Virus record (IMG/VR): IMGVR_UViG_3300028676_000003
Location: 1 to 64,000 of that record
DNA: 64,000 nucleotides
Reading direction: 5' to 3' (one strand)
Shown: positions 1 through 64,000 of the stretch, in pieces
How the letters are laid out: each line of letters begins with the position of its first letter
Position numbering within the stretch: the stretch's first letter is position 1
The notes under the pieces: generated by a model
Told to the model about the DNA's origin: nothing
Seen by the model: the letters and a program-made list of their open reading frames with translations, nothing else
Database searches by the model: none
Position numbers and translations under genes: made by a program

Positions 1-2
1 AA

Positions 3-224
3 ATTGAAAAGCTTTGTGTTACACACCTTGTTTTTGGTGACCTTGAAAAAGGAACATACAGAAAGATAGGTTATGCAAACACCTCAATTGAGGACCTTAA
101 GAAACGTCCTGACGCTGATAAGCACATTCAAAAGCTTATTGATACTGCCAAGCCTTATTTGCTTGATGGTGGTAAGATATTCAATACAAATATTAACTTA
201 AAAAAATACGGTTATGGGAATTAA
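3..224 (+). CDS. partial hypothetical protein (5' truncated by window)
   Basis: Open frame from base 3 (IEKLCVTHL...YGYGN*) overlapping the next ATG at 214. Confidence 0.7.
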   Translation: MEKLCVTHLVFGDLEKGTYRKIGYANTSIEDLKKRPDADKHIQKLIDTAKPYLLDGGKIFNTNINLKKYGYGN

Positions 225-432
225 ATTAAAAGAATTTTTTATATTTTTGTTATTTACAAATTTTATAGCTGTTATCATGGCAGGGTTATTTTATCTAATA
301 GATAAAATTGGTGGAATAGCAGATGTTAGTGTTTTTCCATTTTTGATTGTTTTATTTAATGGTATTTATATCTTAATTTTAATCATATTTACATTTTTAC
401 GATTATTCATTAAAGATAATCCAAAGGAATAA
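214..432 (+). CDS. small membrane protein
   Basis: Two hydrophobic segments; stop overlaps next start (TAATG). Confidence 0.7.
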   Translation: MGIKLKEFFIFLLFTNFIAVIMAGLFYLIDKIGGIADVSVFPFLIVLFNGIYILILIIFTFLRLFIKDNPKE

Positions 433-776
433 TGAAACAGATAACAGAAAAAGAATTTTACGCAAAGTACCCTTGTATTACCAACCATTTTGAAAGAGAA
501 AGAAATCCTGCGTCAGTAAAAGATGAAGATATCTGTGGATTTGGTGGTAAGATGTATGAAACATTCGGAAAAGAGTTATATTTCGCAATTGAAATGGCTA
601 AGAAGGACCGAGTACTTACAATCATCGAGGGTGATGAAGAGGAAATGAATGATGATGGTGAGCCTACGTCAGTTTGGTATGTAACCACTGGACTTCACCA
701 CATCAACAGAATAGGCTACCTAGTAACAGAAAAACCACTTAACGGTGAAATTTTTGAGGTAAAGCTTGATTATTAA
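432..776 (+). CDS. hypothetical phage protein
   Basis: 114-aa ORF, coupled start. Confidence 0.75.
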   Translation: MKQITEKEFYAKYPCITNHFERERNPASVKDEDICGFGGKMYETFGKELYFAIEMAKKDRVLTIIEGDEEEMNDDGEPTSVWYVTTGLHHINRIGYLVTEKPLNGEIFEVKLDY

Positions 777-800
777 AAATATTATTAATACCTTTGTATA

Positions 801-1067
801 ATGAAACAGCAAATTGTATCTCCTACTAGTATTGTCAACATCGGTCTTAAAAGAGACCTTAAAGAAATACTAGATAAACCTGAAAATATAATTAAGGTTT
901 ATAAAGGAATCGGAAAAGTAACAGATTTCTCAATCGAAATTTGGTTTAAGGAACCTGCAACATTCAGTAGCTATGTTTATTATAGTAACAAAGAAAAAAT
1001 GGAAGCAGATTTTAATAACCTCGAATCATTAATAAAGCAACAAAAGGTTGTTAAGGAAAAAAAGTAA
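801..1067 (+). CDS. hypothetical protein
   Basis: 88-aa ORF after TACCTTTG box. Confidence 0.7.
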   Translation: MKQQIVSPTSIVNIGLKRDLKEILDKPENIIKVYKGIGKVTDFSIEIWFKEPATFSSYVYYSNKEKMEADFNNLESLIKQQKVVKEKK

Positions 1068-1070
1068 TTT

Positions 1071-1454
1071 ATGGAAAAACATTTAAAACTTATACATCAC
1101 AAGTTTACTAGTAGGTATAACAAATTAAGTACAAAGGCAAGACTAGTCTTGTTCTTTCTTATCTTAGTTGTAATACTAATCTCTTGTTCGAGAAGCACAA
1201 GTGAAGCGGTTAAGGTAGAAACAGATGCTTATGTAGTCAAATACATTGACCCACCAAAATGGTATAAGGTTGACCTCGAAAGAGTATCAGACCATCGTTT
1301 CTTCAATGCTGTCAGCATTAGTAAAAGATGTAGTACTTGGAGCAAGACACATGTTGGCGACACTGTTATGTTGAATCGTTATACGTATATTAATGGAAAC
1401 ACTGACTATACGGAATTTGATGATACTGAGTTGAAGAATGCTTTCTGTAAATAA
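1071..1454 (+). CDS. putative lipoprotein / membrane-anchored protein
   Basis: Basic N-terminus, hydrophobic helix ending LISC. Confidence 0.6.
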   Translation: MEKHLKLIHHKFTSRYNKLSTKARLVLFFLILVVILISCSRSTSEAVKVETDAYVVKYIDPPKWYKVDLERVSDHRFFNAVSISKRCSTWSKTHVGDTVMLNRYTYINGNTDYTEFDDTELKNAFCK

Positions 1455-1470
1455 ATTTGAAAAATATATG

Positions 1471-1520
1471 AAAATAACCTGGTGAAAATTTTGCTAGGTT
1501 ATTTTTTTTGTTTACCTTTG
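1471..1520 (+). promoter_or_regulatory. Bacteroidota-type promoter overlapping a hairpin
   Basis: TTTG 1490-1493, 19-nt spacer, TACCTTTG 1513-1520; AAAATAACCT/AGGTTATTTT inverted repeat. Confidence 0.8.
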
Positions 1521-1548
1521 TAGTATAATAATTGAAAAACGATTAATT

Positions 1549-2019
1549 ATGGAACATCAAGTAATAACAAAAGACTGGGGAGACTCACTAAGAGTTAGTC
1601 ATAACATCTATTTTGAGATAACAAGTCCTAAATCACGGGCCTCATATCTTATGATGGTTGATGATTATTTTAACCAAGACTTAACCAACAATAGGTCACA
1701 CGCAACTAGGTCTAAATGGATTCAATTCAGTAGAGATTTCCTTACAAGGCATCTTAAGAAGTGGGGTAACCTTTACTGCACATATTGCGGAAATGGTAAC
1801 CTGAGAATAGAACTAACCAACGGTGAGAAAAGGGTTAGAGGTAAAAAACGTGAAAACGTTATTCACCCTAGCGAAAAAGCAACCATTGACCACATTGACC
1901 CAAAGTCTAAGGGTGGAGCATTGGAAGACCCAAAGAACATTACTATTTGTTGTGAGAAGTGCAACGGTAAAAAAGGTAGTTCAGACGTACTAGCGTTTCT
2001 AGGATATAAATCTAAATAA
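1549..2019 (+). CDS. HNH endonuclease
   Basis: CTYC...ATIDHIDPKSKGG...NITICCEKCNGKKG. Confidence 0.85.
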   Translation: MEHQVITKDWGDSLRVSHNIYFEITSPKSRASYLMMVDDYFNQDLTNNRSHATRSKWIQFSRDFLTRHLKKWGNLYCTYCGNGNLRIELTNGEKRVRGKKRENVIHPSEKATIDHIDPKSKGGALEDPKNITICCEKCNGKKGSSDVLAFLGYKSK

Positions 2020-2090
2020 AACCAGGTTTTTCTTGCAAATAAGAAATCTTTTATTTACCTTTGTACTATTAATAACTTAAATCATTTGAT

Positions 2091-2453
2091 ATGAAATCAT
2101 TCTCAATATTCACTTTATTAAGTGAAAAATTAGTTGGTAAACAACTTAAACATATCACACACTTCGAAAGGCTAGAACAAGAAATTAACATTTCTGTTAA
2201 AAGACCCACAGCAACTGAAAAACAATTTGAGGGTGGTAACCCTAGATTTAGAATGAACATAGCTTCATCAAAACATTTAGGTTTTAGAACAATTTATGAT
2301 TATTCAGAAGTTGTTAAAGTTGAATTTGAACAAGGTCATTATGATGAAAGTGATTCAATCTTAATCACTCTTGCAAACGGTAAAGAGATTGATATGAGTC
2401 TTAGTTCAGAACTCATTGAAGTAGACAAGGACGTATTTTATTTAGACTATTAA
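2091..2453 (+). CDS. hypothetical protein
   Basis: 120-aa ORF after promoter box 2056-2063. Confidence 0.7.
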   Translation: MKSFSIFTLLSEKLVGKQLKHITHFERLEQEINISVKRPTATEKQFEGGNPRFRMNIASSKHLGFRTIYDYSEVVKVEFEQGHYDESDSILITLANGKEIDMSLSSELIEVDKDVFYLDY

Positions 2454-2463
2454 AAATAAACAA

Positions 2464-2925
2464 ATGGGAACATACAGAGGTAGTTATCTTGGAATTTATT
2501 TAGAAGTTCCATTTTTAAAGCATGAGGAAACAGTTACATTTTTTCGTAATCCTGTTAGCGGGAAGCCAATGAAAAAACGTTTTAATCCTGAAACTGGTGT
2601 TGAAGGAGTTAAAGACACTAGAGTTGACGTTAGTTATCTAACACCAAACCCATATATTGATGATGTTGAGGGTGTTAGAGCAGATGAATTTTCTAGACCC
2701 GCATATACTGGTGGTGGAAAACGAATAGAAACATTCGTTTTAAGTTATTCTGGTAAATATAAAATTGGTGAAGCTGGCGAACTTGAAAATATTGATATAA
2801 GTGATATCAATGTACCAAAGTTAATTGAAGAGTTTAAGGTTGATTATGCTTGGCATTTGGAACAATACACAGATTGGTATAAAGAAGTTAATGTTAAATT
2901 CGGGCTTGTTAATTACGCCCACTAA
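2464..2925 (+). CDS. hypothetical protein, paralog of 2938-3417
   Basis: Shared YLGxYLxVP, RNxxG...FxPxTGxE and VKFGxVNY motifs. Confidence 0.75.
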   Translation: MGTYRGSYLGIYLEVPFLKHEETVTFFRNPVSGKPMKKRFNPETGVEGVKDTRVDVSYLTPNPYIDDVEGVRADEFSRPAYTGGGKRIETFVLSYSGKYKIGEAGELENIDISDINVPKLIEEFKVDYAWHLEQYTDWYKEVNVKFGLVNYAH

Positions 2926-2937
2926 AATCAAATAATC

Positions 2938-3417
2938 ATGGGAGCAGACAACTCAACATATATTGGACCTTACCTGATAGTTCCATATAAAACAATAAAA
3001 GGTATTGATAAACACTACAGAAATGCATCAGGTATTAAGATGGATTCAAAATTTGACCCATCAACTGGTAAAGAGAACACGCTTGTTGAAGTTCCGTATG
3101 AAAGAAAAACTAGTCCTTGGACCGAGTTTGACGAATATGAGTCCTTGACGGCTGATGAACTCAATGAGTTAGAGGAAAATATGTTTTGGGTGCCACAGTA
3201 TACTGGTTCTAAGAAAGAAACAAGCATCTTTTTGGTTAATACAACGAAAGATTTCCTAAAGGATGAAGAAGATGCTTATCACTATGACTTGCAAACCGTG
3301 GATATTCCTGCTGAGTTGCTTAAGTTCAGACGCAAGTATCAAAAATACTTAGATGCTATCAAAAAAGAATATGGTAGTATTGAGGTTAAGTTCGGAGTTG
3401 TAAATTATTTTAACTAA
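2938..3417 (+). CDS. hypothetical protein, paralog of 2464-2925
   Basis: Same shared motifs. Confidence 0.75.
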   Translation: MGADNSTYIGPYLIVPYKTIKGIDKHYRNASGIKMDSKFDPSTGKENTLVEVPYERKTSPWTEFDEYESLTADELNELEENMFWVPQYTGSKKETSIFLVNTTKDFLKDEEDAYHYDLQTVDIPAELLKFRRKYQKYLDAIKKEYGSIEVKFGVVNYFN

Positions 3418-3427
3418 ATAAATTAAT

Positions 3428-3850
3428 ATGAAAGAGTTTTTATACGATATGTTGATTGACCCGTTTACTGATAATGAAGCTATGAGTTATATTATGGGTA
3501 TTATTGCTTGGTTTATTTTTCTAACACTAAGTTTTTTCCTTTTTATTTTCCTATATTGGATAATTGATAGTTCATTTATGCCAATACAAGAAAAAGATGG
3601 TGTAGTTATAGGTACAAAGTATTCACCTGCCCATAGTTCAACAACTTATACTCACGTTGGAGACGTACTAGTTCCAAATACTGTTTATTATGATGAAAGC
3701 TTCTATGTTGTAATCGAGATAGATGGTTTAAAAGATGATGTTGAGGTTTATGAAGGTTATTACAATAGCGTTGAAAAGGGAACTAAGGTACATTGTAAGT
3801 ATACCAATGGTAGAATTGGTGATAACCTATATATAAAATCATTCGAATAA
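3428..3850 (+). CDS. membrane-anchored hypothetical protein
   Basis: N-terminal TM helix followed by a beta-rich domain. Confidence 0.7.
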   Translation: MKEFLYDMLIDPFTDNEAMSYIMGIIAWFIFLTLSFFLFIFLYWIIDSSFMPIQEKDGVVIGTKYSPAHSSTTYTHVGDVLVPNTVYYDESFYVVIEIDGLKDDVEVYEGYYNSVEKGTKVHCKYTNGRIGDNLYIKSFE

Positions 3851-4155
3851 TGTCAGTTACTAAAAGACCATGTGGACAATGCCCGTTCAGAAAGGATTCT
3901 GTTAAGGGTTACTTAGGTGGCTTTACCGTTGAAGAAACGCTGGAAGTTGCCAAGTCGGAACATCAGTTTGATTGTCATAAGACAAGAGGAACGGATAACA
4001 CCAAAGAGTGTTCAGGTAGACTTCTATTTGCGACAAAGACATGTAAAAGCTTTAAGAATGCTGAGTTGGAGAAGCTTAGACTTGAAACCAAAGAATCAAA
4101 CTCAACTGATAACATCTTGGGTTTTGATTTTAGACAACATCACGAAAATAATTAA
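3850..4155 (+). CDS. Cys-rich protein (DUF6283-like)
   Basis: PCGQCPFRKD...FDCHKT...ECSG pattern. Confidence 0.55.
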   Translation: MSVTKRPCGQCPFRKDSVKGYLGGFTVEETLEVAKSEHQFDCHKTRGTDNTKECSGRLLFATKTCKSFKNAELEKLRLETKESNSTDNILGFDFRQHHENN

Positions 4156-4231
4156 ATATTTAATCCTAATAAGTTGTTTATTAGGATTTTTTTTTATACC
4201 TTTGTATCATATTAATTAAAAACATTAAATT

Positions 4232-4807
4232 ATGAACTTTATTTACGGAGCAATGTCGATGCTTATCTTCGGCTTAATCTTTTTAATCTGCGGACAACTA
4301 TTCTTCCCAACTACAGGTACAATGGAAGTAGGCATCCTTCAAGGTATTGGTGGGTTTGTGTGTGTTGTTGCTTTGATATACGGACTTATTGTCGGTATGT
4401 TCTACAACATGTATGCAGTTACCGAAGCTAAGGAAACTTACAATGCAATCAAATCAGGTAAGAAAAAAATTAAGATTCAAGAGAAGAGTCTTGAAACTTA
4501 CAAATCAGAATTTACTGATATCTTAACAAAGGCTTATCCTAAGTATGAGAAAGAAGTTTTCGAAGGTATGAACAAGAATGATTCTGAAAGCCTTACTGCG
4601 CTTATGACCAAGTACCCTGAGTTGAAGTTTGATGAAGTATTGAAAAATTACATCTACGGTATCAACCAAGCATTAGATAAGATTAAATCATATCAAATCG
4701 AAGTTGAAAATTCTTACTCTCGTATTGATGATTTCAAAACTAACGGTTGGGTATTCGATTTTAACAAGCCAGCGATTAGTGAACTATTAGCTAAACTAGA
4801 AGACTAA
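4232..4807 (+). CDS. membrane protein with coiled-coil
   Basis: Two N-terminal TM helices; promoter box 4197-4204. Confidence 0.75.
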   Translation: MNFIYGAMSMLIFGLIFLICGQLFFPTTGTMEVGILQGIGGFVCVVALIYGLIVGMFYNMYAVTEAKETYNAIKSGKKKIKIQEKSLETYKSEFTDILTKAYPKYEKEVFEGMNKNDSESLTALMTKYPELKFDEVLKNYIYGINQALDKIKSYQIEVENSYSRIDDFKTNGWVFDFNKPAISELLAKLED

Positions 4808-5019
4808 TGACAGGACTAGAAATCATATTATTAGCCATTATTTGGCTTAGTGTTGGGTGTTATATCTGCTTTAAGCGTGATTGGTACCCACAGAAGAGCA
4901 TCATCAATGATGCTCCCGCAGAAGTTAGTTGTGCTATGGCAATTATCTTCGCACCAGTAAACTTGGCTATTGTCCTATTCAAGTTATTCTTTATTTATAA
5001 ATGGACAAATAACAATTAA
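4807..5019 (+). CDS. small membrane protein
   Basis: Two hydrophobic segments. Confidence 0.7.
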   Translation: MTGLEIILLAIIWLSVGCYICFKRDWYPQKSIINDAPAEVSCAMAIIFAPVNLAIVLFKLFFIYKWTNNN

Positions 5020-5030
5020 AAACATTCATT

Positions 5031-5204
5031 ATGAACACGAAATTAAAAAACTTTTTAATCAATTTTGGTCTTATCTATGTAGGTGTATCGCTAGTATTTC
5101 TAGTGTTGTTTGCCTTATTCGGTATCACTGGTTTTATCTTTCTTAGATTGGTAGTTGCTTTCTTTTTAGCATTTTTCAGACCAATTTACAAGCCACAAGG
5201 CTAA
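5031..5204 (+). CDS. small membrane protein (57 aa, not in ORF track)
   Basis: MNTKLKNFLINFGLIYVGVSLVFLVLF...KPQG*. Confidence 0.65.
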   Translation: MNTKLKNFLINFGLIYVGVSLVFLVLFALFGITGFIFLRLVVAFFLAFFRPIYKPQG

Positions 5205-5224
5205 GTATTAACCAAAACTAAAAT

Positions 5225-5533
5225 ATGCAGAAGAAGAACGAATTTATTAAACGTTTGATTAAGCGTTTTAAGAAACCACTAGATGTTAAGGTAGGTGATG
5301 TAGGAGTATTTCAAGACGTATTGACGTTCTACACCAGTAATCAACATGCCGATGTAACACGACATAGTGTATTTACAAAGATTGAAGTCGTTGAAGTGTT
5401 TGAAGAATTGGTTGAGGTTAAGATTCTTGATATGGAAGTAGCAAATATTGCTCCCGTATCGTTCTTAGAAATGGCTAAGGCCAGTAATACCAAGTACTTG
5501 GACCCAAGACTTATCAATTGGAAAAAAAATTAA
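5225..5533 (+). CDS. hypothetical protein
   Basis: 102-aa ORF. Confidence 0.7.
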   Translation: MQKKNEFIKRLIKRFKKPLDVKVGDVGVFQDVLTFYTSNQHADVTRHSVFTKIEVVEVFEELVEVKILDMEVANIAPVSFLEMAKASNTKYLDPRLINWKKN

Positions 5534-5587
5534 TATTTTCCCTATCATTTATTTGGTAGGGAAATTTTTTTTACGTACCTTTGTAAT

Positions 5588-5827
5588 ATGAAAGATAAAG
5601 AAAAAGTAATAACCGACCATTTAAAGAGTGTAGTATTGAGCGAACCTGTTCGTCCAACCTTTCCCGAAGATAGACAAGAACCGTCTTTTGGTAAAAGGAT
5701 TAGACTATACGATAGTGAACAAGTTGATACTATCTTAACTGACGTATTAACACAAGTCCTAGAAGGTAAAATCGAATTAACCAATACACTTGCTATTGAA
5801 GCATTTGTTAAAAACTATAAAAAATGA
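5588..5827 (+). CDS. hypothetical protein
   Basis: After promoter box 5576-5583. Confidence 0.7.
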   Translation: MKDKEKVITDHLKSVVLSEPVRPTFPEDRQEPSFGKRIRLYDSEQVDTILTDVLTQVLEGKIELTNTLAIEAFVKNYKK

Positions 5828-6264
5828 TACAAGATTTATTGAAATCAGAAGAAATTCATTCAAAAATTGAAGCATTAATCATATATGCAAGAGAAAACGT
5901 AATTTCCCTTGATGAAATGATTGAAGCACAAGCCAAAAACAAACCTGTTGGAACTACAGCAGAGCGTGTATTGGAATTTGGTGACGGCTACAGAGTGGTA
6001 TTCAGCCTTGAAGACCAACCCGCTGGACTTGCCAAGCATATTAGTGTCTCTAAAGACCGTATGAAACTGCCATTAGAGGACTTACTTATTCTAATAAAAG
6101 AGTTCGGGTTCCAATTTGACGCATCCAACGTCAACAGCAAATCTCAAGTTTACCTTGAAAGCTATGATGTTGTTGATAAAGTAACGGAAGAAAAGACCCA
6201 CAGAGAAGCTATCAACGTAATTGAACTTGATGATGAAGAGTTTGAAAAATGGTTTGACGTATGA
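5824..6264 (+). CDS. hypothetical protein
   Basis: ATGA-coupled 146-aa ORF. Confidence 0.7.
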   Translation: MIQDLLKSEEIHSKIEALIIYARENVISLDEMIEAQAKNKPVGTTAERVLEFGDGYRVVFSLEDQPAGLAKHISVSKDRMKLPLEDLLILIKEFGFQFDASNVNSKSQVYLESYDVVDKVTEEKTHREAINVIELDDEEFEKWFDV

Positions 6265-6599
6265 AAAAAGTAATAAATAAGGTAAAACATTTTTTAGAGC
6301 TATCGGAATTATCTAGGAGTGTGATATTTTGGAATGGATTATTATTGGTAATTCTAATATTATCATTGATTTTTAGTCCAAATATTTTTATCATGTTTCA
6401 ATGTTTTGGTTCATTGATATGTTTTGCTAAAATGGTTGATGGAGATATGGAAAAGGAAGATATTTGGATGCTATATACTATAGTTCCATGGTTTTTCTTA
6501 GTACTTGTGGGTATAGGTTATTTAATATATCTTATCTATAAACATACAATACTGAGGTTTAATAGATGGTTGGATAATAAAACTGACGAAGATGAGTAG
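6261..6599 (+). CDS. membrane protein
   Basis: Three hydrophobic segments. Confidence 0.7.
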   Translation: MKKVINKVKHFLELSELSRSVIFWNGLLLVILILSLIFSPNIFIMFQCFGSLICFAKMVDGDMEKEDIWMLYTIVPWFFLVLVGIGYLIYLIYKHTILRFNRWLDNKTDEDE

Positions 6600-7311
6600 A
6601 AAAAGATACTTAAACAGAAATTCATTTAGTGCAAACTTGTATTGTCTCTTCTATTCAATAGAAAAGAATAGGCTACCTAGAAACACACTAATATTTAAGT
6701 TGAAGCTATGCTTTGCTTATGCGTTGATGATTCCGTTATCAGTGTTATTACTGCCAGCGGTCCTATTTGAATATCGTGAGTATAAACTAGGTTTACATCA
6801 CTACGGAAACATATCAGTTGCGGAGCGTTTTGTTATGTCGCTATTGGTGTATGCAGGTTTCTTGGGTATCTACATCATATTCCTACCATTTGGATTGTTC
6901 TTTACAACCTATACATCACCAATAATTAGTTTTCTTTCGAAGATAGGAATTACCTTTTGGGGTATCATACTTGGAAGGTTAACGTTAAAGTACTTAGGTA
7001 AGTTGATTAACTTGCTTTTTAATTCAATATCTAACAGTAAACCAATAAAAGAGATTGGTAAGGTTGAAAATATTGAATGGCAGAAGCCAGTCACTAGGAC
7101 CAAAGACGAAGAACTGAGCGATATCATGGAAGAACAAGAAAGAAAGTTCTTGAAGGATAGAGGTTGGAAAGAGGTTGAAGGAAAAGAAGAGGAAACTCGT
7201 TGGATAAAACAGCCTTATAATCAAGAACCTATGATACTTGCTGATGCATATAAAGCTGAGAGAATCGCCTTTATTGCTGAGCGTGTAGGAGAAAGAAAGA
7301 AAAAAAAGTAA
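6592..7311 (+). CDS. membrane protein
   Basis: Several TM segments and a charged C-terminus. Confidence 0.7.
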   Translation: MSRKRYLNRNSFSANLYCLFYSIEKNRLPRNTLIFKLKLCFAYALMIPLSVLLLPAVLFEYREYKLGLHHYGNISVAERFVMSLLVYAGFLGIYIIFLPFGLFFTTYTSPIISFLSKIGITFWGIILGRLTLKYLGKLINLLFNSISNSKPIKEIGKVENIEWQKPVTRTKDEELSDIMEEQERKFLKDRGWKEVEGKEEETRWIKQPYNQEPMILADAYKAERIAFIAERVGERKKKK

Positions 7312-7382
7312 AATATTTGATAAAAAGCTTGGGTATGTAATTTATTTTACATACCTTTGTTGTATAATAAAATCAGATAACT

Positions 7383-7973
7383 ATGTCAAAAGATAAATTA
7401 GATAAAGAAGCTCAAGAATATTATTTCAAACACATGTATGAAAAACCTGATTTAAAACAGGCTTTCCTTACTGGTGCTGAATTTCAAAAATCACTAGATT
7501 CTGAAATTCTATATAGTGAAGATGAAGTAAAAGCTATCATATTAGAAGCAGTAGGACGCTTTACTCCTTTCGCTCATGAAAACCTAAAAGGTGAAATTGC
7601 ATCCGAATTCTTTGTAAACGTAAGGAAACAAGAACCTAAGAAGTTCTATCGTGTTTGTAACGTTGATTCTAAACAAGGACTTTGGTATAACTTTGATGGA
7701 ACATTCACTGGAATGATTCATAATGAGTTCAGCTTCTGCCAAAACTCAGAACTTAAGATGGACTTTGACCCTACACTTGTAGGTTGGCTATCTACTTGCG
7801 ATACCATTGAAGGTGTTTGGCAATGGTTTACACAAGAAGATGTATTGAAGCTTCAAGAAATGGGTTGGTATCTTCATGAATTTGAAGCTACTCAGTATCG
7901 TTTCTACGACAGATTTCAACATCACGTAATCAATCAAAAAACATCTAAAATCATCAGAAAAATCGAACTATGA
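7383..7973 (+). CDS. hypothetical phage protein
   Basis: 196 aa after promoter box 7352-7359. Confidence 0.75.
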   Translation: MSKDKLDKEAQEYYFKHMYEKPDLKQAFLTGAEFQKSLDSEILYSEDEVKAIILEAVGRFTPFAHENLKGEIASEFFVNVRKQEPKKFYRVCNVDSKQGLWYNFDGTFTGMIHNEFSFCQNSELKMDFDPTLVGWLSTCDTIEGVWQWFTQEDVLKLQEMGWYLHEFEATQYRFYDRFQHHVINQKTSKIIRKIEL

Positions 7974-8347
7974 GAAAACTAAATGATTGGTATGATAGGT
8001 TACCGACTCGAAAAAGAGAGATATTCTTTGTAACGTTTGTTGGTGGAACGCTACTACTTTCAGAAATAGCACTTTGGGTATTCGGTTTCATTTGGGCTTT
8101 GCCTCTTTGGATAGTCATAATGACTGGTCTAAGACTTTCATACCTGAGACAACCTAAACGTTTCATTGCTGACATTGAAAAGAATGGACTTAACAAGAAC
8201 AGTTTGAAGTCCATATCTAACCACTACAGGGTTGAAACCATCAGTCAAGGTAAATGGACCCTTTTACCAAAATCAACGACTAGCGAGCATTTAAATAAGC
8301 TAATTGACTTAGCTAACAAACAAGATAAAACTAAAAAAGATGAATAA
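7970..8347 (+). CDS. membrane protein
   Basis: Two TM helices. Confidence 0.7.
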   Translation: MRKLNDWYDRLPTRKREIFFVTFVGGTLLLSEIALWVFGFIWALPLWIVIMTGLRLSYLRQPKRFIADIEKNGLNKNSLKSISNHYRVETISQGKWTLLPKSTTSEHLNKLIDLANKQDKTKKDE

Positions 8348-8759
8348 GGAAAAAATTGAAGAAATAGGTAAAGAGTTTGTTGAAAAGGTATTAAATTTTT
8401 CATTCAGAAGCATGGCAGAAAAAACCAATGCTAACAGACTCTTAAAAGCGTTTGTTGCAGGAGCAGAAACTATTCTAAAGAATGCTCATGACTTTGAATT
8501 CCCTAATGATATTGAGGATAAAGAGCCAGCGGTTGAAATTGAAGTTGTTCCTGTAAGGAAGGAGCTTGTACAAGCTCCAGTGGGTCTTTGCCGTAAAATT
8601 GAACAAAAGGTTGTGTTTTCGTTAAGTGATAAAAAAATAAACGACCTAATATCAGAAGGTTGGACAATAACCACAACAACACCAGTATATGTAAGTAGTC
8701 AAGGTCATGGTTCTGACCAAAAAGGTGAGATTTGTTTCGTACTTGAAAGAGAAGTATAA
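8340..8759 (+). CDS. hypothetical protein
   Basis: 139-aa ORF. Confidence 0.7.
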   Translation: MNKEKIEEIGKEFVEKVLNFSFRSMAEKTNANRLLKAFVAGAETILKNAHDFEFPNDIEDKEPAVEIEVVPVRKELVQAPVGLCRKIEQKVVFSLSDKKINDLISEGWTITTTTPVYVSSQGHGSDQKGEICFVLEREV

Positions 8760-8914
8760 TGAAACTCGGTAAACCTACACATAATAACGTAGATGTTGTA
8801 ATCGGACAAATTTGGCTTAAACTATTTAATGATAGAAGACCTATGTTTGATATTGATTTTAATACCTATGGTGAACCTTTACTAAATAATACTGAAAAAA
8901 TAGAAGAAATTTAG
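8759..8914 (+). CDS. solitary MKLG-family microprotein (51 aa)
   Basis: MKLGKPTHNNVDVVIGQIWLKLF...EEI*; TAATG coupling. Confidence 0.6.
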   Translation: MKLGKPTHNNVDVVIGQIWLKLFNDRRPMFDIDFNTYGEPLLNNTEKIEEI

Positions 8915-8966
8915 TTGCAAGATAAAAAATTAATTTGTACCTTTGTATAACAATAATGAAATCACC

Positions 8967-9251
8967 ATGATAAAAGTATCAACATATCGCAATATCAAGT
9001 TTGAAATTATAGTTAGCCTTAATAGTAAAGCTGTTCTTAATTTAGAAAATGATTTAAGACACTACATTATGTGTAGAACACTAAATTCAGTTAACGATAA
9101 AGACTATTACAAAAGCTATACAACCAAAGAAGGTAGCGGAGAGTTGATGGATGGAATCAATACAGCTGAACTAGACATACAAAAATGGATTGATACTGTA
9201 ACAACTGGTGATGAAAGAACCCTATTAAGCCTTGGGTTTAAATTCGAATAA
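8967..9251 (+). CDS. hypothetical protein
   Basis: ATG start downstream of promoter box 8938-8945. Confidence 0.7.
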   Translation: MIKVSTYRNIKFEIIVSLNSKAVLNLENDLRHYIMCRTLNSVNDKDYYKSYTTKEGSGELMDGINTAELDIQKWIDTVTTGDERTLLSLGFKFE

Positions 9252-9252
9252 T

Positions 9253-9792
9253 ATGCAAAAATATTTCAAATGGATTATCGTCGCTGTAGCAGTGGTAATA
9301 ATAGCCCTTATAACCTACGCTGTACTTACAACAAAAGAAAAACCTTTCAATAAGGTTGACATGAAAACATCAAATTTCGTGCTTAATATTACTGGCAGAA
9401 CGTATTTAGATACGATTCTTGTAACTGGTCTTAAGTACTACGGAATAGACAGCTCACAAGTTGTTATAAGAGACTTACCTTATGCGCAGTCTCATATGGA
9501 AAAAGGTTATACACTTAAAGCATTTGTTATGAATGAAGGTAATCAATATCTTCTTTATATCGTTGATGCTGATAAAGATGAATCAATCTATATAATAGCG
9601 CATGAACTAATACACTTTAAACAATATCACGATAAAAGACTCTTATTAACAAATGATACATTCATTTGGAATGGTAAGACGTACTACAGTGATTCGCAGT
9701 ATGAAAACAGGCCATGGGAAGTGGAAGCTTTCGGTATGGGTCCTGTAATGGAATTAGTATTAAAACAAAAACTCTACGGAGACCGACAATGA
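9253..9792 (+). CDS. membrane-anchored zinc metallopeptidase (HExxH)
   Basis: IAHELIHFKQY and RPWEVEAF motifs; N-terminal TM. Confidence 0.75.
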   Translation: MQKYFKWIIVAVAVVIIALITYAVLTTKEKPFNKVDMKTSNFVLNITGRTYLDTILVTGLKYYGIDSSQVVIRDLPYAQSHMEKGYTLKAFVMNEGNQYLLYIVDADKDESIYIIAHELIHFKQYHDKRLLLTNDTFIWNGKTYYSDSQYENRPWEVEAFGMGPVMELVLKQKLYGDRQ

Positions 9793-10037
9793 TAGTAAAT
9801 ATAATTTTATGGGTAGTATTATACTTGATAGGTGCTGTATTAGGCTATCTATTATGTAAACTACTTAGAGGAACGGACCCTGATACAAATAATGAGTGGA
9901 ATGATGTGTTTTTAACTATCATTTATTCATTAACTAGTTGGGTATGTGTATTTGTACTATCAATTGTTATAGTTATAGCCTTACTATGCACACTAGAAAT
10001 TAAAAAATTTAATAAAAAACCACCAAAATGGATGTAA
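9789..10037 (+). CDS. membrane protein, PPKW family
   Basis: Two TM helices; ends KKPPKWM. Confidence 0.7.
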   Translation: MIVNIILWVVLYLIGAVLGYLLCKLLRGTDPDTNNEWNDVFLTIIYSLTSWVCVFVLSIVIVIALLCTLEIKKFNKKPPKWM

Positions 10038-10582
10038 AACATTTTATAGTATATGGGATTTTCTATCTCATAGGTGTATTTATGACATATACACTAGTAA
10101 CTGACTTCAAATTAGTCAAAAAGAACTCTTTAAAACACATTTTATTGTCATTAACAAGCTTCATTGGTGCTTTTTCAGCATGTTTCTACTTCTTATTGTC
10201 CAGTTTAGGTACTGAAAAGAAGAAAAAAGAGAACATAATGCAGAAAATCGAACAAGAACTTAAGCTTTTAGCTGATATTAATCGAATTAGAAGTGAAATT
10301 TCTGCTTTTATTGATGCAAATAAGGATGATAGAGTAAAAAGTATCGGTGATAGGGTAAAGATTTGGGATGGTAGCGGTAATGTTGACAAGGTAAGTGGAA
10401 TAAAACGTGATGGAATAGACCCATTATTCAAAAACATTGGTATTGTTATCGAAACTAACTGCGAAAGAACCCTAGTACCATCATTACCATGGGAGAGTGA
10501 GAAACACTTGGACCTATTAATTGTATTCCCTGACGGGGAAGAAGTATACACCTCTTCAAATTTCGTTCAAATCATAGACTAA
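10028..10582 (+). CDS. membrane protein, PPKW-family N-terminus fused to a soluble domain
   Basis: Two TM helices, then a soluble domain. Confidence 0.7.
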   Translation: MDVKHFIVYGIFYLIGVFMTYTLVTDFKLVKKNSLKHILLSLTSFIGAFSACFYFLLSSLGTEKKKKENIMQKIEQELKLLADINRIRSEISAFIDANKDDRVKSIGDRVKIWDGSGNVDKVSGIKRDGIDPLFKNIGIVIETNCERTLVPSLPWESEKHLDLLIVFPDGEEVYTSSNFVQIID

Positions 10583-10866
10583 TGGAAGATTTTAAAGTAT
10601 ATCATTATATTATCTATATAGTAGGTTATATAATATCATACCTCTTCTTTAGACGTATCGACAATGATGCTCCTAGGACTTGGGAGAAGGTTATAAAACG
10701 AATATTTGTATCGTTAGGTAGTTGGGTTACAGTCCTTTGTGTGTTCATCATCATATTTATGATTATGTGCGGGATGATGATACAAGATTTTGGAGTTTAT
10801 TTGGAGACCACAAAGTTTATCAAATATGCTAAAAGTTTCATTAAAGAACCGCCAAAATGGATGTAA
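10582..10866 (+). CDS. membrane protein, PPKW family
   Basis: Ends EPPKWM. Confidence 0.7.
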   Translation: MEDFKVYHYIIYIVGYIISYLFFRRIDNDAPRTWEKVIKRIFVSLGSWVTVLCVFIIIFMIMCGMMIQDFGVYLETTKFIKYAKSFIKEPPKWM

Positions 10867-11081
10867 TTATTTATCTAATAGGCTACGTACTATGCTACAT
10901 AGTATTTAGATACCTACTTGTAGGAAAGGATGATAGTGACGGTTGGAGTGAAATCGGAACAGCTTTATCATTTTCAATATTTAGTTGGATAGGAGTAATT
11001 TTATGTATCATTATATTCATAATAATGGGCATACTATGGTTAGTAGACAGATTCAACATCAAACCGCCAAAATGGCTCTAA
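10857..11081 (+). CDS. membrane protein, PPKW family
   Basis: Ends KPPKWL. Confidence 0.7.
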   Translation: MDVIIYLIGYVLCYIVFRYLLVGKDDSDGWSEIGTALSFSIFSWIGVILCIIIFIIMGILWLVDRFNIKPPKWL

Positions 11082-11166
11082 GAAAAAAAAAACAAAAATA
11101 TTTGCAAAAAGACTTGCAACTATAAAACTAAAGTAGTACCTTTGTATAACATTTAAAATATAACAT

Positions 11167-12177
11167 ATGAAAACTGAGTTAACTCAAGAAGAAAAAGATT
11201 TAATACCAGTAATTGAGAAGAAATGGATTGACCTTGCTCTCGTTAAAAACGTAGACGGTATCGATAAACCATTATTTGAAAAAGGAATCAATTGGTTGTA
11301 TGACCGCTTCCTTAAATTACCAAATCCACAAGTCGTGTATTGTGATGGTTTAATTGAAGCACTTATCAAGATTACTCTTGTTAAGGATTACGACAAAGAA
11401 TTGGAAGACTATAGCCCTGATATGGTCCAAAAATTCTACGACAAAGAATTGGATGAAGAATTCATTTCTAAGGTTCGTGCGAATTATTCGTTAAAATCTT
11501 CTTACTGTGGATGGAGTAACTTTGGATGGGTATCATTCTATGATTACTTCACTGAAATTAAAGTGGTTGATAACCCTGATTTCAATCAGTACAAAGAAAT
11601 TATCCAATCTAATGTGTTTGAAACATTCGAATTTGAACATGTGGTATTTGCGGTACAGCCACCAATTAAAATCGTGAAAAACGACAACAACCAATTACAC
11701 AATCCACTAGGAGCGTCAATTGAGTTTATCGATGGAAGTAAATTCTACTACATCAATGGTCGTGAAATCGATGGTGAGTTAATCACTAAAGGATTTACAA
11801 AAGAACGTTTCATGACTGAAACTAATGAGGACATTCGTGGTGCGATGTATACTATCATTGAAGGAAAAGGTGGAGAAGGAGCAATGCTTGACTTCTTAGG
11901 AGCCTATGAGTTTGATAACGATGTTATCACACACCAAAACGGGGATAAAGAGATATTAACTCTTTACAGAACCACAGAAACGTTCTCTGAACTACAAGAC
12001 ATTAATGGTAAACGTGATGTTCCATTATGTTGGTTAAGATTGGTTTGCCCATCAACTGGTCAAAATTATTTGATTGCAACAGACCCTTCTTTCGAGAAAG
12101 CTGTAGACGCTATCAAGTTCCACAGACCCGAAGATGTACCTTTTGATTTAGATTATACTTGGATGAGTAGAAGCTAA
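11167..12177 (+). CDS. DUF6745-type protein
   Basis: GWVSFYDYF, LHNPLGASIEFIDGSKFYYING and LRLVCPSTGQNY motifs; promoter box 11137-11144. Confidence 0.65.
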   Translation: MKTELTQEEKDLIPVIEKKWIDLALVKNVDGIDKPLFEKGINWLYDRFLKLPNPQVVYCDGLIEALIKITLVKDYDKELEDYSPDMVQKFYDKELDEEFISKVRANYSLKSSYCGWSNFGWVSFYDYFTEIKVVDNPDFNQYKEIIQSNVFETFEFEHVVFAVQPPIKIVKNDNNQLHNPLGASIEFIDGSKFYYINGREIDGELITKGFTKERFMTETNEDIRGAMYTIIEGKGGEGAMLDFLGAYEFDNDVITHQNGDKEILTLYRTTETFSELQDINGKRDVPLCWLRLVCPSTGQNYLIATDPSFEKAVDAIKFHRPEDVPFDLDYTWMSRS

Positions 12178-12221
12178 TTCGAAAAGGAAAAATAAGAATA
12201 ACACAAAAAAACATTTTAAAA

Positions 12222-12608
12222 ATGGAAAAATTAAATTTCGACGGTGCGTTTCAAGCGCATCAAGGTGACGTACAACTTCACTCTTTAGCACAGTTACCAT
12301 CAAACGTAACAAAAGTGACTAAAACATTTTTCGCTAAATCAGAAAAATCAGGACATGCTCACGCATTGTGTGGTGACTATGAGTTATACGAAAATGAATC
12401 AGGTACACAGTTCGTTGTAGTTGGTAGTGATGGTGCAACATTGAACCACACAGGGTATCAAAACCTTACTCCTGAGTATTGGAACACTAACGCAGTGCTT
12501 CCTGTGGCTGACCACAAGCCTACAATCCTTAAAGCAGGTATCTACCACGTTGGAATCCAACGTAGAATCGACCCGTTCAAAAGCGTTTGGGAGAAAGTTC
12601 TTGACTAA
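12222..12608 (+). CDS. conserved partner of DUF6745 (QGDV / GHxH protein)
   Basis: HQGDV...SEKSGHAHAL...HKPTILKAGIYHVGIQRRIDPF. Confidence 0.65.
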   Translation: MEKLNFDGAFQAHQGDVQLHSLAQLPSNVTKVTKTFFAKSEKSGHAHALCGDYELYENESGTQFVVVGSDGATLNHTGYQNLTPEYWNTNAVLPVADHKPTILKAGIYHVGIQRRIDPFKSVWEKVLD

Positions 12609-12615
12609 ATCAAAC

Positions 12616-12642
12616 AAAACCCTACTTCGGTAGGGTTTTTTT
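12616..12642 (+). terminator. intrinsic terminator
   Basis: AAAACCCTAC-TTCG-GTAGGGTTTT followed by a T run. Confidence 0.85.
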
Positions 12643-12655
12643 ATTAAAAGACAAT

Positions 12656-13917
12656 ATGAAATTAGGTAAAAAGAAATCTCAAAAGATTATTGACAAGCTT
12701 GATGATAAAATATATTCCAAAATTGACAATAAGATTTTCAAAAAGGTCAAAGGAAAACAATTCGGCATGGTTCAAGATAAACTGAATAGCGTTTATGAAT
12801 TGGGTTGGAATGCTGACATAGAAACAATTCAAGAATGAAATTAGGTAACGAAACACATAGTACTTTAAAACCTGAAATTAGCTATATGTGGGGCTTTATC
12901 AGGGAAGTTAAAGATTTAAAAATTGATATCAATTTAACAATAAGATTATTTGGTGATTTTGATGGAAATATTATAACTTTTCCAAAATCATTTTCCGAAG
13001 TATAAGTAAATTAATTTAGATAATGAATTTAGGAAGAAGAATAGATGAAACACTAGCACATGTTCTTGGACGTGTTATATTCACGGCAGTTGACGATAAG
13101 ATTTTCAACGCACTAGAAATAGATGATTACGAAAAAGCCAATGAGAATTTCCATAAGCTTGATTTATTTGATGATGTGGCTGACAGCTTAAATATTTTAT
13201 GGGAATGAAACTAGGTAATACAAAAAGTGAGAAAACTAAAGATGATATTTTTAAACTTTGGCTTATATGTAGAGATAGTCGTAACGAAGTAATAACTAAT
13301 AGTTTATCAAACCATGTACTTGTTTTAATAAATCATAATATATCACGTAAATTATTCAAACTAAATGAAATTAGGAATTAGTAAAAAGCTAGATACTTGG
13401 GGAGAAGGAGCTAGAATCGAAAATAAGATGAATAACTTAATAATCAAGTCTGTAAGTCAAACAATGCTTGCAAGGGTTGTTCATGGTGTAAAAGAGAAAA
13501 TTGAAGATAATCTATTTGATTTATTGGAAGTATGATACTAGGAGAACACATAAGAAATAATGTAGCAGAACTTGTTGAGAAGATAAGAGACGGTGTAAGA
13601 GCTGAATCAAATCGAAGAACCAATGTAAGTACTAAATTAAAGGTGTCAGGAATAATAGGTAATACAAACGAAGCAGTTTTACAATTTGAATTTCAATACA
13701 GATATACATTATGAAATTAGGTAAACCAATTGATAACTTATTTATGAATGGAAAGCTTGAGGGTCTTCAAACCCGACTATACAACAAGCTTAAGAAAGAA
13801 GTAGGAAAGAAGCTATATTTAGATATTGAAGGAACTATTTTTGATAACATATATGGTGAAAGTGTAGAAATTTACAATGAAGTTGAAGATTATTTCATGT
13901 ATTATTTGGTAGTTTAA
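12656..13917 (+). repeat. MKLG microprotein array, block A (7 coupled micro-ORFs)
   Basis: Starts at 12656, 12835, 13023, 13205, 13365, 13532, 13711; all ATG-NNN-YTA-GG. Confidence 0.9.
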
Positions 13918-13967
13918 AATATTATACATACCTTTGTAGAAGAAAATTAATAACTAAATTAAAATCT

Positions 13968-14534
13968 ATGGAATTTTTCAGTTTAAAGTATGTTGGTCTA
14001 ACAGACTATTCTCCAAAAGGTATCATTCAATGGGCCATCTTCAACAGTAAATGGTTACTATTACCGTTCTTGATGAAGTTGATATGTTCATTGGTTATGC
14101 TTGGATGGGAATACTGTTTCCACTCTGATGTATCAGCAGAAGAAGTAATGCACATCTTGCACGGTGTCGATATCGTAATGATTGCTTATTTGGTTCGCAT
14201 GATTGTAATTGGGTTATATAACTCGGCAATCGACAAATCACATAAGGAACTTGGTGAGAAGATATCATCAGGATTGCTTAAGATTAAATTATCAACATCT
14301 ATCATGGGTGTCTCATCAATCCACTTGTTACAATCTTTCATGCAGTTGCACGAAATGACTGATAAGAATTGGTTTATCATCAGTGTAAGGATTGGACTTC
14401 AAGTACTTATTCACTTGGTATTCATTTATGGTTCACATATCTTAGCTAAGATGGAGTATCTACATGACCTTGGTGAGTCTATTCACAAGGAAGAACATGA
14501 CGAACACGAACAAACAGAAACACACGACCACTAA
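13968..14534 (+). CDS. YqhA/UPF0114-family membrane protein
   Basis: LKIKLSTSIMGVSSIHLLQSFM and VDIVMIAYLVRMIVIG resemble the YqhA pattern; own promoter at 13929-13936. Confidence 0.7.
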   Translation: MEFFSLKYVGLTDYSPKGIIQWAIFNSKWLLLPFLMKLICSLVMLGWEYCFHSDVSAEEVMHILHGVDIVMIAYLVRMIVIGLYNSAIDKSHKELGEKISSGLLKIKLSTSIMGVSSIHLLQSFMQLHEMTDKNWFIISVRIGLQVLIHLVFIYGSHILAKMEYLHDLGESIHKEEHDEHEQTETHDH

Positions 14535-14722
14535 TGGCAAAAACAAAAACACCTACAGAACACTTGGTAGTAATCGTTCATAAGAAGGGCGAAGTACCAC
14601 CAAAGTTATATGACTGTCCTATTGGTGAAAGGACGAAAGAAGACGCAATATTGCAATCACAAAAAATTTATGAAAAAACTTATGGTACGAAAGATTATCA
14701 GTGGCATTACTTTGCTCATTAG
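14534..14722 (+). CDS. hypothetical protein
   Basis: 62 aa, TAATG coupled. Confidence 0.6.
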   Translation: MAKTKTPTEHLVVIVHKKGEVPPKLYDCPIGERTKEDAILQSQKIYEKTYGTKDYQWHYFAH

Positions 14723-15140
14723 TATTTTATTACTAACTGTATCGTGTAATCAACACATCAAAAAAAGTGTCTTTAAGACAAAAGACGGTAAAGGGTATGT
14801 CTACCAAGACACTGACGACCTATTATGGTATTACATCGTTTACAACCAATCAAATGGTATGTATGAAGTAAGCCCTGTAAACGGAACGCCCGACTTCGAT
14901 GCAAGTTCAAGCGTAAGCCTTGACTTATCATCAGCAAACACAAGCGACTTCGCAAGTGTATCAGAAAGCATGTCAGAAACTACAGGTGAATCAGGAGAGG
15001 CAAGTGCTGACAATGATGCCAGTGGTGAAGGAATGTCAGAATCAACTGGTGAATCAGGTGACGGTGGCGGTGAATCGACTGGTACTAGTGATGCAGGGTC
15101 CGATGGTGGTGGCTCTGATGGTGGCGGTGGTGGAGAATAA
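14670..15140 (+). CDS. putative lipoprotein with Gly/Ser/acidic disordered tail
   Basis: Signal ending LLTVSC; tail SESTGESGDGGGES...GGGGE. Confidence 0.7.
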   Translation: MKKLMVRKIISGITLLISILLLTVSCNQHIKKSVFKTKDGKGYVYQDTDDLLWYYIVYNQSNGMYEVSPVNGTPDFDASSSVSLDLSSANTSDFASVSESMSETTGESGEASADNDASGEGMSESTGESGDGGGESTGTSDAGSDGGGSDGGGGGE

Positions 15141-15164
15141 CCACACCTAGATAAAAGATATATA

Positions 15165-15211
15165 AAATCCCAATGAACATTTGTTTTATTGGGATTTTTT
15201 TTGTACCTTTG
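15165..15211 (+). promoter_or_regulatory. terminator hairpin overlapping the promoter for array block B
   Basis: AAAATCCCAAT/ATTGGGATTTT inverted repeat; TACCTTTG 15204-15211. Confidence 0.75.
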
Positions 15212-15215
15212 TTTT

Positions 15216-18200
15216 ATGGAATTAGGTAAACGTATAAATCGACACATACCAAGTGACTTTACTGATACAGTAATGATTACTCTTGATGATATAATCATGC
15301 GGATAAGTGTTGCAGGTAAGTCTTCTATTGATGTAAGTGGTTTAAGACTTAGCCCATTTTTATTTACATTATTTAGAAACATATCATTATGAAATTAGGT
15401 GAAAATATAAACAAACATGTACCAAATTATTTTACAGATGTGGTTATTGTTACATTTGCTAATAATACAATAATTAGCTTAGGTGTTAGAGGGAAATGTA
15501 AAATTAGAGAATTAAACCTTGACAGTTATATGTTTAGAATGTTTAGGGGTAAATTATTATGAAATTAGGAAGCACCAAGAAAGAAACAATAATGTATTTT
15601 ATTGATTTAGTCAATAAAAATTCATTCAAGGTAGCCTATGCTAGACTTGATTGTAGTATTCCTATATTCAATCAGGTAAGCCAAGGTATTAACATTATAA
15701 GAACATCAAGAGACAATGAACTTAGGTAAATTTAAATCAGCACCAAACATAAGAATCGCTATGGATATGATTCAGCGAAACCTTCAAAACAAATACATTG
15801 TTAATACTGGTGGTTTTGTACATAAGTACATGCCTAATCGTATGGGAGAAGTTATGCAAGAACGTTACACCTTATTGATATCTGATGATTCTAGGTGAGC
15901 CAAGAAGAGACAAATTGGATAAAAGTATATCAAATGATATAAGTTTTCCAATTATACAGAAAGGTCGAGAGACCTTAGAGTATGAACTATGGTCTAAAAT
16001 CAAAAATGACCTTGGAATTAAGGTAATGGATTCAACACCAAGAGTAACAAAGATTTATAACAAAATAGATATATGAGAAAACTTATACAAATAGGTAAAC
16101 CACTTCAACGAAAGTTTAATAATACTATGACTAATAGATTGTTAACTAGACTTAGTAATCGTGTTGAAAAAGACCTTGCATTTCCGTTGATTGAAGATTT
16201 AGTTAATAGCTACAAAACAGAGGATATAAGCGATTTTATGTCTTTATATATTAAAGTAAAACACGTAAATGCAGATGGATTTATTGGATGGTCAGCAGGT
16301 AGAGGTGTCGATGTTGGGCATGTCTTTGACGAATAGAACACGTCCCTTAAAAATTCACATACAACAAACAATATCTCATAAATGTGTTGATATTATTGGT
16401 GTGAACACCTACAACGATGTTAATGTTATTTTAACAAATCGGGTTATCCGAGCGGTTAATTTCGAAATCCGTAAAATACGTAAACCATGAAACTAGGGAA
16501 TAAAACAGATGTAAATACCGTAACTAATGCTTTACATGAGCTTAAGTGGGATATTGTTTGGGATGCTGTTGCGAAAGAAACAGGACTTGATAATATGGGA
16601 ACAGTGAGTGAAGCGATTTGGGATAAGATAGACGATGAATTATTCTTTGATTTTTATTATATTGACTCAATAAATCCAACATATCCATGAAATTAGGTAA
16701 ACAAAGAAGTAATCCAATTCGTTCACTTATTCAGTCTCTTGCTTATACAAAGTTTTGGGATGAAAGTTTTAGTGCTACAAAACCTGAGTTATGGAATGAT
16801 ATAAGCAGAAAGACTTGGGATAGAGTAAACAATGAAATAATTCCAATATCAGTTAGGAGTGAAATTAGGTAAACCAATACAAGATATAGTCACTAAGGCG
16901 GTTAAAAATCTATGTTACTATAAGTTATGGAATGATACCACAGCTGTAACTGACCGTGATTTATGGGAAGACTTAGCTGTTAGGATGTGGGATAACGGAT
17001 TTAATATAGAGATAAGTGAAATTAGGTAATCCAATAGGACAATATAAACATGTAACAATGCTGAATAATTTAGCGTTGTCAATCAGATGTAATGATGAAG
17101 ACTATGATATAGCTGATATTGTATTATGGGAAGGTGTAAAACAAGCAATAGGAAATGGAGAAGTTAGTCTTAGGAGAATTTATAGGGGTTAACCTAACCA
17201 AGCTTATAAATAAAAATCAATTGGATATGGATAAAATACTCTATTTGAAGGTTAATAACCTTGATTTTGATAACGTATTCAATGACATTTATAATAGCGT
17301 AACAAGAAACATTCAATTCAGACACTTGATTGAGGAACATATCTTGTATGACAGAGAACAAAGAGATGCAGTTAATCAAATGTTACCTTTTTAATATGGA
17401 ACTAGGAGATACAATATACTACGAAATGCGAAATAAGATATCAGATAATATTTGGTTTGTACTTGCAGATGAGAACTTGAACATTCAAACCGAAATTGGT
17501 AATGAAATTAATGAAGAAATTTGGGAAAAACAAATCATTTTTCCTAGTAGAGGTGAAATGATTTAATATGAAATTAGGTGAAAGACAACTAACAAAAATA
17601 CTAATAATCAATGATGTTAACACAATAATTAATATTGATTTGCGTCGAATATATTATAACGAAAGAATTAATTTCACTGGTAGTACGCTTCTAGGGAATT
17701 TAAGAATTATTAATTTAACTTGGAGTATACGTGAACTTAGGTAAAAGTAAATCAGAGAATTTTGAAGATTTAAATAAAGAACATAAGAAAGACTTACATG
17801 AGAATATTAAGGTTTCTCTTGATAGAGTATGTCTTGATTATTGGGATGATTGGGATAGATGGGCGTCAGGACCCGTAACACAATTAATAAAGGGAATTAG
17901 ACCAAGAGTATATGAATTTAGGAAAACAAATAGACAGCGTTGATTATCGAAATAATGTTCTTATATCGATAAACAATATGGAACAACAAATAAATGCTCC
18001 TAAGTATGATTATGTTCATGGATGGGGGCCTTGGGCTGACCTTGATTGGTTTGTTGATATATTTCATTCAGATTTTAGAGTATGGATTTAGGTATTTCAC
18101 AAGCAAATAAACTATCAGATATTGATAATGAAGGGAGATTTACATTCAGCGAATCAAGTAGATTCAGAATAAAGCTTAGACAAGAGTATTGTGATAAAAG

Positions 18201-18966
18201 GTATAGTGAAGGAGTTTTTATTACAGCAAATTTTAATTTTGTTGACTTAAATATACAAATAAATGAAATTAGGTAATCATACAAGAGAAACATTCTATAC
18301 AGTCCATCATATTTGGGCTAAGTTGCTTGAACGCAATAAGAATGAACGTATAGCTCTAACGCTTTGGAGAAACGTTAATAATTCAACTAATGATAATATA
18401 AGTCTTCAATTGGCTCCATATAAAATAAAACGAGTATGATACTAGGTAATAAGGTTGAATACAAGCCATATAGCGGAATTGGTTGTTATACTAGGGTTTA
18501 TATAAATGGTTTTATGCATAGTCTTATACATAGAATTGTATCAATTAAAGTAACCAGTAGACTAACATTAGGACTACAAAGGATTAGTAACAATAGAATC
18601 ATAATCAATGAAATTAGGTAGACACTTATACGATGTAACGGCAAGTGAAGGTGCTGGAAACATGCAGACTTTCTTCATGATGTATACCTATGGTAAGCTA
18701 GAAACTAAATTGGCTAATTGGATGTATGCTAGAATGATACGAGGTTATGGTAATACGTTACCAATAAATTATAAAGTACTATGGACATGGGGAAATTGGG
18801 ATTAGGAGAGCCGAGGTCGGTAAGTTTAGAACATGACGTAAGGAAACTATCAAACCATATGTTTGACTTGGTATATGATGTTAAACTAGAACACAGACCG
18901 TTCGTAAATACTAACGCTAAGATTAGACGAAATCTAATTGATGTGAGAAATTTACAAGTAAAGTAA
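15216..18966 (+). repeat. MKLG microprotein array, block B (about 21 micro-ORFs)
   Basis: Starts at 15216, 15389, 15559, 15716, 15885, 16073, about 16320, 16487, 16687, 16859, 17016, 17155, 17396, 17568, 17731, 17912, 18082, 18263, 18436, 18608, 18796. Confidence 0.9.
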
Positions 18967-19032
18967 AACTTTTTATCAAATAATTTGGTATATTGAATTA
19001 TTATACATACCTTTGTTAAAAATAAATCAGAT

Positions 19033-19239
19033 ATGAGAGCATTAGTTTGGATTCTTTTATTCATTATACAAGTTATTACTGGCGCAATGACCATTTGTAC
19101 TTGGATTCTTTGGGTAACAAGCTTCCCAACAAAAACAGATATGTTTTATCCTTGTTTTGCATCATTTATTATCTGTAGCTTAGCGTTTATTATTAATCAA
19201 TTCCTGCAACATACGTGGGATAATTACAAAGACAATTAA
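19033..19239 (+). CDS. small membrane protein
   Basis: Two TM helices; promoter box 19008-19015. Confidence 0.7.
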   Translation: MRALVWILLFIIQVITGAMTICTWILWVTSFPTKTDMFYPCFASFIICSLAFIINQFLQHTWDNYKDN

Positions 19240-19242
19240 ATT

Positions 19243-19659
19243 ATGAAAGATTTACAAAGTTTCATTACGGATATGGTTCGTATTGAAGAAATTGAGTCAG
19301 TTCAAGCATTTGGACACTACCCATTTCAATTAATGTCAGAGGGGTCTGATGATTCGTTAACTCTTGCCGTGCTTGACTTAGGTGATGTAATACCTTGCTA
19401 CAAGATATTTGCTGAACACTTAGCGAAGGGTGCCAAAAGAATCTATATGTCTATTGACTTTCCTGCGGGTGGTGACTTAGCAGAAGACTTCGTTGCTGTA
19501 TTCCAATACGAAAACGAAACCTTTAATGTTGTAGCGTTGCCATATGATGCTGAGGGAACACAATCTCCACAAGTAACAACTGAACAAAGCGTTCACTTAA
19601 GTGAACTCAAAACTCAGTTTGAAACGATTGTTAAAACTTTCATTAAGCAAGAGGCTTAA
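19243..19659 (+). CDS. hypothetical protein
   Basis: 138-aa ORF. Confidence 0.75.
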   Translation: MKDLQSFITDMVRIEEIESVQAFGHYPFQLMSEGSDDSLTLAVLDLGDVIPCYKIFAEHLAKGAKRIYMSIDFPAGGDLAEDFVAVFQYENETFNVVALPYDAEGTQSPQVTTEQSVHLSELKTQFETIVKTFIKQEA

Positions 19660-19680
19660 TATCAATCAAAAGAAAAGTTA

Positions 19681-19714
19681 AGGGATAATCTGATTAGTTG
19701 GATTATCCCTTTAT
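19681..19714 (+). terminator. probable terminator hairpin
   Basis: AGGGATAATC/GATTATCCCT followed by TTATT. Confidence 0.65.
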
Positions 19715-19733
19715 TATATTTAACCAATTAGCT

Positions 19734-22700
19734 ATGCTACTAGGAAAACCATTAGAATCAGAAATCCATAATAATCTATATGATTTATATACCAGTCATG
19801 GACGTATTGCTCATAATCGAAAATGGGAACGAAAACTATTATTACGTTTCTTTGAACTTGAAATGGTTTGGTGTGAAAGAGTTGGAATGACAGATGTTCA
19901 ATTCAAGCGAATAATGAAGAAGATTAACAAACGAAAACGCAAGGAAAATGCTATTAGGAAACAAAATAAGGATTAGAGACCAAGGCGGTAGAGCTATTTG
20001 GTGTGAAGTTGAAGATGAAATAAAAAGAAATGCAACTGAATATATCAATACTATTGTTAATCGCTTATTATGGACAAGGGTAATGGATGAAGTAGGTGAA
20101 ATATCAAGATACAAGATAAAAATATGAAATTAGGACAACCATTTGACTATGAAATAGCTGAGAGCTTAAACCATTTGTACGAAAATAGTGTTCATTTTCT
20201 ACAGAACCGTCTTTTTGATACCGAGACATATTTGCTATTAGATAACATCAATGTATTTGGTGCTTTGATGGTTAGTAGCGTATATATTCCAAGTCTTGAT
20301 GATGATGATTTTTAGATTAACTTGTATTTCTCGTTTATTAATCGTATCTTTGTATCATGAAAGTAGGTAGGTGTTATAAGGAGCAACTAAACCATGAGAT
20401 GAATCATGTTCGGTTTAGAATCGAAAATGTGATTGAGAAATCTAATGATTTAGAGAATGAATCTTTATTACGTCTATTTGGATTTAATTTCAGATTAAAT
20501 AATTTAGGAATATGAATTTAGGAATAAAGGTAAGTCCAAGGTGTCCAAGGCTATATGATAATCTACTTGATGATGTAAATATAGTTTGTGTGTTAAGGCC
20601 ACAAATACCGATTTATCGAATGAAAGACAGGATAGTTAGAGGAATTTTTAATTTATTTATGATAGATGAAATTAGGTAATCAACCGAAAAAGAAACTTGA
20701 ATATGAAACAGTTTATTATGAAATTATAAATGGTATCAGTGATGAACCGTTTTATATAAGAAATAATAACCTTATATACAATCTTTCAGCAGAAATTGGA
20801 GAAGAATTAATAGTCTTTAAAGTATTAAAAGTATGAAGCTTATACCAATAAACAGAGGTAGTGTTGCGACACCAATCTCAACAGAACGAACCAATATGTG
20901 GTATAGTATTGTAAAAATAAAGAATTGGGAATTAGAGGAAGTAAGAAACACTATAAAGGATAATGTAATTGAAACCGTATTCGGGTTAACCCAATTCAAC
21001 AATAAAATGAAGATATGAAATTAGTTCCAATAGCATTTAGATATAAAATCATGCAACTGAACGCTACGCTTTGTGAACATGTAATGGATAATGAGAGAAG
21101 ACAGAAAAAAGTTCATGAATATTGGTCAGTTTGGAAGTTGAGGGTCCGACAAGATGTATTTGCAAATCAATTTACTAATATGGTCAAATGGAAGTAGGAA
21201 AACAGATAACAAGCGAAGCTCTTGAACTCTATAAGGTAATTATCATTACTAAGAAAGAGGTTGAAGAAGTTGTTCTGTTCACTGGTAATAGAAATATGGA
21301 CCCGATAATATCACTAAGATGGACACTAACAGCACTGGCGCAACAATTTGAATTAGATATATGAAATTAGGAAGACAATTAACGAAGGAAGATTTAGTAC
21401 CATGGAGTATTTATCACGAGTTAAGTAGGGATGCTAATACCAAAGCTCATATGCATGCAATGAATGAAGGGTTTAGAGACCTAGATAATTTAAGGGAGTC
21501 AATAGTAATTATGTTAGTAACTTACGGTAGATTTAATTCATTATGGAACTAGGAAAAGAAATACAAAATAAATTTACCTGTTGGGAAGTTTATGAAAAGG
21601 TACGCAGAGAAACTGAAAAGAATTCAAATGAATTTCAATCATTAAAAAAATTAAAACTAAAACTAAGTAGTTATAATCTAATTGTATGGATTTAGGAAAG
21701 ACAACCAACTATAATAAGCAAAGGTTTAATACAGTAATGCTAAGGCTTAAGCTTATTAATCGGAGCGGATGTATTTCAGCTAATGAAGTTTATAATATGA
21801 GATATAGATTTGAAGGTTTATTATTAACACCAAGAATAAATAAATTAATATGAAATTAACAAAGCCCGATAGAAACATTCATTTAACCTTATTTGTTTTA
21901 GGTATGAAAATAAAAGCTTATACGCAAAGAGCACATATCTTTGATATGATTGAAGTAACAGAACAAACAATTATTTTTGATGAAACACCAAGTATGTTAT
22001 GAAACTAGGAGAAAAACCATATTTCAATCTTCAACAATATATTCAATCTAAATGTGCTGAAACACTCTTTTATGAAGTTGAAATTGAATCGAAAATAGAA
22101 ATCCTATTCAGATTTTTAGTTTTGGATATAACATGTAAAAACTTATGAAACTAGGAAATAAAACAAGCAAAAGGAATATTGCAAACTTCAAGGAAGAACA
22201 CACAAGAAAGATGTTCAATACGAACGAAGCCTATGCAGTATGGCATATGTTTAATCGTATTAATAGGAAGATGATTAATACTCATGATATAACAATACCA
22301 TGGAATTAGGAATACCTGTAAGGATTAATTTTTATGATGAAAAAAATCCAATCCGTAAGTTAAAGAACGATATTTGGAGTTTTGTAGCTCCATTTGTTAT
22401 GTTACGTGACGCTCATGAACCATTTAATATTAGACCAAGTGTCGTAAATGGAATAATTAACCAAGATTTAGAAAATAGTTTTGATGAATTATGAAGCTAG
22501 GACAAAACATAAAAAAGAAAAATTCTCCAAGGAGACTGGTTGATATTACTGTAGCCCAGTTGAATATTGATTTACATATTCACCTTACAATAATTGGATT
22601 AGAATATAGAGTAATCATGGAATTAGGTAAATATACTAACATATGCGTTTAGGAGCAAGAACAGGAGCAACACTAGGTACGCTCATCGATATTGAAACAC

Positions 22701-25700
22701 CAATGTTTGAGATTATCAAACAAAATATAAATAACAATAAAGCGGGAAATCAGTTACTGAGTAACGTTAGCCGACCAATAAGTAGGATTCATAATTCAAT
22801 TTGGACAGCGGTAAACTTTAAATTAATGACATATGAAGCTAGGACAGAATATAAAAGAAGATTACAGGACGGGAATAGATTTTGGCCTTTTTTTTAGTAA
22901 AAATGGACAAATAACTGGTACTGGAATGCAGATATTTAGTAAAATAACAAGACACTTGATAGCATTAGAAACACTAAATGTAAATGAAATTAGGAGAAGC
23001 TAAAAGCAGACAATCACGTAGAAATATCAAAGAAGTGGTTACAACAGATAGTATTATGATGCTAATTAATCAGTTTAGACCTCTTATTCCAAACGGACCC
23101 AATAAATTTATTGGAAGATTAAACAGATATAATATTTACATCAATGAGATTAGGTAAACCAATCCTTCATCAACTAACAATGAGCCTTAACTTTGTGTTT
23201 AAGTATCAAAAATTTGACTCGAAGGTTTCTTCGTTAAAGAGAAAATGGAACTTTCAACAATTTGAAATTATTACAATTACACACTTATGAAACTAGGAGA
23301 AAAGATACATAACTATGAAGATATTGAAAATTTAATAAAATCACCTCTTGATGATAAGCACATGTTCAACGGAAAGTATGAATTGGCTAGACTTATTAGA
23401 AGACTGATGATTAACTATAATGTTTTTGTAAGAGAAGAGCAAATATGAAACTAGGGAAAAGAGTTGCTAATTATCGAGATATTGAGTTTTACATTAAAGG
23501 TATTCTTGATGATAAATACATGTACTATGATGTACCTAAAGAAGCACGAAGTATAAGAAGCAATAGAAGTTATAATATTTTTATTTATATGGACATATTC
23601 AATAATTTAAGATGAAACTAGGAGAACCATTAATGAAACGAAACTTAGGTGTTCTCAACATGAATATTAGATATCTACTTGATAATACAGGTCAGAATAT
23701 TAAACCCGCAGATTTTTTATTGGTTCGAGGACTGAGAAGAAGAGTAGTAATGTATAATTTTAGAGCAACACAACGAGAAATATGGAATTAGGAAATAGAA
23801 TAAGTGATAGTAGAAAACATATCTATTATGAGATAAAATCTACTTGTGTGAAATCTAGCGAATTAGAAGCTAAACGATTGAGAACCAACCTAATTGATTG
23901 TAACATACACATAGCAAGAATAAGATGAAGCTAGGAAATACGTTAAAAAATAATTTACATGTTGAAATTAAAACTATTCCAAGTAACTTGTTAGTGAAAA
24001 TGGACCACAAGCGACCTAATAATCCATTCTTTCAAAGTGATAATATGATGATACAAGCTTACAACAGAATGACATTGTATTTGGGAAATATTGTTAAAAT
24101 AATAAATAATCCATGAAACTAGGAAAGAAAACAGACATAAAATGGTCCGAAATGGGAATGATGCAGACCGATATGGTTAAAATAATAGCCAGTAATTCAA
24201 AATTCGTTTATCCAATCATTCTTAGGATTGAAAGACAATTAACCGATTTTAAAGAAATGATAAGCTATGACGCTAGGGAAGCCTATATCCAAATCCAGTA
24301 ATTACTATAACCGAATACTCGCTATTGAAACTGTTCGTAATCAAATGGGTGGACAATTTCTTATGAAGGATATACACTTTGAATATTTAGATGAACAAAG
24401 AAAAAGTCGTGAAGTAGGAGTATTCGATTTAATGGTTGTTTATAAAGATATGACACTATGAAACTAGGAAAAAAAACTAACCATGAGGCAATCTATAATG
24501 GATTATATGTAGCTAAGCAAAGTATACTGAAAACAATAACGCAACATTTACATACTAAGTATTTAGAAGCGAGACAAAGCTTAGGTGTTAGACAAAGTAT
24601 TGTAAATACAATTTGGATTCAAATAATATAATATGAAAATAGGGAAATCACTTAGGCAGAACACTAAGATTTTTAGGACACAAGGACTTGATATGCTAAT
24701 AACATACCAAATCCTCTATGCTAAGGCAAGCCACTATTCGTCATTGGATATTATAGACTTCTTTAGGGAGTTCAGAATTACAACATTTAGTAATGATAAC
24801 ACACTATTCATATGAAAATAGGAAAATCATTTAAGATGGAAATAGGTTGTAATAGAAGAGAAATGATTGATTCAATGATTGAAAACAAAGACTTATATAT
24901 AATGTCAAGACAACACAGAACACAAGCTATTATTGATTATTTTAGCGGATATATACCAACAACATTTCGATATGGACTTAGGAAATAGTACAGTAAAACG
25001 ATTCAACACAAAAAAGATGCTTCAACTCATTTATCTCAGACAGTATCGAATGAACGTCAGTAACGAATGGCGTAAGAATGGTAAAAGATTCTCTTTGGTT
25101 TATCCAAATGATACATTTATGCCGTTGTTGAATCGTTACGGACCAACAATAAAATTATGAATTTAGGACCCTCAAAATATAATACTCTAGGAAAAAAAGT
25201 ATTTTATGAAGTATTAGAACGAACATATCAAATCTATCATACTATGGCAAAGCTTAGTATTGAAGACACACCAACACCACTTAACGTAGTTGAAAGTGAA
25301 ATAAAACAAATTAGAATATGGACATAGGAAAACAAGTAACACAGATGCTAACGCTGGACATTACATCACAAATATTAAACAAGATATATAATCAATATCA
25401 GGTCGTTATACATAGTACTGGTGTAGACTTATTCATGAGGTTTAATGTAGAAAGACACAAGCAATGGATTTAGGGAAATCAGTAAATGAGAAATTACTAA
25501 ATAATATAACAATTGAAGTATTCAATAAAATATACTATATGCTAGGTAATGGTAATGCTTTTGGAATGGATTATTTTATTAGTCTCGAATTTGATGAAGG
25601 TATAGAATGGATATAGGGAAATCACAAGTTTATTTGGTACAACAGTATGTAACGATGGTAGTTGTCAATAAGATATATATTGTTCCATTTGATAGACCAA

Positions 25701-28700
25701 AAGAAATGAGATGGAATAATTTTCGGACAAGTTTCGTTGAACAAAGACTTAAGTTATGATTCTAGGAAAGCTACAAAGAAAAAATATTGGTATGCCAATG
25801 AGATGTGTTCATAATGAAGTTAGAACCATGTTGATACATTCAGATAAAGATGGACGAACAGAAGTCTTACAAACAACCGATAAAATTCTATCATTAACGA
25901 GAAGAAATATTGAGATATGAAACTGGGAAACACACAAAAAGTTCACTTAGGAACTGAACTTAAATATGTTAATTGGAACGTTAGAAGCAAGGTTGAAGAT
26001 AAAGCAACGAGAAGCGCAACACTACCAATAATGCGAATTTTTGTCAGAATAACATTCAGTTCAATAAGAGAAATATGAAACTAGGCGATATAAAAAAAAA
26101 TGATATAAAGGTTGTTGTTTCTGATTGGCATAAAGAATCAGTATTTGATTTTCCTTTTAAATTTGGACTAAGTAATTATTACATCTTTTCAAGATTTAGA
26201 AGAACAGTAACAGTAGGACAAAATTTTAGTTTATGATATTAGGTAAGAAAATAGATAACGGCAAGTTCATTCAGAATGAAATTAAAACATTTCGTACAAG
26301 ACAAAATTATATGAAAGATTTAGAAATAAATCGTTATGTTTATGACCAAAGTCTTAGTGTATTTAATACAGTTAGAATTAATCTTAGCTTCATTTATCAT
26401 CTAGCATATAAATTTTACTTATGGATATAGGAGAATACACAGGTAAGCTGATAACAAAGACGATATCTAAGATAATTGAAGGAACTGGTAAAAACATTCA
26501 TTCAAAAAGAAATGTTCCACGTGGAACATTTCATCAACCATTAGAACCAATTGATATATGGTTCAGCATAACAACCCAAATGAATAGATTATGAACATAG
26601 GTAAAACAGTAGAATCACAAGTAAGAAGCGAATTAGCAACGGCAAAGCTATATGAGCAGTGTTTTCATCACGAATTACATAGCAGAATGTCAAAAGAAGT
26701 ACATAAGCTAATTGATGCTAGTATTTGGGATAGCCTAATTGAGAAGGTAACTGTTATCGCTAAGTGTGAAGAGTTGGAACGATGGAATTACGAAGCAATG
26801 AGTCAATGGAATTATGAAAATAGGTAAAGAAGTGGTTAATACAATACAAACTAGACTAGGACCTATATATGGAAATTGTTTTATTTATAATAAGATTCCT
26901 ATGAGTAGAAGGATTCATGAACAAGTAAGGAAACGAATATGGAACAACTTAGATTCAACAGTAGTTCAAATTACTATTCTTAATTTAGAAAAATTATGAA
27001 TTTAGGAAAAGAAATTGGTAGAGAACTTAACAGCAAATGTTATAGGGGACTGCATCAATTTACAAGTTATCATCATTTGGAACGCAAGGTATCTAAAGAG
27101 TTATGGTCGTATCTTGATGAACGGATTTGGGATAGAGTAATTGACATAGCACAATTGGCTTCGAATGGAGTTGATGATAGTAAAACACTGGAAGAAGAAT
27201 GAAAATAGGAAAAAGAGTAATACCGATTGGTCCAAAAGACACATACAATGAAATTACACGTGGTATGATGCTTGAAATTAAAGGAAAGGTTAAGTATAAT
27301 CCAATTATGGATGTTGTAGATAATACTTGGACAAGGATATTTATTCGTCTAATAAATTTTCAAAATATGTTATGAAATTAGGAAAATCACTAAATTACGA
27401 AACTGGTGTTTACCAAAGCGGTATTCAATCAATAACTGATAACTATACTAGGAAAGGACAAACAGAAGACATACGAATTGAGTTGATACGTCCGTTAAGA
27501 CGTATGAAACAACGAGTGAAAGCCACGTTAAATGACATGACAAGGATAGATAGCTTGAGGTTCTTTACAATTATTGATTTCGACGATGCAGAATTAGACC
27601 AAACTGAAAGTATAATATGAAACTAGGACATGCACCAATTAGATGAATATAGGAAATAAGTTAGATAATACTATCTTACATAAGCAACAAATATTGCTTA
27701 AACAAGAAATGGGTCAACAAATAAGGTTTAATGGTAATGTATTAACAAATTATGACGTGGTTGATTTGTTCATAATAATAAGACATGCAGTAACAAATCA
27801 AATACGTGGATATAGGAAAAACAACAAGTGATGAAATATATTTTAATATAAGTGATTTTCATCTTAAGATACTCACACAGGAAAATCACAATATGTTCAC
27901 AAGAACTAGAAGAGAAGAAATGCTTTTGATTGTATTTCAAATACCACGAAACCTGAGAGTAAGTCTGAAATTAAAAGTAGGAAAAAGATGATATTAGGAA
28001 ATAGCACAAGAGATAACGTAAGCATGTGTTCAAGCAACATCAATCATAATCTATTGACTACCATACAAGGTACAATAAGAAGAGGTGTAAGACAGCGCAA
28101 AGAAGAATTAGCTCTAATTGTCTTCATGTATGAAAGAATAAATTCATTGAGGAAATTATGAAATTAGGAAAATCAATTCAAGGAGTATCAGGTAAAATAA
28201 ATAGTGATTTATTCAATAATTGTTATAAACACAGGTTTAATGACCTGACTTCAATGAAGTTATATGAATTAGTTTATGTAGCGATTTGGCAGAAGACTAG
28301 TCGAAGATTATATATTAATATGTCAATTATTAATATATTAATACCAATATAATTCACGATATGAAATTAGGACAAGAACAATCAAGAGCATTACATAAAC
28401 AAAGAACCCTCATGCTTCTTAGAATGATGAAAGAGAAGAACGAGAAAACAAAAAACATTAAAGTAGTAGCACAAATATTCAACAGAATAAGACTACAAAG
28501 AATAAGCTTATGAAATTAGGAAATAACATAGACCCAAAAGGAATATTTAATAAGATATTTCCAACTGGAATAAGCATTGTATCAATAGTTGTTTCAGCAA
28601 ACAGACTAATAAAAATGAATGTTCATTCAAGCAAAGAAGCCTATCAGGCAAGTAGGGGAATGGATATCGGAAACATTCTTTCAGTAGAAGTTGATATTGA

Positions 28701-31700
28701 CCATAATACAATTATTCACAATTACTCACAACCAACAGAATTATGAAAATAGGAGAACACACATCAATGAAATTATCTTTCGGCTTTGTACAAGACTTAT
28801 GGTTCGCATTGACTAGTGAACAAAATAAGACACTTAAGGACGCTGAGTATGTAACTAAGCCTGAAATACGCATAGGAATACCACAAATTGAATATGCTAT
28901 TTATGACGGGTGTAATTCATGTGCAGGATGAAACTAGGAAAATCGATAGGCGGGTTAATGGAAACTAAGGTTGCATTAAACACACTAGGAATGGCTTACC
29001 AATTAACAGAGGAAAGATATATCGGTTCAATTGATACTCGGTTTATGACCCTGAGATTTACCAAACCAAATACGGTAGTATGGTGGGAGCTTCAAGAAGA
29101 TAGAGATTTGGACCAAATGATTAAAAATATTAACGATGAAAATAGGTAATAAAACAGATAAAACACTAATAACTAGTGAAATGGAGAAAACGATTGTTAA
29201 TCATGTATGTTTACAAGTAAGAAGAATTGACTATCGTAACTTCAAAGAAATTAATTTAGTTTCTGATAATATTAGTCGATTATGTGGTTATATCAGCCAA
29301 AAGGTAATAACCTTAGATACATTAAGAAGATGGAGTTAGGAAAGAAATTACATAGACATACTGATACCGTGGCTTATTTCGTTGAAGGAATGGTTAATGC
29401 TGACTTTCATAGAGATAACACTAAGATTGCTTATCAATTCCTTAGAGAAGTCAGAACGAGACTTGATAACCAACTTGAACAATTCAAGATAAGAAACATT
29501 ATACACAGAAAACCATTACCACGTAGAAAACCATAATTATATGAAATTAGGACCAACACAGAAACACCACATAATGTCACCGCTTAACGATATACCTTTA
29601 GGTTGTCATATCACATTTATCAATGAGAAGATGGTGTTGTATGATACAGCAGAAACCATACGAATTTATTTGGATGATTTCATGGTTAAGATTGATTTCA
29701 CAGATATAGGAATTGACTCATTAGAACTTTATAGAATATGAACATAGGAGAATCAAAAAACAGAGAAGTATTCAATGCGCTGGCAGAAGTTCCGACAAGT
29801 TGGCAGTTCTATAACAAACAAGGAAATCTTTATATTGTAAATGATGATACAACCATACAGATTCATATAAGAAACTTTACGATTAGATATCCCGAAGAAA
29901 TCTTAAGTCTATATGAACCACCAAATGAAGAACCCTAATGGAATTAGGAAAAGACATTAAAAGACAGCCAAGCATCTATTCGATAGAAGAAACAATATTC
30001 AACTATACTGAAATTAGGGTCCTCAGAGAACCAATCACTAGAATGAGACTCAGACTAATAAGACAAATGCCACGAACAGGAAGCAGATTTAAATTATGAA
30101 AATAGGAAAAAACATAGAACCAAAACCAACAGCAACGATTCTTAACAGAAGTCTAGCTGATAAGATGTGGAAGACCGTAACAACCAGTGTTCATTTTAAT
30201 GCACGTCAAGGAATGAATAGACCAATGCGAATGATAAGAGACCTAATGGGGATAACATTTGATTTATGATACTAGGAGAGAACAAAAGAAGCATGTGGAA
30301 CAATACAAAGGTACTTGAAAATTCAAGTGTATTTAGAAGCCAAATGATAGGACAAATCAACGAGACATATTCCAAGGAATATAAAGCTCATATATGGGAT
30401 ATAGGGTTTAAAAGGATGCCTGAATTATTAAGAAATAAATTATTTATACGTGATACTAGGTAAATCAATGCTCAAAGATTTCTATTACATTGAAACAGGG
30501 ATGATAAGAACCGAAATGATGAAAGTTATTATTAAAAGTAGGATATTGGTTAAGATTAATAAAACATTTCCCAATGCAAACAGAAATAATATATGGAATC
30601 AATTCATAAGTATGCAAACTCTAAAAATAACAAATATACGATGATACTAGGAAAATCACAGAAGATACCACAACCCAAACGCAGATTTACCAATGATAAT
30701 CCAATATTGACTAATCTAACAGCACAATGGGATGAGATAGAGAAAACACCAAATAATCTTAACGAATACTATAAGTATAGAGACACACAAGACTATTTGT
30801 TGATATTCAGTATTCTAGGCATCTATAAACGAAAATTAAGATTTTATAGATGAAATTAGGAAAACCACAAGGCTTTGATTTAGTAGGAAAAACATCAGCG
30901 TTTAGAGCTATAACACAATGGGAGATTTACGGAAATACAACAGGCGATATGACATTCCTTATATGGAATATGTCAGAGAACATAAATCTAATTAGAGTAA
31001 AAAGAATAAATCAACCATTATGAAAATAGGTAATTCACTATCTAAAAAATATACCAAGCTTGTAGAAAATATTGTACAACACACATATAATGAATATAGA
31101 AAAAATACTGAAAAATATCTTAAATCTATAAACAGAGAGAATACAAGACCAATAGGAACTGCTAAACCTCAGAATATATGAAACTAGGCTACCCAATAAA
31201 GAAATATAAGCTTCTTAAGCTCGTTGAATCAGGGTTTACGTCTCCTGATATGAATGTGGGCTATATGAACCAAGTTTGGAATATGAATAGTGATGTGTAT
31301 ATAAGCAGAATACTAATGATTAAACCTTTAATACTAAGACATTGGAAATAGGAAAACACATACCAAATCATCTGCCTGAGAACAAGTATCTGCATAAGAT
31401 AGCACAACTCAGAATGTTCTTCTTTAAGTCGATTCGAGTTGAATATTATCTATATAACCATGTAGTAAATAGAATGTGGATTAAAGTAACTCAATTAGTA
31501 GAACCAATAACAAATAACGAAATATGAACCTAGGAAAACCAAAACACCAATGGGAAGAAAGATTTGATATGTATCTTTTAAGAAGCGAAATATCAGCAAG
31601 GGTTTCTCTTAGCTTTAAGACTCCTGAAAGACACGATATATGGAATAAATTAGTGATAACAAGACTTATAATAGGAAATATACAAAAGATATGAAATTAG

Positions 31701-33884
31701 GAAAAACAAAAAAAACCGTATTACATAAAGAGAATATAACAATGTGGAAAGGTTTCTTTCTTGAAATTGACAATCTAACAACAGGAAGAGTAAGATATCA
31801 TCCAATTGGGATGGATAGAAAGATAAATAGACAAACTCAGCTAAATTTAAAATTGAAGTGATGAAATTAGGAAAATCAGTAATAAAATTATATAGAGGAA
31901 TATCACAATTCTCTAATCTTAGTCCTATAACAGTAAGTTGGAACCTCAACCTAGCAGTAGGAAGAAAGATACATGACCCTGACGTAGCTATGCCGATTAA
32001 AAGCTATTTAATGTTGGAGTTTATGGAACTAATAATAACCACCGAATTTAACCACATATGAACCTAGGAGAACAAATACAATACTTACCTGATAATAAGT
32101 ATCTTAAAAGAGATGCTAATCTAAGGTTTGTCTTATTTAAAACACAACCAAAAGTAGACCTTGATATTAAAATATATGTAGGTAAACTAACTTGGGCCAG
32201 CGTTGAAAGACACCTTAGAACAATTAAACCCAATATATATGAATCTAGTATATGAAACTAATACATATCAATACAACCAAATATAGACATGACCAACTTA
32301 TGGATATGTCAGAAATGAGATACTATATGAAAGAACAAATAGATGATAACGATATTGATAACCATGATGTAAAAACTCCTATACGAAATATCGCAAGAAA
32401 TCTAATAGAAATCAATAGACGAAAACTTAAAACACCCAAGGTATGATACTTAAGCCAATCCTAATGAAAAGAAATAAGACAAACCAAATAGCTGATGTTG
32501 AAGATATGAGATATCTAATGATGAGATATATTAATGAAGCAAACCTCGTTGATAGTAAAAACCTTATATGGCAAATCAGAACAAACCTATTAGAAATCAA
32601 TAGAAGAATACCAAGAAACATATGATACTAGGAAAACAAGTAAAAACAAAAATAGGTGAAATGGCAATACCGAATGGTGTTCCTTTAGCAATGTATAGCA
32701 ATGATAGTCCAATTTTTATGGTGTATGATAGAATAAGAAGACTACTAGGACATAAAAGTAGAACCAATATAATATTATGAAACTAGGAAAACGAATAAAC
32801 CCAGACGTAAGAGCAGAAACAAGAGATATCATTATACATACTATTCACTACTTTGAACACAATATAGTTAAAAAGTCTGATTTTTATAAGATACAAGATA
32901 TGTACGGAAATATCCTAAGAGACCTTAAGCCATATGTAACCGCCCATAACGACATTTTAAAGGAAAAAACGGACCACAGAGAATATATAATACAAAGATA
33001 AACAAAATGAACATAGGAAACCATATAACCAAATACAAATACTCATTTGAACAATCTAACGATAAAACATATATAAGGCTTCCTATGTGTAAGTATATAG
33101 ATAAAGGATATGCATATCATACACAACAAATCATAAGGCAAATGACAGATAAAATGATTAGCATACTTATGAATAAAATAAGACAAATATGACTCTAGGA
33201 AAAGAAGTTGAAGACATAAGATATAAAATCTTAAGAAGACAAGACCTATACGGAATGAGAAGCGAAATGCTTAATATCATCCATAATGAGAACCATTCTA
33301 CCGTGATAAATCTTATATGGGAAATGCCTACACGGATGCCAAGGACCCTCACACAACAAATACCTCGGATATGAAGCTCGGAAGGAATATAAGAAAAACA
33401 AGGAATATTGCCGTTGAAATTATACGAAATGAATCATGTAAGCAACTACTCGACAAATGCGCCCCTAAAGCCTATAATTACCACACGAACTATACCAATA
33501 ACAAAAGAAAACCACTTCAACTACAAACAGAACTATTATGAACATAGGAAACCATATAATACAAAAAAGAATAATACATCATGAAAAAACAAATATGATT
33601 AAAATAATGATACACGTAATCATAGAGAAATATACCATACAAACAAGAGACCTCGTATGGGAAAATACCATTGTTGACCCAATAATCCTAATGAGAAAAA
33701 TACAAGAAATATGAAACTAGGAAAACACTTAAGAAAGGAAACACATATATTCTGCGGTTCCGATAAACTTAGCGAAAAGATAGTAGACGACCTTATTCAG
33801 AGTCATGTCTATAAAGAACTATGCCAAGTAAGAAGAGACTTGAATTTCGAACTCATCCCACCTAAGTATCATCTAATATATTAA
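19734..33884 (+). repeat. MKLG microprotein array, block C (about 82 units, mean period about 170 bp)
   Basis: Starts at 19734, 19948, 20124, 20357, 20512, 20666, 20833, 21015, 21188, 21361, 21543, 21686, 21850, 21999, 22145, 22300, 22491, 22617, 22643, 22833, 22984, 23144, 23287, 23445, 23612, 23782, 23925, 24113, 24267, 24458, 24633, 24812, 24972, 25157, 25318, 25464, 25607, 25756, 25917, 26075, 26233, 26421, 26591, 26814, 26996, 27199, 27372, 27617, 27643, 27806, 27988, 28158, 28361, 28510, 28743, 28928, 29136, 29330, 29541, 29738, 29938, 30096, 30266, 30450, 30641, 30850, 31020, 31178, 31342, 31524, 31691, 31861, 32058, 32252, 32443, 32622, 32777, 33007, 33189, 33371, 33538, 33711. Confidence 0.9.
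26513..26528. promoter_or_regulatory. parS: parS-like centromere palindrome
   Basis: TGTTCCACGTGGAACA (inside a perfect 20-bp palindrome at 26511-26530) matches the bacterial parS consensus. Confidence 0.7.
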
Positions 33885-33899
33885 AGAAACATATAACGC

Positions 33900-33940
33900 A
33901 CACATTTGTGTACATTCGCTGGCTCATGGCCTTCGGCACA
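33900..33940. repeat. bipartite repeat copy (ACACATTTGTGTACAT + ATGGCCTTCGGCACA)
   Basis: Both halves recur at 34328-34343 and 34361-34375. Confidence 0.8.
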
Positions 33941-33953
33941 TAACAAATCCATA

Positions 33954-34271
33954 ATGAATAATAACCACATACAGAAAAATCATATACAAATGAATAAAGC
34001 TATATACGAAATAATCCAAAGACTAGAAATGTCTTATCATCCAATCCTTGGAACAACATATAATCTTATAGAGATAACACAAGAAAAAGACTACTCAGAA
34101 TCCGAAGGACCAACCTTTGAATATAATAATTCTATGAGACATATCCTCTCCCGTGTAAAAGAAATCCAAGAGGTAAAAGAATGCTCACATGGTAAGTCTT
34201 CCATACAAATGATAGGCAATAGAAGCTACTGCGACATATGCCAAAAATACGTCTATAACGCCATAGACTAA
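33954..34271 (+). CDS. hypothetical protein with possible C-terminal Zn ribbon
   Basis: ECSHG...YCDICQK. Confidence 0.6.
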   Translation: MNNNHIQKNHIQMNKAIYEIIQRLEMSYHPILGTTYNLIEITQEKDYSESEGPTFEYNNSMRHILSRVKEIQEVKECSHGKSSIQMIGNRSYCDICQKYVYNAID

Positions 34272-34279
34272 CACATAGA

Positions 34280-34830
34280 TATACCCTAAATGTGGCAACG
34301 CCCATGGCGTGTGCAACACTGCCATGTACACATTTGTGTACATCCATGTCCGAGCCATGTATGGCCTTCGGCACACGGACTCCACGGCTCTCATAGAAGC
34401 CGTTTACGGCATTAATATGTTCCAAATGGTACATAGGTTAGCACGTAGCTATTTTAGGGCTAATTTGGGCTTAATTTCGCTAGGGTGGTAAAAAGTGGTA
34501 TTTTGTGTCGTTTTTAGGTACATAAATTGGAAAATGCTTTTAGGGTACATATATGCATATAGAAATACCTCCAATAAAACCTCCAATAAATCGGTTGTCT
34601 TCGTGTATTCGAAGGCGTTTTTGGCTGAGATTTTTCAGATACGGGCATAGTACACCCCTTATGTACACAAATGTGTCATTTGGCTTCGGTTGAGGTCGGT
34701 TTGTTGTATGCTTCGCCCGTGGCCCGAATAAATCTATATAGAAATTCTATATGAATCTATTTGACATAGGGAATCTGCATCGGACAAGTCCAACAACGTG
34801 ATTTTCGATAAGGCGTTTTTAAAAAGGATT
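34280..34830. other. GC-richer non-coding island with palindromes and repeats
   Basis: ATGTACACA-TT-TGTGTACAT palindrome 34324-34343; inverted 16-mer copy 34661-34676; ACCTCCAATAAA tandem; AAGGCGTTTTT twice. Confidence 0.6.
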
Positions 34831-34899
34831 TACATAGGCATGGTTTTTAGGTACAACAAAAAATCCCCAAACTACAATCGAGTTTGAGGTCTTGTTAAG

Positions 34900-34915
34900 T
34901 GTTCCACGTGGAACA
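34900..34915. promoter_or_regulatory. parS: parS-like centromere palindrome
   Basis: TGTTCCACGTGGAACA, intergenic, identical to 26513-26528. Confidence 0.75.
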
Positions 34916-35058
34916 ACTAGGTCACACACTACTATTATGCATAGCGTATCGTTAAAGTACAAAGGTACGACAAATATTTCTAATAAAAAACTTGTATATG
35001 AATTATTTTTGTTGTATCTTTGCAAACTTTTTTATTTTGTTGAGATTACTTCTAGCTA

Positions 35059-35090
35059 CAAAGGTACGAAATATAAATGAGACTACCAAA
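35059..35090 (-). promoter_or_regulatory. leftward Bacteroidota-type promoter
   Basis: Minus-strand TTTG (35087-35090), 20-nt spacer, TACCTTTG (35059-35066). Confidence 0.7.
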
Positions 35091-35100
35091 AAAATTCGTT

Positions 35101-35119
35101 ATTTAGACTCAGTCTAAAT
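35101..35119. promoter_or_regulatory. 9-1-9 palindrome, Fur-box-like
   Basis: ATTTAGACT-C-AGTCTAAAT. Confidence 0.45.
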
Positions 35120-35127
35120 GTTAACTT

Positions 35128-35190
35128 TGTCGTAGGACGGAGTCTACTCTTCCACCCATTACGGCACGCCCTTGTTTGTATTTTTCAACG
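35128..35190 (-). ncRNA. putative small RNA, GTAGACTCC family copy a
   Basis: Minus-strand TATCTTTA box at 35194-35201; no ORF; GTAG-ACTCCGTC-CTAC hairpin. Confidence 0.5.
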
Positions 35191-35296
35191 GTGTAAAGAT
35201 AGGAAAAAGATTTTGAATAAAAAAATAAAAATCCAGGTATTTTCTAAAAAGTTTTATATATCTTTGCCTTATCAGAAACCAACTAAATAAAATGAT

Positions 35297-35653
35297 ATGA
35301 AAAAGTTAAGTGAATTATATAGTATATTATTAGAGGACTTTAAAAACCGCAATAAACAAATCGATGAGACAGACGGTATATATATGGGTGTAAGTGAATA
35401 TAGCTTTTTATGTAACTGTTTAAAGCAATTACATAAAGAAGGAATTTTCAACGATGATGAGTTTGCGTATTTATATTCTCACTTTATATTACAGAAACCA
35501 AGTAGAACCGTAAATACTGCTTTTTATGACCATGAGTTATATGATGGAGATTATGTTTGGTTTAAGACGCTATGTTATAGTAAAGAAGCTTTTGCGTTAC
35601 GAGTTCAATTATTAACAAACATCATTTCTAAATTAAAAGAGGAATCTAAATAA
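35297..35653 (+). CDS. hypothetical protein
   Basis: After promoter box 35259-35266. Confidence 0.7.
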   Translation: MKKLSELYSILLEDFKNRNKQIDETDGIYMGVSEYSFLCNCLKQLHKEGIFNDDEFAYLYSHFILQKPSRTVNTAFYDHELYDGDYVWFKTLCYSKEAFALRVQLLTNIISKLKEESK

Positions 35654-35659
35654 ATCTAT

Positions 35660-35992
35660 ATGAATAAATCAGAACTCCTAGCGAAATTAAGTTCACAAAT
35701 AAGTGAACCGCTAACATATTGTAACGTAAACGATTTTGAAGAGGAAAAACATTTTTTGTTTAATATTGGTCGTGCGTTAATTTGGGTTATCCAAGAAAAT
35801 GGAATTGTAACAAAAGTATTAGATTCTGTTGAAATGGGTTATGATGGTTGGTTATACGATAACTATACGGAAGAGAATGAGAAGCTTGTTAATAATTCTG
35901 TTGTAAAGATAGAGATTCATAAAGGCGATGTTAGGATATTGAATTCTAAAGCCAATATAGAATTATTCAACGAATTGGTAAAATATCTTTAA
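35660..35992 (+). CDS. hypothetical protein
   Basis: Starts within the TAAATAAATCTATATG junction repeat. Confidence 0.7.
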   Translation: MNKSELLAKLSSQISEPLTYCNVNDFEEEKHFLFNIGRALIWVIQENGIVTKVLDSVEMGYDGWLYDNYTEENEKLVNNSVVKIEIHKGDVRILNSKANIELFNELVKYL

Positions 35993-36056
35993 AAAGATTT
36001 GGTAGTATGGATTTAATTTCTTAGATTTGTCCTATCAATTAAAACACATAGAAATT

Positions 36057-36521
36057 ATGAACAAGAAATTTAAATTACCAAAAACATTTGCTCTTAAATG
36101 GGTTAAAGCTTTAAAAAGTAGAAAATACAAACAAGGGAATAGTTTTTTAATCAATACTTTGACATCAGCAAAAGAAGCAACAATTGAAAATTCAACTTTT
36201 TGCTGTTTAGGTGTTGGTGCTGTTGTATGTGGTACACCAATTGAATATTTGGTTAGAATGTCATATATTGATAGACGTTTATTCAAAGAAATACCTAAAG
36301 AAATTGGCGGTTCAAGTAGTATATTGGTTAAAGTTTTATCTCGATTAAATGATGGAATTAGTAGAGACGAATTTAATCGATTGAATAAGAAATATAATTT
36401 CAGACCAAACATTATTGAATGGTGGAAACAACAACCAGAATCTACGTTAATCAAAACACCATTTTCTACCATTGCAAATTTCATTGAAGACAATTGCGAA
36501 TTTATTGATGAATCTAAATAA
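36057..36521 (+). CDS. hypothetical phage protein
   Basis: KWVKALKSRKYKQG...FCCLGVG motif; promoter box 36022-36029. Confidence 0.75.
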   Translation: MNKKFKLPKTFALKWVKALKSRKYKQGNSFLINTLTSAKEATIENSTFCCLGVGAVVCGTPIEYLVRMSYIDRRLFKEIPKEIGGSSSILVKVLSRLNDGISRDEFNRLNKKYNFRPNIIEWWKQQPESTLIKTPFSTIANFIEDNCEFIDESK

Positions 36522-36527
36522 ATCTAT

Positions 36528-36866
36528 ATGAGCATACATACATTTGTTAAAGACGTTAACGATTTTGGTAAAAAGCCAATTCAAAATAATCTATATGAAT
36601 ATGAGCAACACAGTCCACGTCCTAACGTGGGCGACACGCTTATATATTTCTATCCTAATGAAAATAAGTTAGGGATTTATACAGTAACCAAGGAATTGGA
36701 GTTCTATAAGGATAGAGAAGATTTTACATATTGTCGTGGCGAAATGCTGAGATGTGAGAGAACACCTGAGCAAGTAATTGACGACTTAAAGAAAACACAT
36801 TTGGGCTTCGCTATGGAGTTGCAAAAGACTATCATTGATTTATTAAAGAAATATCAAATAAAATAA
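36528..36866 (+). CDS. hypothetical protein
   Basis: 112-aa ORF. Confidence 0.7.
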   Translation: MSIHTFVKDVNDFGKKPIQNNLYEYEQHSPRPNVGDTLIYFYPNENKLGIYTVTKELEFYKDREDFTYCRGEMLRCERTPEQVIDDLKKTHLGFAMELQKTIIDLLKKYQIK

Positions 36867-36867
36867 T

Positions 36868-36951
36868 ATGAGCCAAACTGAAAAATTTGCAATTGTGTTA
36901 GATGCGTTCGTATTTGGGTTTATATTTATTTTTCATTTTTTATGTAGATAA
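36868..36951 (+). CDS. 27-aa single-TM microprotein
   Basis: MSQTEKFAIVLDAFVFGFIFIFHFLCR*. Confidence 0.5.
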   Translation: MSQTEKFAIVLDAFVFGFIFIFHFLCR

Positions 36952-37078
36952 ATTTGTATATGTCAAATATTAGTTTTATATTTGTCCTGTAGAAAAACGT
37001 GGAAACTTTAGGTTTCCGCTATCATTAACCAAGTAGCAACGCTGGCGCATTGCACAGCATAGCCTAAAACACAACACT

Positions 37079-37159
37079 ATGGAATCAATTAAATTAGCGG
37101 GTGCAATCATAGCACTTATTTTTACATTCATGTTTTCATTTCACTTAATCGTTAGATAA
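37079..37159 (+). CDS. 26-aa single-TM microprotein
   Basis: MESIKLAGAIIALIFTFMFSFHLIVR*; A-rich leader. Confidence 0.55.
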   Translation: MESIKLAGAIIALIFTFMFSFHLIVR

Positions 37160-37177
37160 TCTAAAACCAATTATATT

Positions 37178-37585
37178 ATGAACAAAGAACAATTATTAGA
37201 AGCTACAAAAGCAAATGTTGAAACTCTTAAACAAGTTTTAACTGATGAGCAAAAAGCAAAATTGGATTATTCGGAATTGCGTCCGTTTACTGCTGATATG
37301 TGTTTATTCGGCCAACTTTTTGGAGATGCGAACAGCGACGAAGCAAAAGCCTTATTACCTAAAACCCTTAAAGGTAGTTACCAAGTGAGAGGATTTTATG
37401 AACACTTTGCACGCTTACAGCCTAGTTTCCGTATTTCGTTTGACAGATTCAACGAATTTGAAGTTGCTGATGATGGACATTCAACACCTATTGAGTTATT
37501 TCTTATGACACGAACAAATTCCGAAGATTTGTTTAAGTATCTTAAAGGAGAAGTTGAAGCCTACGAGCCAGCGTTTATTGACTAA
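37178..37585 (+). CDS. hypothetical protein, paralog of 40769-41143
   Basis: CLFGQLFG and FKYLKGE versus CIYGQMTG and IQYLKGE. Confidence 0.75.
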   Translation: MNKEQLLEATKANVETLKQVLTDEQKAKLDYSELRPFTADMCLFGQLFGDANSDEAKALLPKTLKGSYQVRGFYEHFARLQPSFRISFDRFNEFEVADDGHSTPIELFLMTRTNSEDLFKYLKGEVEAYEPAFID

Positions 37586-37687
37586 ACAAAGGTAAGATAA
37601 AATAATTTAAAAATAAGTCATCATTTATTTGGTGGCTTATTTTTTTTGTTTTATATTTGCCTTATCAAACTAAAACACATACACAAA

Positions 37688-37981
37688 ATGGAAAATTCAA
37701 AATTAAAATCAGCAGTCTATACAAATCCTACGGGACTAATGAAAACCGAAAGATACCTAGTTGAAACACAAGAGGACTTAAACGCATTTCTTAAGGCATT
37801 CCCTGAGAATAAACAGTTTCTAGGTAAAACACTTAAAGAAGACGTTGAAAGAGGTAAAATCGTTTTGCTTACAGATATAACCCTGAGCGGTTTTAGTTCA
37901 TATTGTTATGAAACGATTGTAGGTAAAAGAGATATTATCACATTGCATCCTTCAAGTTTTATTCGTGTAACATCTAAATAA
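37688..37981 (+). CDS. hypothetical protein
   Basis: After hairpin/promoter module (box 37652-37659). Confidence 0.7.
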   Translation: MENSKLKSAVYTNPTGLMKTERYLVETQEDLNAFLKAFPENKQFLGKTLKEDVERGKIVLLTDITLSGFSSYCYETIVGKRDIITLHPSSFIRVTSK

Positions 37982-37987
37982 ATCTAT

Positions 37988-38539
37988 ATGAACTTAGGAG
38001 AACTTTTAGACGTAAAAATTAACTTTGATAAGTTGATGGATGCAAAATTGTTAGAAATGGTTTGTTTCTTTCAGGACAATATGTGGGACGGGTTTAGCGA
38101 CGAAGACGACCCGAAATTTATATCGAAAGACGATTTTGATGCTATTGAAGCGTTAGCCGATAAAATTAAACATATGACATATAACATTGGTTGCCCTAAT
38201 TCGGTTGCGCCTATGTTAGAAAGTATCATAACCCGTAAGTTAAAAGGTTGGCAGGGTTCAGATTCTGTTGAAACTGACGACCGTGTATATCATACGCCAT
38301 ACGTTGGCGAAGACGGAATAACAAGAGCAAAGAAACTTGTTACTAAAGGACACCGCAAAGGAAAACAAATAAAATCAACTGCTGAAAAGTATATAGTATT
38401 AAAATCTAAAGATTGGATGTTTCATGAAAAAGGTTTTATTATTAGAGGTCATTTCAGATGGAACAATAGAGGTTATATACTTTCAAGACGTGCAACTGAT
38501 TTGTTACAAGATTTTTATTTGAATAATTTTTGTGAATAA
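37988..38539 (+). CDS. hypothetical protein
   Basis: 183-aa ORF. Confidence 0.7.
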   Translation: MNLGELLDVKINFDKLMDAKLLEMVCFFQDNMWDGFSDEDDPKFISKDDFDAIEALADKIKHMTYNIGCPNSVAPMLESIITRKLKGWQGSDSVETDDRVYHTPYVGEDGITRAKKLVTKGHRKGKQIKSTAEKYIVLKSKDWMFHEKGFIIRGHFRWNNRGYILSRRATDLLQDFYLNNFCE

Positions 38540-38598
38540 ATTAGGTTATATCATTTCTTTTATATATCTTTGACCTATCAATTTAAAACATATACACA

Positions 38599-39372
38599 AT
38601 GAGTAAAGAAGTTAAAAGAAAACCATTATTAAGCACTAATAATCACAAAACGATTAAAGGCGAAAAGGTTGGTTATAAAACGTATATTCTTTATATGTCG
38701 CCTTTTAAGGCTAACAGCAAAGGTAAAAACGTTTGTTCCCACGCATCGACGGGTTGTGCTGAAAGTTGCTTAGCGGGTTCGGGTTTTGGTGGTATGTACG
38801 TTAATGTTAAAAACGGGCGTGTTGCAAAAACTGAGTATTTTTTAAGTAGTCGTACTGAATTTCTTTATCAGATTAAATCTGAGATTGAAAAGGCTATTAA
38901 AAAAAATGAAGCGTCAAACCTAAAGAATGACGAAAAGACTATCTTAACATTTCGTTTAAATGGAACAAGTGATATTGCATACGAAAAGTTTAGAGTTTTT
39001 GAAGGGAACAAAAACATTTTTGAAGTTTTTCCTGACGTACAATTTTACGATTATACAAAGAACTATTTAAGATTTGACAAGGTGTTACCTGCAAATTATC
39101 ACTTAACATTTAGCCGTTCAGAGACAAACGATGTTAAGGCTATGGAAATTCTTAAAAAGGGTTATAACGTTGCAATTGTTTTCGATAACGTTCCTAAAAC
39201 CTACAAGGGTTATGAAGTGGTAAACGGAGACAATGACGACCTGAGATTCTTAGATAAAAAGAATGTAGTCGTAGGATTGAAATATAAGAAAATGACGGGC
39301 AAAGGTGCTGACAATAAAAAGGCTTTTGAAAGTGGTTTTGTTATTCAAAACAAAGAATTGCAATTAACATAA
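38599..39372 (+). CDS. gp88-like protein (Cys-cluster phage family)
   Basis: NVCSHASTGCAESCL, FRLNGTSDI, FYDYTK, NYHLTFSRSE and GDNDDLRFLD motifs. Confidence 0.75.
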   Translation: MSKEVKRKPLLSTNNHKTIKGEKVGYKTYILYMSPFKANSKGKNVCSHASTGCAESCLAGSGFGGMYVNVKNGRVAKTEYFLSSRTEFLYQIKSEIEKAIKKNEASNLKNDEKTILTFRLNGTSDIAYEKFRVFEGNKNIFEVFPDVQFYDYTKNYLRFDKVLPANYHLTFSRSETNDVKAMEILKKGYNVAIVFDNVPKTYKGYEVVNGDNDDLRFLDKKNVVVGLKYKKMTGKGADNKKAFESGFVIQNKELQLT

Positions 39373-39431
39373 AATAATTTAAAAATAACTATCAATATAT
39401 TTGGTAGTTATTTTTTTTATGTCTATCTTTG
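39373..39431 (+). promoter_or_regulatory. hairpin-terminator/promoter module
   Basis: AAAATAACTATC/GGTAGTTATTTT with TTTG at the loop edge; TATCTTTG 39424-39431. Confidence 0.8.
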
Positions 39432-39457
39432 ACTTAACAAATTAAAACACACACATT

Positions 39458-39838
39458 ATGAAACTATCATTATCAAAAGAAGAGATTAACAAAGTATTTT
39501 TAGATGTTCTTTGCAACGGTGCTATCGGGTTTTTAGCTCAGTCAGACGTTGAAATGACATATTCTGACGAAGACTACCAAAAGGTACGTGAAAATGGAGA
39601 TTGTTACGAAGACGTTCTTTTAAAGATTATCAACACAGGTGGTAAGTTGGAGTTTGTCGATACTGAGGGCGACGAGTCGAAAACTCTTACACTTGAAGTG
39701 TTAACCAAGGCACTGACAAATATTGAAAACCAAGACTTTGCCGATTACGTTTTAACTCTATTAAAAGAAGAGGGAGACGCTGAAATTGGTTTATGTGTAT
39801 TGCAGTATATTCTGTATGACGATGTTATCTTTGGATAA
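39458..39838 (+). CDS. hypothetical phage protein
   Basis: Ends LQYILYDDVIFG. Confidence 0.75.
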   Translation: MKLSLSKEEINKVFLDVLCNGAIGFLAQSDVEMTYSDEDYQKVRENGDCYEDVLLKIINTGGKLEFVDTEGDESKTLTLEVLTKALTNIENQDFADYVLTLLKEEGDAEIGLCVLQYILYDDVIFG

Positions 39839-39898
39839 AAATAATATAACCTATCATTAATTTGATAGGTTTTTTTGTATATAGATTTATTTGACTAT

Positions 39899-39950
39899 AA
39901 GGCAGGACGGAGTCTACGTCTCAGGTGTTCAGCCTTGCTTTGTAATCTGA
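39899..39950 (-). ncRNA. putative small RNA, GTAGACTCC family copy b
   Basis: Minus-strand TACATTTA box at 39953-39960; GAGACGTAG-ACTCCGTC-CTGC. Confidence 0.5.
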
Positions 39951-40052
39951 TGTAAATGTACAACAAATAAATTTAATATCCTAATGAAATAAATTTTTTT
40001 ATTCAAAAACTTTGCATTATATTTGTCCTATCAAACTAAAACACATACACAG

Positions 40053-40544
40053 ATGGAAACTAATAAAGCTTACAGTAAAGTACTGACAGAAAAAAAAGAA
40101 GTTGCATTCTTTAAAAAGATTGACTCTTATAAAAATGAATTGGATTGCAAAGAAGCACGTACCCTAATGTATGGCGGTGTTAATTTGCATGTGAAACTAA
40201 ATAAATCTATTTCAATTGTTCCACTTAAAAAAGTAGATTTTGGATATATCATTTATCTATCGAATAATGTTCTTAGTGTTGGAGATTTTCTTTTTATATC
40301 AAATTGGGAGTTTGCCGAAATTGAACGTTTAGGATTAACACTAGACAAAGAACAGAATTTCAACGGTTGGAGACATTTTTGGTTTGCTGATAAGGTTATA
40401 GCTGAGTTTGTTAATCCTTTGGAAGTTCTACAAAAGCAACTTAATACTGCTAAAAACGAGAGAGACAATCTTAACGATACAATAGAACGTTACGAAAAGG
40501 AACAAATTGATTTTATTAAACGTTTTCAAAAGCAAATAAAATAA
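40053..40544 (+). CDS. hypothetical protein with C-terminal coiled coil
   Basis: Promoter box 40018-40025. Confidence 0.7.
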   Translation: METNKAYSKVLTEKKEVAFFKKIDSYKNELDCKEARTLMYGGVNLHVKLNKSISIVPLKKVDFGYIIYLSNNVLSVGDFLFISNWEFAEIERLGLTLDKEQNFNGWRHFWFADKVIAEFVNPLEVLQKQLNTAKNERDNLNDTIERYEKEQIDFIKRFQKQIK

Positions 40545-40545
40545 G

Positions 40546-40698
40546 ATGGAAAAATTATTTATAAAGAATAACTTAGAATATCCTTATTTTACAATAACAA
40601 CACTTAAGGTAAAAGACTACGCCTTAAGTGTTATTGAACAAATGAATATAGGAAATGTAGTAACCCTCAACAAAGAAGCAATAAAAAGAATAAAATAA
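40546..40698 (+). CDS. 50-aa hypothetical protein
   Basis: Open frame filling the gap. Confidence 0.5.
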   Translation: MEKLFIKNNLEYPYFTITTLKVKDYALSVIEQMNIGNVVTLNKEAIKRIK

Positions 40699-40768
40699 AT
40701 GTTAAAAAATTAGGTTATATGAAACTAATAATATATCTTTGACCTAACAATCTAAAACACATATAAAA

Positions 40769-41143
40769 ATGGAAAAATCAGTATTTTTAAAAGAGGTTAA
40801 AGCAGAACTAGACACTATCAAAAGTAGAGCAACCGAAGCAGAAATTGCTAGGTTGAATTTTGAAACTTTTGAGCATGATTCAAGAACTGCTTGTATTTAC
40901 GGTCAAATGACTGGTAATTGTGACGGTCAACGAGCTAACAGCTTGCAAGAAAAAACTTATGATAGGGTTCAAATTGAAGGCGAGTGCGTTTCTCCTACAT
41001 ATAACCCATTTAAAAAACAGGACTTTTCTAAAGGAAATTCTTACACAGCCTTGGAAAAATATTTGTTTATGGTAAAGCCTGTAACACACGGTAAAATCAT
41101 ACAATACCTTAAAGGAGAAATTAATAAAATAACTCTTAGATAA
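40769..41143 (+). CDS. hypothetical protein, paralog of 37178-37585
   Basis: See 37178; promoter box 40734-40741. Confidence 0.75.
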   Translation: MEKSVFLKEVKAELDTIKSRATEAEIARLNFETFEHDSRTACIYGQMTGNCDGQRANSLQEKTYDRVQIEGECVSPTYNPFKKQDFSKGNSYTALEKYLFMVKPVTHGKIIQYLKGEINKITLR

Positions 41144-41149
41144 ATCAAT

Positions 41150-41245
41150 ATGAAACTAGAAAAATTTATTATCGTTTTACCATATGCAATTATGGTTGGG
41201 TTGGTTTTATTATTCGTGTTGAATGTTCACACTAAAAACCACTAA
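41150..41245 (+). CDS. 31-aa single-TM microprotein
   Basis: MKLEKFIIVLPYAIMVGLVLLFVLNVHTKNH*. Confidence 0.55.
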   Translation: MKLEKFIIVLPYAIMVGLVLLFVLNVHTKNH

Positions 41246-41247
41246 AG

Positions 41248-41733
41248 TTGAATAAAGATATACTTGTAGTCCTAAAGACTAAAGAACCCCTATTTTGGGA
41301 GAGCGACAAATTTGACATAAACAAGGTTTATCGTTGTTTACCCGTTGAGAATGAGTATATTATCAATGGGAATCCGTTTACACTTGAAGAGTACGAAATG
41401 TATTTCGAATTGGCTTATGATAGAGTAATCAGGGATTGGACAGAGATAGGACTTGTAAAAGATGGAAAACCGATTTTCTATAAGGAATTTAAGGAACTGT
41501 TTGAGGTTGTAACATACGGCAAACAAATCAATAACTTAAGAATTGGTTTTGTTGGAAAACCTAAAGAGAACTATTACAAGTTTTACCCTAATGTTGATGC
41601 GAATAAACAGATTCAACTTAGAGAAATGTATACTATGTATGAATATACGCTAAATGGCGAACTCTACTTTTTAGATAATGGTAGCATACAATTTGGAACA
41701 TTTGGCAGATATATCAGTTACATAAGAAAATAA
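41248..41733 (+). CDS. hypothetical protein
   Basis: 161 aa, TTG start. Confidence 0.65.
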   Translation: MNKDILVVLKTKEPLFWESDKFDINKVYRCLPVENEYIINGNPFTLEEYEMYFELAYDRVIRDWTEIGLVKDGKPIFYKEFKELFEVVTYGKQINNLRIGFVGKPKENYYKFYPNVDANKQIQLREMYTMYEYTLNGELYFLDNGSIQFGTFGRYISYIRK

Positions 41734-41815
41734 TTTAAAAATAACTATCGATTTATTTGGTAGTTATTTTTTTTTACATTATCTTTGACTTATCAAACTA
41801 AAACATATAGAAATT

Positions 41816-42274
41816 ATGAAATGGACTTACGCACAAATTACAGAATGCACACCAAGACTAAAAAACCATTTATGTGCGGTATATAATTTTATACACTTGC
41901 ATAAGGGTTCAGAGAATCCAAAGCTTAAATCAATTGATTTTACCGTTGAAGGTGTATCGCTTGCAAAGCGTATACTAGACAAGTCAAACACGTCAGATAT
42001 TGTAATGGAGAAATTTGTTACTAACTTCTTAGATAGTCTTACAGCGATTGAAACAATGGCAATGATTCAACCAAGTGCAAAGATTTTCTTTTTTAAAACC
42101 GTAGATACTGAGGTTAACGGTATTGTAGAATCAATTGAGATTGGCGAAGAAGTTGTGTTTAATGACTTTGATATGGAAGAAATGAAATACAATATCGGGA
42201 TTCAAAAGAGACGTTATCCAAAGTTAAATCTTATCTATAAAAATTATATTCCTGCTGAGGTAGAAATTTATTAA
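41816..42274 (+). CDS. hypothetical protein
   Basis: After module with box 41780-41787. Confidence 0.7.
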   Translation: MKWTYAQITECTPRLKNHLCAVYNFIHLHKGSENPKLKSIDFTVEGVSLAKRILDKSNTSDIVMEKFVTNFLDSLTAIETMAMIQPSAKIFFFKTVDTEVNGIVESIEIGEEVVFNDFDMEEMKYNIGIQKRRYPKLNLIYKNYIPAEVEIY

Positions 42275-42337
42275 AAAACATTTGGTAGATTGAAATATTA
42301 TACATATCTTTGAAATATCAAAATAAAACAAAATACA

Positions 42338-42664
42338 ATGACAAAGACATTAAAGGTTATAGCAACAGGTTTGGTTCTAGGGAACTATTGGGGCGGTGGT
42401 CATGGTATATATGCTATGACAGTATTAGAAGCTGATTCAAAAGAAGAGCTTTTAAAGTTAGCTAATGAGGGTTTAAAAGATGGCTCATTAGATGATGGAA
42501 TGGGTTTTGAATCTCTTAGAGGTGCAATGCTCGATATTACGTTAAAAACCTCGATAACGTATGAGGACGAAGAGTATATCAATGAGAAGTATCAATTTGA
42601 TTCCGTTGGAACTCTTACAGTTGAGGAGTACGATATTTTAGAACGAACACTTTTAGGATTATGA
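42338..42664 (+). CDS. hypothetical phage protein
   Basis: GLVLGNYWGGGHG...LDDGMGFESLRGA. Confidence 0.7.
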   Translation: MTKTLKVIATGLVLGNYWGGGHGIYAMTVLEADSKEELLKLANEGLKDGSLDDGMGFESLRGAMLDITLKTSITYEDEEYINEKYQFDSVGTLTVEEYDILERTLLGL

Positions 42665-42951
42665 CAATTTCATTCAAAAAGTATAAAGGTCATTTAGAAT
42701 ATGGCTTTTATGGAAACAACAGAACCGCAATAAAATTAATAGATTCAACTGATGGCAGTCTAATTGCCGTTGCAAGTGTTAACCTCGTTGATGAGGACTT
42801 GAAAGATGATGAGATAGCTATCAAAGACCATGCCGAAAATGAAGGTATGTTAAAAAGTCTTATTGATGCTGAGGTGGTAAGCGAACCAATTCGATATGTC
42901 GAAAAGGGTTATGTAAAAATTCCTATCTGTAAACTATTAAAAACTAAATAG
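42661..42951 (+). CDS. DUF4313-like protein
   Basis: YGNNRTAIKL...ASVNL...IKDHAENEG...GYVKIPIC pattern. Confidence 0.5.
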   Translation: MTISFKKYKGHLEYGFYGNNRTAIKLIDSTDGSLIAVASVNLVDEDLKDDEIAIKDHAENEGMLKSLIDAEVVSEPIRYVEKGYVKIPICKLLKTK

Positions 42952-42957
42952 ATTAAT

Positions 42958-51343: not shown

Positions 51344-52177
51344 ATGAACACAGAAAACACATCAACACCAATTCAAAACAACTCTAAGCTAGTTGAATTT
51401 TTACCAAACGTAACAGGCGATAAGTACCAACGTTTAAACACAAATCGTGTAGTAGATGAAGCACACGTAAGACAATTAATCGAAAGCTTTACACGCTTCG
51501 GAACCGCTGGAGCAAATGTAATTGTAATCAAAACAAAAGCATTCGGAAACGGCAAAAAATATGAGTACCTAAAGTTAGACGGTCAACACACCGTGGAAGC
51601 TTGCAACCGCATCGATTTGCCTTATAACGTGTTAGTAGTTGAATTGCTAAATGATACACGTTTAGAAGTTACTTTGTTTATGTCAGCATTAAACAACAAC
51701 AAAAAAGCTTGGAGCAATAAAGTTTTTGTTAATGCATTCTTAAACACAAACGAAATCGAATCTTATATCGAATTGGCCGAACTGCTAAAAAATAGTAAGT
51801 TAACACTTACAGATATCCTTCACATCTTTTTGGGTAACGCTGGCCGTGTTGAAAACAATTTATTTCGTGAAGGTTTATTCACGTTTGATAAAATGGACGA
51901 TGGAAAAGAGCTTTTACAAGCTACTACAAAGGTATGGGATTTTATTCCAAACTCAGCACCTTGCAGACGTAGCCTATTTAAAGTTATGCGTATCGTAAAG
52001 GATTTTGATGTTTTTGCCGATGCAATTATAGCAAAAAGCCAAGAGGGACAAAAAGGAAAATTCACAACTGACGAAACAACGTTTTTCTATGAGTTGGAGA
52101 AGCTTGCAAAAGAAACCTTTAAAGGGCAAACGTTTGATTTTCCTAAAAAGAAAAAAGCGAAAGCAGTAACAAAATAA
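51344..52177 (+). CDS. ParB/Srx-like N-terminal domain protein (DGQH type)
   Basis: NRVVDEAHVRQLIESF...KLDGQHTVEAC...MSALNNNKKAWS. Confidence 0.65.
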   Translation: MNTENTSTPIQNNSKLVEFLPNVTGDKYQRLNTNRVVDEAHVRQLIESFTRFGTAGANVIVIKTKAFGNGKKYEYLKLDGQHTVEACNRIDLPYNVLVVELLNDTRLEVTLFMSALNNNKKAWSNKVFVNAFLNTNEIESYIELAELLKNSKLTLTDILHIFLGNAGRVENNLFREGLFTFDKMDDGKELLQATTKVWDFIPNSAPCRRSLFKVMRIVKDFDVFADAIIAKSQEGQKGKFTTDETTFFYELEKLAKETFKGQTFDFPKKKKAKAVTK

Positions 52178-52272
52178 AAACTTTTAAGTTTTAGTGAAAA
52201 TAACCCGTCATTTATTTGGTGGGTTATTTTTTTATACCTATATTTGTCTTATCAAACTAAAACACACACATT

Positions 52273-52548
52273 ATGCTATTCGAATTCCCTACTCTAGTTT
52301 TTCCAAACGATTACAAAGAAGACTTTGAAACGTTTTATGTAAGAAGCACAAAACCTATTACAAAGGTAGAGTTTGTACGCTATGAAGACGCTCTTATCTA
52401 TTTAAATGAGATAATCAAAAACAATGATAATTGCGACAATTATACAATTGATGGTTATAGCACTATATTAGGATTGCAAACAATCAGCTACGTAGACGAA
52501 AAGAACGTTATTCCTTATGGATTCATTCCATCAAACCAAGGCTATTAA
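52273..52548 (+). CDS. hypothetical protein, paralog of 49864-50124
   Basis: See 49864. Confidence 0.75.
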   Translation: MLFEFPTLVFPNDYKEDFETFYVRSTKPITKVEFVRYEDALIYLNEIIKNNDNCDNYTIDGYSTILGLQTISYVDEKNVIPYGFIPSNQGY

Positions 52549-52567
52549 TCATATAAATTTATATAAA

Positions 52568-52828
52568 ATGGAAAGAAACTCAATTTGGCAAAGCAACGGG
52601 ATAACATTTGGTTATCCTCAATGCTGTATAGATTCATTTTGCACTACTCACGGCTTTATGAATGCTGACGAAAATCAAAGAACTGTAGTGCAAAACGGCT
52701 TCGGGTTTATACCTTGTGCAACGCATGCAAAACAGATACTTAACAACGAAATAACAATTGAAAGTCTTATAAAGAATCGTGACCCTGAAATTAACGATTT
52801 TCCAAACGACCAACTAAGAAAACGATAA
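52568..52828 (+). CDS. Cys-containing hypothetical protein
   Basis: FGYPQCCIDSF...GFIPCATHA. Confidence 0.7.
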   Translation: MERNSIWQSNGITFGYPQCCIDSFCTTHGFMNADENQRTVVQNGFGFIPCATHAKQILNNEITIESLIKNRDPEINDFPNDQLRKR

Positions 52829-52849
52829 ACCAAATAAAACTATTTAGTT

Positions 52850-53119
52850 ATGAATACAAATGTAACAACACATCAAATAAATTCAAGTTCTGGACATTCC
52901 AGAGATTGGATTGATGCAGGTTTAACTTATGAGCAACAAAACAACCTAAATACTATAGGTTATACAGGAAGCTTAAACGGTGTTAAAACAAGTCAGGAAG
53001 CCTATTTAGAAAGCATTTCAACTGAAACCGTAGTATATAGACTTGTTCACTTAACATCTAATAATATGGATTTTAGTGATAAAGCTTTATTGATTAAGGT
53101 AGAAATATCAAAAGAATAA
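52850..53119 (+). CDS. hypothetical protein
   Basis: 89 aa, followed by hairpin ACCCTGAT/ATCAGGGT plus T run. Confidence 0.65.
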   Translation: MNTNVTTHQINSSSGHSRDWIDAGLTYEQQNNLNTIGYTGSLNGVKTSQEAYLESISTETVVYRLVHLTSNNMDFSDKALLIKVEISKE

Positions 53120-53239
53120 CGTAAGACCCTGATAATCAACATCAGGGTTTTTTATTTGAAATTATTTTCATTTTATAGTTGGATATATCAAATATAATAC
53201 TATCTTTGCATAGTAATAAGAAACCAACTAAATACACAC

Positions 53240-53587
53240 ATGAAAACACTTACACTTAAAACCGCAAACTCAATTGTTAACTTTTTAGACCTTGCAACAA
53301 CGCCACTAGAACCAATGCAATTGAAACGTAGAATAGTTACTCTAAGAACGTTTATTAATAGATTGATGCGTACACCTCAAAGAATAGAAAACATCGAATT
53401 AAGACCCTTAACAGTTTCAACTGATTATGAAGTTGAAGACGGCAAAGAAACAATCGTACAAACTTACACATCTAAGTTAGGCGGTGTAATCAACACACGT
53501 ATTGAAACTTACAAAAACAAACAAGTTGTAAGAGTATTCGCAAATATAGACAATGTATTCTTAACACGTAAAAACTTTATAGATTAG
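53240..53587 (+). CDS. hypothetical protein
   Basis: After promoter box 53201-53208. Confidence 0.7.
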   Translation: MKTLTLKTANSIVNFLDLATTPLEPMQLKRRIVTLRTFINRLMRTPQRIENIELRPLTVSTDYEVEDGKETIVQTYTSKLGGVINTRIETYKNKQVVRVFANIDNVFLTRKNFID

Positions 53588-53762
53588 TTTTAGTTGGTAG
53601 TGCCAGCAATGGCACGGGATTGAGCGGGGGTTGTGCCCCGCTTATTTTCTAAAGACTAAAATAAATAAAAAAAAAACACTAAAATAATTTGGTAGTATCA
53701 AAATAATTACTATCTTTACAAAGAATTTAAAAACACACATTAATCCAATTAAAACACTACAC

Positions 53763-54101
53763 ATGAACACACAAGCAATTAAAGTTATCACAGTTGATTA
53801 TCCTATTGAAATGACAGTTGATTTTTGCGAAACTGAATTATCATTCGGGAACATTGGAATTATCCAAATCAAAACGGCTGACGACGAAACACCAAAAGGA
53901 ATCCTATTCAACTCACTACTGGACAAACACGATAAAATTAAAGCTATTCAATTGGATGCTTTGGATTATCATAGAGTACTTTATTTTGATATTGAAGTAA
54001 TCAGAATCAAAAATCCTAACTTATCAGCTGAAGACCTTATGCACTTAACAACTGCACATATCACAACTCTTTACAATCAACAATTATTCACTAAAATCTA
54101 A
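53763..54101 (+). CDS. hypothetical protein
   Basis: 112-aa ORF. Confidence 0.7.
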   Translation: MNTQAIKVITVDYPIEMTVDFCETELSFGNIGIIQIKTADDETPKGILFNSLLDKHDKIKAIQLDALDYHRVLYFDIEVIRIKNPNLSAEDLMHLTTAHITTLYNQQLFTKI

Positions 54102-54105
54102 AGAC

Positions 54106-54354
54106 ATGAAAAAGTTATTTGTTCTTACTGTTATGCTCGCTTTGTTTGTCGCTTGTAGCGAATCAAAACCAAAGATTCAAACTAAGATAAACCCGCACCG
54201 CACCGCTTTTAAGCTAAACAATGAAAGTATTGACCTTGGCAAAGATGGAATTGTAACCGCTTCAAATAAGCATACATTTATTATCATTAACAACCTCATG
54301 CCAAACATGAATGTTTTACATGATACGGACTGTAAAAAATGTCATATAAAATAA
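54106..54354 (+). CDS. putative lipoprotein
   Basis: MKKLFVLTVMLALFVAC signal; C-terminal HDTDCKKCH. Confidence 0.7.
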   Translation: MKKLFVLTVMLALFVACSESKPKIQTKINPHRTAFKLNNESIDLGKDGIVTASNKHTFIIINNLMPNMNVLHDTDCKKCHIK

Positions 54355-54431
54355 TTTGAAAATAACCTATCATTTATTTGGTAGGTTATTTTTTTATACC
54401 TATCTTTACGAAGTATTTAAAAACCAATACT

Positions 54432-54713
54432 ATGAACTATAAAGGCGGTATCAAATTAGCTTATAAAGCATTTGAACAAGATTTAAAGAACTGCAAAGAC
54501 TATCAACAATTTAAAGCCGATGCAATTCGAATCGAGTATGAAGATAGACTTTTGAGAGAATCACAAAATCCTTACGAACTAAATTTAATCGACCCGATTT
54601 ATGTTTTACAACCCGTTGAAATTACTGTTTATTATAGAGTACCTGAAATAGATACAAAAGAAACAAGGCACTTAAACAGAAAGTTATTCACTAAACTAAA
54701 TAAATCTATATGA
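54432..54713 (+). CDS. hypothetical protein
   Basis: ATG start MNYKG. Confidence 0.65.
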   Translation: MNYKGGIKLAYKAFEQDLKNCKDYQQFKADAIRIEYEDRLLRESQNPYELNLIDPIYVLQPVEITVYYRVPEIDTKETRHLNRKLFTKLNKSI

Positions 54714-54838
54714 GAACTCTAACACTATCATTAAAAGCTTTTACAGAAATGCTATCAGGTTTAATCATTTCGGGCGTAACGTTTGAAGCTGAGGAAAAAG
54801 ACGGAATTGTACATATTACATTTACAGGCGGTTATTAA
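54710..54838 (+). CDS. 42-aa hypothetical protein
   Basis: Starts in the junction repeat; ATGA coupled. Confidence 0.55.
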   Translation: MRTLTLSLKAFTEMLSGLIISGVTFEAEEKDGIVHITFTGGY

Positions 54839-54862
54839 TCAATCTAAATAAAACTATATAAA

Positions 54863-55417
54863 ATGTTAGACAATAGTATATTAAGCGTAGGAACAATTTC
54901 AATCTTAAAAGATTTTGGTATTACAACCGTTGAACAGTTGCAAAATGCAACGCTTCCAAAAGTAGGGAACAAATCTCATATATATGCAACTAATAAGTTT
55001 AAACAAAGAAACTTAAATGAGATAAACGAATATTTAAACATTCTTAAATTTTCGCCTTATTTCGGAAAACAAATAAAAGTAACACTTGAACGTTTTACGG
55101 GCGTTTCTTTTTATAATGTAATTGGGTTTGATTCAAACAATGATATTCTTTTACAAACAATAAAAGGAACTCTAACAAAAACAAAAAAACCGTTTTCAGT
55201 TGATAAACTTTGGTTCGATACTGAGTTAACAGGTCGTAACATCGAAATATTAAATAAACCAATTGAGGGAGAAACTTACAGAGCTATTGGCGATTGTGGT
55301 ATGACAAAAGATATTGAAGTTGAAGGAGTTTTAAGCATTGAGGACGGCACATATTTGTTAACCAATAGATTTCAAAGAATATTTTCGGTTAACACTAAAA
55401 CCCTTAAATTAATTTAG
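54863..55417 (+). CDS. hypothetical protein
   Basis: 184-aa ORF. Confidence 0.7.
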   Translation: MLDNSILSVGTISILKDFGITTVEQLQNATLPKVGNKSHIYATNKFKQRNLNEINEYLNILKFSPYFGKQIKVTLERFTGVSFYNVIGFDSNNDILLQTIKGTLTKTKKPFSVDKLWFDTELTGRNIEILNKPIEGETYRAIGDCGMTKDIEVEGVLSIEDGTYLLTNRFQRIFSVNTKTLKLI

Positions 55418-55471
55418 TTATAAAATAAATGAGATTATCTTTGTAGTCTCATTCTCTTTTTTTATCTTTAC

Positions 55472-55520
55472 ACCGTAATACAGAGCAACCGACGAGGTGA
55501 GACGTAGACTCCAACCTACA
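55472..55520 (+). ncRNA. putative small RNA, GTAGACTCC family copy c
   Basis: TATCTTTA box 55463-55470; GAGACGTAG-ACTCCAAC-CTAC; no ORF. Confidence 0.5.
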
Positions 55521-55650
55521 ACAAAATAAAAATGTAGGAATTTCTGAGCAAATGTTAAAGTTTTAAAAATTCATATAAATTTATTTGGATATCTAAATAT
55601 TATTCCTATCTTTGTAGAGCAATAAAGCAATAACCATTAAATCACACATC

Positions 55651-56634
55651 ATGCAAGTAGTACACAACGCAGTAAGCCAACAAGAAGCAGTTAACGCAAA
55701 TTTAGCTAAAATCGAAAAACAATTATTTGAAGTAGTTAAAGTTCCTTTGGTTGCTCTACCTAATTGGACAATCAGACAATTTTTAAGCAATCCTAAAGCA
55801 ATGTTTATCGATTGGTTACGTAATCCATTTTATAAATCTCCTGTAGAGTTATACGGTGTTTACAGAAAAACAGGCGGTTCTTCATTAGGTGTTATGGGTT
55901 CGCAATTCGTTCCAATGCAACCAAAAGAGTTTTATAACAATATTGTTGCAACTGTTAACGAGTTTGGAGCTGATTTGGACTTAACAACACTACAATTTAA
56001 AGAGTATTGCGGTGGTTCAAAGATTGAGTTTTCAATCAAAATGTATCCTTTAAGCTTTAAAAATGATAAAGGATTGAATGACGTTACTAACTTAGAGGTT
56101 ACATTTTCAACTTCTTTTGACGGTTCAAAATCTAATGTAATAAGCCTTTATACTGAAAGATTAGTTTGTTTAAATGGTATGGTTGCAAACAAATTGCAAG
56201 GAACACTAAAAGGACGTAACACACTTAACGGAAAAGCAAAGATACTTTCTTACACAAAAGAACTTGCCGAAATAGTAAACGGTGCAAACGAATTTAAGGA
56301 AAAAATGGAAGCATTAGACAAAATAAAGCTTTCTAAGGAACAAATTGAAACGTTTAAACTATCTTTATTAGGTTTTAATAGAGAATCGCTTAAAACAAGC
56401 GAAAAAGCAGAAACACGCAAACATACAATGCTTGACGAACTTGACGAAGCTATTAACATCGAGTTTGAAAGAACAGGACAAACGGCTTTTGGATTGTTGC
56501 AAGGTGTAACGTATTATACAAATCACATGGCGAACACCAGCAAAACAATTTCTGATTCTGAATATATCAGATTTAACCAAGGCTTTAAAACCAACGAAAA
56601 AGCTCAAGAAATCCTTTTCGAATTGGTTGCATAA
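55651..56634 (+). CDS. DUF932-family protein
   Basis: STSFDGSKS...ERLVCLNG...FGLLQGVTYYTNH. Confidence 0.8.
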   Translation: MQVVHNAVSQQEAVNANLAKIEKQLFEVVKVPLVALPNWTIRQFLSNPKAMFIDWLRNPFYKSPVELYGVYRKTGGSSLGVMGSQFVPMQPKEFYNNIVATVNEFGADLDLTTLQFKEYCGGSKIEFSIKMYPLSFKNDKGLNDVTNLEVTFSTSFDGSKSNVISLYTERLVCLNGMVANKLQGTLKGRNTLNGKAKILSYTKELAEIVNGANEFKEKMEALDKIKLSKEQIETFKLSLLGFNRESLKTSEKAETRKHTMLDELDEAINIEFERTGQTAFGLLQGVTYYTNHMANTSKTISDSEYIRFNQGFKTNEKAQEILFELVA

Positions 56635-56643
56635 ACAGAGGTT

Positions 56644-56670
56644 AACCCCTCTTAAATGAGGGGTTTATCT
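56644..56670 (+). terminator. intrinsic terminator
   Basis: AACCCCTC-TTAAAT-GAGGGGTT. Confidence 0.7.
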
Positions 56671-56764
56671 TTTCTTAACAAAACTTTAACACTTTTAAAT
56701 TTGCAGGATTCAATTAAATAACTATCTTTGACAAAGAATTAATAACCATTTAAAACACAGCATT

Positions 56765-56962
56765 ATGAATACAACTACAGTTGATAATTGGGAAGGCTTT
56801 TTAGTTATACTTGGTGCAATGATAGCAGTTGCATACTATAGTGATTTAATAGGCTCAGTATTAAGAAAAGAGATTACAAAACACAGATTTTTTGTAGGGT
56901 TAATCCCTTTTATGGTTTGGGTTTTAATCTTCTTAGAACAATTTGAACAATTAGAAAAATAA
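56765..56962 (+). CDS. small membrane protein
   Basis: Two TM helices; promoter box 56723-56730. Confidence 0.65.
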   Translation: MNTTTVDNWEGFLVILGAMIAVAYYSDLIGSVLRKEITKHRFFVGLIPFMVWVLIFLEQFEQLEK

Positions 56963-56990
56963 ATTATATAATCAACTAAAACACTAAAAA

Positions 56991-57614
56991 ATGGAAACTT
57001 CAAAAACTTTCAGCAATGCCGAAAAACAATTAGAATTAATCAACTTCTTAGAGGCGTTTTTGCCTTCGGTTGATAGTGCAATCCCTACAGAAATAAACGA
57101 GGGCGGTTGCGGAATATTCGCAAAGCATTTATATTTAAACCTCTTAACTCTAGGTTTAGAAAACACGTTCGAAATTTATTATCTATCTGACAAAGATATG
57201 TTAAAAGATTTGAACTACACAATCCAAAATAACAAAATCAAAAATCAGCACGTTGGAATACAGCACTGTTTTGTTAAGATTAACGACTTTATTTTTGTAG
57301 ATAGTAAAGGTGTTGAGGTATCGCCTGTTTTGGTCACAAAAGGCTCAAAAGAGATGTTTACGGGAACAATCAGCATTGAAGCGTTACAAACTCTTATCGA
57401 TAACGATGGTTCGTGGAATGACGTTTTTGACCGTGATTGTGAGGAGCAAATAAAAACGGAATTGGGTAAAATGAAAGAAAAGTTTGAGAACTTTCTTACA
57501 AACGGTACTCTTGACGTTGAAATGCAACACGATATAAGACTAACTAAAAAAACCGTTAAGGCTAAAAAAGCTATGATGTGCGGGGGTTTAGCGGGTTTAT
57601 TTGGTAGAATGTAA
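56991..57614 (+). CDS. putative papain/transglutaminase-like fold protein
   Basis: GGCGIFA, HCFV and VDSKG give a Cys-His-Asp order. Confidence 0.45.
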   Translation: METSKTFSNAEKQLELINFLEAFLPSVDSAIPTEINEGGCGIFAKHLYLNLLTLGLENTFEIYYLSDKDMLKDLNYTIQNNKIKNQHVGIQHCFVKINDFIFVDSKGVEVSPVLVTKGSKEMFTGTISIEALQTLIDNDGSWNDVFDRDCEEQIKTELGKMKEKFENFLTNGTLDVEMQHDIRLTKKTVKAKKAMMCGGLAGLFGRM

Positions 57615-57698
57615 AAATAAATGCTTTTTTATTAGGATATAAGAAAGTAAATATATATCTTTGACAAGAAATTAATATTAACCACTAAAACCAACACA

Positions 57699-58049
57699 AT
57701 GAAAAAAATCGTTAATGTAACAGCAATCAATCACAGAATCAATTCGATTGCTAGAGTTATTCTTACTAATTTGAATATTAGTAAAGTTGTATGTGACCAT
57801 TTATTGGACGAAAAACATACAAGTGTGCATCGTATGATTGCAGGGAGTTTTATTATGTCTGTAGGCGTAGGAATCAGTAAAATTCATGTTACAATGGTGG
57901 TTATTCACTTTTTGTTAGATGGTGTTGGTTATGCTATTCACGGAATCGGTTTAATCCCTTACGTTGAATCGTTATCTAAATATGCTCAGCATTTAAACGA
58001 TACGGTTTGCGAAAAGGTAGAAACAAAAGAAGACGAAAGCCCTCATTAA
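57699..58049 (+). CDS. membrane-associated hypothetical protein
   Basis: Gly/His-rich hydrophobic segments. Confidence 0.65.
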   Translation: MKKIVNVTAINHRINSIARVILTNLNISKVVCDHLLDEKHTSVHRMIAGSFIMSVGVGISKIHVTMVVIHFLLDGVGYAIHGIGLIPYVESLSKYAQHLNDTVCEKVETKEDESPH

Positions 58050-58172
58050 CAGGGCTTTCAACTTCAAACCGAAAAATAATTAAAAAAATAAATGTTAAAA
58101 AATTAGGTTATAACAAACTATTATAATATCTTTACCAAAGAAATTAATACCAACTATAAACACACACACAAT

Positions 58173-58376
58173 ATGAAAACAGTTATCAAATTATTATTCG
58201 TAATCGTAGGCGTTACAATAATTTCAAATGTATCTTATGTAGTTTTTGACTACTTTTTAAATACTAGCGTAATCCTTTATCTTGCAATTGCCGTAACGCT
58301 TTTCGTTGCATACAAAGGAATCAAAGCGGACTTAACAAAAAAAGACCACCACAAAGAAAAAAATAATGCTTTTTAA
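58173..58376 (+). CDS. small membrane protein
   Basis: Two TM helices. Confidence 0.7.
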   Translation: MKTVIKLLFVIVGVTIISNVSYVVFDYFLNTSVILYLAIAVTLFVAYKGIKADLTKKDHHKEKNNAF

Positions 58377-58445
58377 TTTGGTAGTTCCAATTTAATTTTA
58401 TATCTTTACAAAGAATTTAAAACGAACCCTTAAAAATTACACATC

Positions 58446-59003
58446 ATGTCAAAAGTAGTACACCTTACAGAAAAAGAATTAGGCGCAATCCTTCAAAACG
58501 TTGAAACAGTTCACGGAGTACCAAGCTTTGCAAGCGTATTGCAAGCTACAAAACCAAAATGTACAGTTAAAAGCCGTACAACTGGACTACCAAACCCTTA
58601 TACAAACATCTTGAAATATTCTTACGTTTCAATCTTGTTAAATTCAGATTACGAAAAAGCCGTAACAAACCAATTAGCAAAAGAGGGCAAAGAAGCTGAC
58701 GAGTACGAAAGAGGTAAAAATACAATGCCGTTGGATTTCTCAGGCTCAAAAAATCAATTCTTAGGCACTTTTAATGACGAGTTTGTATTGCAGTACCGCC
58801 CAAACGATAACGTTAAACCAAAGGTGTTCTATGTGGCTGACGGGATGCAAAAGGACAAAGAAGACCTTAAAGATTTTCTTCCATTGGACAAACCAAAAGC
58901 AGAAAACCAAGGAACTGAACGCCAAATCTTTTGGAATAAGGTTTATTTAAAAAACATAGTTGAATTAACTTACAATGGAACAATTTATAAATTGTTAAGA
59001 TAA
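58446..59003 (+). CDS. hypothetical phage protein
   Basis: 185-aa ORF. Confidence 0.75.
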   Translation: MSKVVHLTEKELGAILQNVETVHGVPSFASVLQATKPKCTVKSRTTGLPNPYTNILKYSYVSILLNSDYEKAVTNQLAKEGKEADEYERGKNTMPLDFSGSKNQFLGTFNDEFVLQYRPNDNVKPKVFYVADGMQKDKEDLKDFLPLDKPKAENQGTERQIFWNKVYLKNIVELTYNGTIYKLLR

Positions 59004-59092
59004 TAGAAAATTTAACATAAAAGATTAGGATAATAGAAATGTTATCCTTATCTTTGTTTAAGAAATAAGTTAGTAATCTAAATCAACCCATC

Positions 59093-59182
59093 ATGAAAAG
59101 ACAAGCGAGCGTAGGAATGTTTAATTTATATGTAGTATTATTATTTGTAGCCGCATACGCATTAGTATGGTACACGTCGTAG
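59093..59182 (+). CDS. 29-aa single-TM microprotein
   Basis: MKRQASVGMFNLYVVLLFVAAYALVWYTS*; promoter box 59049-59056. Confidence 0.55.
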   Translation: MKRQASVGMFNLYVVLLFVAAYALVWYTS

Positions 59183-59365
59183 GATAAGCCCTACGACGGG
59201 AGTACCCCCTACGTACCCCTCCCCCCGTTACCCCCCTCTATAGACCCCCCCGTGTGCCACCTGAAAGGGCCATATGGTCACATTCGCTAAATTTTTTTGG
59301 TAAATTTTTGACCTAAAATATAAGACACCCCCTTTTTCAAAAAATTATTTTTGGAAATTTTTTCA
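59175..59365. other. GC-rich non-coding island with C-runs and A/T tracts
   Basis: 9-bp hairpin 59175-59198; C5/C4/C6/C6/C7 runs 59205-59251; then AAATTTTT tracts. Confidence 0.6.
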
Positions 59366-59427
59366 TCTTAGATTCTAGACCACTTGCCTTTATCAAAAAC
59401 ATTCAGTACCTTTGTATAAAAATATAC

Positions 59428-59820
59428 ATGGTAGAAAAATATATCATCGACACAACAAACTACACTGGCAGATGCCCTGAGTGTGATGCCGATTGGGACC
59501 TAGGAGAAGCCCCTGACGTATGGCTTAAGACCAATGAAACAAGCGTTCCAAAAGAAATAGCTAGACTACTAGCTGAGAAGGATTCTAGACTAAGGGGCTG
59601 GACCCCTGAGAATAAGATGCATGTAAGCAGTCTTATTACAATAGAGAATTCTGATAACTTCCTTTTTGATACGACACAGTATTATCAATGTACTTGTTGT
59701 GAAATTGCTTGGAAAAAAGACACTGGAGAAAGAACGGATTTATTTAAGATTCCTCCTTATATGAAAATGAGTCATGATGATAAAATAGCATTTATTACAA
59801 AAAATTTTAAAAAAGACTAG
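59428..59820 (+). CDS. Zn-finger-like hypothetical protein
   Basis: CPEC...YQCTCCEIAW; promoter box 59407-59414. Confidence 0.65.
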   Translation: MVEKYIIDTTNYTGRCPECDADWDLGEAPDVWLKTNETSVPKEIARLLAEKDSRLRGWTPENKMHVSSLITIENSDNFLFDTTQYYQCTCCEIAWKKDTGERTDLFKIPPYMKMSHDDKIAFITKNFKKD

Positions 59821-59883
59821 GATATGTAAAATATTCTTTTTACCTTTGTACTCTAATATTTAAATAAACTAAAAAATAATCTT

Positions 59884-60831
59884 ATGAAAAAAATCATTCT
59901 TTCTATAGCTTTAGCTATTGGTCTTGTGTCTTGTCAAGATTCTCCAAGACAAACTTCTTATGTTCAACAACAACCTGCTCAAGAAGTAGTTGTTACACCA
60001 GCGAATACTCAAGTGGGTGACAACCTAGACTTACAGAGCCTTGGTGAACTTGTTAAGCAATCAGCTAACGCACAAGACATAGAAAATAAATTAAACTCAA
60101 GCGGCTCTATCAACAACCTAGACTTGGATGGTGACGGACAAGTAGACTACATCAAGGTAAATGAAGTTTCTGCAAACGGAACCAAAGGATTTGAATTTCT
60201 TGTAGATACAAACGGAACACCTCAACAAGTTGCTGTTGTAAACCTTCAACAAAATGCTGGTGTTGTACAAGTTAATATTCAAGGAAACCAAGACATATAT
60301 GGTCCTCAAGCTTATTATACTTCATCTCACGCACTTCGTGACCTTATGATTATGAATTATTTATATTCATACCACAGACCTTATTATAGCCCATACCACT
60401 ATGGTTACTACCCAAGAACATATCGTTCATACAGAGCGGTTCCTGTAAATAACTATAGAAGCTCTAGGGTTACAACAAGAACTACAAGAACATATTCACG
60501 TCCTAGTGCAACTAGAACCCAAAGAAATTCTTCATTTGGAAATTCAACTTACAAGGCTAGACCTGTAACTGCGTCTACAAACAGAACACGTAGCATGGCG
60601 AGACCAACTGGTTCTCAAAAGTCATTTAGTGTAACTAGTACTGCTAAATCAAGACCTAGTACAAGTGGATTTGGAAGTCAAAAAGCATCAAGACCTAGTT
60701 CTTATACTTCAAGACCGAGTTCATCTTATACATCTAAGCCATCTCGTTCTTATACCTCACCAAGTAGAAGCAATTCTTCAAGAAGCAGTTCATTTGGTTC
60801 ATCATCACGTAGCGGTTCAAGAAGAAGATAA
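59884..60831 (+). CDS. lipoprotein with Arg/Ser-rich disordered tail
   Basis: LVSC lipobox; NNLDLDGDGQVDYIKV EF-hand-like loop; promoter box 59841-59848. Confidence 0.8.
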   Translation: MKKIILSIALAIGLVSCQDSPRQTSYVQQQPAQEVVVTPANTQVGDNLDLQSLGELVKQSANAQDIENKLNSSGSINNLDLDGDGQVDYIKVNEVSANGTKGFEFLVDTNGTPQQVAVVNLQQNAGVVQVNIQGNQDIYGPQAYYTSSHALRDLMIMNYLYSYHRPYYSPYHYGYYPRTYRSYRAVPVNNYRSSRVTTRTTRTYSRPSATRTQRNSSFGNSTYKARPVTASTNRTRSMARPTGSQKSFSVTSTAKSRPSTSGFGSQKASRPSSYTSRPSSSYTSKPSRSYTSPSRSNSSRSSSFGSSSRSGSRRR

Positions 60832-61037
60832 TGACCCTAATACTCTTAGCAGTTTTTTTTTACATTCTTATTGGTCTAATCCTTTTCTTTGGACAAGACA
60901 TTTGGGCCCGTGAGAATGATTCTGATTACGAAGACATGACACCATATGAATGGCTTCAATACTTTTTCATTAGTGTTGTGTCTTGGGGACCAGCTCTTAT
61001 TGAGTTTTGGTTTCACCTTTATAAAAATAAAAAATAA
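60831..61037 (+). CDS. small membrane protein
   Basis: Two TM helices. Confidence 0.7.
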   Translation: MTLILLAVFFYILIGLILFFGQDIWARENDSDYEDMTPYEWLQYFFISVVSWGPALIEFWFHLYKNKK

Positions 61038-61046
61038 AATTTACAT

Positions 61047-61886
61047 ATGAAAAGATATCCTTTTCCTGTCAAAGACAGAGTTAGATACATGGGTCTTGTT
61101 TTATTAAATGAGATTATAAATTTTCAGCATTATTTCCCTGTACGCTTACAAGGTCATGATGCTTATCTTAAGCCTTACTTGGCACAAATGCAAGTAAGCG
61201 GAATCCTTGAGATTAAAGATAATCAATACATTCCTACACTTGCTGGTCGTATTGAGCTTCAGAACTTCTATGATAGATATCAAGAGTTCTTGCAGATGTT
61301 TGACATTTATTGTGCTGTAGACTTGGAAGCTGGAGAATTTGCTTTTTCTAGCAAAAACGACGAAGCTTTCGTTGATAGTGATGATGAGTGGTTTGCTTTC
61401 TTAAATGAAGAGCGTTTTAGTGATGTTCGTGTGGCTGTTGCTGATTTCAAAGGGATTAATCCTAATGAGATTGTATTTATGTCATTCTTGCAAGAGAGAC
61501 GCTTTGATATCGTGGATGCTGACGGAAATGAAATCGACGGTTGGCAATATGCCTTGACTGACGAAGCTGGTGTTTGGCAAGAAATCGAAGACATTACAGA
61601 TTCTGCAATTCCTGTGGAGCACTTGTTGCCTAATGGAGTTCTTGAAGATGTTATCAAGCAAGGAACTCAAATTGCCATGGATATTATCAAGGAAGCTGAT
61701 GAATTGGACCGTCAGGACCAAGAGGCTGAAGATGCATTCTATGATGAGCAAGACGAAGTAATCGAAGAGGTTACTGAGTATGTCGAGGTTGTGGAGTTAC
61801 CTTATTACGAATATGAGTATTACGAGCCTTATTATGACCCGTATTACATTAGCCCAATTTGGCTGTTGCCAGTATTATTATGGTAA
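61047..61886 (+). CDS. acidic hypothetical protein
   Basis: 279 aa with Tyr/Glu-rich tail. Confidence 0.75.
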   Translation: MKRYPFPVKDRVRYMGLVLLNEIINFQHYFPVRLQGHDAYLKPYLAQMQVSGILEIKDNQYIPTLAGRIELQNFYDRYQEFLQMFDIYCAVDLEAGEFAFSSKNDEAFVDSDDEWFAFLNEERFSDVRVAVADFKGINPNEIVFMSFLQERRFDIVDADGNEIDGWQYALTDEAGVWQEIEDITDSAIPVEHLLPNGVLEDVIKQGTQIAMDIIKEADELDRQDQEAEDAFYDEQDEVIEEVTEYVEVVELPYYEYEYYEPYYDPYYISPIWLLPVLLW

Positions 61887-61975
61887 ACGTATTTACATGT
61901 TTATTAGCTACGATAGTAGTTTTTATACTTTTCGAAGTAATTGGAGATTTTATAATGAAATGGTTTAATCGATAA
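61880..61975 (+). CDS. 31-aa single-TM microprotein
   Basis: MVNVFTCLLATIVVFILFEVIGDFIMKWFNR*. Confidence 0.55.
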   Translation: MVNVFTCLLATIVVFILFEVIGDFIMKWFNR

Positions 61976-61978
61976 AAG

Positions 61979-62068
61979 ATGGAGAATTGGATATATTTTC
62001 TTGGCGGTGTTGTTGTAACAATTATCGTCGGTCTATTTGTAATCTATCGATTATTTAGACATTGGTAA
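61979..62068 (+). CDS. 29-aa single-TM microprotein
   Basis: MENWIYFLGGVVVTIIVGLFVIYRLFRHW*. Confidence 0.6.
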   Translation: MENWIYFLGGVVVTIIVGLFVIYRLFRHW

Positions 62069-62079
62069 TATTTATCATT

Positions 62080-62190
62080 ATGAATGATTTTTTTACATCA
62101 CTAATAATTTGTGGAATAACGACTCTAATCGTTGGTATTCTGCTATACTTTATAATTTATTTTATCAGAGAGATTCTGAGACTAAAATAA
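62080..62190 (+). CDS. 36-aa single-TM microprotein
   Basis: MNDFFTSLIICGITTLIVGILLYFIIYFIREILRLK*. Confidence 0.6.
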   Translation: MNDFFTSLIICGITTLIVGILLYFIIYFIREILRLK

Positions 62191-62192
62191 GA

Positions 62193-62318
62193 ATGACAAT
62201 AATTTATGACATATTACTTGGGCTTTCATCGTATTTGATTACGATGCCCTTGTACTATGTCATCATCTTTTTAATACACAAATACTATGGTTCTAGAAAT
62301 AAAAGACCTAATAGCTAA
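62193..62318 (+). CDS. 41-aa single-TM microprotein
   Basis: MTIIYDILLGLSSYLITMPLYYVIIFLIHKYYGSRNKRPNS*. Confidence 0.55.
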   Translation: MTIIYDILLGLSSYLITMPLYYVIIFLIHKYYGSRNKRPNS

Positions 62319-62607
62319 GCTACACGAACTTGGACACAAGGTGGAAGTTCAAGATGAACGCCCAACGTTCTATACAGGCAGTTCGGGATTCATCTCAACG
62401 AATGAAAAGGTTCTACTTGAACACAAGCTTTCTAAGAAGCTAACTTTCTTTAAAGGGGATTCTTTACAAGATTCTTTTATAAATCTCTCAGAGGCTCTTA
62501 AAATAGCTAAGCGGCTTGATGTAATTAATAGAGAAGGCTTATATTCGAAAGATGTTATGGATATTGCTTCATACATCGATGGTCTAGGCCCTATCAACGA
62601 GGAATAA
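62287..62607 (+). CDS. hypothetical protein
   Basis: 106-aa ORF. Confidence 0.65.
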   Translation: MVLEIKDLIAKLHELGHKVEVQDERPTFYTGSSGFISTNEKVLLEHKLSKKLTFFKGDSLQDSFINLSEALKIAKRLDVINREGLYSKDVMDIASYIDGLGPINEE

Positions 62608-62626
62608 TTCATATACCTTATAAAAC

Positions 62627-62664
62627 AAAACCACCTTTGAAATTACTTCTTAGGTGGTTTTTTA
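62627..62664. terminator. bidirectional terminator between converging genes
   Basis: AAAACCACCT/AGGTGGTTTT inverted repeat. Confidence 0.7.
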
Positions 62665-63278
62665 TTCTTAGGTGTCTTTGTAGCCGCCTTTGGCTTAGCC
62701 TTTGGAGGTAACTTGTTGATTTTCAGACTCTTTGAGCCAGGAATCGACTTAGCCTTCGGCTTCTTTTTCTTATACTTCTTCACTTCAAATATCCTTTTAT
62801 CGGTCTCTTTTAACTTGATATTATAAGGTGCTTCTTCTAGAATGCTTAGGTCTAATAGCCATTGATACTTAGACCTTTCTTTATGTATGATGAAAGACAT
62901 TTGTATATGGTCAAGGATTTGTTCTTTGGTCCATTTGTTTACCATAGCTAGTTGAATCATGCAAGGTAGTTGCTTCCCAATCTTTATTGCTCGGCCGATG
63001 TGCTTTACTTGGTGGCAAGTCGGGCAAAGGGAAATAAGGCCAGTTAATTTTTGGATATGGGTTTCGTCGTCGTAGTGCCAAATCTCGTGACATTCTACAT
63101 TATGTTTATATCCTTGGTTTTTTCCTGTGTCTCCACAGATTTCACATTGGTTCTTGGCTTTCTCGTATGAGATGAATCTTATCTTGTCCCATTCTGACGA
63201 TGTTACGGTTGTTCTTACGTTCGAAAAGTGGCAAGTTGATGGAATTAGTTCTACTGTTAATTTTGGTTGTTTAGGCAT
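62643..63278 (-). CDS. HNH-like endonuclease with Lys-rich tail
   Basis: CEICG...VECHEIW...LCPTCHQVKH. Confidence 0.75.
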   Translation of the reverse strand: MPKQPKLTVELIPSTCHFSNVRTTVTSSEWDKIRFISYEKAKNQCEICGDTGKNQGYKHNVECHEIWHYDDETHIQKLTGLISLCPTCHQVKHIGRAIKIGKQLPCMIQLAMVNKWTKEQILDHIQMSFIIHKERSKYQWLLDLSILEEAPYNIKLKETDKRIFEVKKYKKKKPKAKSIPGSKSLKINKLPPKAKPKAATKTPKNKKPPKK

Positions 63279-63721
63279 TGAATATTGAAGTGTTCTTTAA
63301 ATTGTCTTCGTGGTATAAGATAGCCGTGGGTTGCGCTTCCTATGTCGCCAGCATTCTTAATTACACGAAAATTGTTATTATTTATTAGTTGTCTTAAATC
63401 GTTGGACTTGATGAACCATATTTCATTTAAGAATGGGAAGTAGTTTACGAACCAATCAGCTTGTGTAACGGAGATTCCTGAGTCTTTGCCTCTTGAGTGG
63501 AATTCAACGAAAATGTTTCCAGTATCTTTTTCAGGCTTACATATTACGTCAGTCTTAATCTCATAGGTAATTTCTTTTCCTTCCTTAAGCATCTTGATAT
63601 CGTATTTGTTATTGTTGTTTGAATCGACGTGGGTTAGTCCCTTATATTCTAAGAATTCAACGATGTGTTGTTCTCCTTCTATACCTAGTTTTAGGTCTTG
63701 TCTGAAATTTAAATTTGCCAT
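63257..63721 (-). CDS. PD-(D/E)XK nuclease-like phage protein
   Basis: YDIK...YEIKTD...TGNIFVEF...SGISVTQADW. Confidence 0.65.
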   Translation of the reverse strand: MANLNFRQDLKLGIEGEQHIVEFLEYKGLTHVDSNNNNKYDIKMLKEGKEITYEIKTDVICKPEKDTGNIFVEFHSRGKDSGISVTQADWFVNYFPFLNEIWFIKSNDLRQLINNNNFRVIKNAGDIGSATHGYLIPRRQFKEHFNIQCLNNQN

Positions 63722-63758
63722 AAGTTTTTTATCAAATATAACGTATTTAAAAAATCTG

Positions 63759-63998
63759 TCAAATATTAAGGACTTGTGTTATGAACTTATTGGCTTCTTC
63801 TTTGTTGAATGCGAATATCTTTTGGATTGAGTTTGAGACCTTGTTTTTAATGGCTCTTGTTGTTGGTTCATCGGCAAGAAGGTGTACTTGTCCATCATCG
63901 AAGATAATGGCTCTACGAAAACGCATATTGTGTTTTACTCTAGAGACAGTATAATTTTTTTGTATGAAATTAACTACGATTTTATTGAATTCGTCTTC
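63759..63998 (-). CDS. partial hypothetical protein (start outside window)
   Basis: Open minus frame EDEFNKIVV...QVLNI*. Confidence 0.65.
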   Translation of the reverse strand, partial: EDEFNKIVVNFIQKNYTVSRVKHNMRFRRAIIFDDGQVHLLADEPTTRAIKNKVSNSIQKIFAFNKEEANKFITQVLNI

Positions 63999-64000
63999 AT

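What the first reader, a model, noticed from the sequence alone, without database searches (positions are those of the whole stretch)
1471..54410. Mobile-looking hairpin-terminator/promoter modules with compensatory stem changes
Seen: repeated intergenic units AAATAATTT(A/G)AAAATAA-stem-loop-TTTGGT..TTATTTTTT-TAnnTTT(G/A) near 37601, 39373, 41731, 44281, 52195 and 54352, with related ones at 1471, 4160, 5537, 15165 and 51260. Stems covary: AACTATC/GGTAGTT, AGTCATC/GGTGGCT, ACCCGTC/GGTGGGT, ACCTATC/GGTAGGT, CCCTATC/GGTAGGG. The -33 TTTG sits at the loop edge, so one element both terminates the upstream unit and restarts transcription. Established analogy: promoter stem-loop (PeSL) cassettes that shuffle genes in T4-type phages.
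Basis: partly seen in the sequence, partly recalled or inferred. Interest (0 to 1): 0.6.

Follow-up and report, generated by a model that had tools for sequence, protein, structure and literature searches.

The report
Terminator-promoter gene junctions in jumbo phage
About a dozen ~85-base junctions between small genes of a 369-kb T4-like phage of Bacteroidota combine a terminator-like hairpin with a host-type promoter, the Bacteroidota counterpart of the known PeSL cassettes of T4-type coliphages; it is a real and tidy feature but not a new principle.

Summary
The window is the first 64 kb of a complete 368.5-kb T4-like jumbo myovirus from peat. It holds 13 intergenic modules, all on the coding strand. 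Each runs: upstream stop codon in an A-rich box, a 9-17-bp hairpin, a T-rich tract (T7-9 in the strict copies), a TAnnTTTG box, a ~20-nt A-rich leader, then ATG.

The hairpin's loop or descending arm carries the Bacteroidota -33 element, extended here to TTTGGTRG. The T-tract doubles as the -33/-7 spacer. Promoter geometry matches 12 hairpin-less promoters in the same window.

Stem covariation is strong: 97% of cells paired in 10 copies, and 95.8% against 73% shuffled in 84 copies from related phages. Frequent G-U pairs and strict co-orientation with genes favour an RNA hairpin.

Conservation stops sharply at -30 and +55; the flanking genes are unrelated. In two pairs of related phages, 33 of 40 homology-block ends lie in such promoter modules. 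This cannot be separated from a plain intergenic bias.

The same design occurs at host loci such as Prevotella tRNA promoters.

Termination, start sites and recombination in this genome are not shown. Best reading: a PeSL-like analogue built on a different promoter class.

The parts
1466..1548 (+). Module w1490. The hairpin holds -33 TTTGCTAG in its loop/3' arm, followed by T8 and a -7 box TACCTTTG ending at 1520. The upstream stop is at 1454 and the ATG at 1549.
   Evidence: CM hit at 38.9 bits. Fold -16.5 kcal/mol, z -7.1. Context.
4156..4231 (+). Related module. The 11-bp hairpin spans 4162-4188 with GTTG in its loop, followed by T9 and a -7 box TACCTTTG at 4197-4204. The upstream stop is at 4155 and the ATG at 4232.
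   Evidence: Sequence. Fold -10.3 kcal/mol, z -3.3. The CM does not find it.
5529..5587 (+). Module w5552. The stem is TTCCCTATC/GGTAGGGAA, followed by T8 and a -7 box ending at 5583. The ATG at 5588 is only 4 nt after the -7 box, so the mRNA is probably leaderless.
   Evidence: CM hit at 71.2 bits. Fold -15.3 kcal/mol. Context.
15160..15215 (+). Module w15180. The -33 TTTG lies inside the loop, the stem is TCCCAAT/ATTGGGA, followed by T8 and TACCTTTG. The ATG at 15216 opens the array of tiny ORFs and is probably leaderless.
   Evidence: CM hit at 30.7 bits. Fold -14.4 kcal/mol. Context.
37600..37687 (+). Core module w37628. It has the A-box, a 15-bp hairpin at 37609-37644 (AGTCATC/GGTGGCT), T8 and a -7 box TATATTTG ending at 37659. 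The leader is CCTTATCAAACTAAAACACA and the ATG is at 37688.
   Evidence: Fold -15.9 kcal/mol, z -8.8.
39372..39457 (+). Core module w39400. The A-box begins at the last base of the GP88-like gene's TAA stop (39370-39372). The stem is AACTATC/GGTAGTT, followed by T8. The -7 box ends at 39431 and the ATG is at 39458.
39838..39889 (+). It has a perfect 9-bp hairpin AACCTATC.../...GATAGGTT with TTTGATAG, followed by T7 and a -7 box TAGATTTA. It closes the single-gene unit 39458-39838.
   Evidence: CM hit at 37.5 bits. Fold -12.8 kcal/mol. Terminator scan.
41728..41815 (+). Core module w41756. The upstream gene's stop TAA (41731-41733) lies inside the A-box. The stem is AACTATC/GGTAGTT, followed by T9, and the ATG is at 41816.
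44277..44364 (+). Core module w44305. The upstream stop TAA (44280-44282) lies inside the A-box. The stem is the same as at 39400 and 41756, and the ATG is at 44365.
51247..51343 (+). Module w51275. It has the A-box and the hairpin AATCGGAA/TTCCGATT, with the whole TTTGGTAG in the loop. The T-tract is interrupted (TTTTATTT). The -7 box ends at 51305 and the ATG is at 51344.
   Evidence: CM hit at 27.3 bits. Fold -16.5 kcal/mol.
52192..52272 (+). Core module w52215. It has only half of the A-box. The stem is ACCCGTC/GGTGGGT, followed by T7. The -7 box ends at 52246 and the ATG is at 52273.
   Evidence: (76 bits).
54349..54431 (+). Core module w54377. The upstream stop TAA (54352-54354) lies inside the A-box. 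The stem is ACCTATC/GGTAGGT, followed by T7 and a -7 box TATCTTTA. The ATG is at 54432.
   Evidence: 78.6 bits. Fold -17 kcal/mol.
55420..55470 (+). Related module. The hairpin ATGAGA.../...TCTCAT has TTTGTAG in its loop, followed by a T-rich tract and a -7 box TATCTTTA.
   Evidence: Fold -10.3 kcal/mol, z -4.4.
35998..36056 (+). Promoter/leader module without a hairpin. It has the same TTTGGTAG octamer, the same 24-nt -33/-7 register and the same leader (TCCTATCAATTAAAACACA).
42281..42337 (+). Hairpin-less promoter/leader module of the same class.
43491..43550 (+). Hairpin-less promoter/leader module of the same class, with TTTGGTGG.
45818..45917 (+). A separate GC-richer terminator (45818-45839 plus T10), followed 19 nt later by a TTTGGTAG promoter and the conserved leader. 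This is the unfused version of the same junction.
46533..46590 (+). Hairpin-less promoter/leader module of the same class.

Best explanation
The modules are composite gene junctions of the host-sigma-dependent (early-type), ORFan-rich region of a T4-like jumbo phage that infects a member of the Bacteroidota.

Read 5' to 3', one ~85-nt unit supplies:
1. A TAA stop for the upstream gene, inside an A-rich box.
2. An RNA hairpin followed by a U-tract. This acts as an intrinsic terminator or attenuator for transcripts coming from upstream.
3. A complete Bacteroidota primary-sigma promoter on the same DNA. The extended -33 element TTTGGTRG forms the loop edge and descending arm of the hairpin, and the T-tract is the 16-nt spacer to the -7 box TAnnTTTG.
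4. A short A-rich leader without a Shine-Dalgarno sequence, and the ATG of the next gene.

Each flanked gene or small gene group thus becomes an insulated, self-sufficient expression cassette.

Because the same ~85 nt recur between unrelated genes, the modules are also the only stretches of homology in this region. They therefore serve as passive substrates for homologous recombination that inserts, deletes or swaps cassettes, as shown for PeSLs of T4-type coliphages.

Shown here: the anatomy, the covariation, the strand specificity, the promoter register, the sharp conservation boundaries, and module-associated breakpoints in related phages.

Inferred: termination, initiation, and recombination in this genome.
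For: Phage identity:
- Gp23-type capsid protein (201 bits) and T4-type portal (245 bits).
- Tail sheath, tail fibres and DNA polymerase.
- 368,549 bp, CheckV completeness 100%.

Promoter:
- 31 pattern hits against 8.5 expected; the extended form gives 20 against 0.04 expected.
- Sigma-70-type patterns are at chance, 83 against 88.5.
- The consensus and its position relative to start sites are published for Bacteroides and Flavobacterium (PMC7366714, PMC9723704).
- The 24-nt -33/-7 register is identical in promoters with and without hairpins.

Hairpin:
- Folds of -10 to -17 kcal/mol, z down to -8.8.
- Covariation in 10 copies: 97% paired, 0 of 500 shuffles.
- Covariation in 84 distinct copies from this phage and relatives: 95.8% against 73% shuffled, all 14 pairs change on both sides, and slid controls give 45-62%.
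- G-U pairs are frequent, including a near-invariant U-G. These would be A-C mismatches on the other strand.
- Every copy is co-oriented with its genes, including the minus-strand copy at 94597.
- The stop lies 18-42 nt before TTTG and the ATG 23-28 nt after the -7 box in the core copies.

Discreteness: mean pairwise identity is 0.6-0.9 from -30 to +55 and 0.25-0.35 outside.

An unbiased test of the design: of 48 database matches to a pattern that fixed only the A-box, the 3' arm and the T-tract, 37 had a fully complementary 5' arm. Of those, 33 also had a -7 box, against 2 of the 11 non-complementary matches.

Shuffling:
- L043 carries an extra 1.0-kb cassette between two modules where the 96.6%-identical L042 has one module. 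One replacement lies exactly between two modules.
- 7/8, 6/8, 9/12 and 11/12 block ends lie within -40..+110 of a promoter. Against random positions, p = 1e-5 to 2.5e-3.
- None of 93 relatives has the window's neighbours next to the GP88-like gene. The distance from that gene to the next shared gene varies from 1.0 to 8.2 kb.
- One gene (37688-37981) and its AAG...CTT-stem module sit at a different place in G003.

Distribution: all strong copies lie in 1-55 kb and 274-363 kb, outside the structural and replication block. PeSLs show the same pattern (PMC4122927).
Against: - No transcript data exist. No RNA run holds the DNA, so neither 3' ends nor start sites are known.
- The stems are AT-rich, with only 2-4 G-C pairs. 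The three AACTATC copies fail a conventional terminator scan that asks for 3 G-C pairs. They may attenuate rather than terminate.
- The full-length hairpin pairs the A-tract with most of the U-tract.
- The strongly conserved octamer TTTGGTRG goes beyond the published host -33 (TTTG). It could be the site of a phage-encoded factor, which would make these middle rather than early promoters.
- The breakpoint enrichment disappears when the null is restricted to intergenic DNA (p 0.05-0.6), because modules fill 40-75% of the intergenic space.
- The informative relative pairs have few hairpins.
- No recombinant junction or circle was seen in contigs.
Confidence: 0.72

Rival explanations
1. The hairpin is an RNA element but not a terminator. 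It could be a 3'-end protective structure or an RNase processing site that defines stable monocistronic mRNAs from long early transcripts. Alternatively it is a weak attenuator that a phage antiterminator overrides. The promoter part works as described.
For: - The stems are AT-rich with 2-4 G-C pairs, and three copies fail a standard terminator scan.
- The A-tract can pair with most of the U-tract.
- GC-richer, conventional terminators exist elsewhere in the same region, at 45818 and 53621.
Against: - A T7-9 run follows the hairpin at once in every strict copy, and this is conserved across phages and in host loci.
- A processing or stability hairpin would not need the T-run. However, the T-run is also the promoter spacer, so this argument is weak.
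Confidence: 0.15
2. The inverted repeat is a DNA operator. A phage or host regulator would bind as a dimer over the -33 element to switch these promoters off or on during infection, and the RNA hairpin would be incidental.
For: - The palindrome is centred on or next to the -33 element.
- The octamer TTTGGTRG is far more conserved than the host consensus requires.
- The covariance model also scores the minus strand of the strongest copies, though weakly.
Against: - Stem sequences differ between copies while pairing is kept: 5 of 14 pairs in this phage and 14 of 14 across relatives change on both sides. A sequence-specific binding site would not do this.
- G-T wobble positions are frequent and one is nearly invariant, so the repeat is imperfect as duplex DNA.
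- Hairpin position relative to -33 shifts between classes.
- Twelve promoters with the same octamer have no repeat.
Confidence: 0.06
3. The units are copies of a non-autonomous mobile element (MITE- or REP-like) that spread by transposition and happen to resemble regulatory signals.
For: There are many similar copies in one genome, a palindromic core, and presence in several phage lineages.
Against: - All copies are co-oriented with transcription.
- None lies inside a gene.
- The spacing to the upstream stop and to the downstream ATG is fixed.
- The promoter register is identical to that of hairpin-less promoters.
- There are no terminal inverted repeats beyond the stem, no target-site duplications and no transposase nearby.
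- The same design sits at orthologous host tRNA loci across Prevotella species.
Confidence: 0.03
4. The repeats are chance similarity of AT-rich intergenic DNA.
For: The window is 32% G+C, and the intergenic DNA is rich in A and T runs.
Against: - No shuffle reached the observed count of the A-box.
- The extended promoter pattern is found 20 times against 0.04 expected.
- Fold z-scores go down to -8.8.
- None of 500 shuffles reached the observed covariation.
Confidence: 0.01

Closest known systems
PeSLs (promoter-early stem-loops) of T4-type phages RB49/phi1, PST/T4 and nt-1/KVP40 (Arbiol et al. 2010, PMC2839356; Comeau et al. 2014, PMC4122927)
   Same: - Composite intergenic cassette in a T4-like myovirus.
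- The upstream stop codon sits in an AT-rich stretch.
- A host primary-sigma promoter is present.
- A stem-loop may overlap the upstream promoter box; this is one of five published subclasses.
- A leader and start codon follow.
- Conservation over roughly 85-100 bp between unrelated ORFans.
- Concentration in variable early regions and scarcity in structural blocks.
- Indels and replacements between relatives end in or beside the elements.
   Different: - The promoter is of the Bacteroidota -33/-7 type, not sigma-70 -35/-10.
- There is no Shine-Dalgarno sequence.
- Stems are AT-rich without polyG/polyC.
- The T-tract of the terminator is at the same time the promoter spacer.
- There is no sequence homology to PeSLs.
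- Terminator and promoter activity and mini-circles, shown experimentally for PeSLs, are untested here.

By the authors' own usage (the T-even IP-locus elements), this makes it an analogue and not a homologue.
Bacteroidota primary-sigma (sigma-ABfr) promoters, -33 TTTG / -7 TAnnTTTG (PMC7366714 and PMC9723704 for the consensus and its position)
   Same: - A -7 box TAnnTTTG and a TTTG 24 nt upstream (start to start).
- Strong strand bias towards the coding strand.
- The box lies 23-28 nt before the ATG, which fits a start site about 5 nt after the box and a short leader.
   Different: The -33 is extended to a conserved octamer, TTTGGTRG. In 13 cases it is embedded in a hairpin.
Intrinsic (Rho-independent) terminators with an upstream A-tract
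   Same: A hairpin is followed at once by T7-9, sits downstream of a stop codon on the transcribed strand, and has an A-tract that can extend the stem.
   Different: There are only 2-4 G-C pairs. The element is not followed by a spacer but runs straight into a promoter -7 box.
Host terminator-in-promoter junctions found here in Prevotella (upstream of a tRNA gene), Riemerella, Chryseobacterium and Flavobacteriaceae genomes
   Same: The layout is identical: AAAATAA, a 5' arm, a loop ending in TTT, GGTGG(A), TTATTTTTT and a TAnnTTTG box.
   Different: These are single loci per genome with GC-richer arms (CCGCC/GGTGG). They are not a repeated family between ORFans, and nothing suggests a link with gene shuffling.

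Membership tests
PeSL (T4-type phage promoter-early stem-loop cassette) | Lies in intergenic junctions of ORFan-rich, variable regions of a T4-like myovirus | tested here: met
   - Gp23 capsid and T4 portal families are over cut-off.
- All modules are intergenic.
- Flanking genes mostly have no Pfam or PHROG match.
- The neighbours of the GP88-like gene differ in all 93 relatives.
PeSL (T4-type phage promoter-early stem-loop cassette) | Promoter part identical to the sigma-70 -35/-10 consensus | tested here: not met
   Sigma-70-type matches are at chance, 83 against 88.5. The promoter is of the Bacteroidota -33/-7 type. The role is the same (host primary sigma) but the class is different.
PeSL (T4-type phage promoter-early stem-loop cassette) | Stable stem-loop adjacent to or overlapping the promoter boxes | tested here: met
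   Folds and covariation. The stem-loop overlaps or encloses the -33 box.
PeSL (T4-type phage promoter-early stem-loop cassette) | AT-rich region upstream that carries the stop codon of the upstream gene | tested here: met
   The A-box contains the upstream TAA at 41731, 44280 and 54352, and abuts it at 39372 and 51247.
PeSL (T4-type phage promoter-early stem-loop cassette) | Shine-Dalgarno sequence and start codon at the 3' end | tested here: not met
   The leaders are A-rich (…AAACTAAAACACA…) with no purine-rich SD before the ATG. Bacteroidota mRNAs lack SD (PMC6847099 abstract). The start codon is present.
PeSL (T4-type phage promoter-early stem-loop cassette) | Sequence conservation over about 100 bp between otherwise unrelated genes | tested here: met
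   Pairwise identity is 0.6-0.9 from -30 to +55 around TTTG and at background outside.
PeSL (T4-type phage promoter-early stem-loop cassette) | Stem-loop terminates or attenuates transcription and the promoter is active (reporter assays) | not testable with these tools
   No RNA run holds the DNA, and the laid runs are contigs.
PeSL (T4-type phage promoter-early stem-loop cassette) | Indels and replacements between close relatives end in or beside the elements | tested here: inconclusive
   - No close relative covers the window.
- In two related pairs, 33 of 40 block ends lie in promoter modules. Against random positions, p = 1e-5 to 2.5e-3; against intergenic positions only, the result is not significant.
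PeSL (T4-type phage promoter-early stem-loop cassette) | Mini-circles formed by recombination between neighbouring elements | not testable with these tools
   Only assembled contigs were available. The apparent joints are matches to paralogous modules.
Intrinsic terminator | Hairpin followed at once by a U-tract, on the transcribed strand, after a stop codon | tested here: met
   T7-9 follows directly after the stem in the strict copies.
Intrinsic terminator | G+C-rich stem | tested here: inconclusive
   There are 2-4 G-C pairs per stem. Three modules pass the scan and the three AACTATC copies fail it. The energies are still -13 to -17 kcal/mol because of stem length.
Intrinsic terminator | Transcript 3' ends map to the U-tract | not testable with these tools
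   There are no RNA data.
Bacteroidota primary-sigma promoter | -7 box TAnnTTTG with TTTG near -33, upstream of genes on the coding strand | tested here: met
   27 of 31 hits are on the + strand. The consensus is given in PMC7366714 and PMC9723704.
Bacteroidota primary-sigma promoter | Transcription start about 5 nt downstream of the -7 box | not testable with these tools
   There are no RNA data.
MITE/REP-like mobile repeat | Both orientations, terminal repeats with target duplications, presence/absence polymorphism of the unit alone | tested here: not met
   All copies are co-oriented with genes, with fixed distances to the stop and the ATG. No unit-only indel appears in the related pairs.

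The most novel reading that the evidence does not exclude
Placing the terminator's U-tract inside the promoter (between -33 and -7) may not be mere economy of space. It could be a hand-over device. A polymerase that releases its RNA in the T-tract would be sitting on the next promoter. It could then re-initiate there without leaving the DNA, so each cassette would be fed by recycled polymerase while staying insulated from read-through. The same trick at host tRNA promoters would then be a general Bacteroidota mechanism that this globally distributed clade of T4-like jumbo phages has multiplied into a portable gene junction.
Probability: 0.12. Interest if true: 0.7.

Novelty: new variant of a known kind. 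Interest (0 to 1): 0.42.

Why it matters
It extends the PeSL idea (composite terminator/promoter junctions that insulate ORFan cassettes and offer the only homology for shuffling them) from T4-type phages of Proteobacteria to a widespread, uncultured clade of T4-like jumbo phages of Bacteroidota. In these hosts the promoter grammar is quite different.

It gives a compact, sequence-defined part (about 85 nt: stop, terminator, promoter, leader) that could be tested and reused as an insulating junction in Flavobacterium or Bacteroides genetics.

It gives an annotation rule for the transcription units of such phages.

It also shows that an extended -33 octamer, TTTGGTRG, and a terminator-in-promoter layout occur in host genomes too. 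The promoter papers I read here (PMC7366714, PMC9723704) do not mention either.

Tried and rejected
1. Megablast of 36-56 kb against cultured phage genomes gave no match. The nearest cultured relative by tail sheath is only 40% identical: Flavobacterium phage vB_FspM_immuto.

2. I looked for a close relative that covers the window.
- G001 (IMG/VR, 274 kb) is the same phage but starts at window position 63,125.
- The best GP88-like relatives in viral and metagenome contigs are 76% identical or less at protein level.
- An exact-protein look-up of the cassette gene 39458-39838 found only this phage.

3. Contigs of four peat runs were laid on 39300-45299 (6,000 letters).
- All listed joints, and most loose ends, are matches to paralogous modules elsewhere in the genome (for example 35998, 37628, 52215, 58055).
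- A few loose ends belong to other phages in the samples.
- There is no recombinant junction.

4. No RNA run was found.

5. Another genetic code for the ORF-poor stretch at 16-35 kb was rejected. No stop reassignment opens long frames, and the stretch is instead packed with tiny ORFs. The standard code was kept.

6. Sigma-70-type promoters are at chance.

7. A within-genome search for paralogous genes next to modules found almost none. Module copies therefore did not spread by duplication of gene plus module within this genome.

8. The MAFFT alignment A1 misplaced the three shorter stems by one column. I replaced it with the ungapped seed A3 and the model-based alignment A4.

Full report
**What the window is.** The window is the first 64 kb of a single-contig virus record of 368,549 bp with 33.6% G+C. 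CheckV rates the record complete. It encodes a Gp23-type major capsid protein (201 bits) and a T4-type portal (245 bits), as well as a tail sheath, tail fibres and a DNA polymerase. It is therefore a distant T4-like jumbo myovirus. It comes from a peat metagenome, JGI 3300028676. The nearest cultured phage by tail sheath is a Flavobacterium phage at 40% identity.

Almost all genes in the window are small, lie on the + strand and match no known family.

**The observation.** The 17-nt A-box occurs six times exactly. With two mismatches allowed there are 7 hits against 1.5 expected, and no shuffle reaches 7.

A covariance model built from ten ungapped copies recovers eleven sites in the window: 1466, 5529, 15160, 37605, 39377, 39838, 41733, 44282, 51258, 52192 and 54354. 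It also recovers six sites elsewhere in the genome. The sites at 4156 and 55420 have the same layout but are too divergent for the model. All are on the coding strand. The one good minus-strand copy, at 94597, lies between minus-strand genes.

**Anatomy.** In the core copies the upstream gene's TAA lies in or next to the A-box. The hairpin follows, then a T7-9 run, then TAnnTTT(G/A), and the ATG comes 23-28 nt later. Two copies, at 5552 and 15180, have the ATG only 4 nt after the box. Given the published position of this box at -12 to -5 (PMC9723704), their mRNAs would be leaderless.

Mean pairwise identity among copies is 0.6-0.9 from -30 to +55 around the TTTG. On both sides it falls to the background of 0.25-0.35. 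The unit is therefore a discrete ~85-nt module between unrelated genes.

**The promoter part.** The pattern TTTG-N18-21-TANNTTTR occurs 31 times in the window against 8.5 expected, 27 of them on the + strand. This is the published consensus of the Bacteroidota primary sigma factor (PMC7366714). Sigma-70-type patterns are at chance.

The -33 element is extended to the octamer TTTGGTRG in 20 promoters, against 0.04 expected. Twelve of these have no hairpin, yet they keep the same 24-nt register and often the same leader. This has two consequences:
- The modules carry what looks like a fully normal promoter of this phage.
- The descending arm of the hairpin (GGTRG) is fixed by the promoter, and the ascending arm has adapted to it.

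Genome-wide, such promoters fill 0-64 kb and 220-368 kb and are scarce in the structural and replication block.

**The hairpin part.** All thirteen fold as predicted, at -10.3 to -17 kcal/mol and z of -3.3 to -8.8.
- On the ten-copy seed, 97.1% of cells pair. Five of 14 pairs change on both sides (for example U-A to C-G, and C-G to U-A or G-C). No shuffle in 500 reaches this, and sliding the partner drops pairing to 39-61%.
- The model finds 87 copies at E of 0.01 or better in this window and in 27 loci from related phages. In the 84 distinct ones, 95.8% of cells pair against 73% after shuffling, and all 14 pairs show double changes. That alignment was fitted to the model, so it leans towards the structure.
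- G-U pairs are common and one U-G is nearly invariant. On the opposite strand these would be mismatches.

Together with the strict co-orientation, this points to an RNA hairpin in + strand transcripts and not to a DNA operator.

In relatives the hairpin also occurs one step further out, with the whole octamer in the loop. This recalls the positional subclasses of PeSL stem-loops (PMC2839356).

**A test that did not presuppose the hairpin.** I scanned public viral and bacterial contigs for a pattern that fixed only AAAATAA, TTTGGTRG and TTATTTTTT.
- Of 48 matches, 37 had a fully complementary, unconstrained 5' arm.
- Of those 37, 33 also had a -7 box within 22 nt, against 2 of the 11 non-complementary matches.
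- The bacterial matches with the full design are all from Bacteroidota, except L118, whose record is titled only 'MAG: bacterium' and whose module looks phage-like: Prevotella, Riemerella, Chryseobacterium, Flavobacteriaceae.
- In the two Prevotella-group loci checked (L121, L134), a tRNA gene lies beside the module, about 55 nt downstream of it.

The terminator-in-promoter layout is thus a host idiom that the phage has multiplied.

**Is it linked to gene shuffling?** No close relative covers the window.
- The 274-kb IMG/VR record G001 is the same phage starting at position 63,125.
- The best other relatives share 76% or less protein identity in the GP88-like gene.

More distant relatives are informative at gene level.
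- G003 (233 kb) has a collinear region with about 35 such modules, roughly one per gene. It shares only about a dozen genes with the window. One shared gene (37688-37981) sits elsewhere together with a module of matching stem base, and one adjacent pair is swapped.
- Among 93 relatives, none has the window's genes next to the GP88-like gene. The single gene 39458-39838, bounded by two hairpin modules, has no counterpart in these loci.

At nucleotide resolution two pairs of related contigs could be used.
- L042/L043 (96.6% identical): L043 has an extra 1.0-kb cassette between two modules where L042 has one. One replacement lies exactly between two modules, and another insertion ends at the -33 box.
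- L034/L177 (about 89% identical) behaves the same way.
- In all, 33 of 40 internal block ends lie within -40..+110 of a promoter TTTG. This is far more than random positions would give (p from 1e-5 to 2.5e-3). It is no more than expected if breakpoints are simply intergenic, because modules fill 40-75% of intergenic DNA.
- Most modules in these two pairs lack hairpins. What recombines is the conserved promoter/leader junction, and the hairpin is an optional part of it.

**What could not be shown.** No RNA run holds this DNA. The four peat runs are kept as contigs. Laid on 39300-45299, their 'joints' and most loose ends are matches to paralogous modules in the same genome, and a few belong to other phages. 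Termination, start sites, and deletions or circles between modules therefore remain inferences.

**Verdict.** The modules are composite stop/terminator/promoter/leader junctions that work like PeSLs. They fail two literal PeSL criteria (a sigma-70 promoter and a Shine-Dalgarno sequence) because the host phylum uses other signals, and they share no sequence with PeSLs. I file them as a PeSL-like analogue, that is, a new variant of a known kind.

Noticed in passing
window 15216-34700 (+): About 100 back-to-back tiny ORFs (48-82 aa, median spacing 173 nt, many with ATGA overlaps) cover about 71% of 19.5 kb. Eighty-one of them start ATG-(A/G)(A/T)N-(A/C/T)T(A/G)-GG, i.e. M-K/E/N/D-L-G. Beyond that N-terminal motif BLASTP links only one pair. 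Only two promoters, at 15180 and 18984, serve the whole array. No stop-codon reassignment opens longer frames.
   Followed up: partly
window 48961-49639 (+): Three tRNA-like genes by Rfam, at 48961-49036, 49103-49183 and 49566-49638. ARAGORN calls only the last one, with an undetermined anticodon. They lie in a 1.4-kb ORF-free gap downstream of the promoter at 48782.
   Followed up: no
window 5552-5588 and 15180-15216: In two modules the ATG lies 4 nt after the -7 box. This predicts leaderless mRNAs, one of them for the first gene of the tiny-ORF array.
   Followed up: no
window 35059-35090 (-): A full TTTGGTAG...TACCTTTG promoter on the minus strand lies at the border between the tiny-ORF array and the module-rich region. 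It would drive divergent or antisense transcription.
   Followed up: no
window 35998, 45859, 46533, 48782, 58377: Hairpin-less promoters carry, right after TTTGGTAG, short words (TATGGATT, TCTCA, TTCCA) that form the 3' arms of loop-enclosed hairpins in relatives and at 51275 and 55440. Here there is no complementary 5' arm. They may be orphan arms left by recombination inside a module, or simply part of the promoter.
   Followed up: partly
window 40070-40373: The source run holds two alternative 304-nt contigs here. One is identical to the window (depth 43). The other has 13 differences plus small indels (depth 9.7). This is a minor strain variant inside the gene 40053-40544.
   Followed up: no
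L121 3907-4068, L134 6002-6160 and other Prevotella loci: A conserved host junction with the same layout (AAAATAATCCGCC, loop, TTTGGTGGATTATTTTTTTT, TACCTTTG). In the two loci checked (L121, L134) a tRNA gene lies about 55 nt downstream.
   Followed up: partly
L010/L131, L137, L114 and L128 (Riemerella and Flavobacteriaceae): The same junction is followed by a conserved non-coding-looking leader (…GCAGTGCTAAAT…) with no Rfam match. It may be an unannotated small RNA or leader.
   Followed up: no
genome 274133-274179 and 363385-363435: Two further terminator/promoter junctions have a loop that carries ATTAGGTT in place of TTTG, before a T7 run and TACCTTTG. This may be a variant upstream promoter element.
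   Followed up: no

Follow-up and report, generated by a model that had tools for sequence, protein, structure and literature searches.

A tandem array of about 108 overlapping microprotein genes in a large phage genome and its probable kinship with the variable arm of DUF6745 proteins

Introduction

The small internal proteins encoded at the ipI locus of T-even phages have little in common beyond a short conserved N-terminus, and the locus differs strongly from one related phage to another. The conserved segment is a capsid-targeting tag, and tags of the T4 type end at a prohead-protease site (L/I-x-E). Tandem gene families are also found in large DNA viruses, where the MGF families of African swine fever virus and the amplification of poxvirus K3L are examples of 'genomic accordions'. 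These families can occupy several per cent of a genome and are thought to be driven by conflict with the host.

Here we describe an array of microprotein genes that resembles both systems in part. The array lies in a window of 64,000 nucleotides (positions 1 to 64,000 of IMG/VR record IMGVR_UViG_3300028676_000003) from a 368-kb phage genome. Like the ipI proteins, its products share a conserved N-terminus on variable bodies. Whereas the ipI locus comprises a few genes whose tag ends at the protease site, the window carries about 108 genes that have no such site, and their N-terminus derives from an internal segment of another protein. As with the accordions, a tandem family takes up several per cent of the genome (about 6%). 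If expressed, this would be among the largest single-family phage gene arrays known to us. We could not find a family library, solved structure or paper that describes the array or the split-arm arrangement proposed below, and literature searches on DUF6745, tandem small-protein arrays in phages, the conserved N-terminus and literal repeat strings returned nothing relevant. Thus, the view of the original prediction that no named system reaches this size agrees with what we found.

Results

An open-frame census of positions 12656-33884 identifies about 108 tiled + strand ORFs that encode 48-84 aa, with a typical product of about 57 residues, and whose starts are spaced by a median of 173 bp. 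The original prediction, made from the DNA letters and their open frames, had described about 110 units of 45-85 aa with a period of about 170 bp covering about 19 kb; indeed, units account for about 19 kb of the 21.2-kb span. It had also proposed a fixed M-x-(L/I/V)-G start. Specifically, 94 units begin with ATG-NNN-NTN-GGN, nearly all of which encode M-x-L/I/V-G, and six more carry a motif of this type with a GTG or TTG start codon. The motif has decayed in about eight units, yielding starts such as MKLIP, MKLVP, MKLTKP and MILKP. Counts of the start motif are 101 on the + strand within the region, 13 in the remaining 43 kb and four on the entire - strand.

The predicted overlap of stop codons with the next start is seen at about 70% of junctions, where the upstream stop falls within the first 14 nt of the following unit. 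These overlaps are of 4 nt (ATGA; 46 junctions), 10 nt (TAG in NTAGG; 11 junctions) or 14 nt (GGTAA; 8 junctions). The tiling of units is therefore as described, but the run is not uninterrupted, since ordinary genes break it twice (13968-15140 and 19033-19659) to leave three blocks of 7, 21 and about 80 units (Table 1).

Table 1. Features of the array and its immediate neighbourhood (positions in the window; L150 and L151 are loci of related phages)
Feature	Coordinates	Strand	Basis or remark
Arm-less DUF6745 gene, 336 aa, directly 5' of array	11167..12177	+	Weak Pfam PF20530 match
Partner gene, 128 aa, conserved pair with DUF6745	12222..12608	+	79-80% identity in L150 and L151
Hairpin + T-run, terminator-like	12616..12639	+	16 nt 5' of first unit; L151 counterpart after partner gene
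Array block 1, 7 units	12656..13917	+	Open-frame census; block 1 of L150 and L151 likewise 7
Insert 1, UPF0114 (YqhA-like) membrane protein, non-unit	13968..14534	+	Pfam PF03350, E 2.6e-10
Insert 1 continued, overlapping 62-aa and 176-aa genes	14534..15140	+	L151 identities 41% and 61%
Hairpin + T-run	15164..15198	+	17 nt 5' of block 2
Array block 2, 21 units (3 GTG starts, 3 decayed motifs)	15216..18966	+	Open-frame census
Insert 2, 68-aa hydrophobic protein and 138-aa protein, non-units	19033..19659	+	138-aa gene 52% identical in L151
Hairpin + T-run	19680..19711	+	22 nt 5' of block 3
Array block 3, about 80 units, 14 kb	19734..33884	+	Open-frame census, hairpin scan, composition

The UPF0114 gene (whose TIGR00645 score is below the cut-off) has a counterpart in the matching position of L151 with 63% identity, and the 138-aa gene of the second insert is 52% identical at the equivalent position. 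In the 176-aa product of the first insert, the N-terminal segment is hydrophobic, whereas the tail is acidic and rich in Gly and Ser. A hairpin sequence similar to that preceding block 2 lies immediately 5' of block 2 in L151 (15743-15775), where it is scored on the - strand only. The interior of block 3 contains a single weak + strand terminator-like site (22375-22392), and coding-strand AT skew climbs to 0.32 near the array end. The small genes around the array share one strand, and very few of them have an informative family match. PADLOC gave zero matches for the neighbouring genes, NCBIfam gave just the below-cut-off TIGR00645 match, and a relaxed Pfam scan of six neighbouring genes gave sub-threshold matches only.

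The array is real, and its units carry the signatures of translated genes. The + strand of 12656-33884 contains 109 ATG-initiated ORFs of at least 48 aa, whereas 200 shuffles yielded 4.4 on average and never more than 10, and the - strand has 11. ORFs cover 98% of the span, and the proposal that selection for coding holds these frames open is supported. Codon usage in the units is close to that of the other genes in the window. Each unit start is located in an A-rich, unstructured mRNA stretch, with predicted folding energies of -1.1 to -1.5 kcal/mol at unit starts versus -3.3 to -3.7 kcal/mol in unit bodies. No Shine-Dalgarno sequence was found at unit starts; instead, an A-run is present at -14 to -10 upstream of the genes in the window. 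The wobble base of codon 3 is A in 94 of 101 cases, versus about 50-58% in unit bodies, and its first base varies between T, C and A to specify Leu or Ile, with synonymous alternation of TTA and CTA. Part of the N-terminal conservation is maintained at the nucleotide level, through the overlap of stops and starts and the A-rich initiation regions.

Several other accounts of this arrangement were considered and rejected. An assembly artefact was rejected because the units are non-identical and the independent assemblies of relatives show matching architecture. An alternative genetic code or a polyprotein is not compatible with the use of all three stop codons and the rotation of frames by -1 or +1. 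The array also does not resemble an integron cassette array, since most units overlap, leaving no intergenic space for attC-type inverted repeats, and only one short palindrome occurs in 6.3 kb of array.

The N-terminal consensus of the units is MKLGKsIkkkL, with conservation extending to approximately residue 11. When the first five residues are removed, 80 of the 94 units have no blastp match to any other unit, and the few similar pairs are mostly neighbours. The original prediction saw no similarity between distant units beyond residue 4-5, which holds for most bodies in pairwise comparison but overlooks both the longer N-terminus and a shared rhythm. Hydrophobic residues recur in the bodies every 3.9-4.0 residues (power about 2.0, z about 10, versus 1.36 and z = 3 for control proteins), and a period of about 4 is likewise present in the units of the related loci L150, L151 and L162. 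Literal repeats survive in only a few window units, such as unit 1 (12656-12838), which retains period-4 K-I/K-V repeats and scores 17.3 bits against a profile of (x-S-V-x)n units.

An AF2 model of a unit from block 1 consists of one helix (residues 3-59, pLDDT 70) with no predicted tertiary fold. The units are predicted to be basic proteins of about 57 residues that each form one long amphipathic alpha-helix, with a median net charge of +4 and a range of -9 to +10. No hydrophobic signal was found at their N-termini, and ten units scanned against Pfam and PHROGs had no significant match. A word-indexed protein search with a repeat-form unit (see below) also gave no match, probably owing to low complexity.

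A search for homologous arrays in related phages had been proposed, and such arrays were found at loci such as L150 and L151. Genes flanking the array are 40-88% identical between the window and these relatives, yet blastp detects a partner there for no more than 5 of 111 and 9 of 111 array ORFs, at 22-39% identity with one outlier at 67%. The idea of a conserved N-terminus on fast-diverging bodies is supported. In contrast, the number of units is nearly constant, with 7/7/7 units in block 1 and 21/22 in block 2, where weak collinear orthologues (30-34% identity) can be traced between the window and the 22 units of L151. The description of the array as an 'expandable' library is doubtful for this lineage, given these near-equal block sizes. 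Recent amplification of the accordion type was also rejected, as 80 of 94 units lack a detectable paralogue and block sizes are kept despite saturated synonymous divergence. The proposed dN/dS analysis was run on orthologous units. Among the window, L150 and L151, dN in detectable pairs is 0.3-1.3 and dS is saturated (about 1-2), which makes the ratio uninformative for most units and makes diversifying selection and relaxed constraint inseparable in the window.

Other related phages keep their units as literal repeats. In these arrays the whole protein is the repeat, which is always in frame with its start and stop. Positions 1-5 of the 12-nt repeat unit are variable (entropy of about 0.5-1.8 bits), whereas positions 6-12 are near-fixed (0-0.56 bits) and include three synonymous sites; the variation lies in the two x codons. 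The residues S, R, W, C, N, Y, D and G are common at these variable positions. Constraint at the nucleotide level could also explain why the synonymous sites barely change. A diversity-generating retroelement would combine a reverse transcriptase with a template/variable repeat pair that differs by adenine-specific changes. At the arm-bearing locus L152, where AAGGATTCGGTC is the commonest 12-nt unit, the bases that vary are those at which this unit has A. The conserved TCAGTA of the 12-nt unit in L015 contains A. No reverse transcriptase is present among the called genes around L152, L176 and L177. Divergence in the window lineage has left the units almost unrecognisable, and what is kept is the start, the length, the open frame, the four-residue rhythm and the number of units.

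The gene directly upstream of the array encodes a protein with 167 database homologues, and most of the 120 listed carry a precomputed PF20530 (DUF6745) assignment. Its AF2 model has a pLDDT of 87. A fold search with this model gave no PDB match, and the confident viral matches were only another DUF6745 protein and an uncharacterised fragment. A profile search against PDB sequences gave only a non-significant match to the DnaI N-domain (E 0.14), and no function is described for DUF6745 in the literature searched. The 128-aa partner gene that follows is 30% identical (E 4e-18) to the gene after an arm-bearing DUF6745 in L152, and a similar-looking gene of about 120 aa, as judged by eye, follows DUF6745 in L153 and L177. 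The partner has no family match in NCBIfam/PADLOC or relaxed Pfam scans.

Peptide patterns from the anchor protein recovered nothing in IMG/VR beyond the source record, and neither the flanking DNA nor the window DUF6745 protein (tblastn) matches any of 50,697 GenBank phages. An arm-bearing DUF6745 protein used as the tblastn query against the same phages recovers only distant genes of Microcystis phages and one Mycobacterium prophage gene, all without an array.

In many phages, DUF6745 proteins contain an arm between the N-terminal helices and the conserved core, where it emerges between a helix that ends near residue 75 and a conserved G-W-S-N-F-G-W segment. The arm starts with a lead-in, K-L-N/G-K-S-I-K-D-K-L/V, that is visible in proteins P0057, P0064 and P0020. 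Tetrapeptide repeats of the form x-S-V-x or x-A-Q-V follow, and their number ranges from 3 to more than 50. The repeats are visible in the sequences of arm-bearing homologues, whose lengths differ in 4-aa steps. Alignment of a repeat-form unit with P0057 begins exactly at the lead-in (57% identity, E 2e-11). A unit profile searched against 1.84 billion proteins yields 1260 matches (E up to 0.001), and three of ten matches checked, including the two best, are DUF6745 proteins. Most of the listed matches fall at approximately residues 70-260 of proteins of 370-590 aa. When applied to the window units, a profile of repeat-form units scores a mean of 3.9 bits, versus 2.0-2.4 bits for body-shuffled controls. 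The similarity of any individual window unit to an arm is weak, and their probable kinship rests on the shared N-terminal consensus, periodicity and synteny.

The genomic distribution of arms and arrays is complementary. An arm-less DUF6745 gene lies directly upstream in 8/8 array loci that have upstream sequence (the window, L150, L151, L015/L166, L027 and L160/L161/L172), and an array is absent at 4/4 arm-bearing loci (L152, L153, L176 and L177). L175 has an arm-less DUF6745 gene without an array, so arm loss does not require an array. On the evidence of sequence and synteny, the units are free-standing, fast-diverging copies of the DUF6745 variable arm. Their N-terminus is the arm lead-in, which itself reads as three degenerate repeat units in register. 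MKLG thus marks the base of a detached helical arm, because the N-terminus and periodicity match the DUF6745 lead-in and repeats and because synteny and the complementarity of arm and array agree.

Discussion

In the window phage and its relatives, DUF6745 lacks the arm, and this segment, with a start codon of its own, is multiplied downstream of the core gene. Each block would be transcribed as one polycistronic mRNA, and termination-reinitiation would then produce all units in roughly equal amounts. The microproteins might act in trans, as separately made arms of the DUF6745 core. The conserved turns at their N-termini would bind the core at the point from which a fused arm projects, and the variable remainder would present many binding surfaces, probably against variable host targets. 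We consider the combination of detached arms, coupled expression and action in trans with the core to be the best explanation overall, with a probability of roughly 0.45.

A more ambitious form of this proposal is tentative, and we regard it as somewhat unlikely in its entirety. It holds that the locus is a split combinatorial recognition system, in which one conserved DUF6745 core would use over 100 helical arms that are interchangeable, have a gene each and are produced jointly through coupled translation. The phage would thereby carry a germline repertoire of binding specificities to meet variable host targets. In related phages, a single arm would achieve the same in cis through slippage-driven variation in its length and sequence.

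If the units descend from DUF6745 arms, must they still act with the core? Each microprotein could instead inhibit a host protein of its own, or serve as its decoy, independently of the core and in the service of anti-defence or host takeover. Adjacency to DUF6745 would then be due to common ancestry alone, and folding and efficient translation would be what preserves the N-terminus. Extreme divergence with preservation of the ORFs would suit such an arsenal, as would the setting among small genes on one strand that mostly lack family matches and the one arm-less DUF6745 locus without an array. The residues enriched at variable positions of the repeat-form arrays are also typical of binding surfaces. 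However, a lone 57-residue helix without a predicted tertiary fold is an unlikely independent inhibitor, no known family is matched, and a functional link is suggested by the fused form in other phages and by an adjacency to DUF6745 that is strict across three divergent lineages. We therefore judge independent effectors to be unlikely. It is quite unlikely, in our estimation, that the units serve in bulk as near-equivalent amphipathic basic helices, for instance as a coat on nucleic acid, on membrane or on a phage structure, with copies raising the dose while sequences drift under constraint on rhythm, charge and length only. This would explain why only the N-terminus, the period-4 hydrophobicity, length and positive charge are conserved, would benefit from the equal output of coupled translation, and fits the weak constraint suggested by dN of 0.3-1.3 with saturated dS. 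Yet amplification normally leaves similar copies in variable number, whereas these copies are unrecognisably different and their block sizes stable. Moreover, net charge spans -9 to +10, and drift does not predict that replacement sites in the repeat-form arrays vary far more than silent sites.

Other readings place less weight on the function of the proteins or assign it elsewhere. Unequal recombination at the start motif might have produced filler DNA in a headful-packaged genome, in which open ORFs have no purpose beyond keeping ribosomes on the move and preventing polarity. Unequal exchange could use the conserved 11-15 nt of the start motif as microhomology, neighbouring units are sometimes similar, and composition shifts towards A along the array. 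We hold such neutral or selfish expansion to be very unlikely, as about 108 frames of uniform length remain open in three genomes at saturated synonymous divergence, and the amino-acid periodicity and residue-level N-terminal conservation with TTA/CTA alternation show selection on the protein. The original prediction favoured capsid targeting, with MKLG-type N-termini directing the products to the virion and the bodies acting as injected effectors, and a common N-terminus on variable bodies at a hypervariable locus does recall ipI. This model now has even less to recommend it. Residues 5-20 contain an [LI]xE motif in 13.8% of units versus 16.8% (sd 3.6%) in shuffles, with no E-rich column, and a scan of proteins from the 64-kb window found no head, scaffold or protease genes. 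The N-terminus has its homologue in an internal DUF6745 segment rather than in a terminal signal, and in related phages the whole protein is the repeat. The least probable reading is that the start motif, or the 12-bp repeats of relatives, are protein-binding sites of an iteron-like or centromere-like kind and that the ORFs are incidental. Binding sites within genes have a precedent in the lambda origin, which is part of gene O. The almost fixed synonymous sites of the 12-bp repeat, the bias for wobble A at codon 3 (94/101 versus about 50-58% in bodies) and the location of DUF6745 near recombination/replication genes in temperate-type contigs would be consistent with this role. Against it, motif variation follows codon structure (the first base of codon 3 varies to give Leu or Ile), open frames account for 98% of the 21 kb, every repeat shares its frame with a start and a stop, and window units without DNA repeats still keep the protein-level rhythm.

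Detached arms that act with the DUF6745 core thus remain our preferred explanation. The link to DUF6745 provides a testable hypothesis for a widespread uncharacterised family, in which a conserved core is combined with a hypervariable arm that is either fused or split. If expressed, the array would clearly illustrate how selection can maintain microproteins whose sequences are almost free to change. Such arrays are natural material for the study of phage binding diversity that arises without a reverse-transcriptase system, and they would show the reach of termination-reinitiation coupling in a system free of Shine-Dalgarno sequences.

Arrays of a second, unrelated microprotein family turned up in marine phages, and tandem microprotein arrays may therefore be general and overlooked in phages. 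Among at least 120 matches listed from a three-start DNA pattern scan of a genome collection, there were only chance hits and non-coding tandem repeats, with no arrays in cellular genomes.

As noted above, the array shares with genomic accordions a tandem family of considerable size. Accordions consist of near-identical copies in unstable number, whereas the window units have only 11 residues and a rhythm in common, occur in blocks of stable size and are microproteins with overlapping stops and starts. The precursors of cone-snail toxins, offered here as an analogy only, similarly pair a conserved N-terminal segment with a hypervariable remainder. Their leaders, however, are secretion signals that are cleaved off, whereas the units have no hydrophobic signal and their conserved part is predicted to lie within the same helix as the rest. 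The hyperplastic regions of T4-type phages are also runs of small early genes with short conserved boundary sequences that could mediate recombination. Those regions hold many unrelated families and intergenic promoter/stem-loop cassettes; the window array holds one family, has no intergenic space, and its conserved element is the coding start.

The DUF6745 proteins with a fused arm (PF20530; P0057, P0087, P0105 and P0020, from metagenomic phage or prophage-like contigs) have the lead-in and the x-S-V-x/x-A-Q-V repeats in common with the micro-ORFs, and their gene neighbourhood, including the partner of about 125 aa, in common with the array loci. In these proteins the segment is one insertion within 300-590 aa, with a length that changes in 4-aa steps. 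In the window, this segment is detached, has its own start codon, is present in about 108 copies and has diverged past literal repeats.

A tiled family of microprotein genes

Small open reading frames tile the + strand of the window across positions 12656-33884, where 109 ATG-initiated frames of at least 48 aa are found versus a mean of 4.4 and a maximum of 10 in 200 shuffles. The same count on the - strand gives 11. An open-frame census yields about 108 units that cover 98% of the span with a median start-to-start spacing of 173 bp, and thus the original prediction of about 110 tiled, overlapping + strand units is confirmed. In this census, 94 units begin with ATG-NNN-NTN-GGN, which encodes M-x-L/I/V-G in nearly all of them, six carry the same motif on GTG or TTG, and in about eight it has decayed. 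The motif occurs 101 times within the array region, 13 times in the remaining 43 kb of the + strand, and four times on the entire - strand of the window. Unit-unit junctions overlap by 4 nt (ATGA) at 46 sites, by 10 nt (TAG inside NTAGG) at 11, and by 14 nt (GGTAA) at eight, and the recurrent C-termini …NEIR, …WI and …WN are out-of-frame readings of the following unit's start motif.

Ordinary genes split the array twice, giving blocks that count 7, 21 and about 80 units. A strong hairpin with a T-run is located 16-22 nt ahead of the first unit of all three blocks, leaving too little room for a promoter after the hairpin. The blocks may be reached by terminator read-through, unless the hairpins serve another role. 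In L151, a relative of the window, a + strand hairpin follows the ~128-aa partner gene, and the sequence before block 2 is similar to the window hairpin, scored on the - strand only.

Features that flank and divide the array in the window
Feature	Positions
DUF6745 gene	11167-12177
~128-aa partner gene	12222-12608
Hairpin and T-run before block 1	12616-12639
Block separator 1: UPF0114 membrane protein and two small neighbours	13968-15140
Hairpin and T-run before block 2	15164-15198
Block separator 2: 68-aa hydrophobic protein and 138-aa protein	19033-19659
Hairpin and T-run before block 3	19680-19711

The window opens a 368,549-bp viral contig (IMG/VR; also a JGI metagenome contig), of which it makes up the first 64 kb. 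An array of the same kind occupies the same place in L150 and L151, two independent assemblies from other sequencing runs whose upstream DUF6745 proteins are 88% and 87% identical, respectively, to that of the window. Moreover, non-identical units give no opening for repeat collapse or expansion, and an assembly artefact can be set aside.

The ~108-gene family carries signatures of translated genes. Specifically, unit codon usage is like that of the window's larger genes (mean log-odds +0.23 versus +0.43). The window's genes have no Shine-Dalgarno sequence and are preceded by an A-run at -14 to -10. A TAAAA-type ribosome-binding context has been described for Flavobacterium, and its match to this A-run makes a Bacteroidota host plausible. 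Mean predicted mRNA folding energy is -1.1 to -1.5 kcal/mol at unit starts (-10 to +20) versus -3.3 to -3.7 in the bodies. The first seven codons are enriched in wobble A, which at codon 3 is found in 94 of 101 cases, compared with 50-58% for the same amino acids in bodies. This excess and the structure trough indicate that the fixed N-terminus is partly a nucleotide-level constraint, namely an unstructured initiation region that also bears stop codons for the incoming frame. Each block would then be one polycistronic message read by termination-reinitiation.

Several other features of composition and annotation were observed. Across 12000-34000, the AT skew of the + strand shows a steady climb, starting at 0.14 and reaching 0.32, and GC skew becomes negative at 32-34 kb. 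The residues I, N, R and M are more frequent in the units than in the window's other proteins. Near-identical sequences of 15-25 nt precede several unrelated genes (35645-35659, 36513-36527 and 37973-37987, as well as upstream of 38599/48321 and 41816/44365; for example, …tctaaataaatctat before ATG) and may be promoter or initiation cassettes that these genes have in common. Another M-N-L-G start is that of the gene at 37988. Rfam reports three tRNA genes at 48961-49638, where ARAGORN reports one tRNA only, of undetermined identity and with a two-base 'anticodon'.

Predicted helices that diverge in place

Once the first five residues are taken off, blastp finds no match among the other units for 80 of 94 units, and the few pairs that do resemble each other mostly lie side by side. 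The bodies are thus hypervariable as originally described, except that the N-terminal consensus reaches residue 11 (M-K-L-G-K-s-I-k-k-k-L) and the bodies keep a period-4 rhythm. Along the units, hydrophobicity peaks every 3.9-4.0 residues (z ~10 versus residue shuffles), in the first 28 residues and also in the rest. The same period is found in units of L150, L151 and L162, another array contig, whereas 57-residue fragments of other proteins from the window show it weakly. With a median net charge of +4, the units are basic, and they contain no hydrophobic segment. An AlphaFold2 model of unit 1, built on an alignment of 44 units, is a single continuous helix over residues 3-59 at moderate confidence (pLDDT 70, pTM 0.31), and the unit products are accordingly predicted to be single helices.

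Sequence change is very fast under a conserved architecture. In flanking genes, the window shares 40-88% identity with L150 or L151, yet a blastp partner of any kind exists for just 5 and 9, respectively, of the 111 array ORFs, at 22-39% identity save for one 67% outlier. Block 1 counts seven units in each of the three genomes, block 2 counts 21 in the window and 22 in L151, and the inserted ordinary genes are at the same places in the window and L151. Units therefore mostly diverge in place while each frame stays open. The dN/dS check advised at the outset compared 15 unit pairs, in which synonymous divergence is saturated (dS about 1-2). Values of dN are 0.3-1.3 over all pairs, and those of dN/dS are 0.2-1.5 where computable and 0.2-0.7 for pairs at least 26% identical; these figures describe detectable pairs and are uninformative on the undetectable majority. 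The outlier, unit 18608-18805, is 67% identical (dN/dS 0.17) to L150:8198-8413, which is located upstream of DUF6745, outside the array.

Related arrays of literal repeats

Pattern scans of IMG/VR and JGI metagenomes revealed further AT-rich viral contigs whose arrays share this start and these overlaps. In most, the whole protein is M-K/I-L-G-K-S-I-K-D-K-V followed by (x-S-V-x)n literal tetrapeptides and a short tail, such that length depends on repeat number. Other contigs carry x-N-Q-L or x-x-Q-V repeats instead (L168, L165), and L162 units fall between the two states, less regular than literal repeats and less diverged than the window units. The N-terminal motif itself keeps the phase of the repeat (M-K-L-G, K-S-I-K, D-K-V-x). 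Against a profile built from 40 repeat-form units, whole window units score a mean of 3.9 bits versus 2.0-2.4 in body-shuffled controls, and bodies alone 0.3 versus about -1.2 bits for shuffled controls.

Within the 12-nt repeat, nt 1-5 (the two x codons) are variable, with an entropy of about 0.5-1.8 bits, and nt 6-12, including three synonymous sites, are nearly fixed (0-0.56 bits). One x position is mostly S, R, W, C, N or Y, and the other D, N, G or S. Synonymous sites are near-invariant, with TCGGTC in 14/14 repeats and TCAGTA in 205/224 (L152:10001-11050, the arm of DUF6745 protein P0087; L015 and L161 arrays). Such a pattern is in keeping with young repeats whose x positions are under diversifying selection, and nucleotide-level constraint may alternatively account for nt 6-12. 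In L152, the variable bases coincide exactly with the A positions of the commonest unit, AAGGATTCGGTC, a pattern reminiscent of adenine-directed mutagenesis; no reverse transcriptase is found near this arm, and the pattern does not hold in L015.

Units derived from a DUF6745 arm

The gene directly upstream of the array encodes a DUF6745 protein, and a homologue holds this position in every array locus with upstream sequence (the window, L150, L151, L015/L166, L027 and L160/L161/L172). These loci span three divergent lineages, between which the DUF6745 proteins are 40-42% identical. Many other DUF6745 proteins differ in length by steps of four residues because an internal run of the same tetrapeptide repeats, the arm, varies. 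The arm lies between N-terminal helices and the conserved core, and its lead-in (K-L-N-K-S-I-K-D-K-L in proteins P0057 and P0064, K-I-G-K-A-I-D-A-Q-V in P0020) is, by sequence comparison, the stretch with which the micro-ORFs begin. In an alignment of a repeat-form unit with P0057, the match (residues 3-51 to 79-127; 57% identity, E 2e-11) sets in exactly at the lead-in. Searched against 1.84 billion proteins, a unit profile gave 1260 matches at E up to 0.001, most among those listed falling at about residues 70-260 of 370-590-aa proteins. Three of ten matches checked in Pfam, including the two best, are DUF6745 proteins.

Array-adjacent DUF6745 proteins lack the arm, and this arrangement is conserved. 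Conversely, four arm-bearing loci (L152, L153, L176 and L177) have no array. The complementarity is strong but not perfect, since an arm-less locus, L175, likewise lacks an array. A ~125-aa gene follows DUF6745 in both arm-bearing and array loci. We conclude that each microprotein is a copy of the DUF6745 arm, detached from its protein and multiplied. Parts that are fused in one genome and split in another usually work together, which makes joint action with the DUF6745 core probable.

The DUF6745 model is confident (pLDDT 87). A fold search with it gave no PDB match, and its only confident viral matches were the DUF6745 protein of Microcystis phage LMM01 and one uncharacterised fragment. L151 carries a second DUF6745 paralogue of 400 aa (L151:13927-15129) within insert 1 of its array; it shares 36% identity with the L027 type and is preceded by a 78-aa gene that by eye appears to recur beside the DUF6745 gene of L175. 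In L150, an HNH endonuclease gene (NUMOD4 and HNH_3 domains; L150:9565-9963) separates DUF6745 from the ~128-aa partner, an insertion absent in the window and L151.

Discussion

Our overall reading, to which we assign a probability of roughly 0.45, is that the units are detached arms, made by coupled translation and supplied in trans to the DUF6745 core. The conserved first turns of each unit would dock on this core, and the variable remainder would offer many binding surfaces. The structural and evolutionary part of this reading is very probable, and the partnership in trans is itself tentative.

Foremost among the rivals is an arsenal of independent effectors, which could draw on the same divergence of bodies; in view of the recurrent DUF6745 neighbour, we consider it unlikely. 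A bulk or dosage role for near-equivalent helices, in line with the shared hydrophobic rhythm but not with unlike copies in blocks of stable size, is decidedly unlikely. Neutral filler is improbable, given frames that stay open. The original prediction of a library of diversified microproteins stands, but its targeting tag is not supported, and the virion-targeting model is quite improbable. An array acting at the DNA level, for which the nucleotide constraints described here might be cited, is the least probable, given open frames over 98% of the span.

Microproteins encoded in tandem arrays may be more widespread among phages. Another family, unrelated and of ~55 aa, forms arrays of up to 19 units in marine viral contigs (IMG/VR, 36-46% GC; L010-L014, L016, L018, L019, L021, L023, L025 and L026), with the same 4-, 10- and 14-nt stop/start overlaps. 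Its members begin M-K/Q/R-V/I-G-D/S-L-V-K, share a core of G-I-V-V and W..G, and often end …L-E-V-L-C-K or …L-E-V-I-N-E-S-R; by eye they resemble small SH3/KOW-like barrels, with no significant match in Pfam. Furthermore, the - strand of L006, a 36-kb IMG/VR contig (39.6% GC), carries about 24 M-x-L-G units with Cys-rich bodies, a recurrent …E-I/M-x-x-x-L end and a periodicity peak of 3.6 rather than 4.0. This array is followed by a gene that is DnaB-like by eye, and no DUF6745 gene is present within the 6 kb examined.

Among known systems, the T-even internal-protein locus resembles the array just in joining one shared N-terminus to bodies that vary. The cleavage motif that defines that locus is not conserved in the array, and the N-terminus here is of different origin. 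Integron cassettes are ruled out because the array offers neither room nor inverted repeats for attC sites, as are genomic accordions, because the copies are unlike one another and copy number is stable. Neither the units nor such arrays are described in the family libraries, cultured phages or literature searched. Tandem multigene families in general are already known in large viruses.

What the first reader, a model, noticed from the sequence alone, without database searches (positions are those of the whole stretch)
12835..33721. The junction motif is constrained at nucleotide level (NTAGG) and supplies stops for the upstream ORF
Seen: codon 3 is almost always TTA, CTA, ATA or GTA. All 18 Ile-type units I counted use ATA, never ATT; the exceptions are CTG at 25917 and CTC at 33371. 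TAGG is therefore nearly invariant. With ATGA starts, the upstream ORF ends at the overlapping TGA. With ATGG starts it often ends W-x-TAG on the invariant TAG (KWK* 21188, LWN* 21543, LWI* 26421, RWS* 29330). In the other frame it ends NEIR* on GGTAA (18263, 18608). Inference: the 11-mer guarantees termination and reinitiation for most upstream frames, making any inserted segment a plug-in cassette. It may also be a recombination or protein-binding site.
Basis: partly seen in the sequence, partly recalled or inferred. Interest (0 to 1): 0.8.

Follow-up and report, generated by a model that had tools for sequence, protein, structure and literature searches.

The report
Shared head of phage gene cassettes
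A 368-kb phage carries 108 tiny genes in a row, and each opens with the same 11 letters, which start the new protein, usually supply the stop for the previous one, and mark where a related phage has gained, lost or swapped genes.

Summary
Window 12656-33884 holds 108 tandem + strand ORFs (48-87 aa), and 100 of them begin ATG-NNN-NTA-GG. The 11-mer occurs 101 times against 6.4 expected. Codon 3 is NTA in 98 of 100 motif heads. In 84 of 107 junctions the upstream stop lies inside the next cassette's first 14 nt.

Most of the "nucleotide-level" signal at the codon-3 A is a genome-wide bias for A-ending codons near starts. This phage has no Shine-Dalgarno sites and uses Bacteroidota-type promoters. 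Baseline NTA near starts is about 0.8, not 0.5, and only a modest excess remains. [LI]-G also fits a protein-level N-terminal helix pattern. The motif guarantees a stop in one upstream frame only. In the other frame the stop depends on GGT-AA, which is enriched where it is needed.

A diverged relative (L332) shows the units are real genes (dN/dS 0.38) with mosaic histories. All resolvable cassette gains, losses and replacements break within about 8-14 nt of the start ATG, but one deletion scar does not.

Best reading: a portable start/stop head of a fast-turnover array of small genes, which also acts as a microhomology joint. It is a new variant of known modular shuffling such as T4-type PeSLs.

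The parts
12656..13917 (+). Sub-array 1: 7 cassettes, all with the ATG-NNN-NTA-GG head
   Evidence: Preceded by a terminator-like hairpin at 12616-12639.
13905..15215 (+). Interruption 1. Bacteroidota-type promoter (TTTG-N20-TACCTTTG, 13905-13936), UPF0114 membrane protein (13968-14534), two further ORFs, terminator-like hairpin 15164-15198
15216..18966 (+). Sub-array 2: 21 cassettes. The first ATG lies 4 nt after a -7 box (TACCTTTG, 15204-15211), which predicts a leaderless transcript
   Evidence: Box-to-start spacing of 4-5 nt is from PMC6847099.
18984..19733 (+). Interruption 2. The same promoter as interruption 1 (18984-19015), ORFs 19033-19239 and 19243-19659, terminator-like hairpin 19680-19711
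19734..33884 (+). Sub-array 3: 80 cassettes. One 41-nt gap holds a -7 box (TATCTTTG at 20345) 4 nt before the ATG at 20357. No -7 box occurs after 26158
15389..15399 (+). Example of the commonest junction (58 of 107): ATGA head, upstream ORF ends on the overlapping TGA
21188..21198 (+). Example of an ATGG head: the upstream ORF ends ..W-K-TAG on nt 8-10 of the head (14 such junctions)
18263..18276 (+). Example of a +2-frame junction: the upstream ORF ends ..N-E-I-R-TAA on GGT-AA, nt 12-14 of the head (12 junctions end at nt 12-14)
25917..25927 (+). Exception: head with CTG at codon 3 (no TAG). It has an ATGA start, so TGA is the stop. Its L332 orthologue has CTA
33371..33381 (+). Exception: head with CTC at codon 3. 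ATGA start
27617..27642 (+). Remnant cassette: a head plus about 15 nt, then the next head. L332 has four full cassettes at this position. This is a deletion scar that is not head-to-head
27199..27209 (+). Clean head-to-head indel. L332 carries one extra cassette (v09) exactly between the orthologues of the cassettes starting at 26996 and 27199, with no scar
32252..32625 (+). Two adjacent cassettes without the head (MKLIH.., MILKP..). Both have ATGA starts, and the head is missing in the L332 orthologues too

Best explanation
The array is a hyperplastic block of 108 real, fast-diverging small genes. One modelled member folds as a single helix. The phage is a 368-kb jumbo phage whose host does not use Shine-Dalgarno sites, most likely a member of the Bacteroidota.

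Each cassette carries a short portable head, ATG-(A/G)NN-NTA-GGN-AAA. Three overlapping constraints hold it in place.
1. It encodes M-x-[L/I]-G-[K/N/E], the start of an N-terminal amphipathic pattern.
2. It is an A-rich, weakly paired initiation region that sits downstream of the AUG. It therefore works whatever coding sequence lies upstream, and also when the AUG is the 5' end of a leaderless transcript.
3. It read in the other two frames closes the preceding gene: TGA then TAG in the +1 frame, and TAA via GGT-AA in the +2 frame. As a result about 80% of cassettes carry no stop codon outside the next head, and translation can pass from gene to gene by termination-reinitiation.

Because every boundary has the same 11-15 nt, unequal or inter-genome recombination within the head adds, removes or replaces whole cassettes in register.

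Shown here: the motif statistics, the stop usage, purifying selection on the ORFs, the mosaic history, and breakpoints at the heads.
Inferred: coupling and reinitiation, leaderless starts, microhomology as the cause of the breakpoints, and the fail-safe role of TAG when codon 2 toggles between A- and G-initial.
For: - Motif and stop statistics.
- No Shine-Dalgarno motif upstream of 62 of 64 other genes or of the cassettes.
- 22 TTTG-N17-23-TANNTTTG promoters against 6.2 expected. -7 boxes lie 4 nt before the ATGs at 15216 and 20357. The spacing rule is in PMC6847099.
- The bias for A-ending codons near starts appears in array and non-array genes alike.
- Predicted unpaired probability is raised from -15 to +30.
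- Residues 3, 7, 11 and 15 are hydrophobic. AlphaFold2 models one cassette as a single helix, pLDDT 89.8.
- L332 orthologues: pooled dN/dS 0.38. Silent divergence ranges from 0 to 0.36 between cassettes, chi-square p 2e-6.
- About 11 structural differences in 6.4 kb, with change-points at the heads and clean head-to-head indels at v09 and v11.
- nt 4 differs A/G in 5 of 25 orthologue pairs, which toggles the TGA on and off. In v04/u68 the operative stop demonstrably switches between TGA and TAG.
- GGT-AA is enriched where the +2 frame needs a stop (13/27 vs 10/78).
- In a related array (L280), codon 3 is ATT or GTG in 7 of 20 ATGA heads but CTA in both ATGG heads.
Against: - G10 and G11 cannot be separated from Gly4, so the protein-level share of the constraint is unknown.
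- The codon-3 A is kept in all 25 [LIV]G heads whose upstream ORF is in the +2 frame, where TAG cannot act as that ORF's stop.
- In orthologue pairs nt 9 changed in 2 of 25. This is not clearly below the silent baseline of 0.18, so direct evidence for selection on that base is weak.
- An array with the same head in a phage that does use GGAG sites (L006, GC 40%) also keeps TTAGG: 21 of 23 Leu heads against 0.33 in gene bodies. The argument from missing Shine-Dalgarno sites does not explain this.
- Only one diverged relative was found.
- Selection for intact genes alone would also place surviving breakpoints at gene boundaries.
- One deletion scar (27617-27642) is not head-to-head.
- There are no expression data.
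Confidence: 0.55

Rival explanations
1. Protein motif only. The head is conserved because M-x-[LI]-G-K is needed by the proteins, for example as a helix start or a common N-terminal tag. The codon-3 A is just the phage's preference for A-ending codons near starts. The stops and the breakpoints at gene boundaries are by-products of tight packing and of selection for intact genes.
For: - The hydrophobic period-4 pattern starts at residue 3.
- Gly codon choice at nt 12 matches background usage and drifts between orthologues, 5 of 25.
- Baseline NTA near starts is about 0.8.
- nt 9 is not significantly slower than other silent sites between orthologues.
- TAG is kept regardless of need.
Against: - 98/100 still exceeds the 0.8 baseline (84/86 where TAG is not the stop, p 3e-6).
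- GGT-AA is enriched exactly where a +2-frame stop is needed, so overlap stops are under selection.
- Spacing is 78: 27: 0 by frame.
- The same 11-nt head sits on unrelated protein bodies in other phages: L006 is rich in aromatic residues and Cys, L289 has SV repeats.
- Control scans for M-K-L-G heads written with YTC, YTG or YTT found no array in IMG/VR.
Confidence: 0.22
2. Dedicated cis-acting signal. TAGG, 5 nt after the AUG, is read by a specific factor. Candidates are a phage RNA-binding regulator or endoribonuclease acting on the polycistronic early transcript, a ribosome contact, or a site-specific recombinase or nuclease on DNA (an integron-like system).
For: - Four invariant bases in 100 of 108 heads and no change at nt 8, 10 or 11 in 25 orthologue pairs.
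- The head recurs on unrelated bodies in at least three other viral lineages with GC 25-40%, with and without Shine-Dalgarno sites.
- Control scans with nt 9 or nt 11 changed find no arrays.
- Breakpoints lie at the heads.
Against: - TAGG is not avoided elsewhere. There are 57 non-head copies in the 21-kb array, about the same density as outside it.
- There is no inverted partner or hairpin. CCTAA is not enriched and the head region is predicted to be open.
- No recombinase or integrase was found among 30 of the larger window ORFs scanned against Pfam. There is only an HNH endonuclease at 1549-2019.
- No Rfam family matches in the array.
- L280 tolerates ATT at codon 3.
- One deletion scar is not site-specific.
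- The other 300 kb of the genome could not be read.
Confidence: 0.15
3. No constraint. The head is simply inherited from one ancestral cassette by tandem duplication, or the pattern is a chance or annotation artefact.
For: Codon-3 types cluster regionally: TTA early, CTA around 21-24.5 kb, ATA from 24.6 kb on. This shows local shared ancestry.
Against: - Bodies have diverged beyond recognition: 11 of 5,778 pairs at E<1e-3 and five short nucleotide matches. The heads nevertheless stay intact.
- 101 matches against 6.4 expected.
- dN/dS is 0.38.
- Independent gene calls agree with the starts.
Confidence: 0.03

Closest known systems
PeSL (promoter-early stem-loop) cassettes in the hyperplastic regions of T4-type phages (Arbiol et al. 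2010, PMC2839356; Comeau et al. 2014, PMC4122927)
   Same: A short sequence is repeated at the boundaries of many small, mostly unknown, non-core genes. Insertions, deletions and replacements between close relatives break at these repeats. The repeat also has a gene-expression role.
   Different: PeSLs are intergenic promoter-plus-terminator units. Here the repeat is 11-15 nt, lies inside the coding sequence (codons 1-5), carries no promoter or hairpin, and doubles as the stop of the upstream gene. The same phage does have PeSL-like intergenic cassettes, but these lie at 35-57 kb, outside the array.
Translational coupling of overlapping genes (ATGA overlaps, termination-reinitiation). This comparison rests on my own knowledge of E. 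coli trp genes, RNA phages and many phage operons, not on a paper read here.
   Same: Four-nt ATGA overlaps at 58 of 107 junctions, and stops within 14 nt of the next AUG at 84 of 107.
   Different: The stop-bearing sequence is one conserved module repeated 100 times. It offers a second in-frame stop (TAG) and a conditional stop in the other frame. It operates with no Shine-Dalgarno site. Coupling itself was not tested.
Integron gene-cassette arrays
   Same: Long one-directional arrays of small, mostly promoterless, unrelated ORFs with a repeated boundary element and cassette-level gain and loss.
   Different: No attC-type imperfect inverted repeat and no integrase in the window. The boundary element lies at the 5' end inside the ORF. 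The resemblance of TTAGG to the GTTRRRY core is recalled from memory and was not supported by any test.
Capsid-targeting sequence shared by the polymorphic internal-protein genes of T4-type phages (recalled from memory, not checked in a paper here)
   Same: Unrelated small proteins in a plastic locus share a short conserved N-terminal sequence.
   Different: That sequence is about 10 residues long and has a known protein-level role in prohead targeting and cleavage. Here only 4-5 residues are shared, and there is no evidence of packaging or cleavage.
   Same: Two other families show overlapping stop/start junctions built from conserved termini. One has M[KQ][VI]GDLV.. heads with ..EV[IL]CK-TAG ends and occurs in several viral contigs (L094, L111, L162, L165, L193). 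The other has ..YYAR* / MQDK.. junctions and lies just upstream of the GP88 gene of a related 362-kb phage (L012). In the first family the upstream TAG also sits in downstream codons 3-4.
   Different: Those are recognisable paralogue families with similar bodies. In the first family codon 3 relaxes to GTC, GTG or ATT when the start is ATGA. In the window array the bodies are unrelated and the A is kept regardless of need.

Membership tests
Integron cassette array | attC site: imperfect inverted repeat with inverse-core and core sites at each cassette boundary | tested here: not met
   The inverse of the head core (CCTAA, TCCTA) is not enriched in the array: 14 and 12 copies in 21 kb against 43 and 40 in the remaining 43 kb. 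The head occurs on the - strand once. The head region is predicted to be unpaired.
Integron cassette array | Adjacent intI tyrosine recombinase and a common promoter | tested here: inconclusive
   No recombinase appears among 30 window ORFs scanned against Pfam. The remaining 300 kb of the genome was not available.
PeSL-type regulatory cassettes (T4-type hyperplastic regions) | Intergenic unit made of an early promoter plus a stem-loop terminator between the shuffled ORFs | tested here: not met
   Cassettes overlap and there is no intergenic space. Only 15 -7 boxes lie in 21 kb, and only two are correctly placed before a cassette. Terminator-like hairpins occur only at sub-array borders.
PeSL-type regulatory cassettes (T4-type hyperplastic regions) | Differences between close relatives break at the repeated boundary element | tested here: met
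   In window vs L332, 5' change-points lie at -7..+8 in 11 of 11 cases, and 3' ends lie at +11..+14 (one +24) in the five cases with conserved ends. Clean indels occur at v09 and v11. One scar is not at a head.
Translationally coupled overlapping genes | Stop of the upstream ORF overlapping or within a few nt of the downstream start | tested here: met
   58 ATGA overlaps, 14 TAG at nt 8-10, 12 stops at nt 12-14, and 2 one-nt overlaps, out of 107 junctions.
Translationally coupled overlapping genes | Downstream translation depends on translation of the upstream ORF | not testable with these tools
   This needs reporter assays or ribosome profiling.
CRISPR or other non-coding repeat-spacer array | Identical direct repeats of 20 nt or more, separated by non-coding spacers | tested here: not met
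   The repeat is only 11 nt and partly degenerate. The units are ORFs tiling the strand in an AT-rich genome, with dN/dS 0.38 against orthologues. No Rfam hit lies in the array.
Stop-codon-reassigned phage (TGA or TAG read as sense) | ORFs lengthen markedly when one stop codon is read as sense | tested here: not met
   The longest + strand ORFs are essentially unchanged with TGA or TAG read as sense.
Known protein families (Pfam, PHROGs) | A significant profile match for cassette proteins | tested here: not met
   Ten cassette proteins gave no hit better than E 0.01. There was no tblastn hit in 50,697 GenBank phage records. The only homologues among 5.8 billion proteins come from this phage and L332.

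The most novel reading that the evidence does not exclude
The head is a self-contained plug-in module that has evolved, possibly more than once, in phages. It would be a translation-initiation element located downstream of the AUG that needs no upstream context. It would be fused to fail-safe stops for the preceding gene, and would also serve as the recombination joint. Together these would give an integrase-free cassette system that lets a phage keep and exchange a library of about a hundred small host-directed proteins. Its recurrence on unrelated protein bodies in other viral lineages (L006, L280, L289) would then reflect selection for the module itself, not common ancestry of the proteins.
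Probability: 0.25. Interest if true: 0.8.

Novelty: new variant of a known kind. Interest (0 to 1): 0.6.

Why it matters
Jumbo phages carry large blocks of tiny unknown genes, and how these blocks are expressed and renewed is poorly understood. This array gives a compact, testable case. One 11-15 nt coding-embedded sequence appears to solve three problems at once in a host without Shine-Dalgarno sites: starting each gene, stopping the previous one, and keeping recombination in register.

If confirmed, it would extend the PeSL idea of "regulatory cassettes as recombination joints" from intergenic promoters to the coding start itself. It would also offer a natural model for AUG-downstream determinants of initiation in Bacteroidota. 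Finally, it would give a simple sequence signature for finding such gene libraries in metagenomes.

Tried and rejected
- Stop-codon reassignment (TGA or TAG as sense), which would have made TAG the main stop: ORF lengths do not change.
- Integron-like attC: no inverted partner and no integrase in the window.
- A Shine-Dalgarno-like role for AGGA: it lies downstream of the AUG, no start codon follows at a suitable distance, and the phage uses no Shine-Dalgarno sites.
- Avoidance of TAGG elsewhere, as expected for a cleavage site: not seen.
- Close relatives for breakpoint mapping:
  - Near-identical copies of the phage in other samples carry no differences.
  - Flanking and embedded genes (336 aa, UPF0114) find only the phage itself in IMG/VR.
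  - GP88 relatives at about 70% identity have no such array within 10 kb.
  - Only L332 was informative.
- Protein function: Pfam, PHROGs, GenBank phages and the ESM Atlas gave nothing.
- A three-head pattern scan of IMG/VR returned mostly chance hits.
- The metagenome scan returned many simple satellites (L220, L225, L226, L281) that are not ORF arrays.
- The bacterial and archaeal genome scan found no array. The Tenacibaculum hit (L408) is a non-coding 163-bp tandem repeat.
- My first orthologue test of nt 9, against all third positions, suggested p about 0.01. The fairer baseline of silent differences at conserved residues (0.18) removes that significance.
Full report
WHAT IS THERE

The window is the first 64 kb of a 368,549-bp viral contig (IMGVR_UViG_3300028676_000003). 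The same sequence, without a single difference over the stretches compared, occurs in four other assemblies.

From 12656 to 33884 the + strand is tiled by 108 small ORFs of 48-87 aa, median 59. They form three runs of 7, 21 and 80 cassettes. Two short blocks of ordinary genes separate the runs, each with its own promoter and terminator-like hairpin.

One hundred cassettes begin ATG-NNN-NTA-GG. The 11-mer occurs 101 times in the window against 6.4 +/- 2.5 in shuffles, and only once on the other strand.

ARE THESE GENES?

Yes.
- No stop codon is reassigned.
- An independent gene caller chose the same starts.
- A diverged relative was found through one cassette protein (L332, a 6.4-kb Logan contig). 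It has 35 cassettes, of which 25 are orthologous to window cassettes 64-101 at 29-98% amino-acid identity.
- Pooled dN/dS is 0.38, and many pairs lie at 0.1-0.3.

The proteins match no Pfam or PHROG family and no GenBank phage. Among 5.8 billion proteins they match nothing beyond this phage and L332. Bodies are unrelated to each other: 11 of 5,778 pairs reach E<1e-3. They do share a pattern of hydrophobic residues at positions 3, 7, 11 and 15. One cassette is modelled as a single long helix, pLDDT 89.8 from a shallow alignment.

HOW MUCH OF THE MOTIF IS NUCLEOTIDE-LEVEL?

T8, G10 and G11 follow automatically from [L/I/V]-Gly, so only the A at nt 9 is a silent-site signal.

Against array-wide codon usage the enrichment is extreme (p 3e-17 for Leu, 3e-6 for Ile). 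That baseline is wrong, however. NTA among NTN codons is 0.96 at codon 3, 0.82 at codon 7, 0.73 at codon 11, and about 0.40 beyond codon 12. The 69 non-array genes of the window show the same gradient: 0.75-0.83 at codons 2-4, falling to 0.39.

This phage has no Shine-Dalgarno motifs. Only 2 of 64 genes have one, leaders are A/C-rich, and nothing is conserved upstream of the cassettes except T at -1. It carries 22 promoters of the Bacteroidota type, TTTG-N17-23-TANNTTTG, against 6.2 expected. The region from -15 to +30 of the cassettes is predicted to be less paired than the rest. Most of the A at nt 9 is therefore the local peak of a general initiation-region bias in a system without Shine-Dalgarno sites (background: PMC6847099).

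An excess remains. In heads where TAG is not the operative stop, 84 of 86 have A, against a baseline of 0.81 (p 3e-6).

Between orthologues the changes per 25 pairs are: nt 8, 10 and 11 none; nt 9 two (both A/G); nt 6 twelve; nt 7 nine; nt 12 five. The fair silent baseline is 0.18, so this comparison does not by itself show selection on nt 9.

STOPS

Start-to-start spacing is 2 mod 3 in 78 junctions, 1 mod 3 in 27, and never 0. In the majority frame the upstream ORF ends on TGA of ATGA (58 junctions) or, when codon 2 starts with G or C, on the head's TAG (14 junctions). In the other frame 12 junctions end at nt 12-14, mostly on GGT-AA. Thus 84 of 107 cassettes take their stop from the next head.

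A stop at nt 12-14 is present in 13 of 27 heads that need it and in 10 of 78 that do not (p 3e-4). Overlap stops are therefore selected. TAG, by contrast, is kept whether or not it is needed.

A plausible reason is that codon 2 is very variable. nt 4 differs A/G in 5 of 25 orthologue pairs, which toggles the TGA on and off. In v04/u68 this visibly switches the operative stop between TGA and TAG, so TAG is intermittently exposed. Losing both stops would add a median of 8 codons to the upstream protein.

Related arrays agree with this reading. In L280 (GC 25%), codon 3 is ATT or GTG in 7 of 20 ATGA heads but CTA in both ATGG heads. In the unrelated M[KQ][VI]GDLV family the A is relaxed under ATGA but was always present under ATGC in the loci examined.

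BREAKPOINTS

Window and L332 differ by about 11 cassette-level events in 6.4 kb: 10 L332-only cassettes, about 14 window-only cassettes, and one change of order. Silent divergence varies from 0 to 0.36 between neighbouring cassettes (chi-square p 2e-6), which is a mosaic history.

Where an orthologous cassette has a non-orthologous neighbour, identity jumps from about 0.3 to 0.8-0.95 at -7..+8 of the ATG in 11 of 11 cases. On the 3' side, homology ends at +11..+14 (one +24) of the next head in the five cases with conserved ends. Two insertions (v09, v11) are scarless head-to-head events. One window remnant (27617-27642) is a deletion scar that is not head-to-head.

This rests on a single relative. 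Selection for intact overlapping genes would also enrich such breakpoints, although in-register joins without microhomology would be rare.

TRANSCRIPTION CONTEXT

-7 boxes lie exactly 4 nt before the ATGs at 15216 and 20357. In Flavobacterium johnsoniae the transcript starts 4-5 nt after the box. The first cassette of a run is therefore probably leaderless.

From 26158 to 33884 there is no -7 box, so about 40 cassettes would share one transcript. Initiation signals must then lie at or after the AUG. This gives a rationale for a conserved head downstream of the start. It is an inference.

WIDER OCCURRENCE

Pattern scans found ORF arrays with the same head on different protein bodies in other viral and metagenomic contigs:
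- L006/L211: GC 40%, GGAG sites upstream, TTA at 21 of 23 Leu heads against 0.33 in gene bodies.
- L007/L289 and L005: SV-repeat bodies.
- L280, L286, L267.

Control scans with nt 9 changed to C, G or T, or with nt 11 not G, returned only isolated chance pairs and no array. With so few independent lineages the power of these controls is limited. No array was found in 185,579 bacterial and archaeal genomes.

COMPARISON WITH KNOWN SYSTEMS AND VERDICT

The array works most like the PeSL-mediated modular shuffling of T4-type hyperplastic regions (PMC2839356) combined with classical overlap coupling. It is not a member of the PeSL kind, because it has no intergenic promoter or stem-loop. It is not an integron, because it has no attC-like repeat and no integrase was seen.

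I rate it a new variant of a known kind. The mechanism (portable start/stop head plus microhomology joint) is held at about 0.55.

Noticed in passing
window 35980-57000, e.g. 37585-37700, 39360-39470, 41715-41830, 44250-44380, 52185-52285: Intergenic cassettes of about 110 nt are repeated before many genes. Each holds a hairpin with a T-run, whose 3' arm overlaps a TTTGGTAG -33 box, then a TAHHTTTG -7 box, then a conserved leader (..CAAACTAAAACACATACA..ATG). This closely parallels T4-type PeSLs, in a presumed Bacteroidota phage.
   Followed up: partly
window 48961-49638: Three tRNA genes by Rfam (61, 45 and 36 bits). ARAGORN calls only one, and gives it an abnormal anticodon loop (two-base anticodon 'ga').
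   Followed up: no
L012:5693-8084 (IMGVR_UViG_3300042502_001233, 362 kb): A jumbo phage with a GP88 protein about 70% identical has a different tandem family just upstream of its GP88 gene. It consists of about 12 ORFs of 58-86 aa, most ending ..YYAR* and overlapping the next start MQDK.. (ATGCAAGATAA). This is another conserved-junction array, at roughly the position the MxLG array occupies in the window.
   Followed up: partly
L094, L103, L111, L162, L165, L193 (several IMG/VR contigs, GC 37-46%): A widespread tandem family of ORFs of about 55 aa starting M[KQR][VI]G[DS]LV, many ending ..EV[IL]CK. The GGAGG site and the ATG of the next gene are encoded in the upstream C-terminus, and the upstream TAG sits in downstream codons 3-4.
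   Followed up: partly
L001:300-1250 (IMGVR_UViG_3300030330_006597) and L408:150-900 (Tenacibaculum agarivorans contig70): Non-coding tandem repeats (62 nt and 163 nt) contain the exact 11-mer ATGAAATTAGG. They are probably coincidence, but both lie in AT-rich environmental sequences.
   Followed up: no
window 37988-38539: A 183-aa ORF outside the array starts with the cassette head (ATGAACTTAGGAGAA, MNLGE..). This is a long protein carrying the array-type N-terminus.
   Followed up: no
window 1549-2019; 38599-39372; 48321-48800; 51344-52177; 55651-56634: Recognisable genes in the flanks: HNH endonuclease, GP88 (PF17338), a tyrosine/dual-specificity phosphatase-like protein, a weak ParB-like match, and DUF932. 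Nearly all other ORFs have no family.
   Followed up: partly
window 12656-33884: Codon-3 type is regionally clustered: TTA mainly 12.6-23 kb, CTA 21-24.5 kb, ATA from 24.6 kb on. AT skew rises steadily along the array (0.14 to 0.32). This suggests growth by local duplication from one end.
   Followed up: no

Follow-up and report, generated by a model that had tools for sequence, protein, structure and literature searches.

The closest described counterpart of the sites analyzed here is the chromosomal ParABS centromere, in which parS is bound by Spo0J/ParB. The 16-mer TGTTCCACGTGGAACA is the perfect parS of Pseudomonas aeruginosa (PMC4368675) and was found here to be the parS of most Flavobacteriaceae. 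Chromosomal parS sites occur in a small number of copies a few kb apart and can lie in genes or between them. Both features are shared by the two copies of the identical palindrome found in a 369-kb jumbo phage from peat (IMG/VR record IMGVR_UViG_3300028676_000003). However, the phage sites are carried by a virus, are not near an oriC, mnmG or parAB locus, and have no cognate parA or parB encoded on the same replicon. Self-contained partition modules exist in phage-plasmids, namely, ParAB-parS of P1 and SopAB of N15, the latter with centromere palindromes dispersed over several kb and partly inside genes. Actinobacteriophages likewise harbor parABS (PMC7157519). Those phages encode their own ParA and ParB and use private centromere sequences, whereas the present phage encodes neither and carries the sequence of its likely host. 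SGI1, a mobile element carrying centromere sites, relies on the parABS system of the IncC plasmid (PMC10954446), but it is an integrative element that pirates a helper plasmid, while here a lytic-type jumbo phage would pirate the system of the chromosome. Engineered parS/ParB-GFP tagging of phages P22 and lambda reportedly shows in principle that ParB loads on parS-bearing phage DNA inside infected cells (PMC4697819, PMC13392384), although these are artificial insertions of plasmid parS with supplied ParB, in contrast to the natural, chromosomal-type sites described here. Literature searches for natural host-type parS on lytic or jumbo phages returned nothing.

Two exact parS sites in the phage genome

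The window analyzed comprised the first 64,000 nucleotides of the 368,549-bp genome. The sequence-only reading of this window had reported two perfect parS palindromes, and this observation was confirmed, with both exact 16-mers present at the positions given in the table. Dinucleotide-preserving shuffles of the window gave a mean of 0.02 matches even when two mismatches were allowed, and 0 of 100 shuffles gave two or more. In the whole genome, these were the only matches to TGTTNCACGTGNAACA with 0–2 mismatches, and no T/A-variant sites were found. Two copies are, hence, far beyond chance. The palindrome at site 1, earlier given as 20 bp, extends to 24 bp, whereas that at site 2 is only 16 bp. 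Site 1 is not an assembly artefact, as identical contigs covering it were obtained from two other peat runs; being identical, these contigs carried no information on purifying selection. The codons used at site 1 are ordinary and provide no evidence for selection at the DNA level. A search of the window against Rfam identified only three tRNAs and no known RNA in the non-coding region around site 2, which is dense with other palindromes and hairpins. The GC skew followed gene orientation, and no origin could be placed near the sites.

Features of the phage genome around the parS sites and of the ParB-like gene. G004 is the nearest relative of the phage.
Position	Strand	Feature	Observation
26421..26594	+	57-aa ORF, one unit of a tandem array of about 95 small ORFs	Contains site 1 in frame (N-V-P-R-G-T-F; ..KRNVPRGTFH..)
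26513..26528		parS site 1, exact TGTTCCACGTGGAACA	Core of a 24-bp perfect palindrome, 26509-26532
34272..35296		Non-coding region of about 1 kb holding site 2	Right half (about 34925-35160) conserved in G004
34865..34889	-	Conserved hairpin, terminator-like on the minus strand	Directly left of site 2; in G004 the parS pair lies on the other side of the homologous hairpin
34900..34915		parS site 2, exact 16-mer, intergenic	Two exact copies in the homologous region of G004
34991..35022	+	Near-consensus Bacteroidota-type promoter (CTTG, 20 nt, TATCTTTG)	About 80 bp right of site 2; conserved almost base for base in G004
38599..39372	+	GP88-family (PF17338) gene	Used as the synteny marker
51344..52177	+	277-aa protein of predicted ParB/Srx fold, DGQHR type (here DGQHT), with a helical C-terminal domain	Host-type promoter 39 nt upstream; probably not the parS reader

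Profile searches of the whole genome revealed no ParA-type ATPase (PF13614, no hit; PF01656, only an 11-bit P-loop match) and no ParB_N (PF02195) or HTH_ParB (PF17762) domain, while the control genomes matched. SMC and tyrosine integrase were also absent. The phage, therefore, lacks a complete partition module of the P1/N15/actinophage type, and it cannot run its own partition system or integrate by a tyrosine recombinase.

The predicted ParB/Srx-fold protein

The sequence-only reading also linked the sites to a ParB-like gene 16 kb away. The gene (51344-52177) exists, and the AF2 model of its product (pLDDT 94.5) predicted a two-domain ParB/Srx-fold protein with confidence. The top Foldseek hits were Noc, ParB, pNOB8 ParB-N, PadC, KorB and sulfiredoxin, with probability about 1, and the best PDB matches (Noc, ParB, PadC and KorB) were aligned over about 250 columns. 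The family profile matched sulfiredoxin and Helicobacter pylori ParB in the PDB. The protein also showed weak matches to the PHROG 'ParB-like partition protein' and to TIGR00180 in 11 of 80 family members. Taken with its host-type early promoter, these features could suggest that the protein and the sites form a minimal phage partition or regulatory system. However, no ParB_N or HTH_ParB match was found at E≤1. The family consensus at Box II is DGQHR, and the protein itself has DGQHT in place of GERRxRA, the CTP-binding motif, aligning there with SGERRYRA of the host ParB. The hhalign alignment to host ParB covered only 50 N-domain columns at 35% probability and stopped after this domain, while the Foldseek alignments to ParB and Noc ran on into the helical domain, but with an rmsd of 9–16 Å. 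The ParA-activating LG-R/K-GL motif was not visible in residues 1–40.

The distribution of the gene did not follow that of parS. It is present in the complete relative G002, which has no parS, and only a weak partial match (E = 6.5e-6, 80 profile positions, in a 366-aa ORF) occurs in G004, which has two sites. It is absent from a 98%-complete 37-kb phage with a parS cluster and from 120 other parS loci. A megablast and tblastn search against cultured phages identified no close relative and no homologue of the gene. In relatives, the gene sits among SprT-like and PcfJ genes typical of anti-defence or leading regions. The proposed link to this gene is, hence, not supported, and it is very unlikely that the protein is the reader of the sites. 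The literature assigns ParA-less phage ParB-fold proteins to NTP-regulated nuclease or sensor roles (PMC5512222, PMC12704722). The protein shares its predicted fold, the DGQH(R) box, the absence of a ParA partner and an early or anti-defence-like gene neighbourhood with the non-canonical ParB/Srx-fold proteins of phages and defence systems, such as DndB/DGQHR, DdrB-like ParB and ParB-methylase fusions. It belongs, however, to a distinct family of about 337 members without a Pfam model and has no fused enzyme domain. Of the DGQHR/DndB-like models considered (TIGR03187, PF14072), TIGR03187 was matched by only 4 of 80 members at E≥0.005, and DndB by 1 of 80.

The GP88 protein was also considered as the parS reader, since parS lies 0.5–1.4 kb upstream of the GP88 gene in seven other GP88 loci. 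This was rejected, as its structural model showed a TIM-barrel-like enzyme fold with three invariant Cys and no DNA-binding domain, only 2 of 120 parS-bearing contigs had GP88 nearby, and no parS was found in 52 GP88 loci from genome bins. A search for related loci through ORF 35297-35653 returned none.

Distribution of the 16-mer in relatives, bacteria and other viral contigs

The host phylum was inferred to be Bacteroidota from the near absence of Shine-Dalgarno sites (3.8% SD-like) and from -33/-7 promoters, i.e., TTTG-N17-21-TAnnTTTG boxes placed 17–39 nt before ATG starts, along with GC content. Among 121 Flavobacteriaceae genomes, 110 had 1–3 canonical parS, mostly of this exact variant and typically forming a pair about 1.9 kb apart flanking mnmG. 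Only 22 of 301 Bacteroidota genomes carry the exact variant. These genomes encode a canonical parA-parB operon. A 36%-GC Bacteroidota MAG, binned with a related phage contig, was found to have two exact sites 50 bp apart, next to a 631-aa ORF. Thus, the 16-mer is identical to the predominant parS of the probable host family, the host itself being known only by inference.

Absence of the sites from relatives had been named beforehand as a refuting condition, and it was only half fulfilled. G004 keeps two exact 16-mers in the homologous non-coding region although the flanks and the position have changed, a pattern that indicates selection on the 16-mer itself. In contrast, three complete, more distant jumbo relatives (G001, G002 and G003) and five cultured GP88-carrying phages, four of them jumbo, have none. 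The sites are, therefore, an accessory trait and dispensable for this phage type. This patchy distribution could possibly reflect relics of recombination with host DNA or neutral chance gains without current function. No host-like genes were seen next to the sites. Such a view is unlikely, as both copies are exact with no degenerate copies, the 16-mer is retained in G004 while its flanks and position changed, and the flanks are phage sequence and not of the mnmG-type host context.

The same 16-mer was found in at least 120 IMG/VR contigs, against 3 for a reversed-sequence, composition-matched palindromic control. The sites fall in 91 different flank contexts and prefer symmetric A/T extension. 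Only 1 of 235 loci had a ParB-like ORF and none had ParA. This enrichment also speaks against the absence of function. Other phages carry 4–9 copies within about 10 kb. In phage contig L371, which had no match among cultured phages, 7 of 9 copies lie 1–5 nt after the stop codons of consecutive genes, like intergenic hairpins. This hints at a role that needs no ParB, in which the palindrome would act as an RNA or DNA hairpin (terminator, processing or packaging signal) or as the operator of another phage factor, its identity with parS being secondary. The location of site 2 in a region dense with other palindromes and hairpins is in line with such a role. Such a role is considered unlikely for the present sites. 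It does not explain why exactly the host centromere 16-mer, out of 65,536 possible 16-bp palindromes, recurs in 91 unrelated contexts. Moreover, site 1 is inside an ORF, where a terminator would be harmful, and the stem would have only a 4-nt loop and no consistent T-run.

Possible roles of the orphan sites

The interpretation offered by the sequence-only reading, that the phage recruits host ParB or its own for positioning, segregation in a carrier state or SMC loading, or titrates host ParB, was thus partly supported. Recruitment or titration of host ParB is the most economical reading, and it is fairly likely that the sites are functional loading sites for host ParB. The sequence matches, their distribution, the missing partition genes and the survey counts were established by the analysis, whereas the host, the binding and CTP-dependent loading of ParB and each step that follows are inferred from sequence and from the known ParABS system. 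In the favoured, though tentative, model, host ParB dimers would recognise the two sites, bind CTP, close into sliding clamps and spread over roughly 10–20 kb, covering the small-ORF array and the early-gene region. Host ParA would then handle this stretch like a second chromosome origin. Non-integrated copies of the genome would, therefore, be positioned on the nucleoid and passed to both daughter cells when infection is slow or stalled, as in a carrier state or pseudolysogeny in peat bacteria. Nothing in the genome independently shows a carrier or episomal lifestyle. A single chromosomal parS is enough to stabilise an unstable plasmid through the host Soj/Spo0J system.

In this model, competition with the host's own sites is an unavoidable side effect, and the main rival view is that such titration is itself the benefit. 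Many phage copies with two sites each would strip ParB from the host origin region and disturb chromosome segregation, ParB-dependent SMC loading and division timing in the phage's favour. With only 1–3 sites per chromosome in the host family, even a few phage copies would outnumber them, the phage has no ParA to use the complex, and the arrays of 4–9 copies in other phages suit a sink better than a centromere. Nevertheless, a sink appears unlikely here, as two sites are few for this purpose and complete relatives lack them. Loss of ParB is tolerated in many bacteria, which makes the gain from titration uncertain. A further possibility, also unlikely, is that ParB loaded at the sites recruits host condensin (SMC-type), which would compact or individualise the replicated genomes before packaging. 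ParB-parS is the established SMC loading site on chromosomes (PMC10197239), and the phage genome is about a tenth the size of a host chromosome and encodes no SMC. However, Bacteroides rely on still unidentified SMC complexes (PMC10197239), making the link uncertain in this phylum, and equally large relatives do without parS.

It is about as likely as not that copying the host centromere is a widespread phage strategy that has not been described, of which this jumbo phage is one clear example. In this view, probably thousands of unrelated phage genomes carry orphan, host-type parS sites, from one copy to arrays of nine in 10 kb, without any parAB genes, and would use them to capture host ParB-CTP clamps for positioning, inheritance, silencing or sabotage. 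ParABS is the main chromosome-segregation system of bacteria, and its ParB-CTP clamp mechanism is under active study. A virus that carries only the cis site and relies on the host proteins would represent a new type of host-machinery piracy. The survey suggests that the phenomenon is common. It would also provide a sequence-only handle for host prediction, because the parS variant of the phage should match that of the host, and it could explain how large non-integrating phages persist in slow-growing hosts in a carrier state or pseudolysogeny.

Two parS sites and their genomic context

The 16-mer TGTTCCACGTGGAACA occurs twice in the window and nowhere else in it, even when two mismatches are allowed. 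Dinucleotide-preserving shuffles gave a mean of 0.02 matches, and none of 100 shuffles reached two. The observation made in the sequence-only reading, that the phage carries two perfect parS palindromes, was thereby confirmed. The window represents the first 64 kb of a 368,549-bp IMG/VR virus record (G000), which is rated as complete by CheckV. The last 100 or more bases of the record repeat positions 46-146, indicating that the assembly closes on itself. In the whole genome (33.6% GC), these are the only copies with 0-2 mismatches, and no TGTTTCACGTGAAACA-type variants exist. The parS half-site, however, was found to be over-represented genome-wide: GTTCCAC occurs 73 times against 33 expected (third-order Markov) and TGTTCCAC occurs 39 times against 13, with the copies spread over the genome, whereas the T-variant half-sites are at expectation.

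Site 1 forms the core of a 24-bp perfect palindrome and lies in frame, encoding N-V-P-R-G-T-F, inside a 57-aa ORF. Contigs from two other peat metagenome runs cover site 1 without a single difference. This ORF is one unit of a tandem array of about 95 small plus-strand ORFs (45-87 aa), nearly all of which start with M-[KNDE]-[LI]-G-[KN], usually overlap the previous stop, and are otherwise highly diverged; the AT skew rises to 0.3 across the array. Site 2 is a bare 16-mer in a non-coding stretch of roughly 1 kb. Just left of site 2, a second palindrome, TGTACACA-nn-TGTGTACA, occurs three times, and two of these copies are followed by an identical ATGGCCTTCGGCACA hairpin.

Coordinates of the features in the phage genome and in other phage loci
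Feature	Sequence	Position
parS site 1	window	26513-26528
24-bp palindrome around site 1	window	26509-26532
57-aa ORF containing site 1	window	26421-26594
Tandem array of small ORFs	window	15216-33884
Second palindrome, three copies left of site 2	window	33896-33915, 34324-34343, 34661-34676
Second palindrome, further copies	whole genome	49.75 kb, 358.97 kb
Non-coding stretch containing site 2	window	34272-35296
Conserved hairpin	window	34865-34889
parS site 2	window	34900-34915
Region homologous to relative G004	window	34.9-35.2 kb
GTACCTTTGT motif, inverted copies beside site 2	window	34959, 35058
GTACCTTTGT motif, most plus-strand copies	whole genome	217-366 kb
Untranslated start of the predicted transcript	window	35037-35296
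Untranslated start of the predicted transcript	locus L013	9680-9985
GP88-family gene (PF17338)	window	38599-39372
tRNA genes	window	48961-49638
ParB-like ORF	window	51344-52177
Full parS and clustered half-sites	locus L078 (= phage G011)	1791-1945 (= 35090-35242)
Multi-copy parS array	contig L371	2760-10640

About 86% of the ORFs of 80 aa or more lie on the plus strand, and only 3.8% have a Shine-Dalgarno-like motif. The two-box Bacteroidota promoter (TTTG, 17-21 nt, TAnnTTTG) occurs 55 times on the plus strand against 16 on the minus strand, and more than 30 of the 55 end 17-39 nt before an ATG start. It is inferred from these signals that the host is a Bacteroidota bacterium with low GC, living in peat. 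Profile searches detected no tyrosine integrase, SMC, ParA-type ATPase, ParB_N, or HTH_ParB domain anywhere in the genome, while all control genomes matched in the same searches. Three tRNA genes were identified by Rfam, of which ARAGORN called only one, with an abnormal two-base anticodon loop reading ("tRNA-???").

parS in candidate hosts and in related phages

In a sample of 121 Flavobacteriaceae genomes, 110 have 1-3 sites matching TGTTNCACGTGNAACA. The listed matches are mostly the exact phage variant and typically form a pair about 1.9 kb apart. In one genome, the pair flanks mnmG/gidA in the order ybeY, parS, mnmG, parS. These genomes have one canonical parA-parB operon, in which ParB is 303 aa long with ParB_N and HTH_ParB domains and the motif GERRYRA. 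Across a phylum-wide sample, only 22 of 301 genomes have the exact variant. A 36%-GC Bacteroidota MAG that was binned with a related phage contig has two exact sites 50 bp apart, directly after a 631-aa ORF, plus a third variant site. Hence, the phage carries as many perfect centromere sites as a typical candidate host chromosome.

For comparison with related phages, the GP88-family gene was used as the synteny marker, which returned 80 viral loci. The nearest relative, G004 (233 kb, 64% complete, GP88 72% identical), has exactly two copies of the 16-mer, 38 bp apart, in the non-coding region directly upstream of GP88. That region is homologous to the region of site 2 and shares the promoter CTTG-N20-TATCTTTG, two ACAAAGGTAC boxes, and a GGACGGAGTCTAC block, and it also contains a copy similar to the second palindrome. 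The bases flanking the 16-mers differ between the two phages, and the sites lie on opposite sides of a conserved hairpin. The 16-mer was kept while its surroundings and position changed, which is the signature of a selected cis element. In contrast, three complete jumbo relatives (362, 360, and 288 kb), five partial ones, and five cultured GP88-carrying phages (XacN1, Xoo-sp13, CM1, Tunturi_5, and DC31; four of them jumbo) have none. The sites are an accessory trait of one sub-lineage.

The transcript from the conserved promoter would start with an untranslated stretch of roughly 260 nt, containing a conserved GTAGGACGGAGTCTAC block that can pair with an upstream AGACTC. This may be a leader or a small RNA, although no Rfam match was found. 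The motif GTACCTTTGT occurs 34 times on the plus strand, mostly in the later part of the genome, and six times inverted; two of the inverted copies are beside site 2, and both are conserved in G004. It may be a phage-specific (middle or late) promoter or terminator element.

The ParB-like gene

The ParB-like ORF has no Pfam match, a weak match to the PHROG "ParB-like partition protein" (E = 9e-6), and 337 homologues in a library of 1.8 billion proteins. The family consensus contains NR..HV..L..S...G and DGQHR, where the window protein has DGQHT. The AlphaFold model is confident (pLDDT 94.5), and its best PDB matches are Noc, ParB, pNOB8 ParB-N, PadC, KorB, and sulfiredoxin. Profile searches hit sulfiredoxin, H. 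pylori ParB, and SbnI, and members of the family weakly match TIGR00180, SerK, DGQHR, and GmrSD_N. The protein is therefore a genuine ParB/Srx-fold protein but not a canonical ParB, and its alignment to host ParB covers only 50 N-domain columns at 35% probability.

The presence of this gene does not track parS. It is present in G002, a complete jumbo relative that has no parS, and absent from G001 and G003, the other two complete jumbo relatives, while G004, which has two parS, shows only a weak hit in a different protein. It is also absent from a 98%-complete 37-kb phage with a parS cluster and from 120 other parS-bearing loci. In relatives (L003-L005), the DGQHR-type ParB-fold gene lies near SprT-like and PcfJ genes, a set reminiscent of anti-defense genes or leading-region genes of conjugative elements. 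Published surveys assign ParA-less phage ParB-fold proteins to NTP-regulated nuclease, sensor, or anti-defense roles (PMC5512222, PMC12704722). It is concluded that the ParB-like gene is probably unrelated to the sites. The interpretation offered in the sequence-only reading was therefore only partly supported, as recruitment or titration of host ParB remains the most economical reading, whereas the suggested link to the ParB-like gene 16 kb away was not supported.

The 16-mer in other phages and its possible role

The exact 16-mer is present in at least 120 IMG/VR contigs, whereas the reversed, equally palindromic and composition-matched control occurs in 3. The 20-mer with AA/TT extensions is present in at least 118 contigs, although only 2.4% of the first sample had those flanks; the true total is therefore probably in the thousands, although this is a rough inference. 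The 123 sites of the first sample fall into 91 unrelated flank clusters and show a symmetric preference for A/T extension. Their neighbors are capsid, terminase, helicase, polymerase, and unknown genes. A phmmer search with host ParB and ParA against all ORFs of 235 such loci found one weak ParB-like hit and no ParA.

In several unrelated phages of different GC content, the exact parS lies just upstream of GP88-family genes (0.5-1.4 kb upstream of the GP88 match in loci L013, L042, L053, L057, L063, L064, and L078; also L153 and L194). GP88 itself models as a TIM-barrel-like enzyme with three invariant cysteines and is often the first gene at the left end of Pelagibacter podophages, and the link may reflect an early-region location. 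The 37-kb, 98%-complete phage G011 (locus L078) has one full parS plus five clustered 8-mer half-sites in a 1.05-kb non-coding region next to GP88, which also contains other short repeats. It looks like a centromere or origin-like control region, and no ParB-fold gene of the A1 family is present. Some phage contigs carry 4-9 copies within about 10 kb, and L371, L376, L281, L288, L301, and L341 carry 5-9 exact copies in 6-14 kb together with helicase, DNA polymerase, major head, and tail genes. These multi-copy arrays, along with the low site number in hosts, favor ParB titration, which is the first of the alternatives to the model preferred here. In L371, seven of nine copies lie 1-5 nt after the stop codons of consecutive genes, like intergenic hairpins; a hairpin or operator role without ParB is ranked fourth among the alternatives, after SMC recruitment and binding by the phage ParB-fold protein and ahead of the absence of any function.

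The literature searched describes chromosomal parS biology, phage-plasmid ParABS modules, SGI1 hijacking a plasmid's ParABS, and engineered parS tags on phages, but no description was found of natural host-type orphan parS on lytic or jumbo phages. The interest of the finding lies in its apparent breadth, tempered by binding being inferred from sequence alone.

The identity and rarity of the sites, their conservation in the nearest relative, and their match to the parS of candidate hosts were shown by the analysis, whereas the host itself and the binding of ParB are inferred. The most economical model is that host ParB would load at the two sites as CTP-bound clamps and spread over the surrounding 10-20 kb, which is established behavior of ParB. 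That stretch would cover the small-ORF array and the early genes driven by host-type promoters. Hitchhiking on host ParA for the positioning and inheritance of the non-integrating genome is tentatively favored, since one or two sites suffice for that role, since the phage has neither a detectable tyrosine integrase nor detectable partition genes of its own, and since a plasmid carrying a single chromosomal parS is stabilized by the host system.

What the first reader, a model, noticed from the sequence alone, without database searches (positions are those of the whole stretch)
35128..55520. Three dispersed promoter-driven small RNAs sharing a GTAG-ACTCCnnC-CTRC hairpin
Seen: copies at about 35128-35190 (-), 39899-39950 (-) and 55472-55520 (+). 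Each follows a TAnnTTTA box (two begin CACCGT), has an A-rich TACA..(G)CAA segment, and ends in a 4-bp GTAG/CTRC stem with the 8-nt loop ACUCCGUC or ACUCCAAC. The one stem change keeps a G-U pair. None contains an ORF. Established: C-rich loops are seed regions in several sRNAs that pair with GGAG. Inference: a new phage sRNA family, acting by base pairing or as a protein sponge.
Basis: partly seen in the sequence, partly recalled or inferred. Interest (0 to 1): 0.7.

Follow-up and report, generated by a model that had tools for sequence, protein, structure and literature searches.

The report
Widespread structured small RNA of Bacteroidota phages
The three short look-alike sequences are real and belong to a large, previously uncatalogued family of structured small RNA genes found almost only in phages of Bacteroidota, whose function is still unknown.

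Summary
GTAGACTCCNNCCTRC occurs three times in the window (35132-35147 -, 39902-39917 -, 55504-55519 +). These are its only occurrences in the 368.5-kb phage record, against 0.12 expected by chance.

The copies are not private to this phage. Only 6 hits, all on MAG contigs, turned up in one genome for each of 185,579 prokaryote species. Nothing in Rfam 15 matches the element.

Members share this architecture:
- a promoter, of Bacteroidota TAnnTTTG/A type in about half of them;
- often a 5' hairpin (P1);
- R-G-C followed by a covarying hairpin (P2) with a one-base bulge;
- a 4-nt linker;
- the nearly invariant module GUAGACUCCNNCCUAC.

Copies c2 and c3 differ there by a compensatory GG:CC to CC:GG swap. 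G-U pairs and strand asymmetry point to selection on RNA of the named strand. Copies cluster in regions of small genes in three jumbo phages.

The function is not shown. My best guess is a separately transcribed, abundant small RNA whose invariant module binds a conserved host factor. Pairing with Shine-Dalgarno GGAG is unlikely, because only 6 of 423 ORFs have such a site. No RNA-seq run could be listed, so transcription is untested.

The parts
35194..35201 (-). c1 promoter-like -7 box TATCTTTA, followed by CACCGT
   Evidence: Read. A box of this kind lies 30-56 nt upstream in 52 of 109 family members, against 6.4% background.
35152..35171 (-). c1 GGG plus P2 hairpin: C(G)UGCC / GGGUGG arms with loop GUAAU(G)
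   Evidence: The covariance model R1 aligns c1 over its full length at 35.6 bits, E 1.2e-7. The stem contains two G-U pairs, so it works only on this strand.
35132..35151 (-). c1 linker AAGA plus invariant 3' module GUAGACUCCGUCCUAC
   Evidence: The module is identical in most family members.
35088..35119 (-). c1 downstream hairpin AUUUAGAC-uga-GUCUAAAU, then AACGAA and a run of 7 T; a likely 3' end of the c1 unit
   Evidence: Read. The same UUUAGA..UCUAAAUAAC hairpin lies 13-25 nt after CUAC in about 10 other phage loci. It occurs only once in this genome.
39953..39960 (-). c2 promoter-like -7 box TACATTTA
   Evidence: Read.
39922..39940 (-). c2 AAG-C plus P2 hairpin: CA(A)GG / CCUG with loop CUGAACA
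   Evidence: Read. The same sub-type occurs in L056 and L058, with GG:CC in one and GAU:AUC in the other.
39902..39921 (-). c2 linker AGAC plus 3' module GUAGACUCCGUCCUGC (U-G in the stem)
   Evidence: The same CUGC variant is seen in L083.
39838..39871 (.). Bidirectional terminator-like hairpin 30 nt downstream of c2, with a 9-bp stem and T runs on both strands
55440..55470 (+). c3 promoter: TTTG(TAGTCTCA), 19-nt spacer, then TATCTTTA
   Evidence: Read. The GTAGTCTCA promoter class occurs 5 times in the genome, including just before the tRNA cluster.
55483..55499 (+). c3 GAG-C plus P2 hairpin: CA(A)CC / GGUG with loop GACGA
   Evidence: Read. Relative to c2, the inner pairs are swapped on both sides (GG:CC to CC:GG).
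55500..55519 (+). c3 linker AGAC plus 3' module GUAGACUCCAACCUAC
55651..56634 (+). DUF932 gene 132 nt downstream of c3; a recurrent neighbour of the element, not part of it
   Evidence: Pfam PF06067, E 4.6e-18. A DUF932 gene lies within about 55-155 nt of the element in 9 loci. It is absent from Larrie and from the 60-kb clade.

Best explanation
The three copies are paralogous genes of a widespread structured small RNA family that is essentially restricted to phages.

Each unit is a small transcription unit read by the host RNA polymerase from a Bacteroidota-type promoter. The RNA is about 50-100 nt long. It folds into a variable, covarying hairpin P2, with a one-base bulge near its base and often a GNRA-type loop. 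In many relatives there is also a 5' hairpin, P1. Together these present a nearly invariant 3' module, (G)AAGA-GUAGACUCCNNCCUAC.

I think the RNA acts in trans and in bulk. Phages carry several copies, clustered among small genes, and some have strong promoters. I think the invariant module is a binding handle or decoy for a conserved Bacteroidota host factor, a protein or ribonucleoprotein, rather than a long antisense seed.

Shown: the family, its architecture, selection at the RNA level, restriction to phages, and clustering.
Inferred: separate transcription, action in trans, and the host-factor partner.

My odds:
- real structured RNA family: about 0.85;
- separately transcribed small RNA: about 0.65;
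- host-factor handle or decoy: about 0.3.

The confidence given for this explanation (0.35) refers to the whole statement, mechanism included.
For: **Family and distribution**
- Only 6 hits, all on MAG contigs, appeared in the genome-contig collection.
- Across 401 Bacteroidota genomes, the motif with up to 2 mismatches is no more frequent than its reversed control. No arrays were seen.
- Cultured carriers are Flavobacterium phage vB_FspM_immuto and Tenacibaculum phage Larrie.

**Structure**
- All five P2 pairs change on both sides: 112 such cells against 31 +/- 7.6 in shuffles. 97.5% of cells are paired.
- The hairpin abuts the linker in 76% of members, against 28% of shuffles.
- The sense strand is more stable than the antisense in 82 of 104 cases (p 8e-10), and 22% of pairs are G-U.
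- The P3 stem changes almost only through G-U, with one G-C to U-G double change.
- In the main sub-type, the P2 loop 4-mer fits GNRA in 39 of 40 distinct sequences.

**Transcription signals**
- A TAnnTTT[GA] box lies 30-56 nt upstream in 48% of members, against 6.4% background. T runs follow in 30%, against 17%.
- The genome uses such boxes before its genes: 100 of 423 ORFs, against 6.6% expected.

**Dosage and clustering**
- About 10 hits lie at 8-36 kb of a 288-kb phage, 5 at 296-306 kb of a 340-kb phage, and 3 at 35-55.5 kb here.

**Partner**
- Four carrier genomes share only thymidylate synthase at BLASTP E 1e-4. A dedicated phage protein partner is therefore unlikely, which points to a host partner.
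Against: - No transcript has been seen, because no RNA run lists this DNA.
- The promoters of c1 and c2 have only a -7-like box ending in A and no -33 TTTG.
- The 3' ends are poorly defined, especially for c3.
- P3 is 4 bp and weak. An alternative pairing, GAG-UAGA-CUC, and a different register in some variants (UAGAC/GUCUA) cannot be excluded.
- No host factor has been identified. The argument for a protein partner rests on exclusion.
- BLASTP at E 1e-4 can miss a small, fast-evolving phage partner.
- The immuto copy replaces ACUCCGUC with ACGGGCCG, so not all of the module is indispensable.
Confidence: 0.35

Rival explanations
1. Base-pairing regulator. The exposed ACUCC of the 3' module, or the whole GAGUAGACUCC stretch, pairs with GGAGU-containing sites in host or phage mRNAs and changes their translation or stability.
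For: The module is C-rich and conserved. The family has a constant 3' part and variable 5' hairpins, as many regulatory small RNAs do. One variant (L059:13896) reads GUGGACUAC, a 9-nt complement of a conserved 16S segment as I recall that segment; I did not check it against a 16S sequence.
Against: Only 6 of 423 ORFs carry a GGAG-type site at -18..-3, and Bacteroidota rarely use Shine-Dalgarno sites (established knowledge). No complement of the 18-nt motif with up to 2 mismatches is enriched in 401 Bacteroidota genomes or elsewhere in the phage. An 18-22 nt block kept invariant across very different phages is more than a seed needs. Several paralogues with the same 'seed' add no targeting range.
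Confidence: 0.2
2. Cis-acting transcription element: a terminator, insulator or RNA-polymerase-modifying signal (nut/put-like) that marks the boundaries of small transcription units, with no function for the released RNA.
For: The element sits directly after promoters. T runs follow 30% of members. c1 and c2 are followed by terminator-like hairpins. GNRA-type loops recall the boxB hairpins of lambdoid nut sites (plus established knowledge). Copies lie among many small genes.
Against: The downstream gene is convergent in about 40% of cases, which a processive antiterminator would not tolerate. The upstream gene is on the same strand in only about 60%, so the element is not a plain terminator for upstream genes. 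A 4-bp stem is a poor intrinsic terminator. Strict conservation of sequence across phages with different promoter types is not expected of terminators.
Confidence: 0.15
3. A new small catalytic or ligand-binding RNA, for example a self-cleaving ribozyme class. Such RNAs are typically about 50 nt, carry invariant junction nucleotides between variable covarying stems, and are common, multi-copy and of either orientation in phage DNA.
For: The design fits: variable, covarying stems flank about 20 invariant nucleotides, and a GNRA loop is available for tertiary docking. The element is phage-restricted and multi-copy, including tandem copies about 140-150 nt apart.
Against: No Rfam ribozyme or riboswitch model matches even at E up to 5. 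No pseudoknot or third helix with covariation could be found. The dedicated promoter and short unit fit a gene better than a processing site.
Confidence: 0.1
4. RNA mimic of a host defence RNA, that is an anti-defence decoy by sequence mimicry: a CRISPR repeat (Racr type), a crRNA-tracrRNA chimera (rAcrIIA1 type), or a type III antitoxin.
For: There is precedent for phage small RNAs that copy guide RNAs (bioRxiv 10.64898/2026.06.03.729762). The layout, a bulged stem followed by AAGAGUAGACUCCGU, loosely recalls the duplex-plus-nexus of Cas9 guides as I remember them. The location among small genes of unknown function fits an anti-defence role. About 20% of the sampled Flavobacteriales genomes carry cas9.
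Against: The motif is absent from host genomes: 6 MAG hits across the genome-contig collection, and no array-like multiples in 401 Bacteroidota genomes at up to 2 mismatches. Nothing similar lies within 1.5 kb of 20 Flavobacteriales cas9 genes. P2 varies freely in sequence, unlike a repeat:anti-repeat copy.
Confidence: 0.05
5. A DNA-level site (operator, origin or recombination site) with no RNA product.
For: GAGT-AG-ACTC is a near-palindrome. A conserved palindrome, TTTAGA..TCTAAA, lies next to c1.
Against: P2 and P1 keep pairing through compensatory changes while their sequences drift. G-U pairs make the structure strand-specific. Double-stranded DNA sites show neither property.
Confidence: 0.05

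Closest known systems
Orphan structured RNA motifs and small self-cleaving ribozymes found in phage and metagenome DNA (hammerhead, twister, pistol, hatchet, RAGATH motifs in Rfam)
   Same: About 50 nt; invariant nucleotides between covarying stems; phage-associated; multi-copy; either orientation; function mostly unknown.
   Different: No Rfam 15 model matches. No pseudoknot or multi-helix junction could be shown. The element has its own promoter. Cleavage is untested.
Lambda nut boxB / HK022 put RNAs (promoter-proximal phage RNA hairpins that modify RNA polymerase)
   Same: Located just downstream of phage promoters; a hairpin with a GNRA-like loop; conserved linear sequence next to it.
   Different: About 40% of copies face convergent genes. 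Many are followed at once by T runs. No boxA-like sequence lies on the functional strand. No N-like protein is shared by carrier phages.
RNA anti-CRISPRs (Racr solitary repeat units; rAcrIIA1 sgRNA mimic, bioRxiv 10.64898/2026.06.03.729762)
   Same: Phage-encoded small RNAs with their own promoters; a constant protein-binding scaffold; possible titration of a host effector.
   Different: Those are recognisable by sequence identity to host repeats or tracrRNA. This module has no counterpart in host genomes.
Bacteroides regulatory small RNAs (e.g. GibS, MasB, the paralogous FopS family), from my own knowledge of the literature
   Same: Bacteroidota-type promoters; Hfq-independent setting; paralogous families with conserved parts.
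   Different: Those are chromosomal and act through defined single-stranded seeds on mRNA start regions. This family is phage-restricted and offers no long complement to host sequence.

Membership tests
Any Rfam 15 family | Covariance-model match at or near the gathering score | tested here: not met
   At gathering scores the window yields only 3 tRNAs. An E<=5 scan of 12 member loci gives no hit on the element.
tRNA / tRNA-like | Cloverleaf with acceptor stem and T-loop | tested here: not met
   ARAGORN and the Rfam tRNA model call nothing at the three sites. There is no acceptor stem, and the 8-nt loop is not a T-loop.
RNA anti-CRISPR (solitary repeat unit) | Sequence identity to a CRISPR repeat of the host group | tested here: not met
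   No array-like multiples of the motif, at up to 2 mismatches, in 401 Bacteroidota genomes. The exact motif gives only 6 MAG contigs in the genome-contig collection.
crRNA-tracrRNA chimera mimic (rAcrIIA1 type) | Repeat:anti-repeat duplex and 3' scaffold matching a host Cas9 guide | tested here: inconclusive
   No similarity within +/-1.5 kb of 20 Flavobacteriales cas9 genes. However, tracrRNAs were not mapped and flanks were short. The P2 sequence is not conserved, which argues against the idea.
Intrinsic (Rho-independent) terminator | G+C-rich stem of at least 5 bp followed directly by a U run | tested here: not met
   P3 is 4 bp. A T run follows within 25 nt in only 30% of members. Separate terminator-like hairpins follow c1 and c2.
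Type III antitoxin RNA (ToxI-like) | Tandem 34-45 nt repeats next to an endoribonuclease toxin gene, with a host counterpart | tested here: not met
   Units are single or 140-700 nt apart, each with its own promoter. There is no host counterpart. No toxin family recurs among the neighbours.
Trans-acting small regulatory RNA (generic) | Discrete short transcript from its own promoter | not testable with these tools
   No RNA run lists the window. Promoter boxes are enriched 7.5-fold at a fixed distance.
Structured non-coding RNA (generic) | Helices kept by compensatory substitutions on one strand | tested here: met
   P2 shows double changes in 5 of 5 pairs, above all shuffles and slid controls. 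Strand asymmetry has p 8e-10. Caveat: alignment A3 was fitted to the model, and the A2 seeds were chosen for pairing.
Protein-coding micro-ORF | Conserved reading frame with a start codon | tested here: not met
   Only unrelated 21-41 aa TTG ORFs overlap the copies. P2 length varies by non-multiples of 3 across members.

The most novel reading that the evidence does not exclude
The family is a new functional class of phage RNA. It would be either a self-cleaving or otherwise catalytic fold, or an anti-defence or host-takeover decoy that titrates a conserved Bacteroidota protein. It would be deployed in several copies, probably early in infection, by very different aquatic and soil Bacteroidota phages, from 60-kb phages to 370-kb jumbo phages.
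Probability: 0.3. Interest if true: 0.85.

Novelty: new variant of a known kind. Interest (0 to 1): 0.66.

Why it matters
Phage-encoded small RNAs are known mostly from enterobacterial phages. None has been characterised for phages of Bacteroidota, a phylum that lacks Hfq and ProQ and uses unusual promoters and translation signals.

This element has about 20 invariant nucleotides, a covarying hairpin, and hundreds of members in marine, freshwater and peat viromes. It has no counterpart in cellular genomes and no Rfam entry. That makes it a well-defined, testable candidate for a new phage-host interaction.

Two cultured phage-host pairs carry it: Flavobacterium phage vB_FspM_immuto and Tenacibaculum phage Larrie. 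Experiments are therefore possible now. The element is also a useful marker of Bacteroidota phages in metagenomes.

Tried and rejected
- **Rfam.** Gathering-score and E<=5 scans gave nothing on the element.
- **Literature search by sequence.** It returned only hantavirus termini and primers. One preprint on intergenic features does not mention it.
- **RNA evidence.** 17 runs hold the DNA, mostly peat metagenomes, but no RNA run could be listed.
- **CRISPR repeat or tracrRNA mimicry.** No array-like hits and nothing near 20 cas9 loci.
- **A dedicated phage protein partner.**
  - DUF932 is a frequent neighbour but is absent from Larrie and from the 60-kb clade.
  - Four carrier genomes share only thymidylate synthase.
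  - tblastn of the window's DUF932 protein found no cultured-phage relative at 1e-8.
- **A 5' GGG pairing with the NNCC of the loop (pseudoknot or closing stem).** RNAfold proposes it for some members, but the 5' triplet varies (UGG, AAG, UAG) without matching changes.
- **By-eye readings.** An anticodon-arm mimic for P2, a kink-turn at the linker, a group II intron domain 5 and SRP helix 8 resemblances were all dropped because geometry or key residues do not fit.
- **A fixed orientation relative to neighbouring genes.** Orientation is mixed.
- **A broader second covariance model.** Not built, because MAFFT cannot align the length-variable P2 correctly.

Full report
**1. Observation**

The window is the first 64 kb of a 368,549-bp IMG/VR virus record. 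The 16-nt pattern GTAGACTCCNNCCTRC occurs at 35132-35147 (-), 39902-39917 (-) and 55504-55519 (+).
- With up to two mismatches allowed there are still exactly three matches. The expectation is 0.12, and none of 100 shuffles reaches three.
- The rest of the genome has no further copy, by pattern or by covariance model.
- Each copy is preceded by a TAnnTTTA box, and c1 and c3 continue with CACCGT.
- The only stem difference, CUGC in c2, gives a U-G pair.
- Only unrelated 21-41 aa TTG ORFs overlap the copies.

**2. It is a large family**

In about 110 of the 131 matches the motif follows AAGA, GAGA or GAGG, and a longer conserved block precedes it.

These come from marine, TARA and freshwater samples.

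By contrast, an 18-base version found only 6 loci in one genome for each of 185,579 prokaryote species. All 6 lie on short MAG contigs, and at least one of them carries two copies and phage-like genes. In 401 Bacteroidota genomes the motif with up to 2 mismatches is no more frequent than its reversed control.

Among 50,697 cultured phage records, the two BLAST queries I ran found the element only in Flavobacterium phage vB_FspM_immuto (four records) and in Tenacibaculum phage Larrie. Larrie carries two copies.

No Rfam 15 family matches, even at E up to 5.

**3. Anatomy**

An anchored alignment of 108 distinct members and constrained folds of 112 show the same plan:
- R-G-C;
- a hairpin, P2, whose first one or two pairs are followed by a one-base bulge;
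- a 4-nt linker (AAGA, GAGA, GAGG, UAGA or AGAC);
- the module GUAGACUCCNNCCUAC.

The three window copies fit this plan.
- c1 is GGG-C(G)UGCC-loop-GGGUGG-AAGA. It belongs to the commonest type and matches model R1 over its full length (35.6 bits).
- c2 (AAGCA(A)GG-CUGAACA-CCUG-AGAC) and c3 (GAGCA(A)CC-GACGA-GGUG-AGAC) form a sub-type also seen in L056 and L058.
- Within that sub-type the inner pairs read GG:CC, CC:GG and GAU:AUC.

Other features appear in subsets:
- Many relatives with Bacteroidota-type promoters have a further 5' hairpin, P1, starting a few bases after the promoter. Examples are GUAC-N7-GUAC, GUUG..CAAC and GUAUAG..CUAUAC.
- A subset that includes c1 has a conserved AU-rich hairpin, UUUAGA..UCUAAAUAAC, 13-25 nt after the module.

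**4. RNA or DNA, and which strand**

On the model-fitted alignment A3 (124 distinct rows), all five P2 pairs change on both sides. There are 112 such cells, against 31 +/- 7.6 in shuffles. 97.5% of cells are paired, and sliding the partners destroys the signal. An ungapped seed alignment gives the same picture, although those seeds were chosen for pairing.

Without any alignment:
- the hairpin ends next to the linker in 76% of members, against 28% of shuffles;
- 22% of predicted pairs are G-U;
- the named strand folds better than its complement in 82 of 104 cases (p 8e-10).

This is what selection on an RNA of that strand produces. Selection on a duplex DNA site would not produce it.

P3 (GUAG/CUAC) is nearly invariant. 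Its rare changes keep pairing through G-U, with one G-C to U-G double change and a few broken cells. Some variants use another register (UAGAC/GUCUA), and the immuto copy replaces the loop. The fold of the module is therefore not settled.

In the commonest sub-type the apical 4-mer of P2 is GAAA, GCAA, GAGA, GUAA or GGAA in 39 of 40 distinct sequences. That is a GNRA signature. c1 has GUAA.

**5. Expression signals and host**

A TAnnTTT[GA] box lies 30-56 nt upstream of the module in 52 of 109 members, against 6.4% of random positions. T runs follow 30%, against 17%.

The other half of the family belongs mainly to a clade of about 60-kb phages. That clade has a different recurrent motif, GCTATACAC, at gene starts and directly before the element.

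In this genome (33.6% G+C):
- TAnnTTTG lies within 80 nt upstream of 100 of 423 ORFs, against 6.6% expected;
- GGAG-type ribosome-binding sites precede only 6 of 423.

These are the expression signals of Bacteroidota. That agrees with the two cultured hosts and with the Bacteroidota and Flavobacteriales MAG bins.

c3 has a complete promoter: TTTG, a 19-nt spacer, then TATCTTTA. Its extended -33 element, GTAGTCTCA, occurs at only five promoter-like sites in the genome. One of them lies just before the tRNA cluster. c1 and c2 have only the -7-like box.

No RNA-seq run lists this DNA. The holders are mostly peat metagenomes, so transcription is inferred, not shown.

**6. Context**

Orientation relative to the nearest ORFs is mixed.

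Copies cluster in three jumbo phages:
- 3 within 35-55.5 kb here;
- about 10 within 8-36 kb of a 288-kb phage with terminal repeats;
- 5 within 296-306 kb of a 340-kb phage.

Tandem copies 140-150 nt apart occur. Around the copies I looked at directly (this window, immuto and Larrie), the neighbours are mostly small ORFs of unknown function.

A DUF932 gene lies within about 55-155 nt of the element in 9 loci, including c3. It is missing from Larrie and from the 60-kb clade.

Four carrier genomes were compared: this phage, a complete 64.5-kb phage, Larrie and immuto. They share only thymidylate synthase at BLASTP E 1e-4. I therefore found no phage protein that travels with the RNA.

**7. Mechanism**

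The facts that constrain the mechanism are:
- an 18-22 nt block kept almost unchanged across unrelated phages;
- no identical or complementary stretch in host genomes;
- no common phage protein;
- several copies per genome, some with strong promoters;
- a GNRA-capped, freely covarying hairpin beside the block.

I conclude that the most likely reading is an abundant trans-acting RNA whose invariant module is recognised by a conserved host protein or RNP. This would make it a handle or decoy. I put this at about 0.3.

The rivals are short-seed base pairing (0.2), a cis-acting transcription element (0.15), a new small ribozyme or aptamer (0.1), a structural mimic of a defence RNA (0.05) and a DNA site (0.05).

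Such sites are almost absent before genes here.

**8. Comparison and novelty**

The closest known things are:
- orphan phage-associated RNA motifs and small ribozymes;
- nut/put elements;
- RNA anti-CRISPRs, including a recently reported Cas9 guide mimic;
- Bacteroides small RNAs.

The element fails the testable membership criteria of each of these (see the membership table). It is best called a new, uncatalogued family of a known general kind, a phage-encoded structured small RNA, with an unusually strong sequence constraint and a wide environmental distribution.

**9. Verdict**

The finding is more general and more interesting than stated, but its function is open and transcription is unproven.

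Noticed in passing
window 34858-34975 (-): There is a second candidate small RNA gene downstream of c1 on the same strand. A TAccTTTG box sits near 34960. About 85-100 nt without an ORF follow, ending in a terminator-like hairpin at 34889-34865 with a T run. No Rfam match.
   Followed up: partly
window 35055-35090 (-), 46530-46570 (+), 48780-48820 (+), 55440-55470 (+); genome 230593 (+): A distinct promoter class, TTTG(G)TAGTCTCA-N12-19-TAnnTTT(G/A), has only five promoter-like sites in the 368-kb genome. One lies just upstream of the tRNA cluster and one drives c3. Related phages use TTTGGTAGTGTCA before their copies of the RNA.
   Followed up: partly
window 48961-49639 (+): Rfam calls three tRNAs in this cluster (36, 45 and 61 bits). 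ARAGORN calls only the last one and cannot assign its anticodon ('ga' at position 35), so these tRNAs look atypical.
   Followed up: no
window 35099-35119 (-) and about 10 other phage loci (e.g. L004, L030, L051, L058, L084, L110): A conserved AU-rich palindrome or hairpin, TTTAGA-N3-7-TCTAAATAAC, lies 13-25 nt after the RNA module in a subset of phages. Its sequence conservation would also fit a protein-binding operator. It occurs once in this genome.
   Followed up: partly
window 55651-56634 (+); L019, L033, L051, L059, L083, L093, L106, L123: A DUF932 (PF06067) gene is a recurrent immediate neighbour of the RNA gene. It is usually convergent, with about 125 nt between the 3' ends. A TTTGCAAAG(A/G)TA motif sits in the gap.
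   Followed up: partly
L107 8550-9160 and other loci of the ~60-kb clade (L008, L012, L017, L077 ...): These phages repeat a module before each gene: GCTATACAC ... TTACAGAC ... TGATAATA ... AAAAACAAATAAnATG. They use long GTGACGTTAGCC...GGCTA..GTCAC hairpin terminators. GCTATACAC may be a phage-specific promoter or a processing site.
   Followed up: no
G451:C5 (3663, 20709, 23129) and G256:C1:1222682: Near-perfect copies of the module occur three times on one contig of a Bacteroidota genome, and once inside a 1.2-Mb-plus chromosome contig. These may be prophages or mis-binned phage DNA carrying the RNA.
   Followed up: no
Carrier genomes: G000 76662-77780, G580 43414-44181, Larrie 48391-49374, immuto 26884-28155: Thymidylate-synthase-family genes are the only proteins shared by all four carrier genomes at BLASTP E 1e-4. 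The Larrie and immuto versions are unusually long (327 and 423 aa).
   Followed up: no
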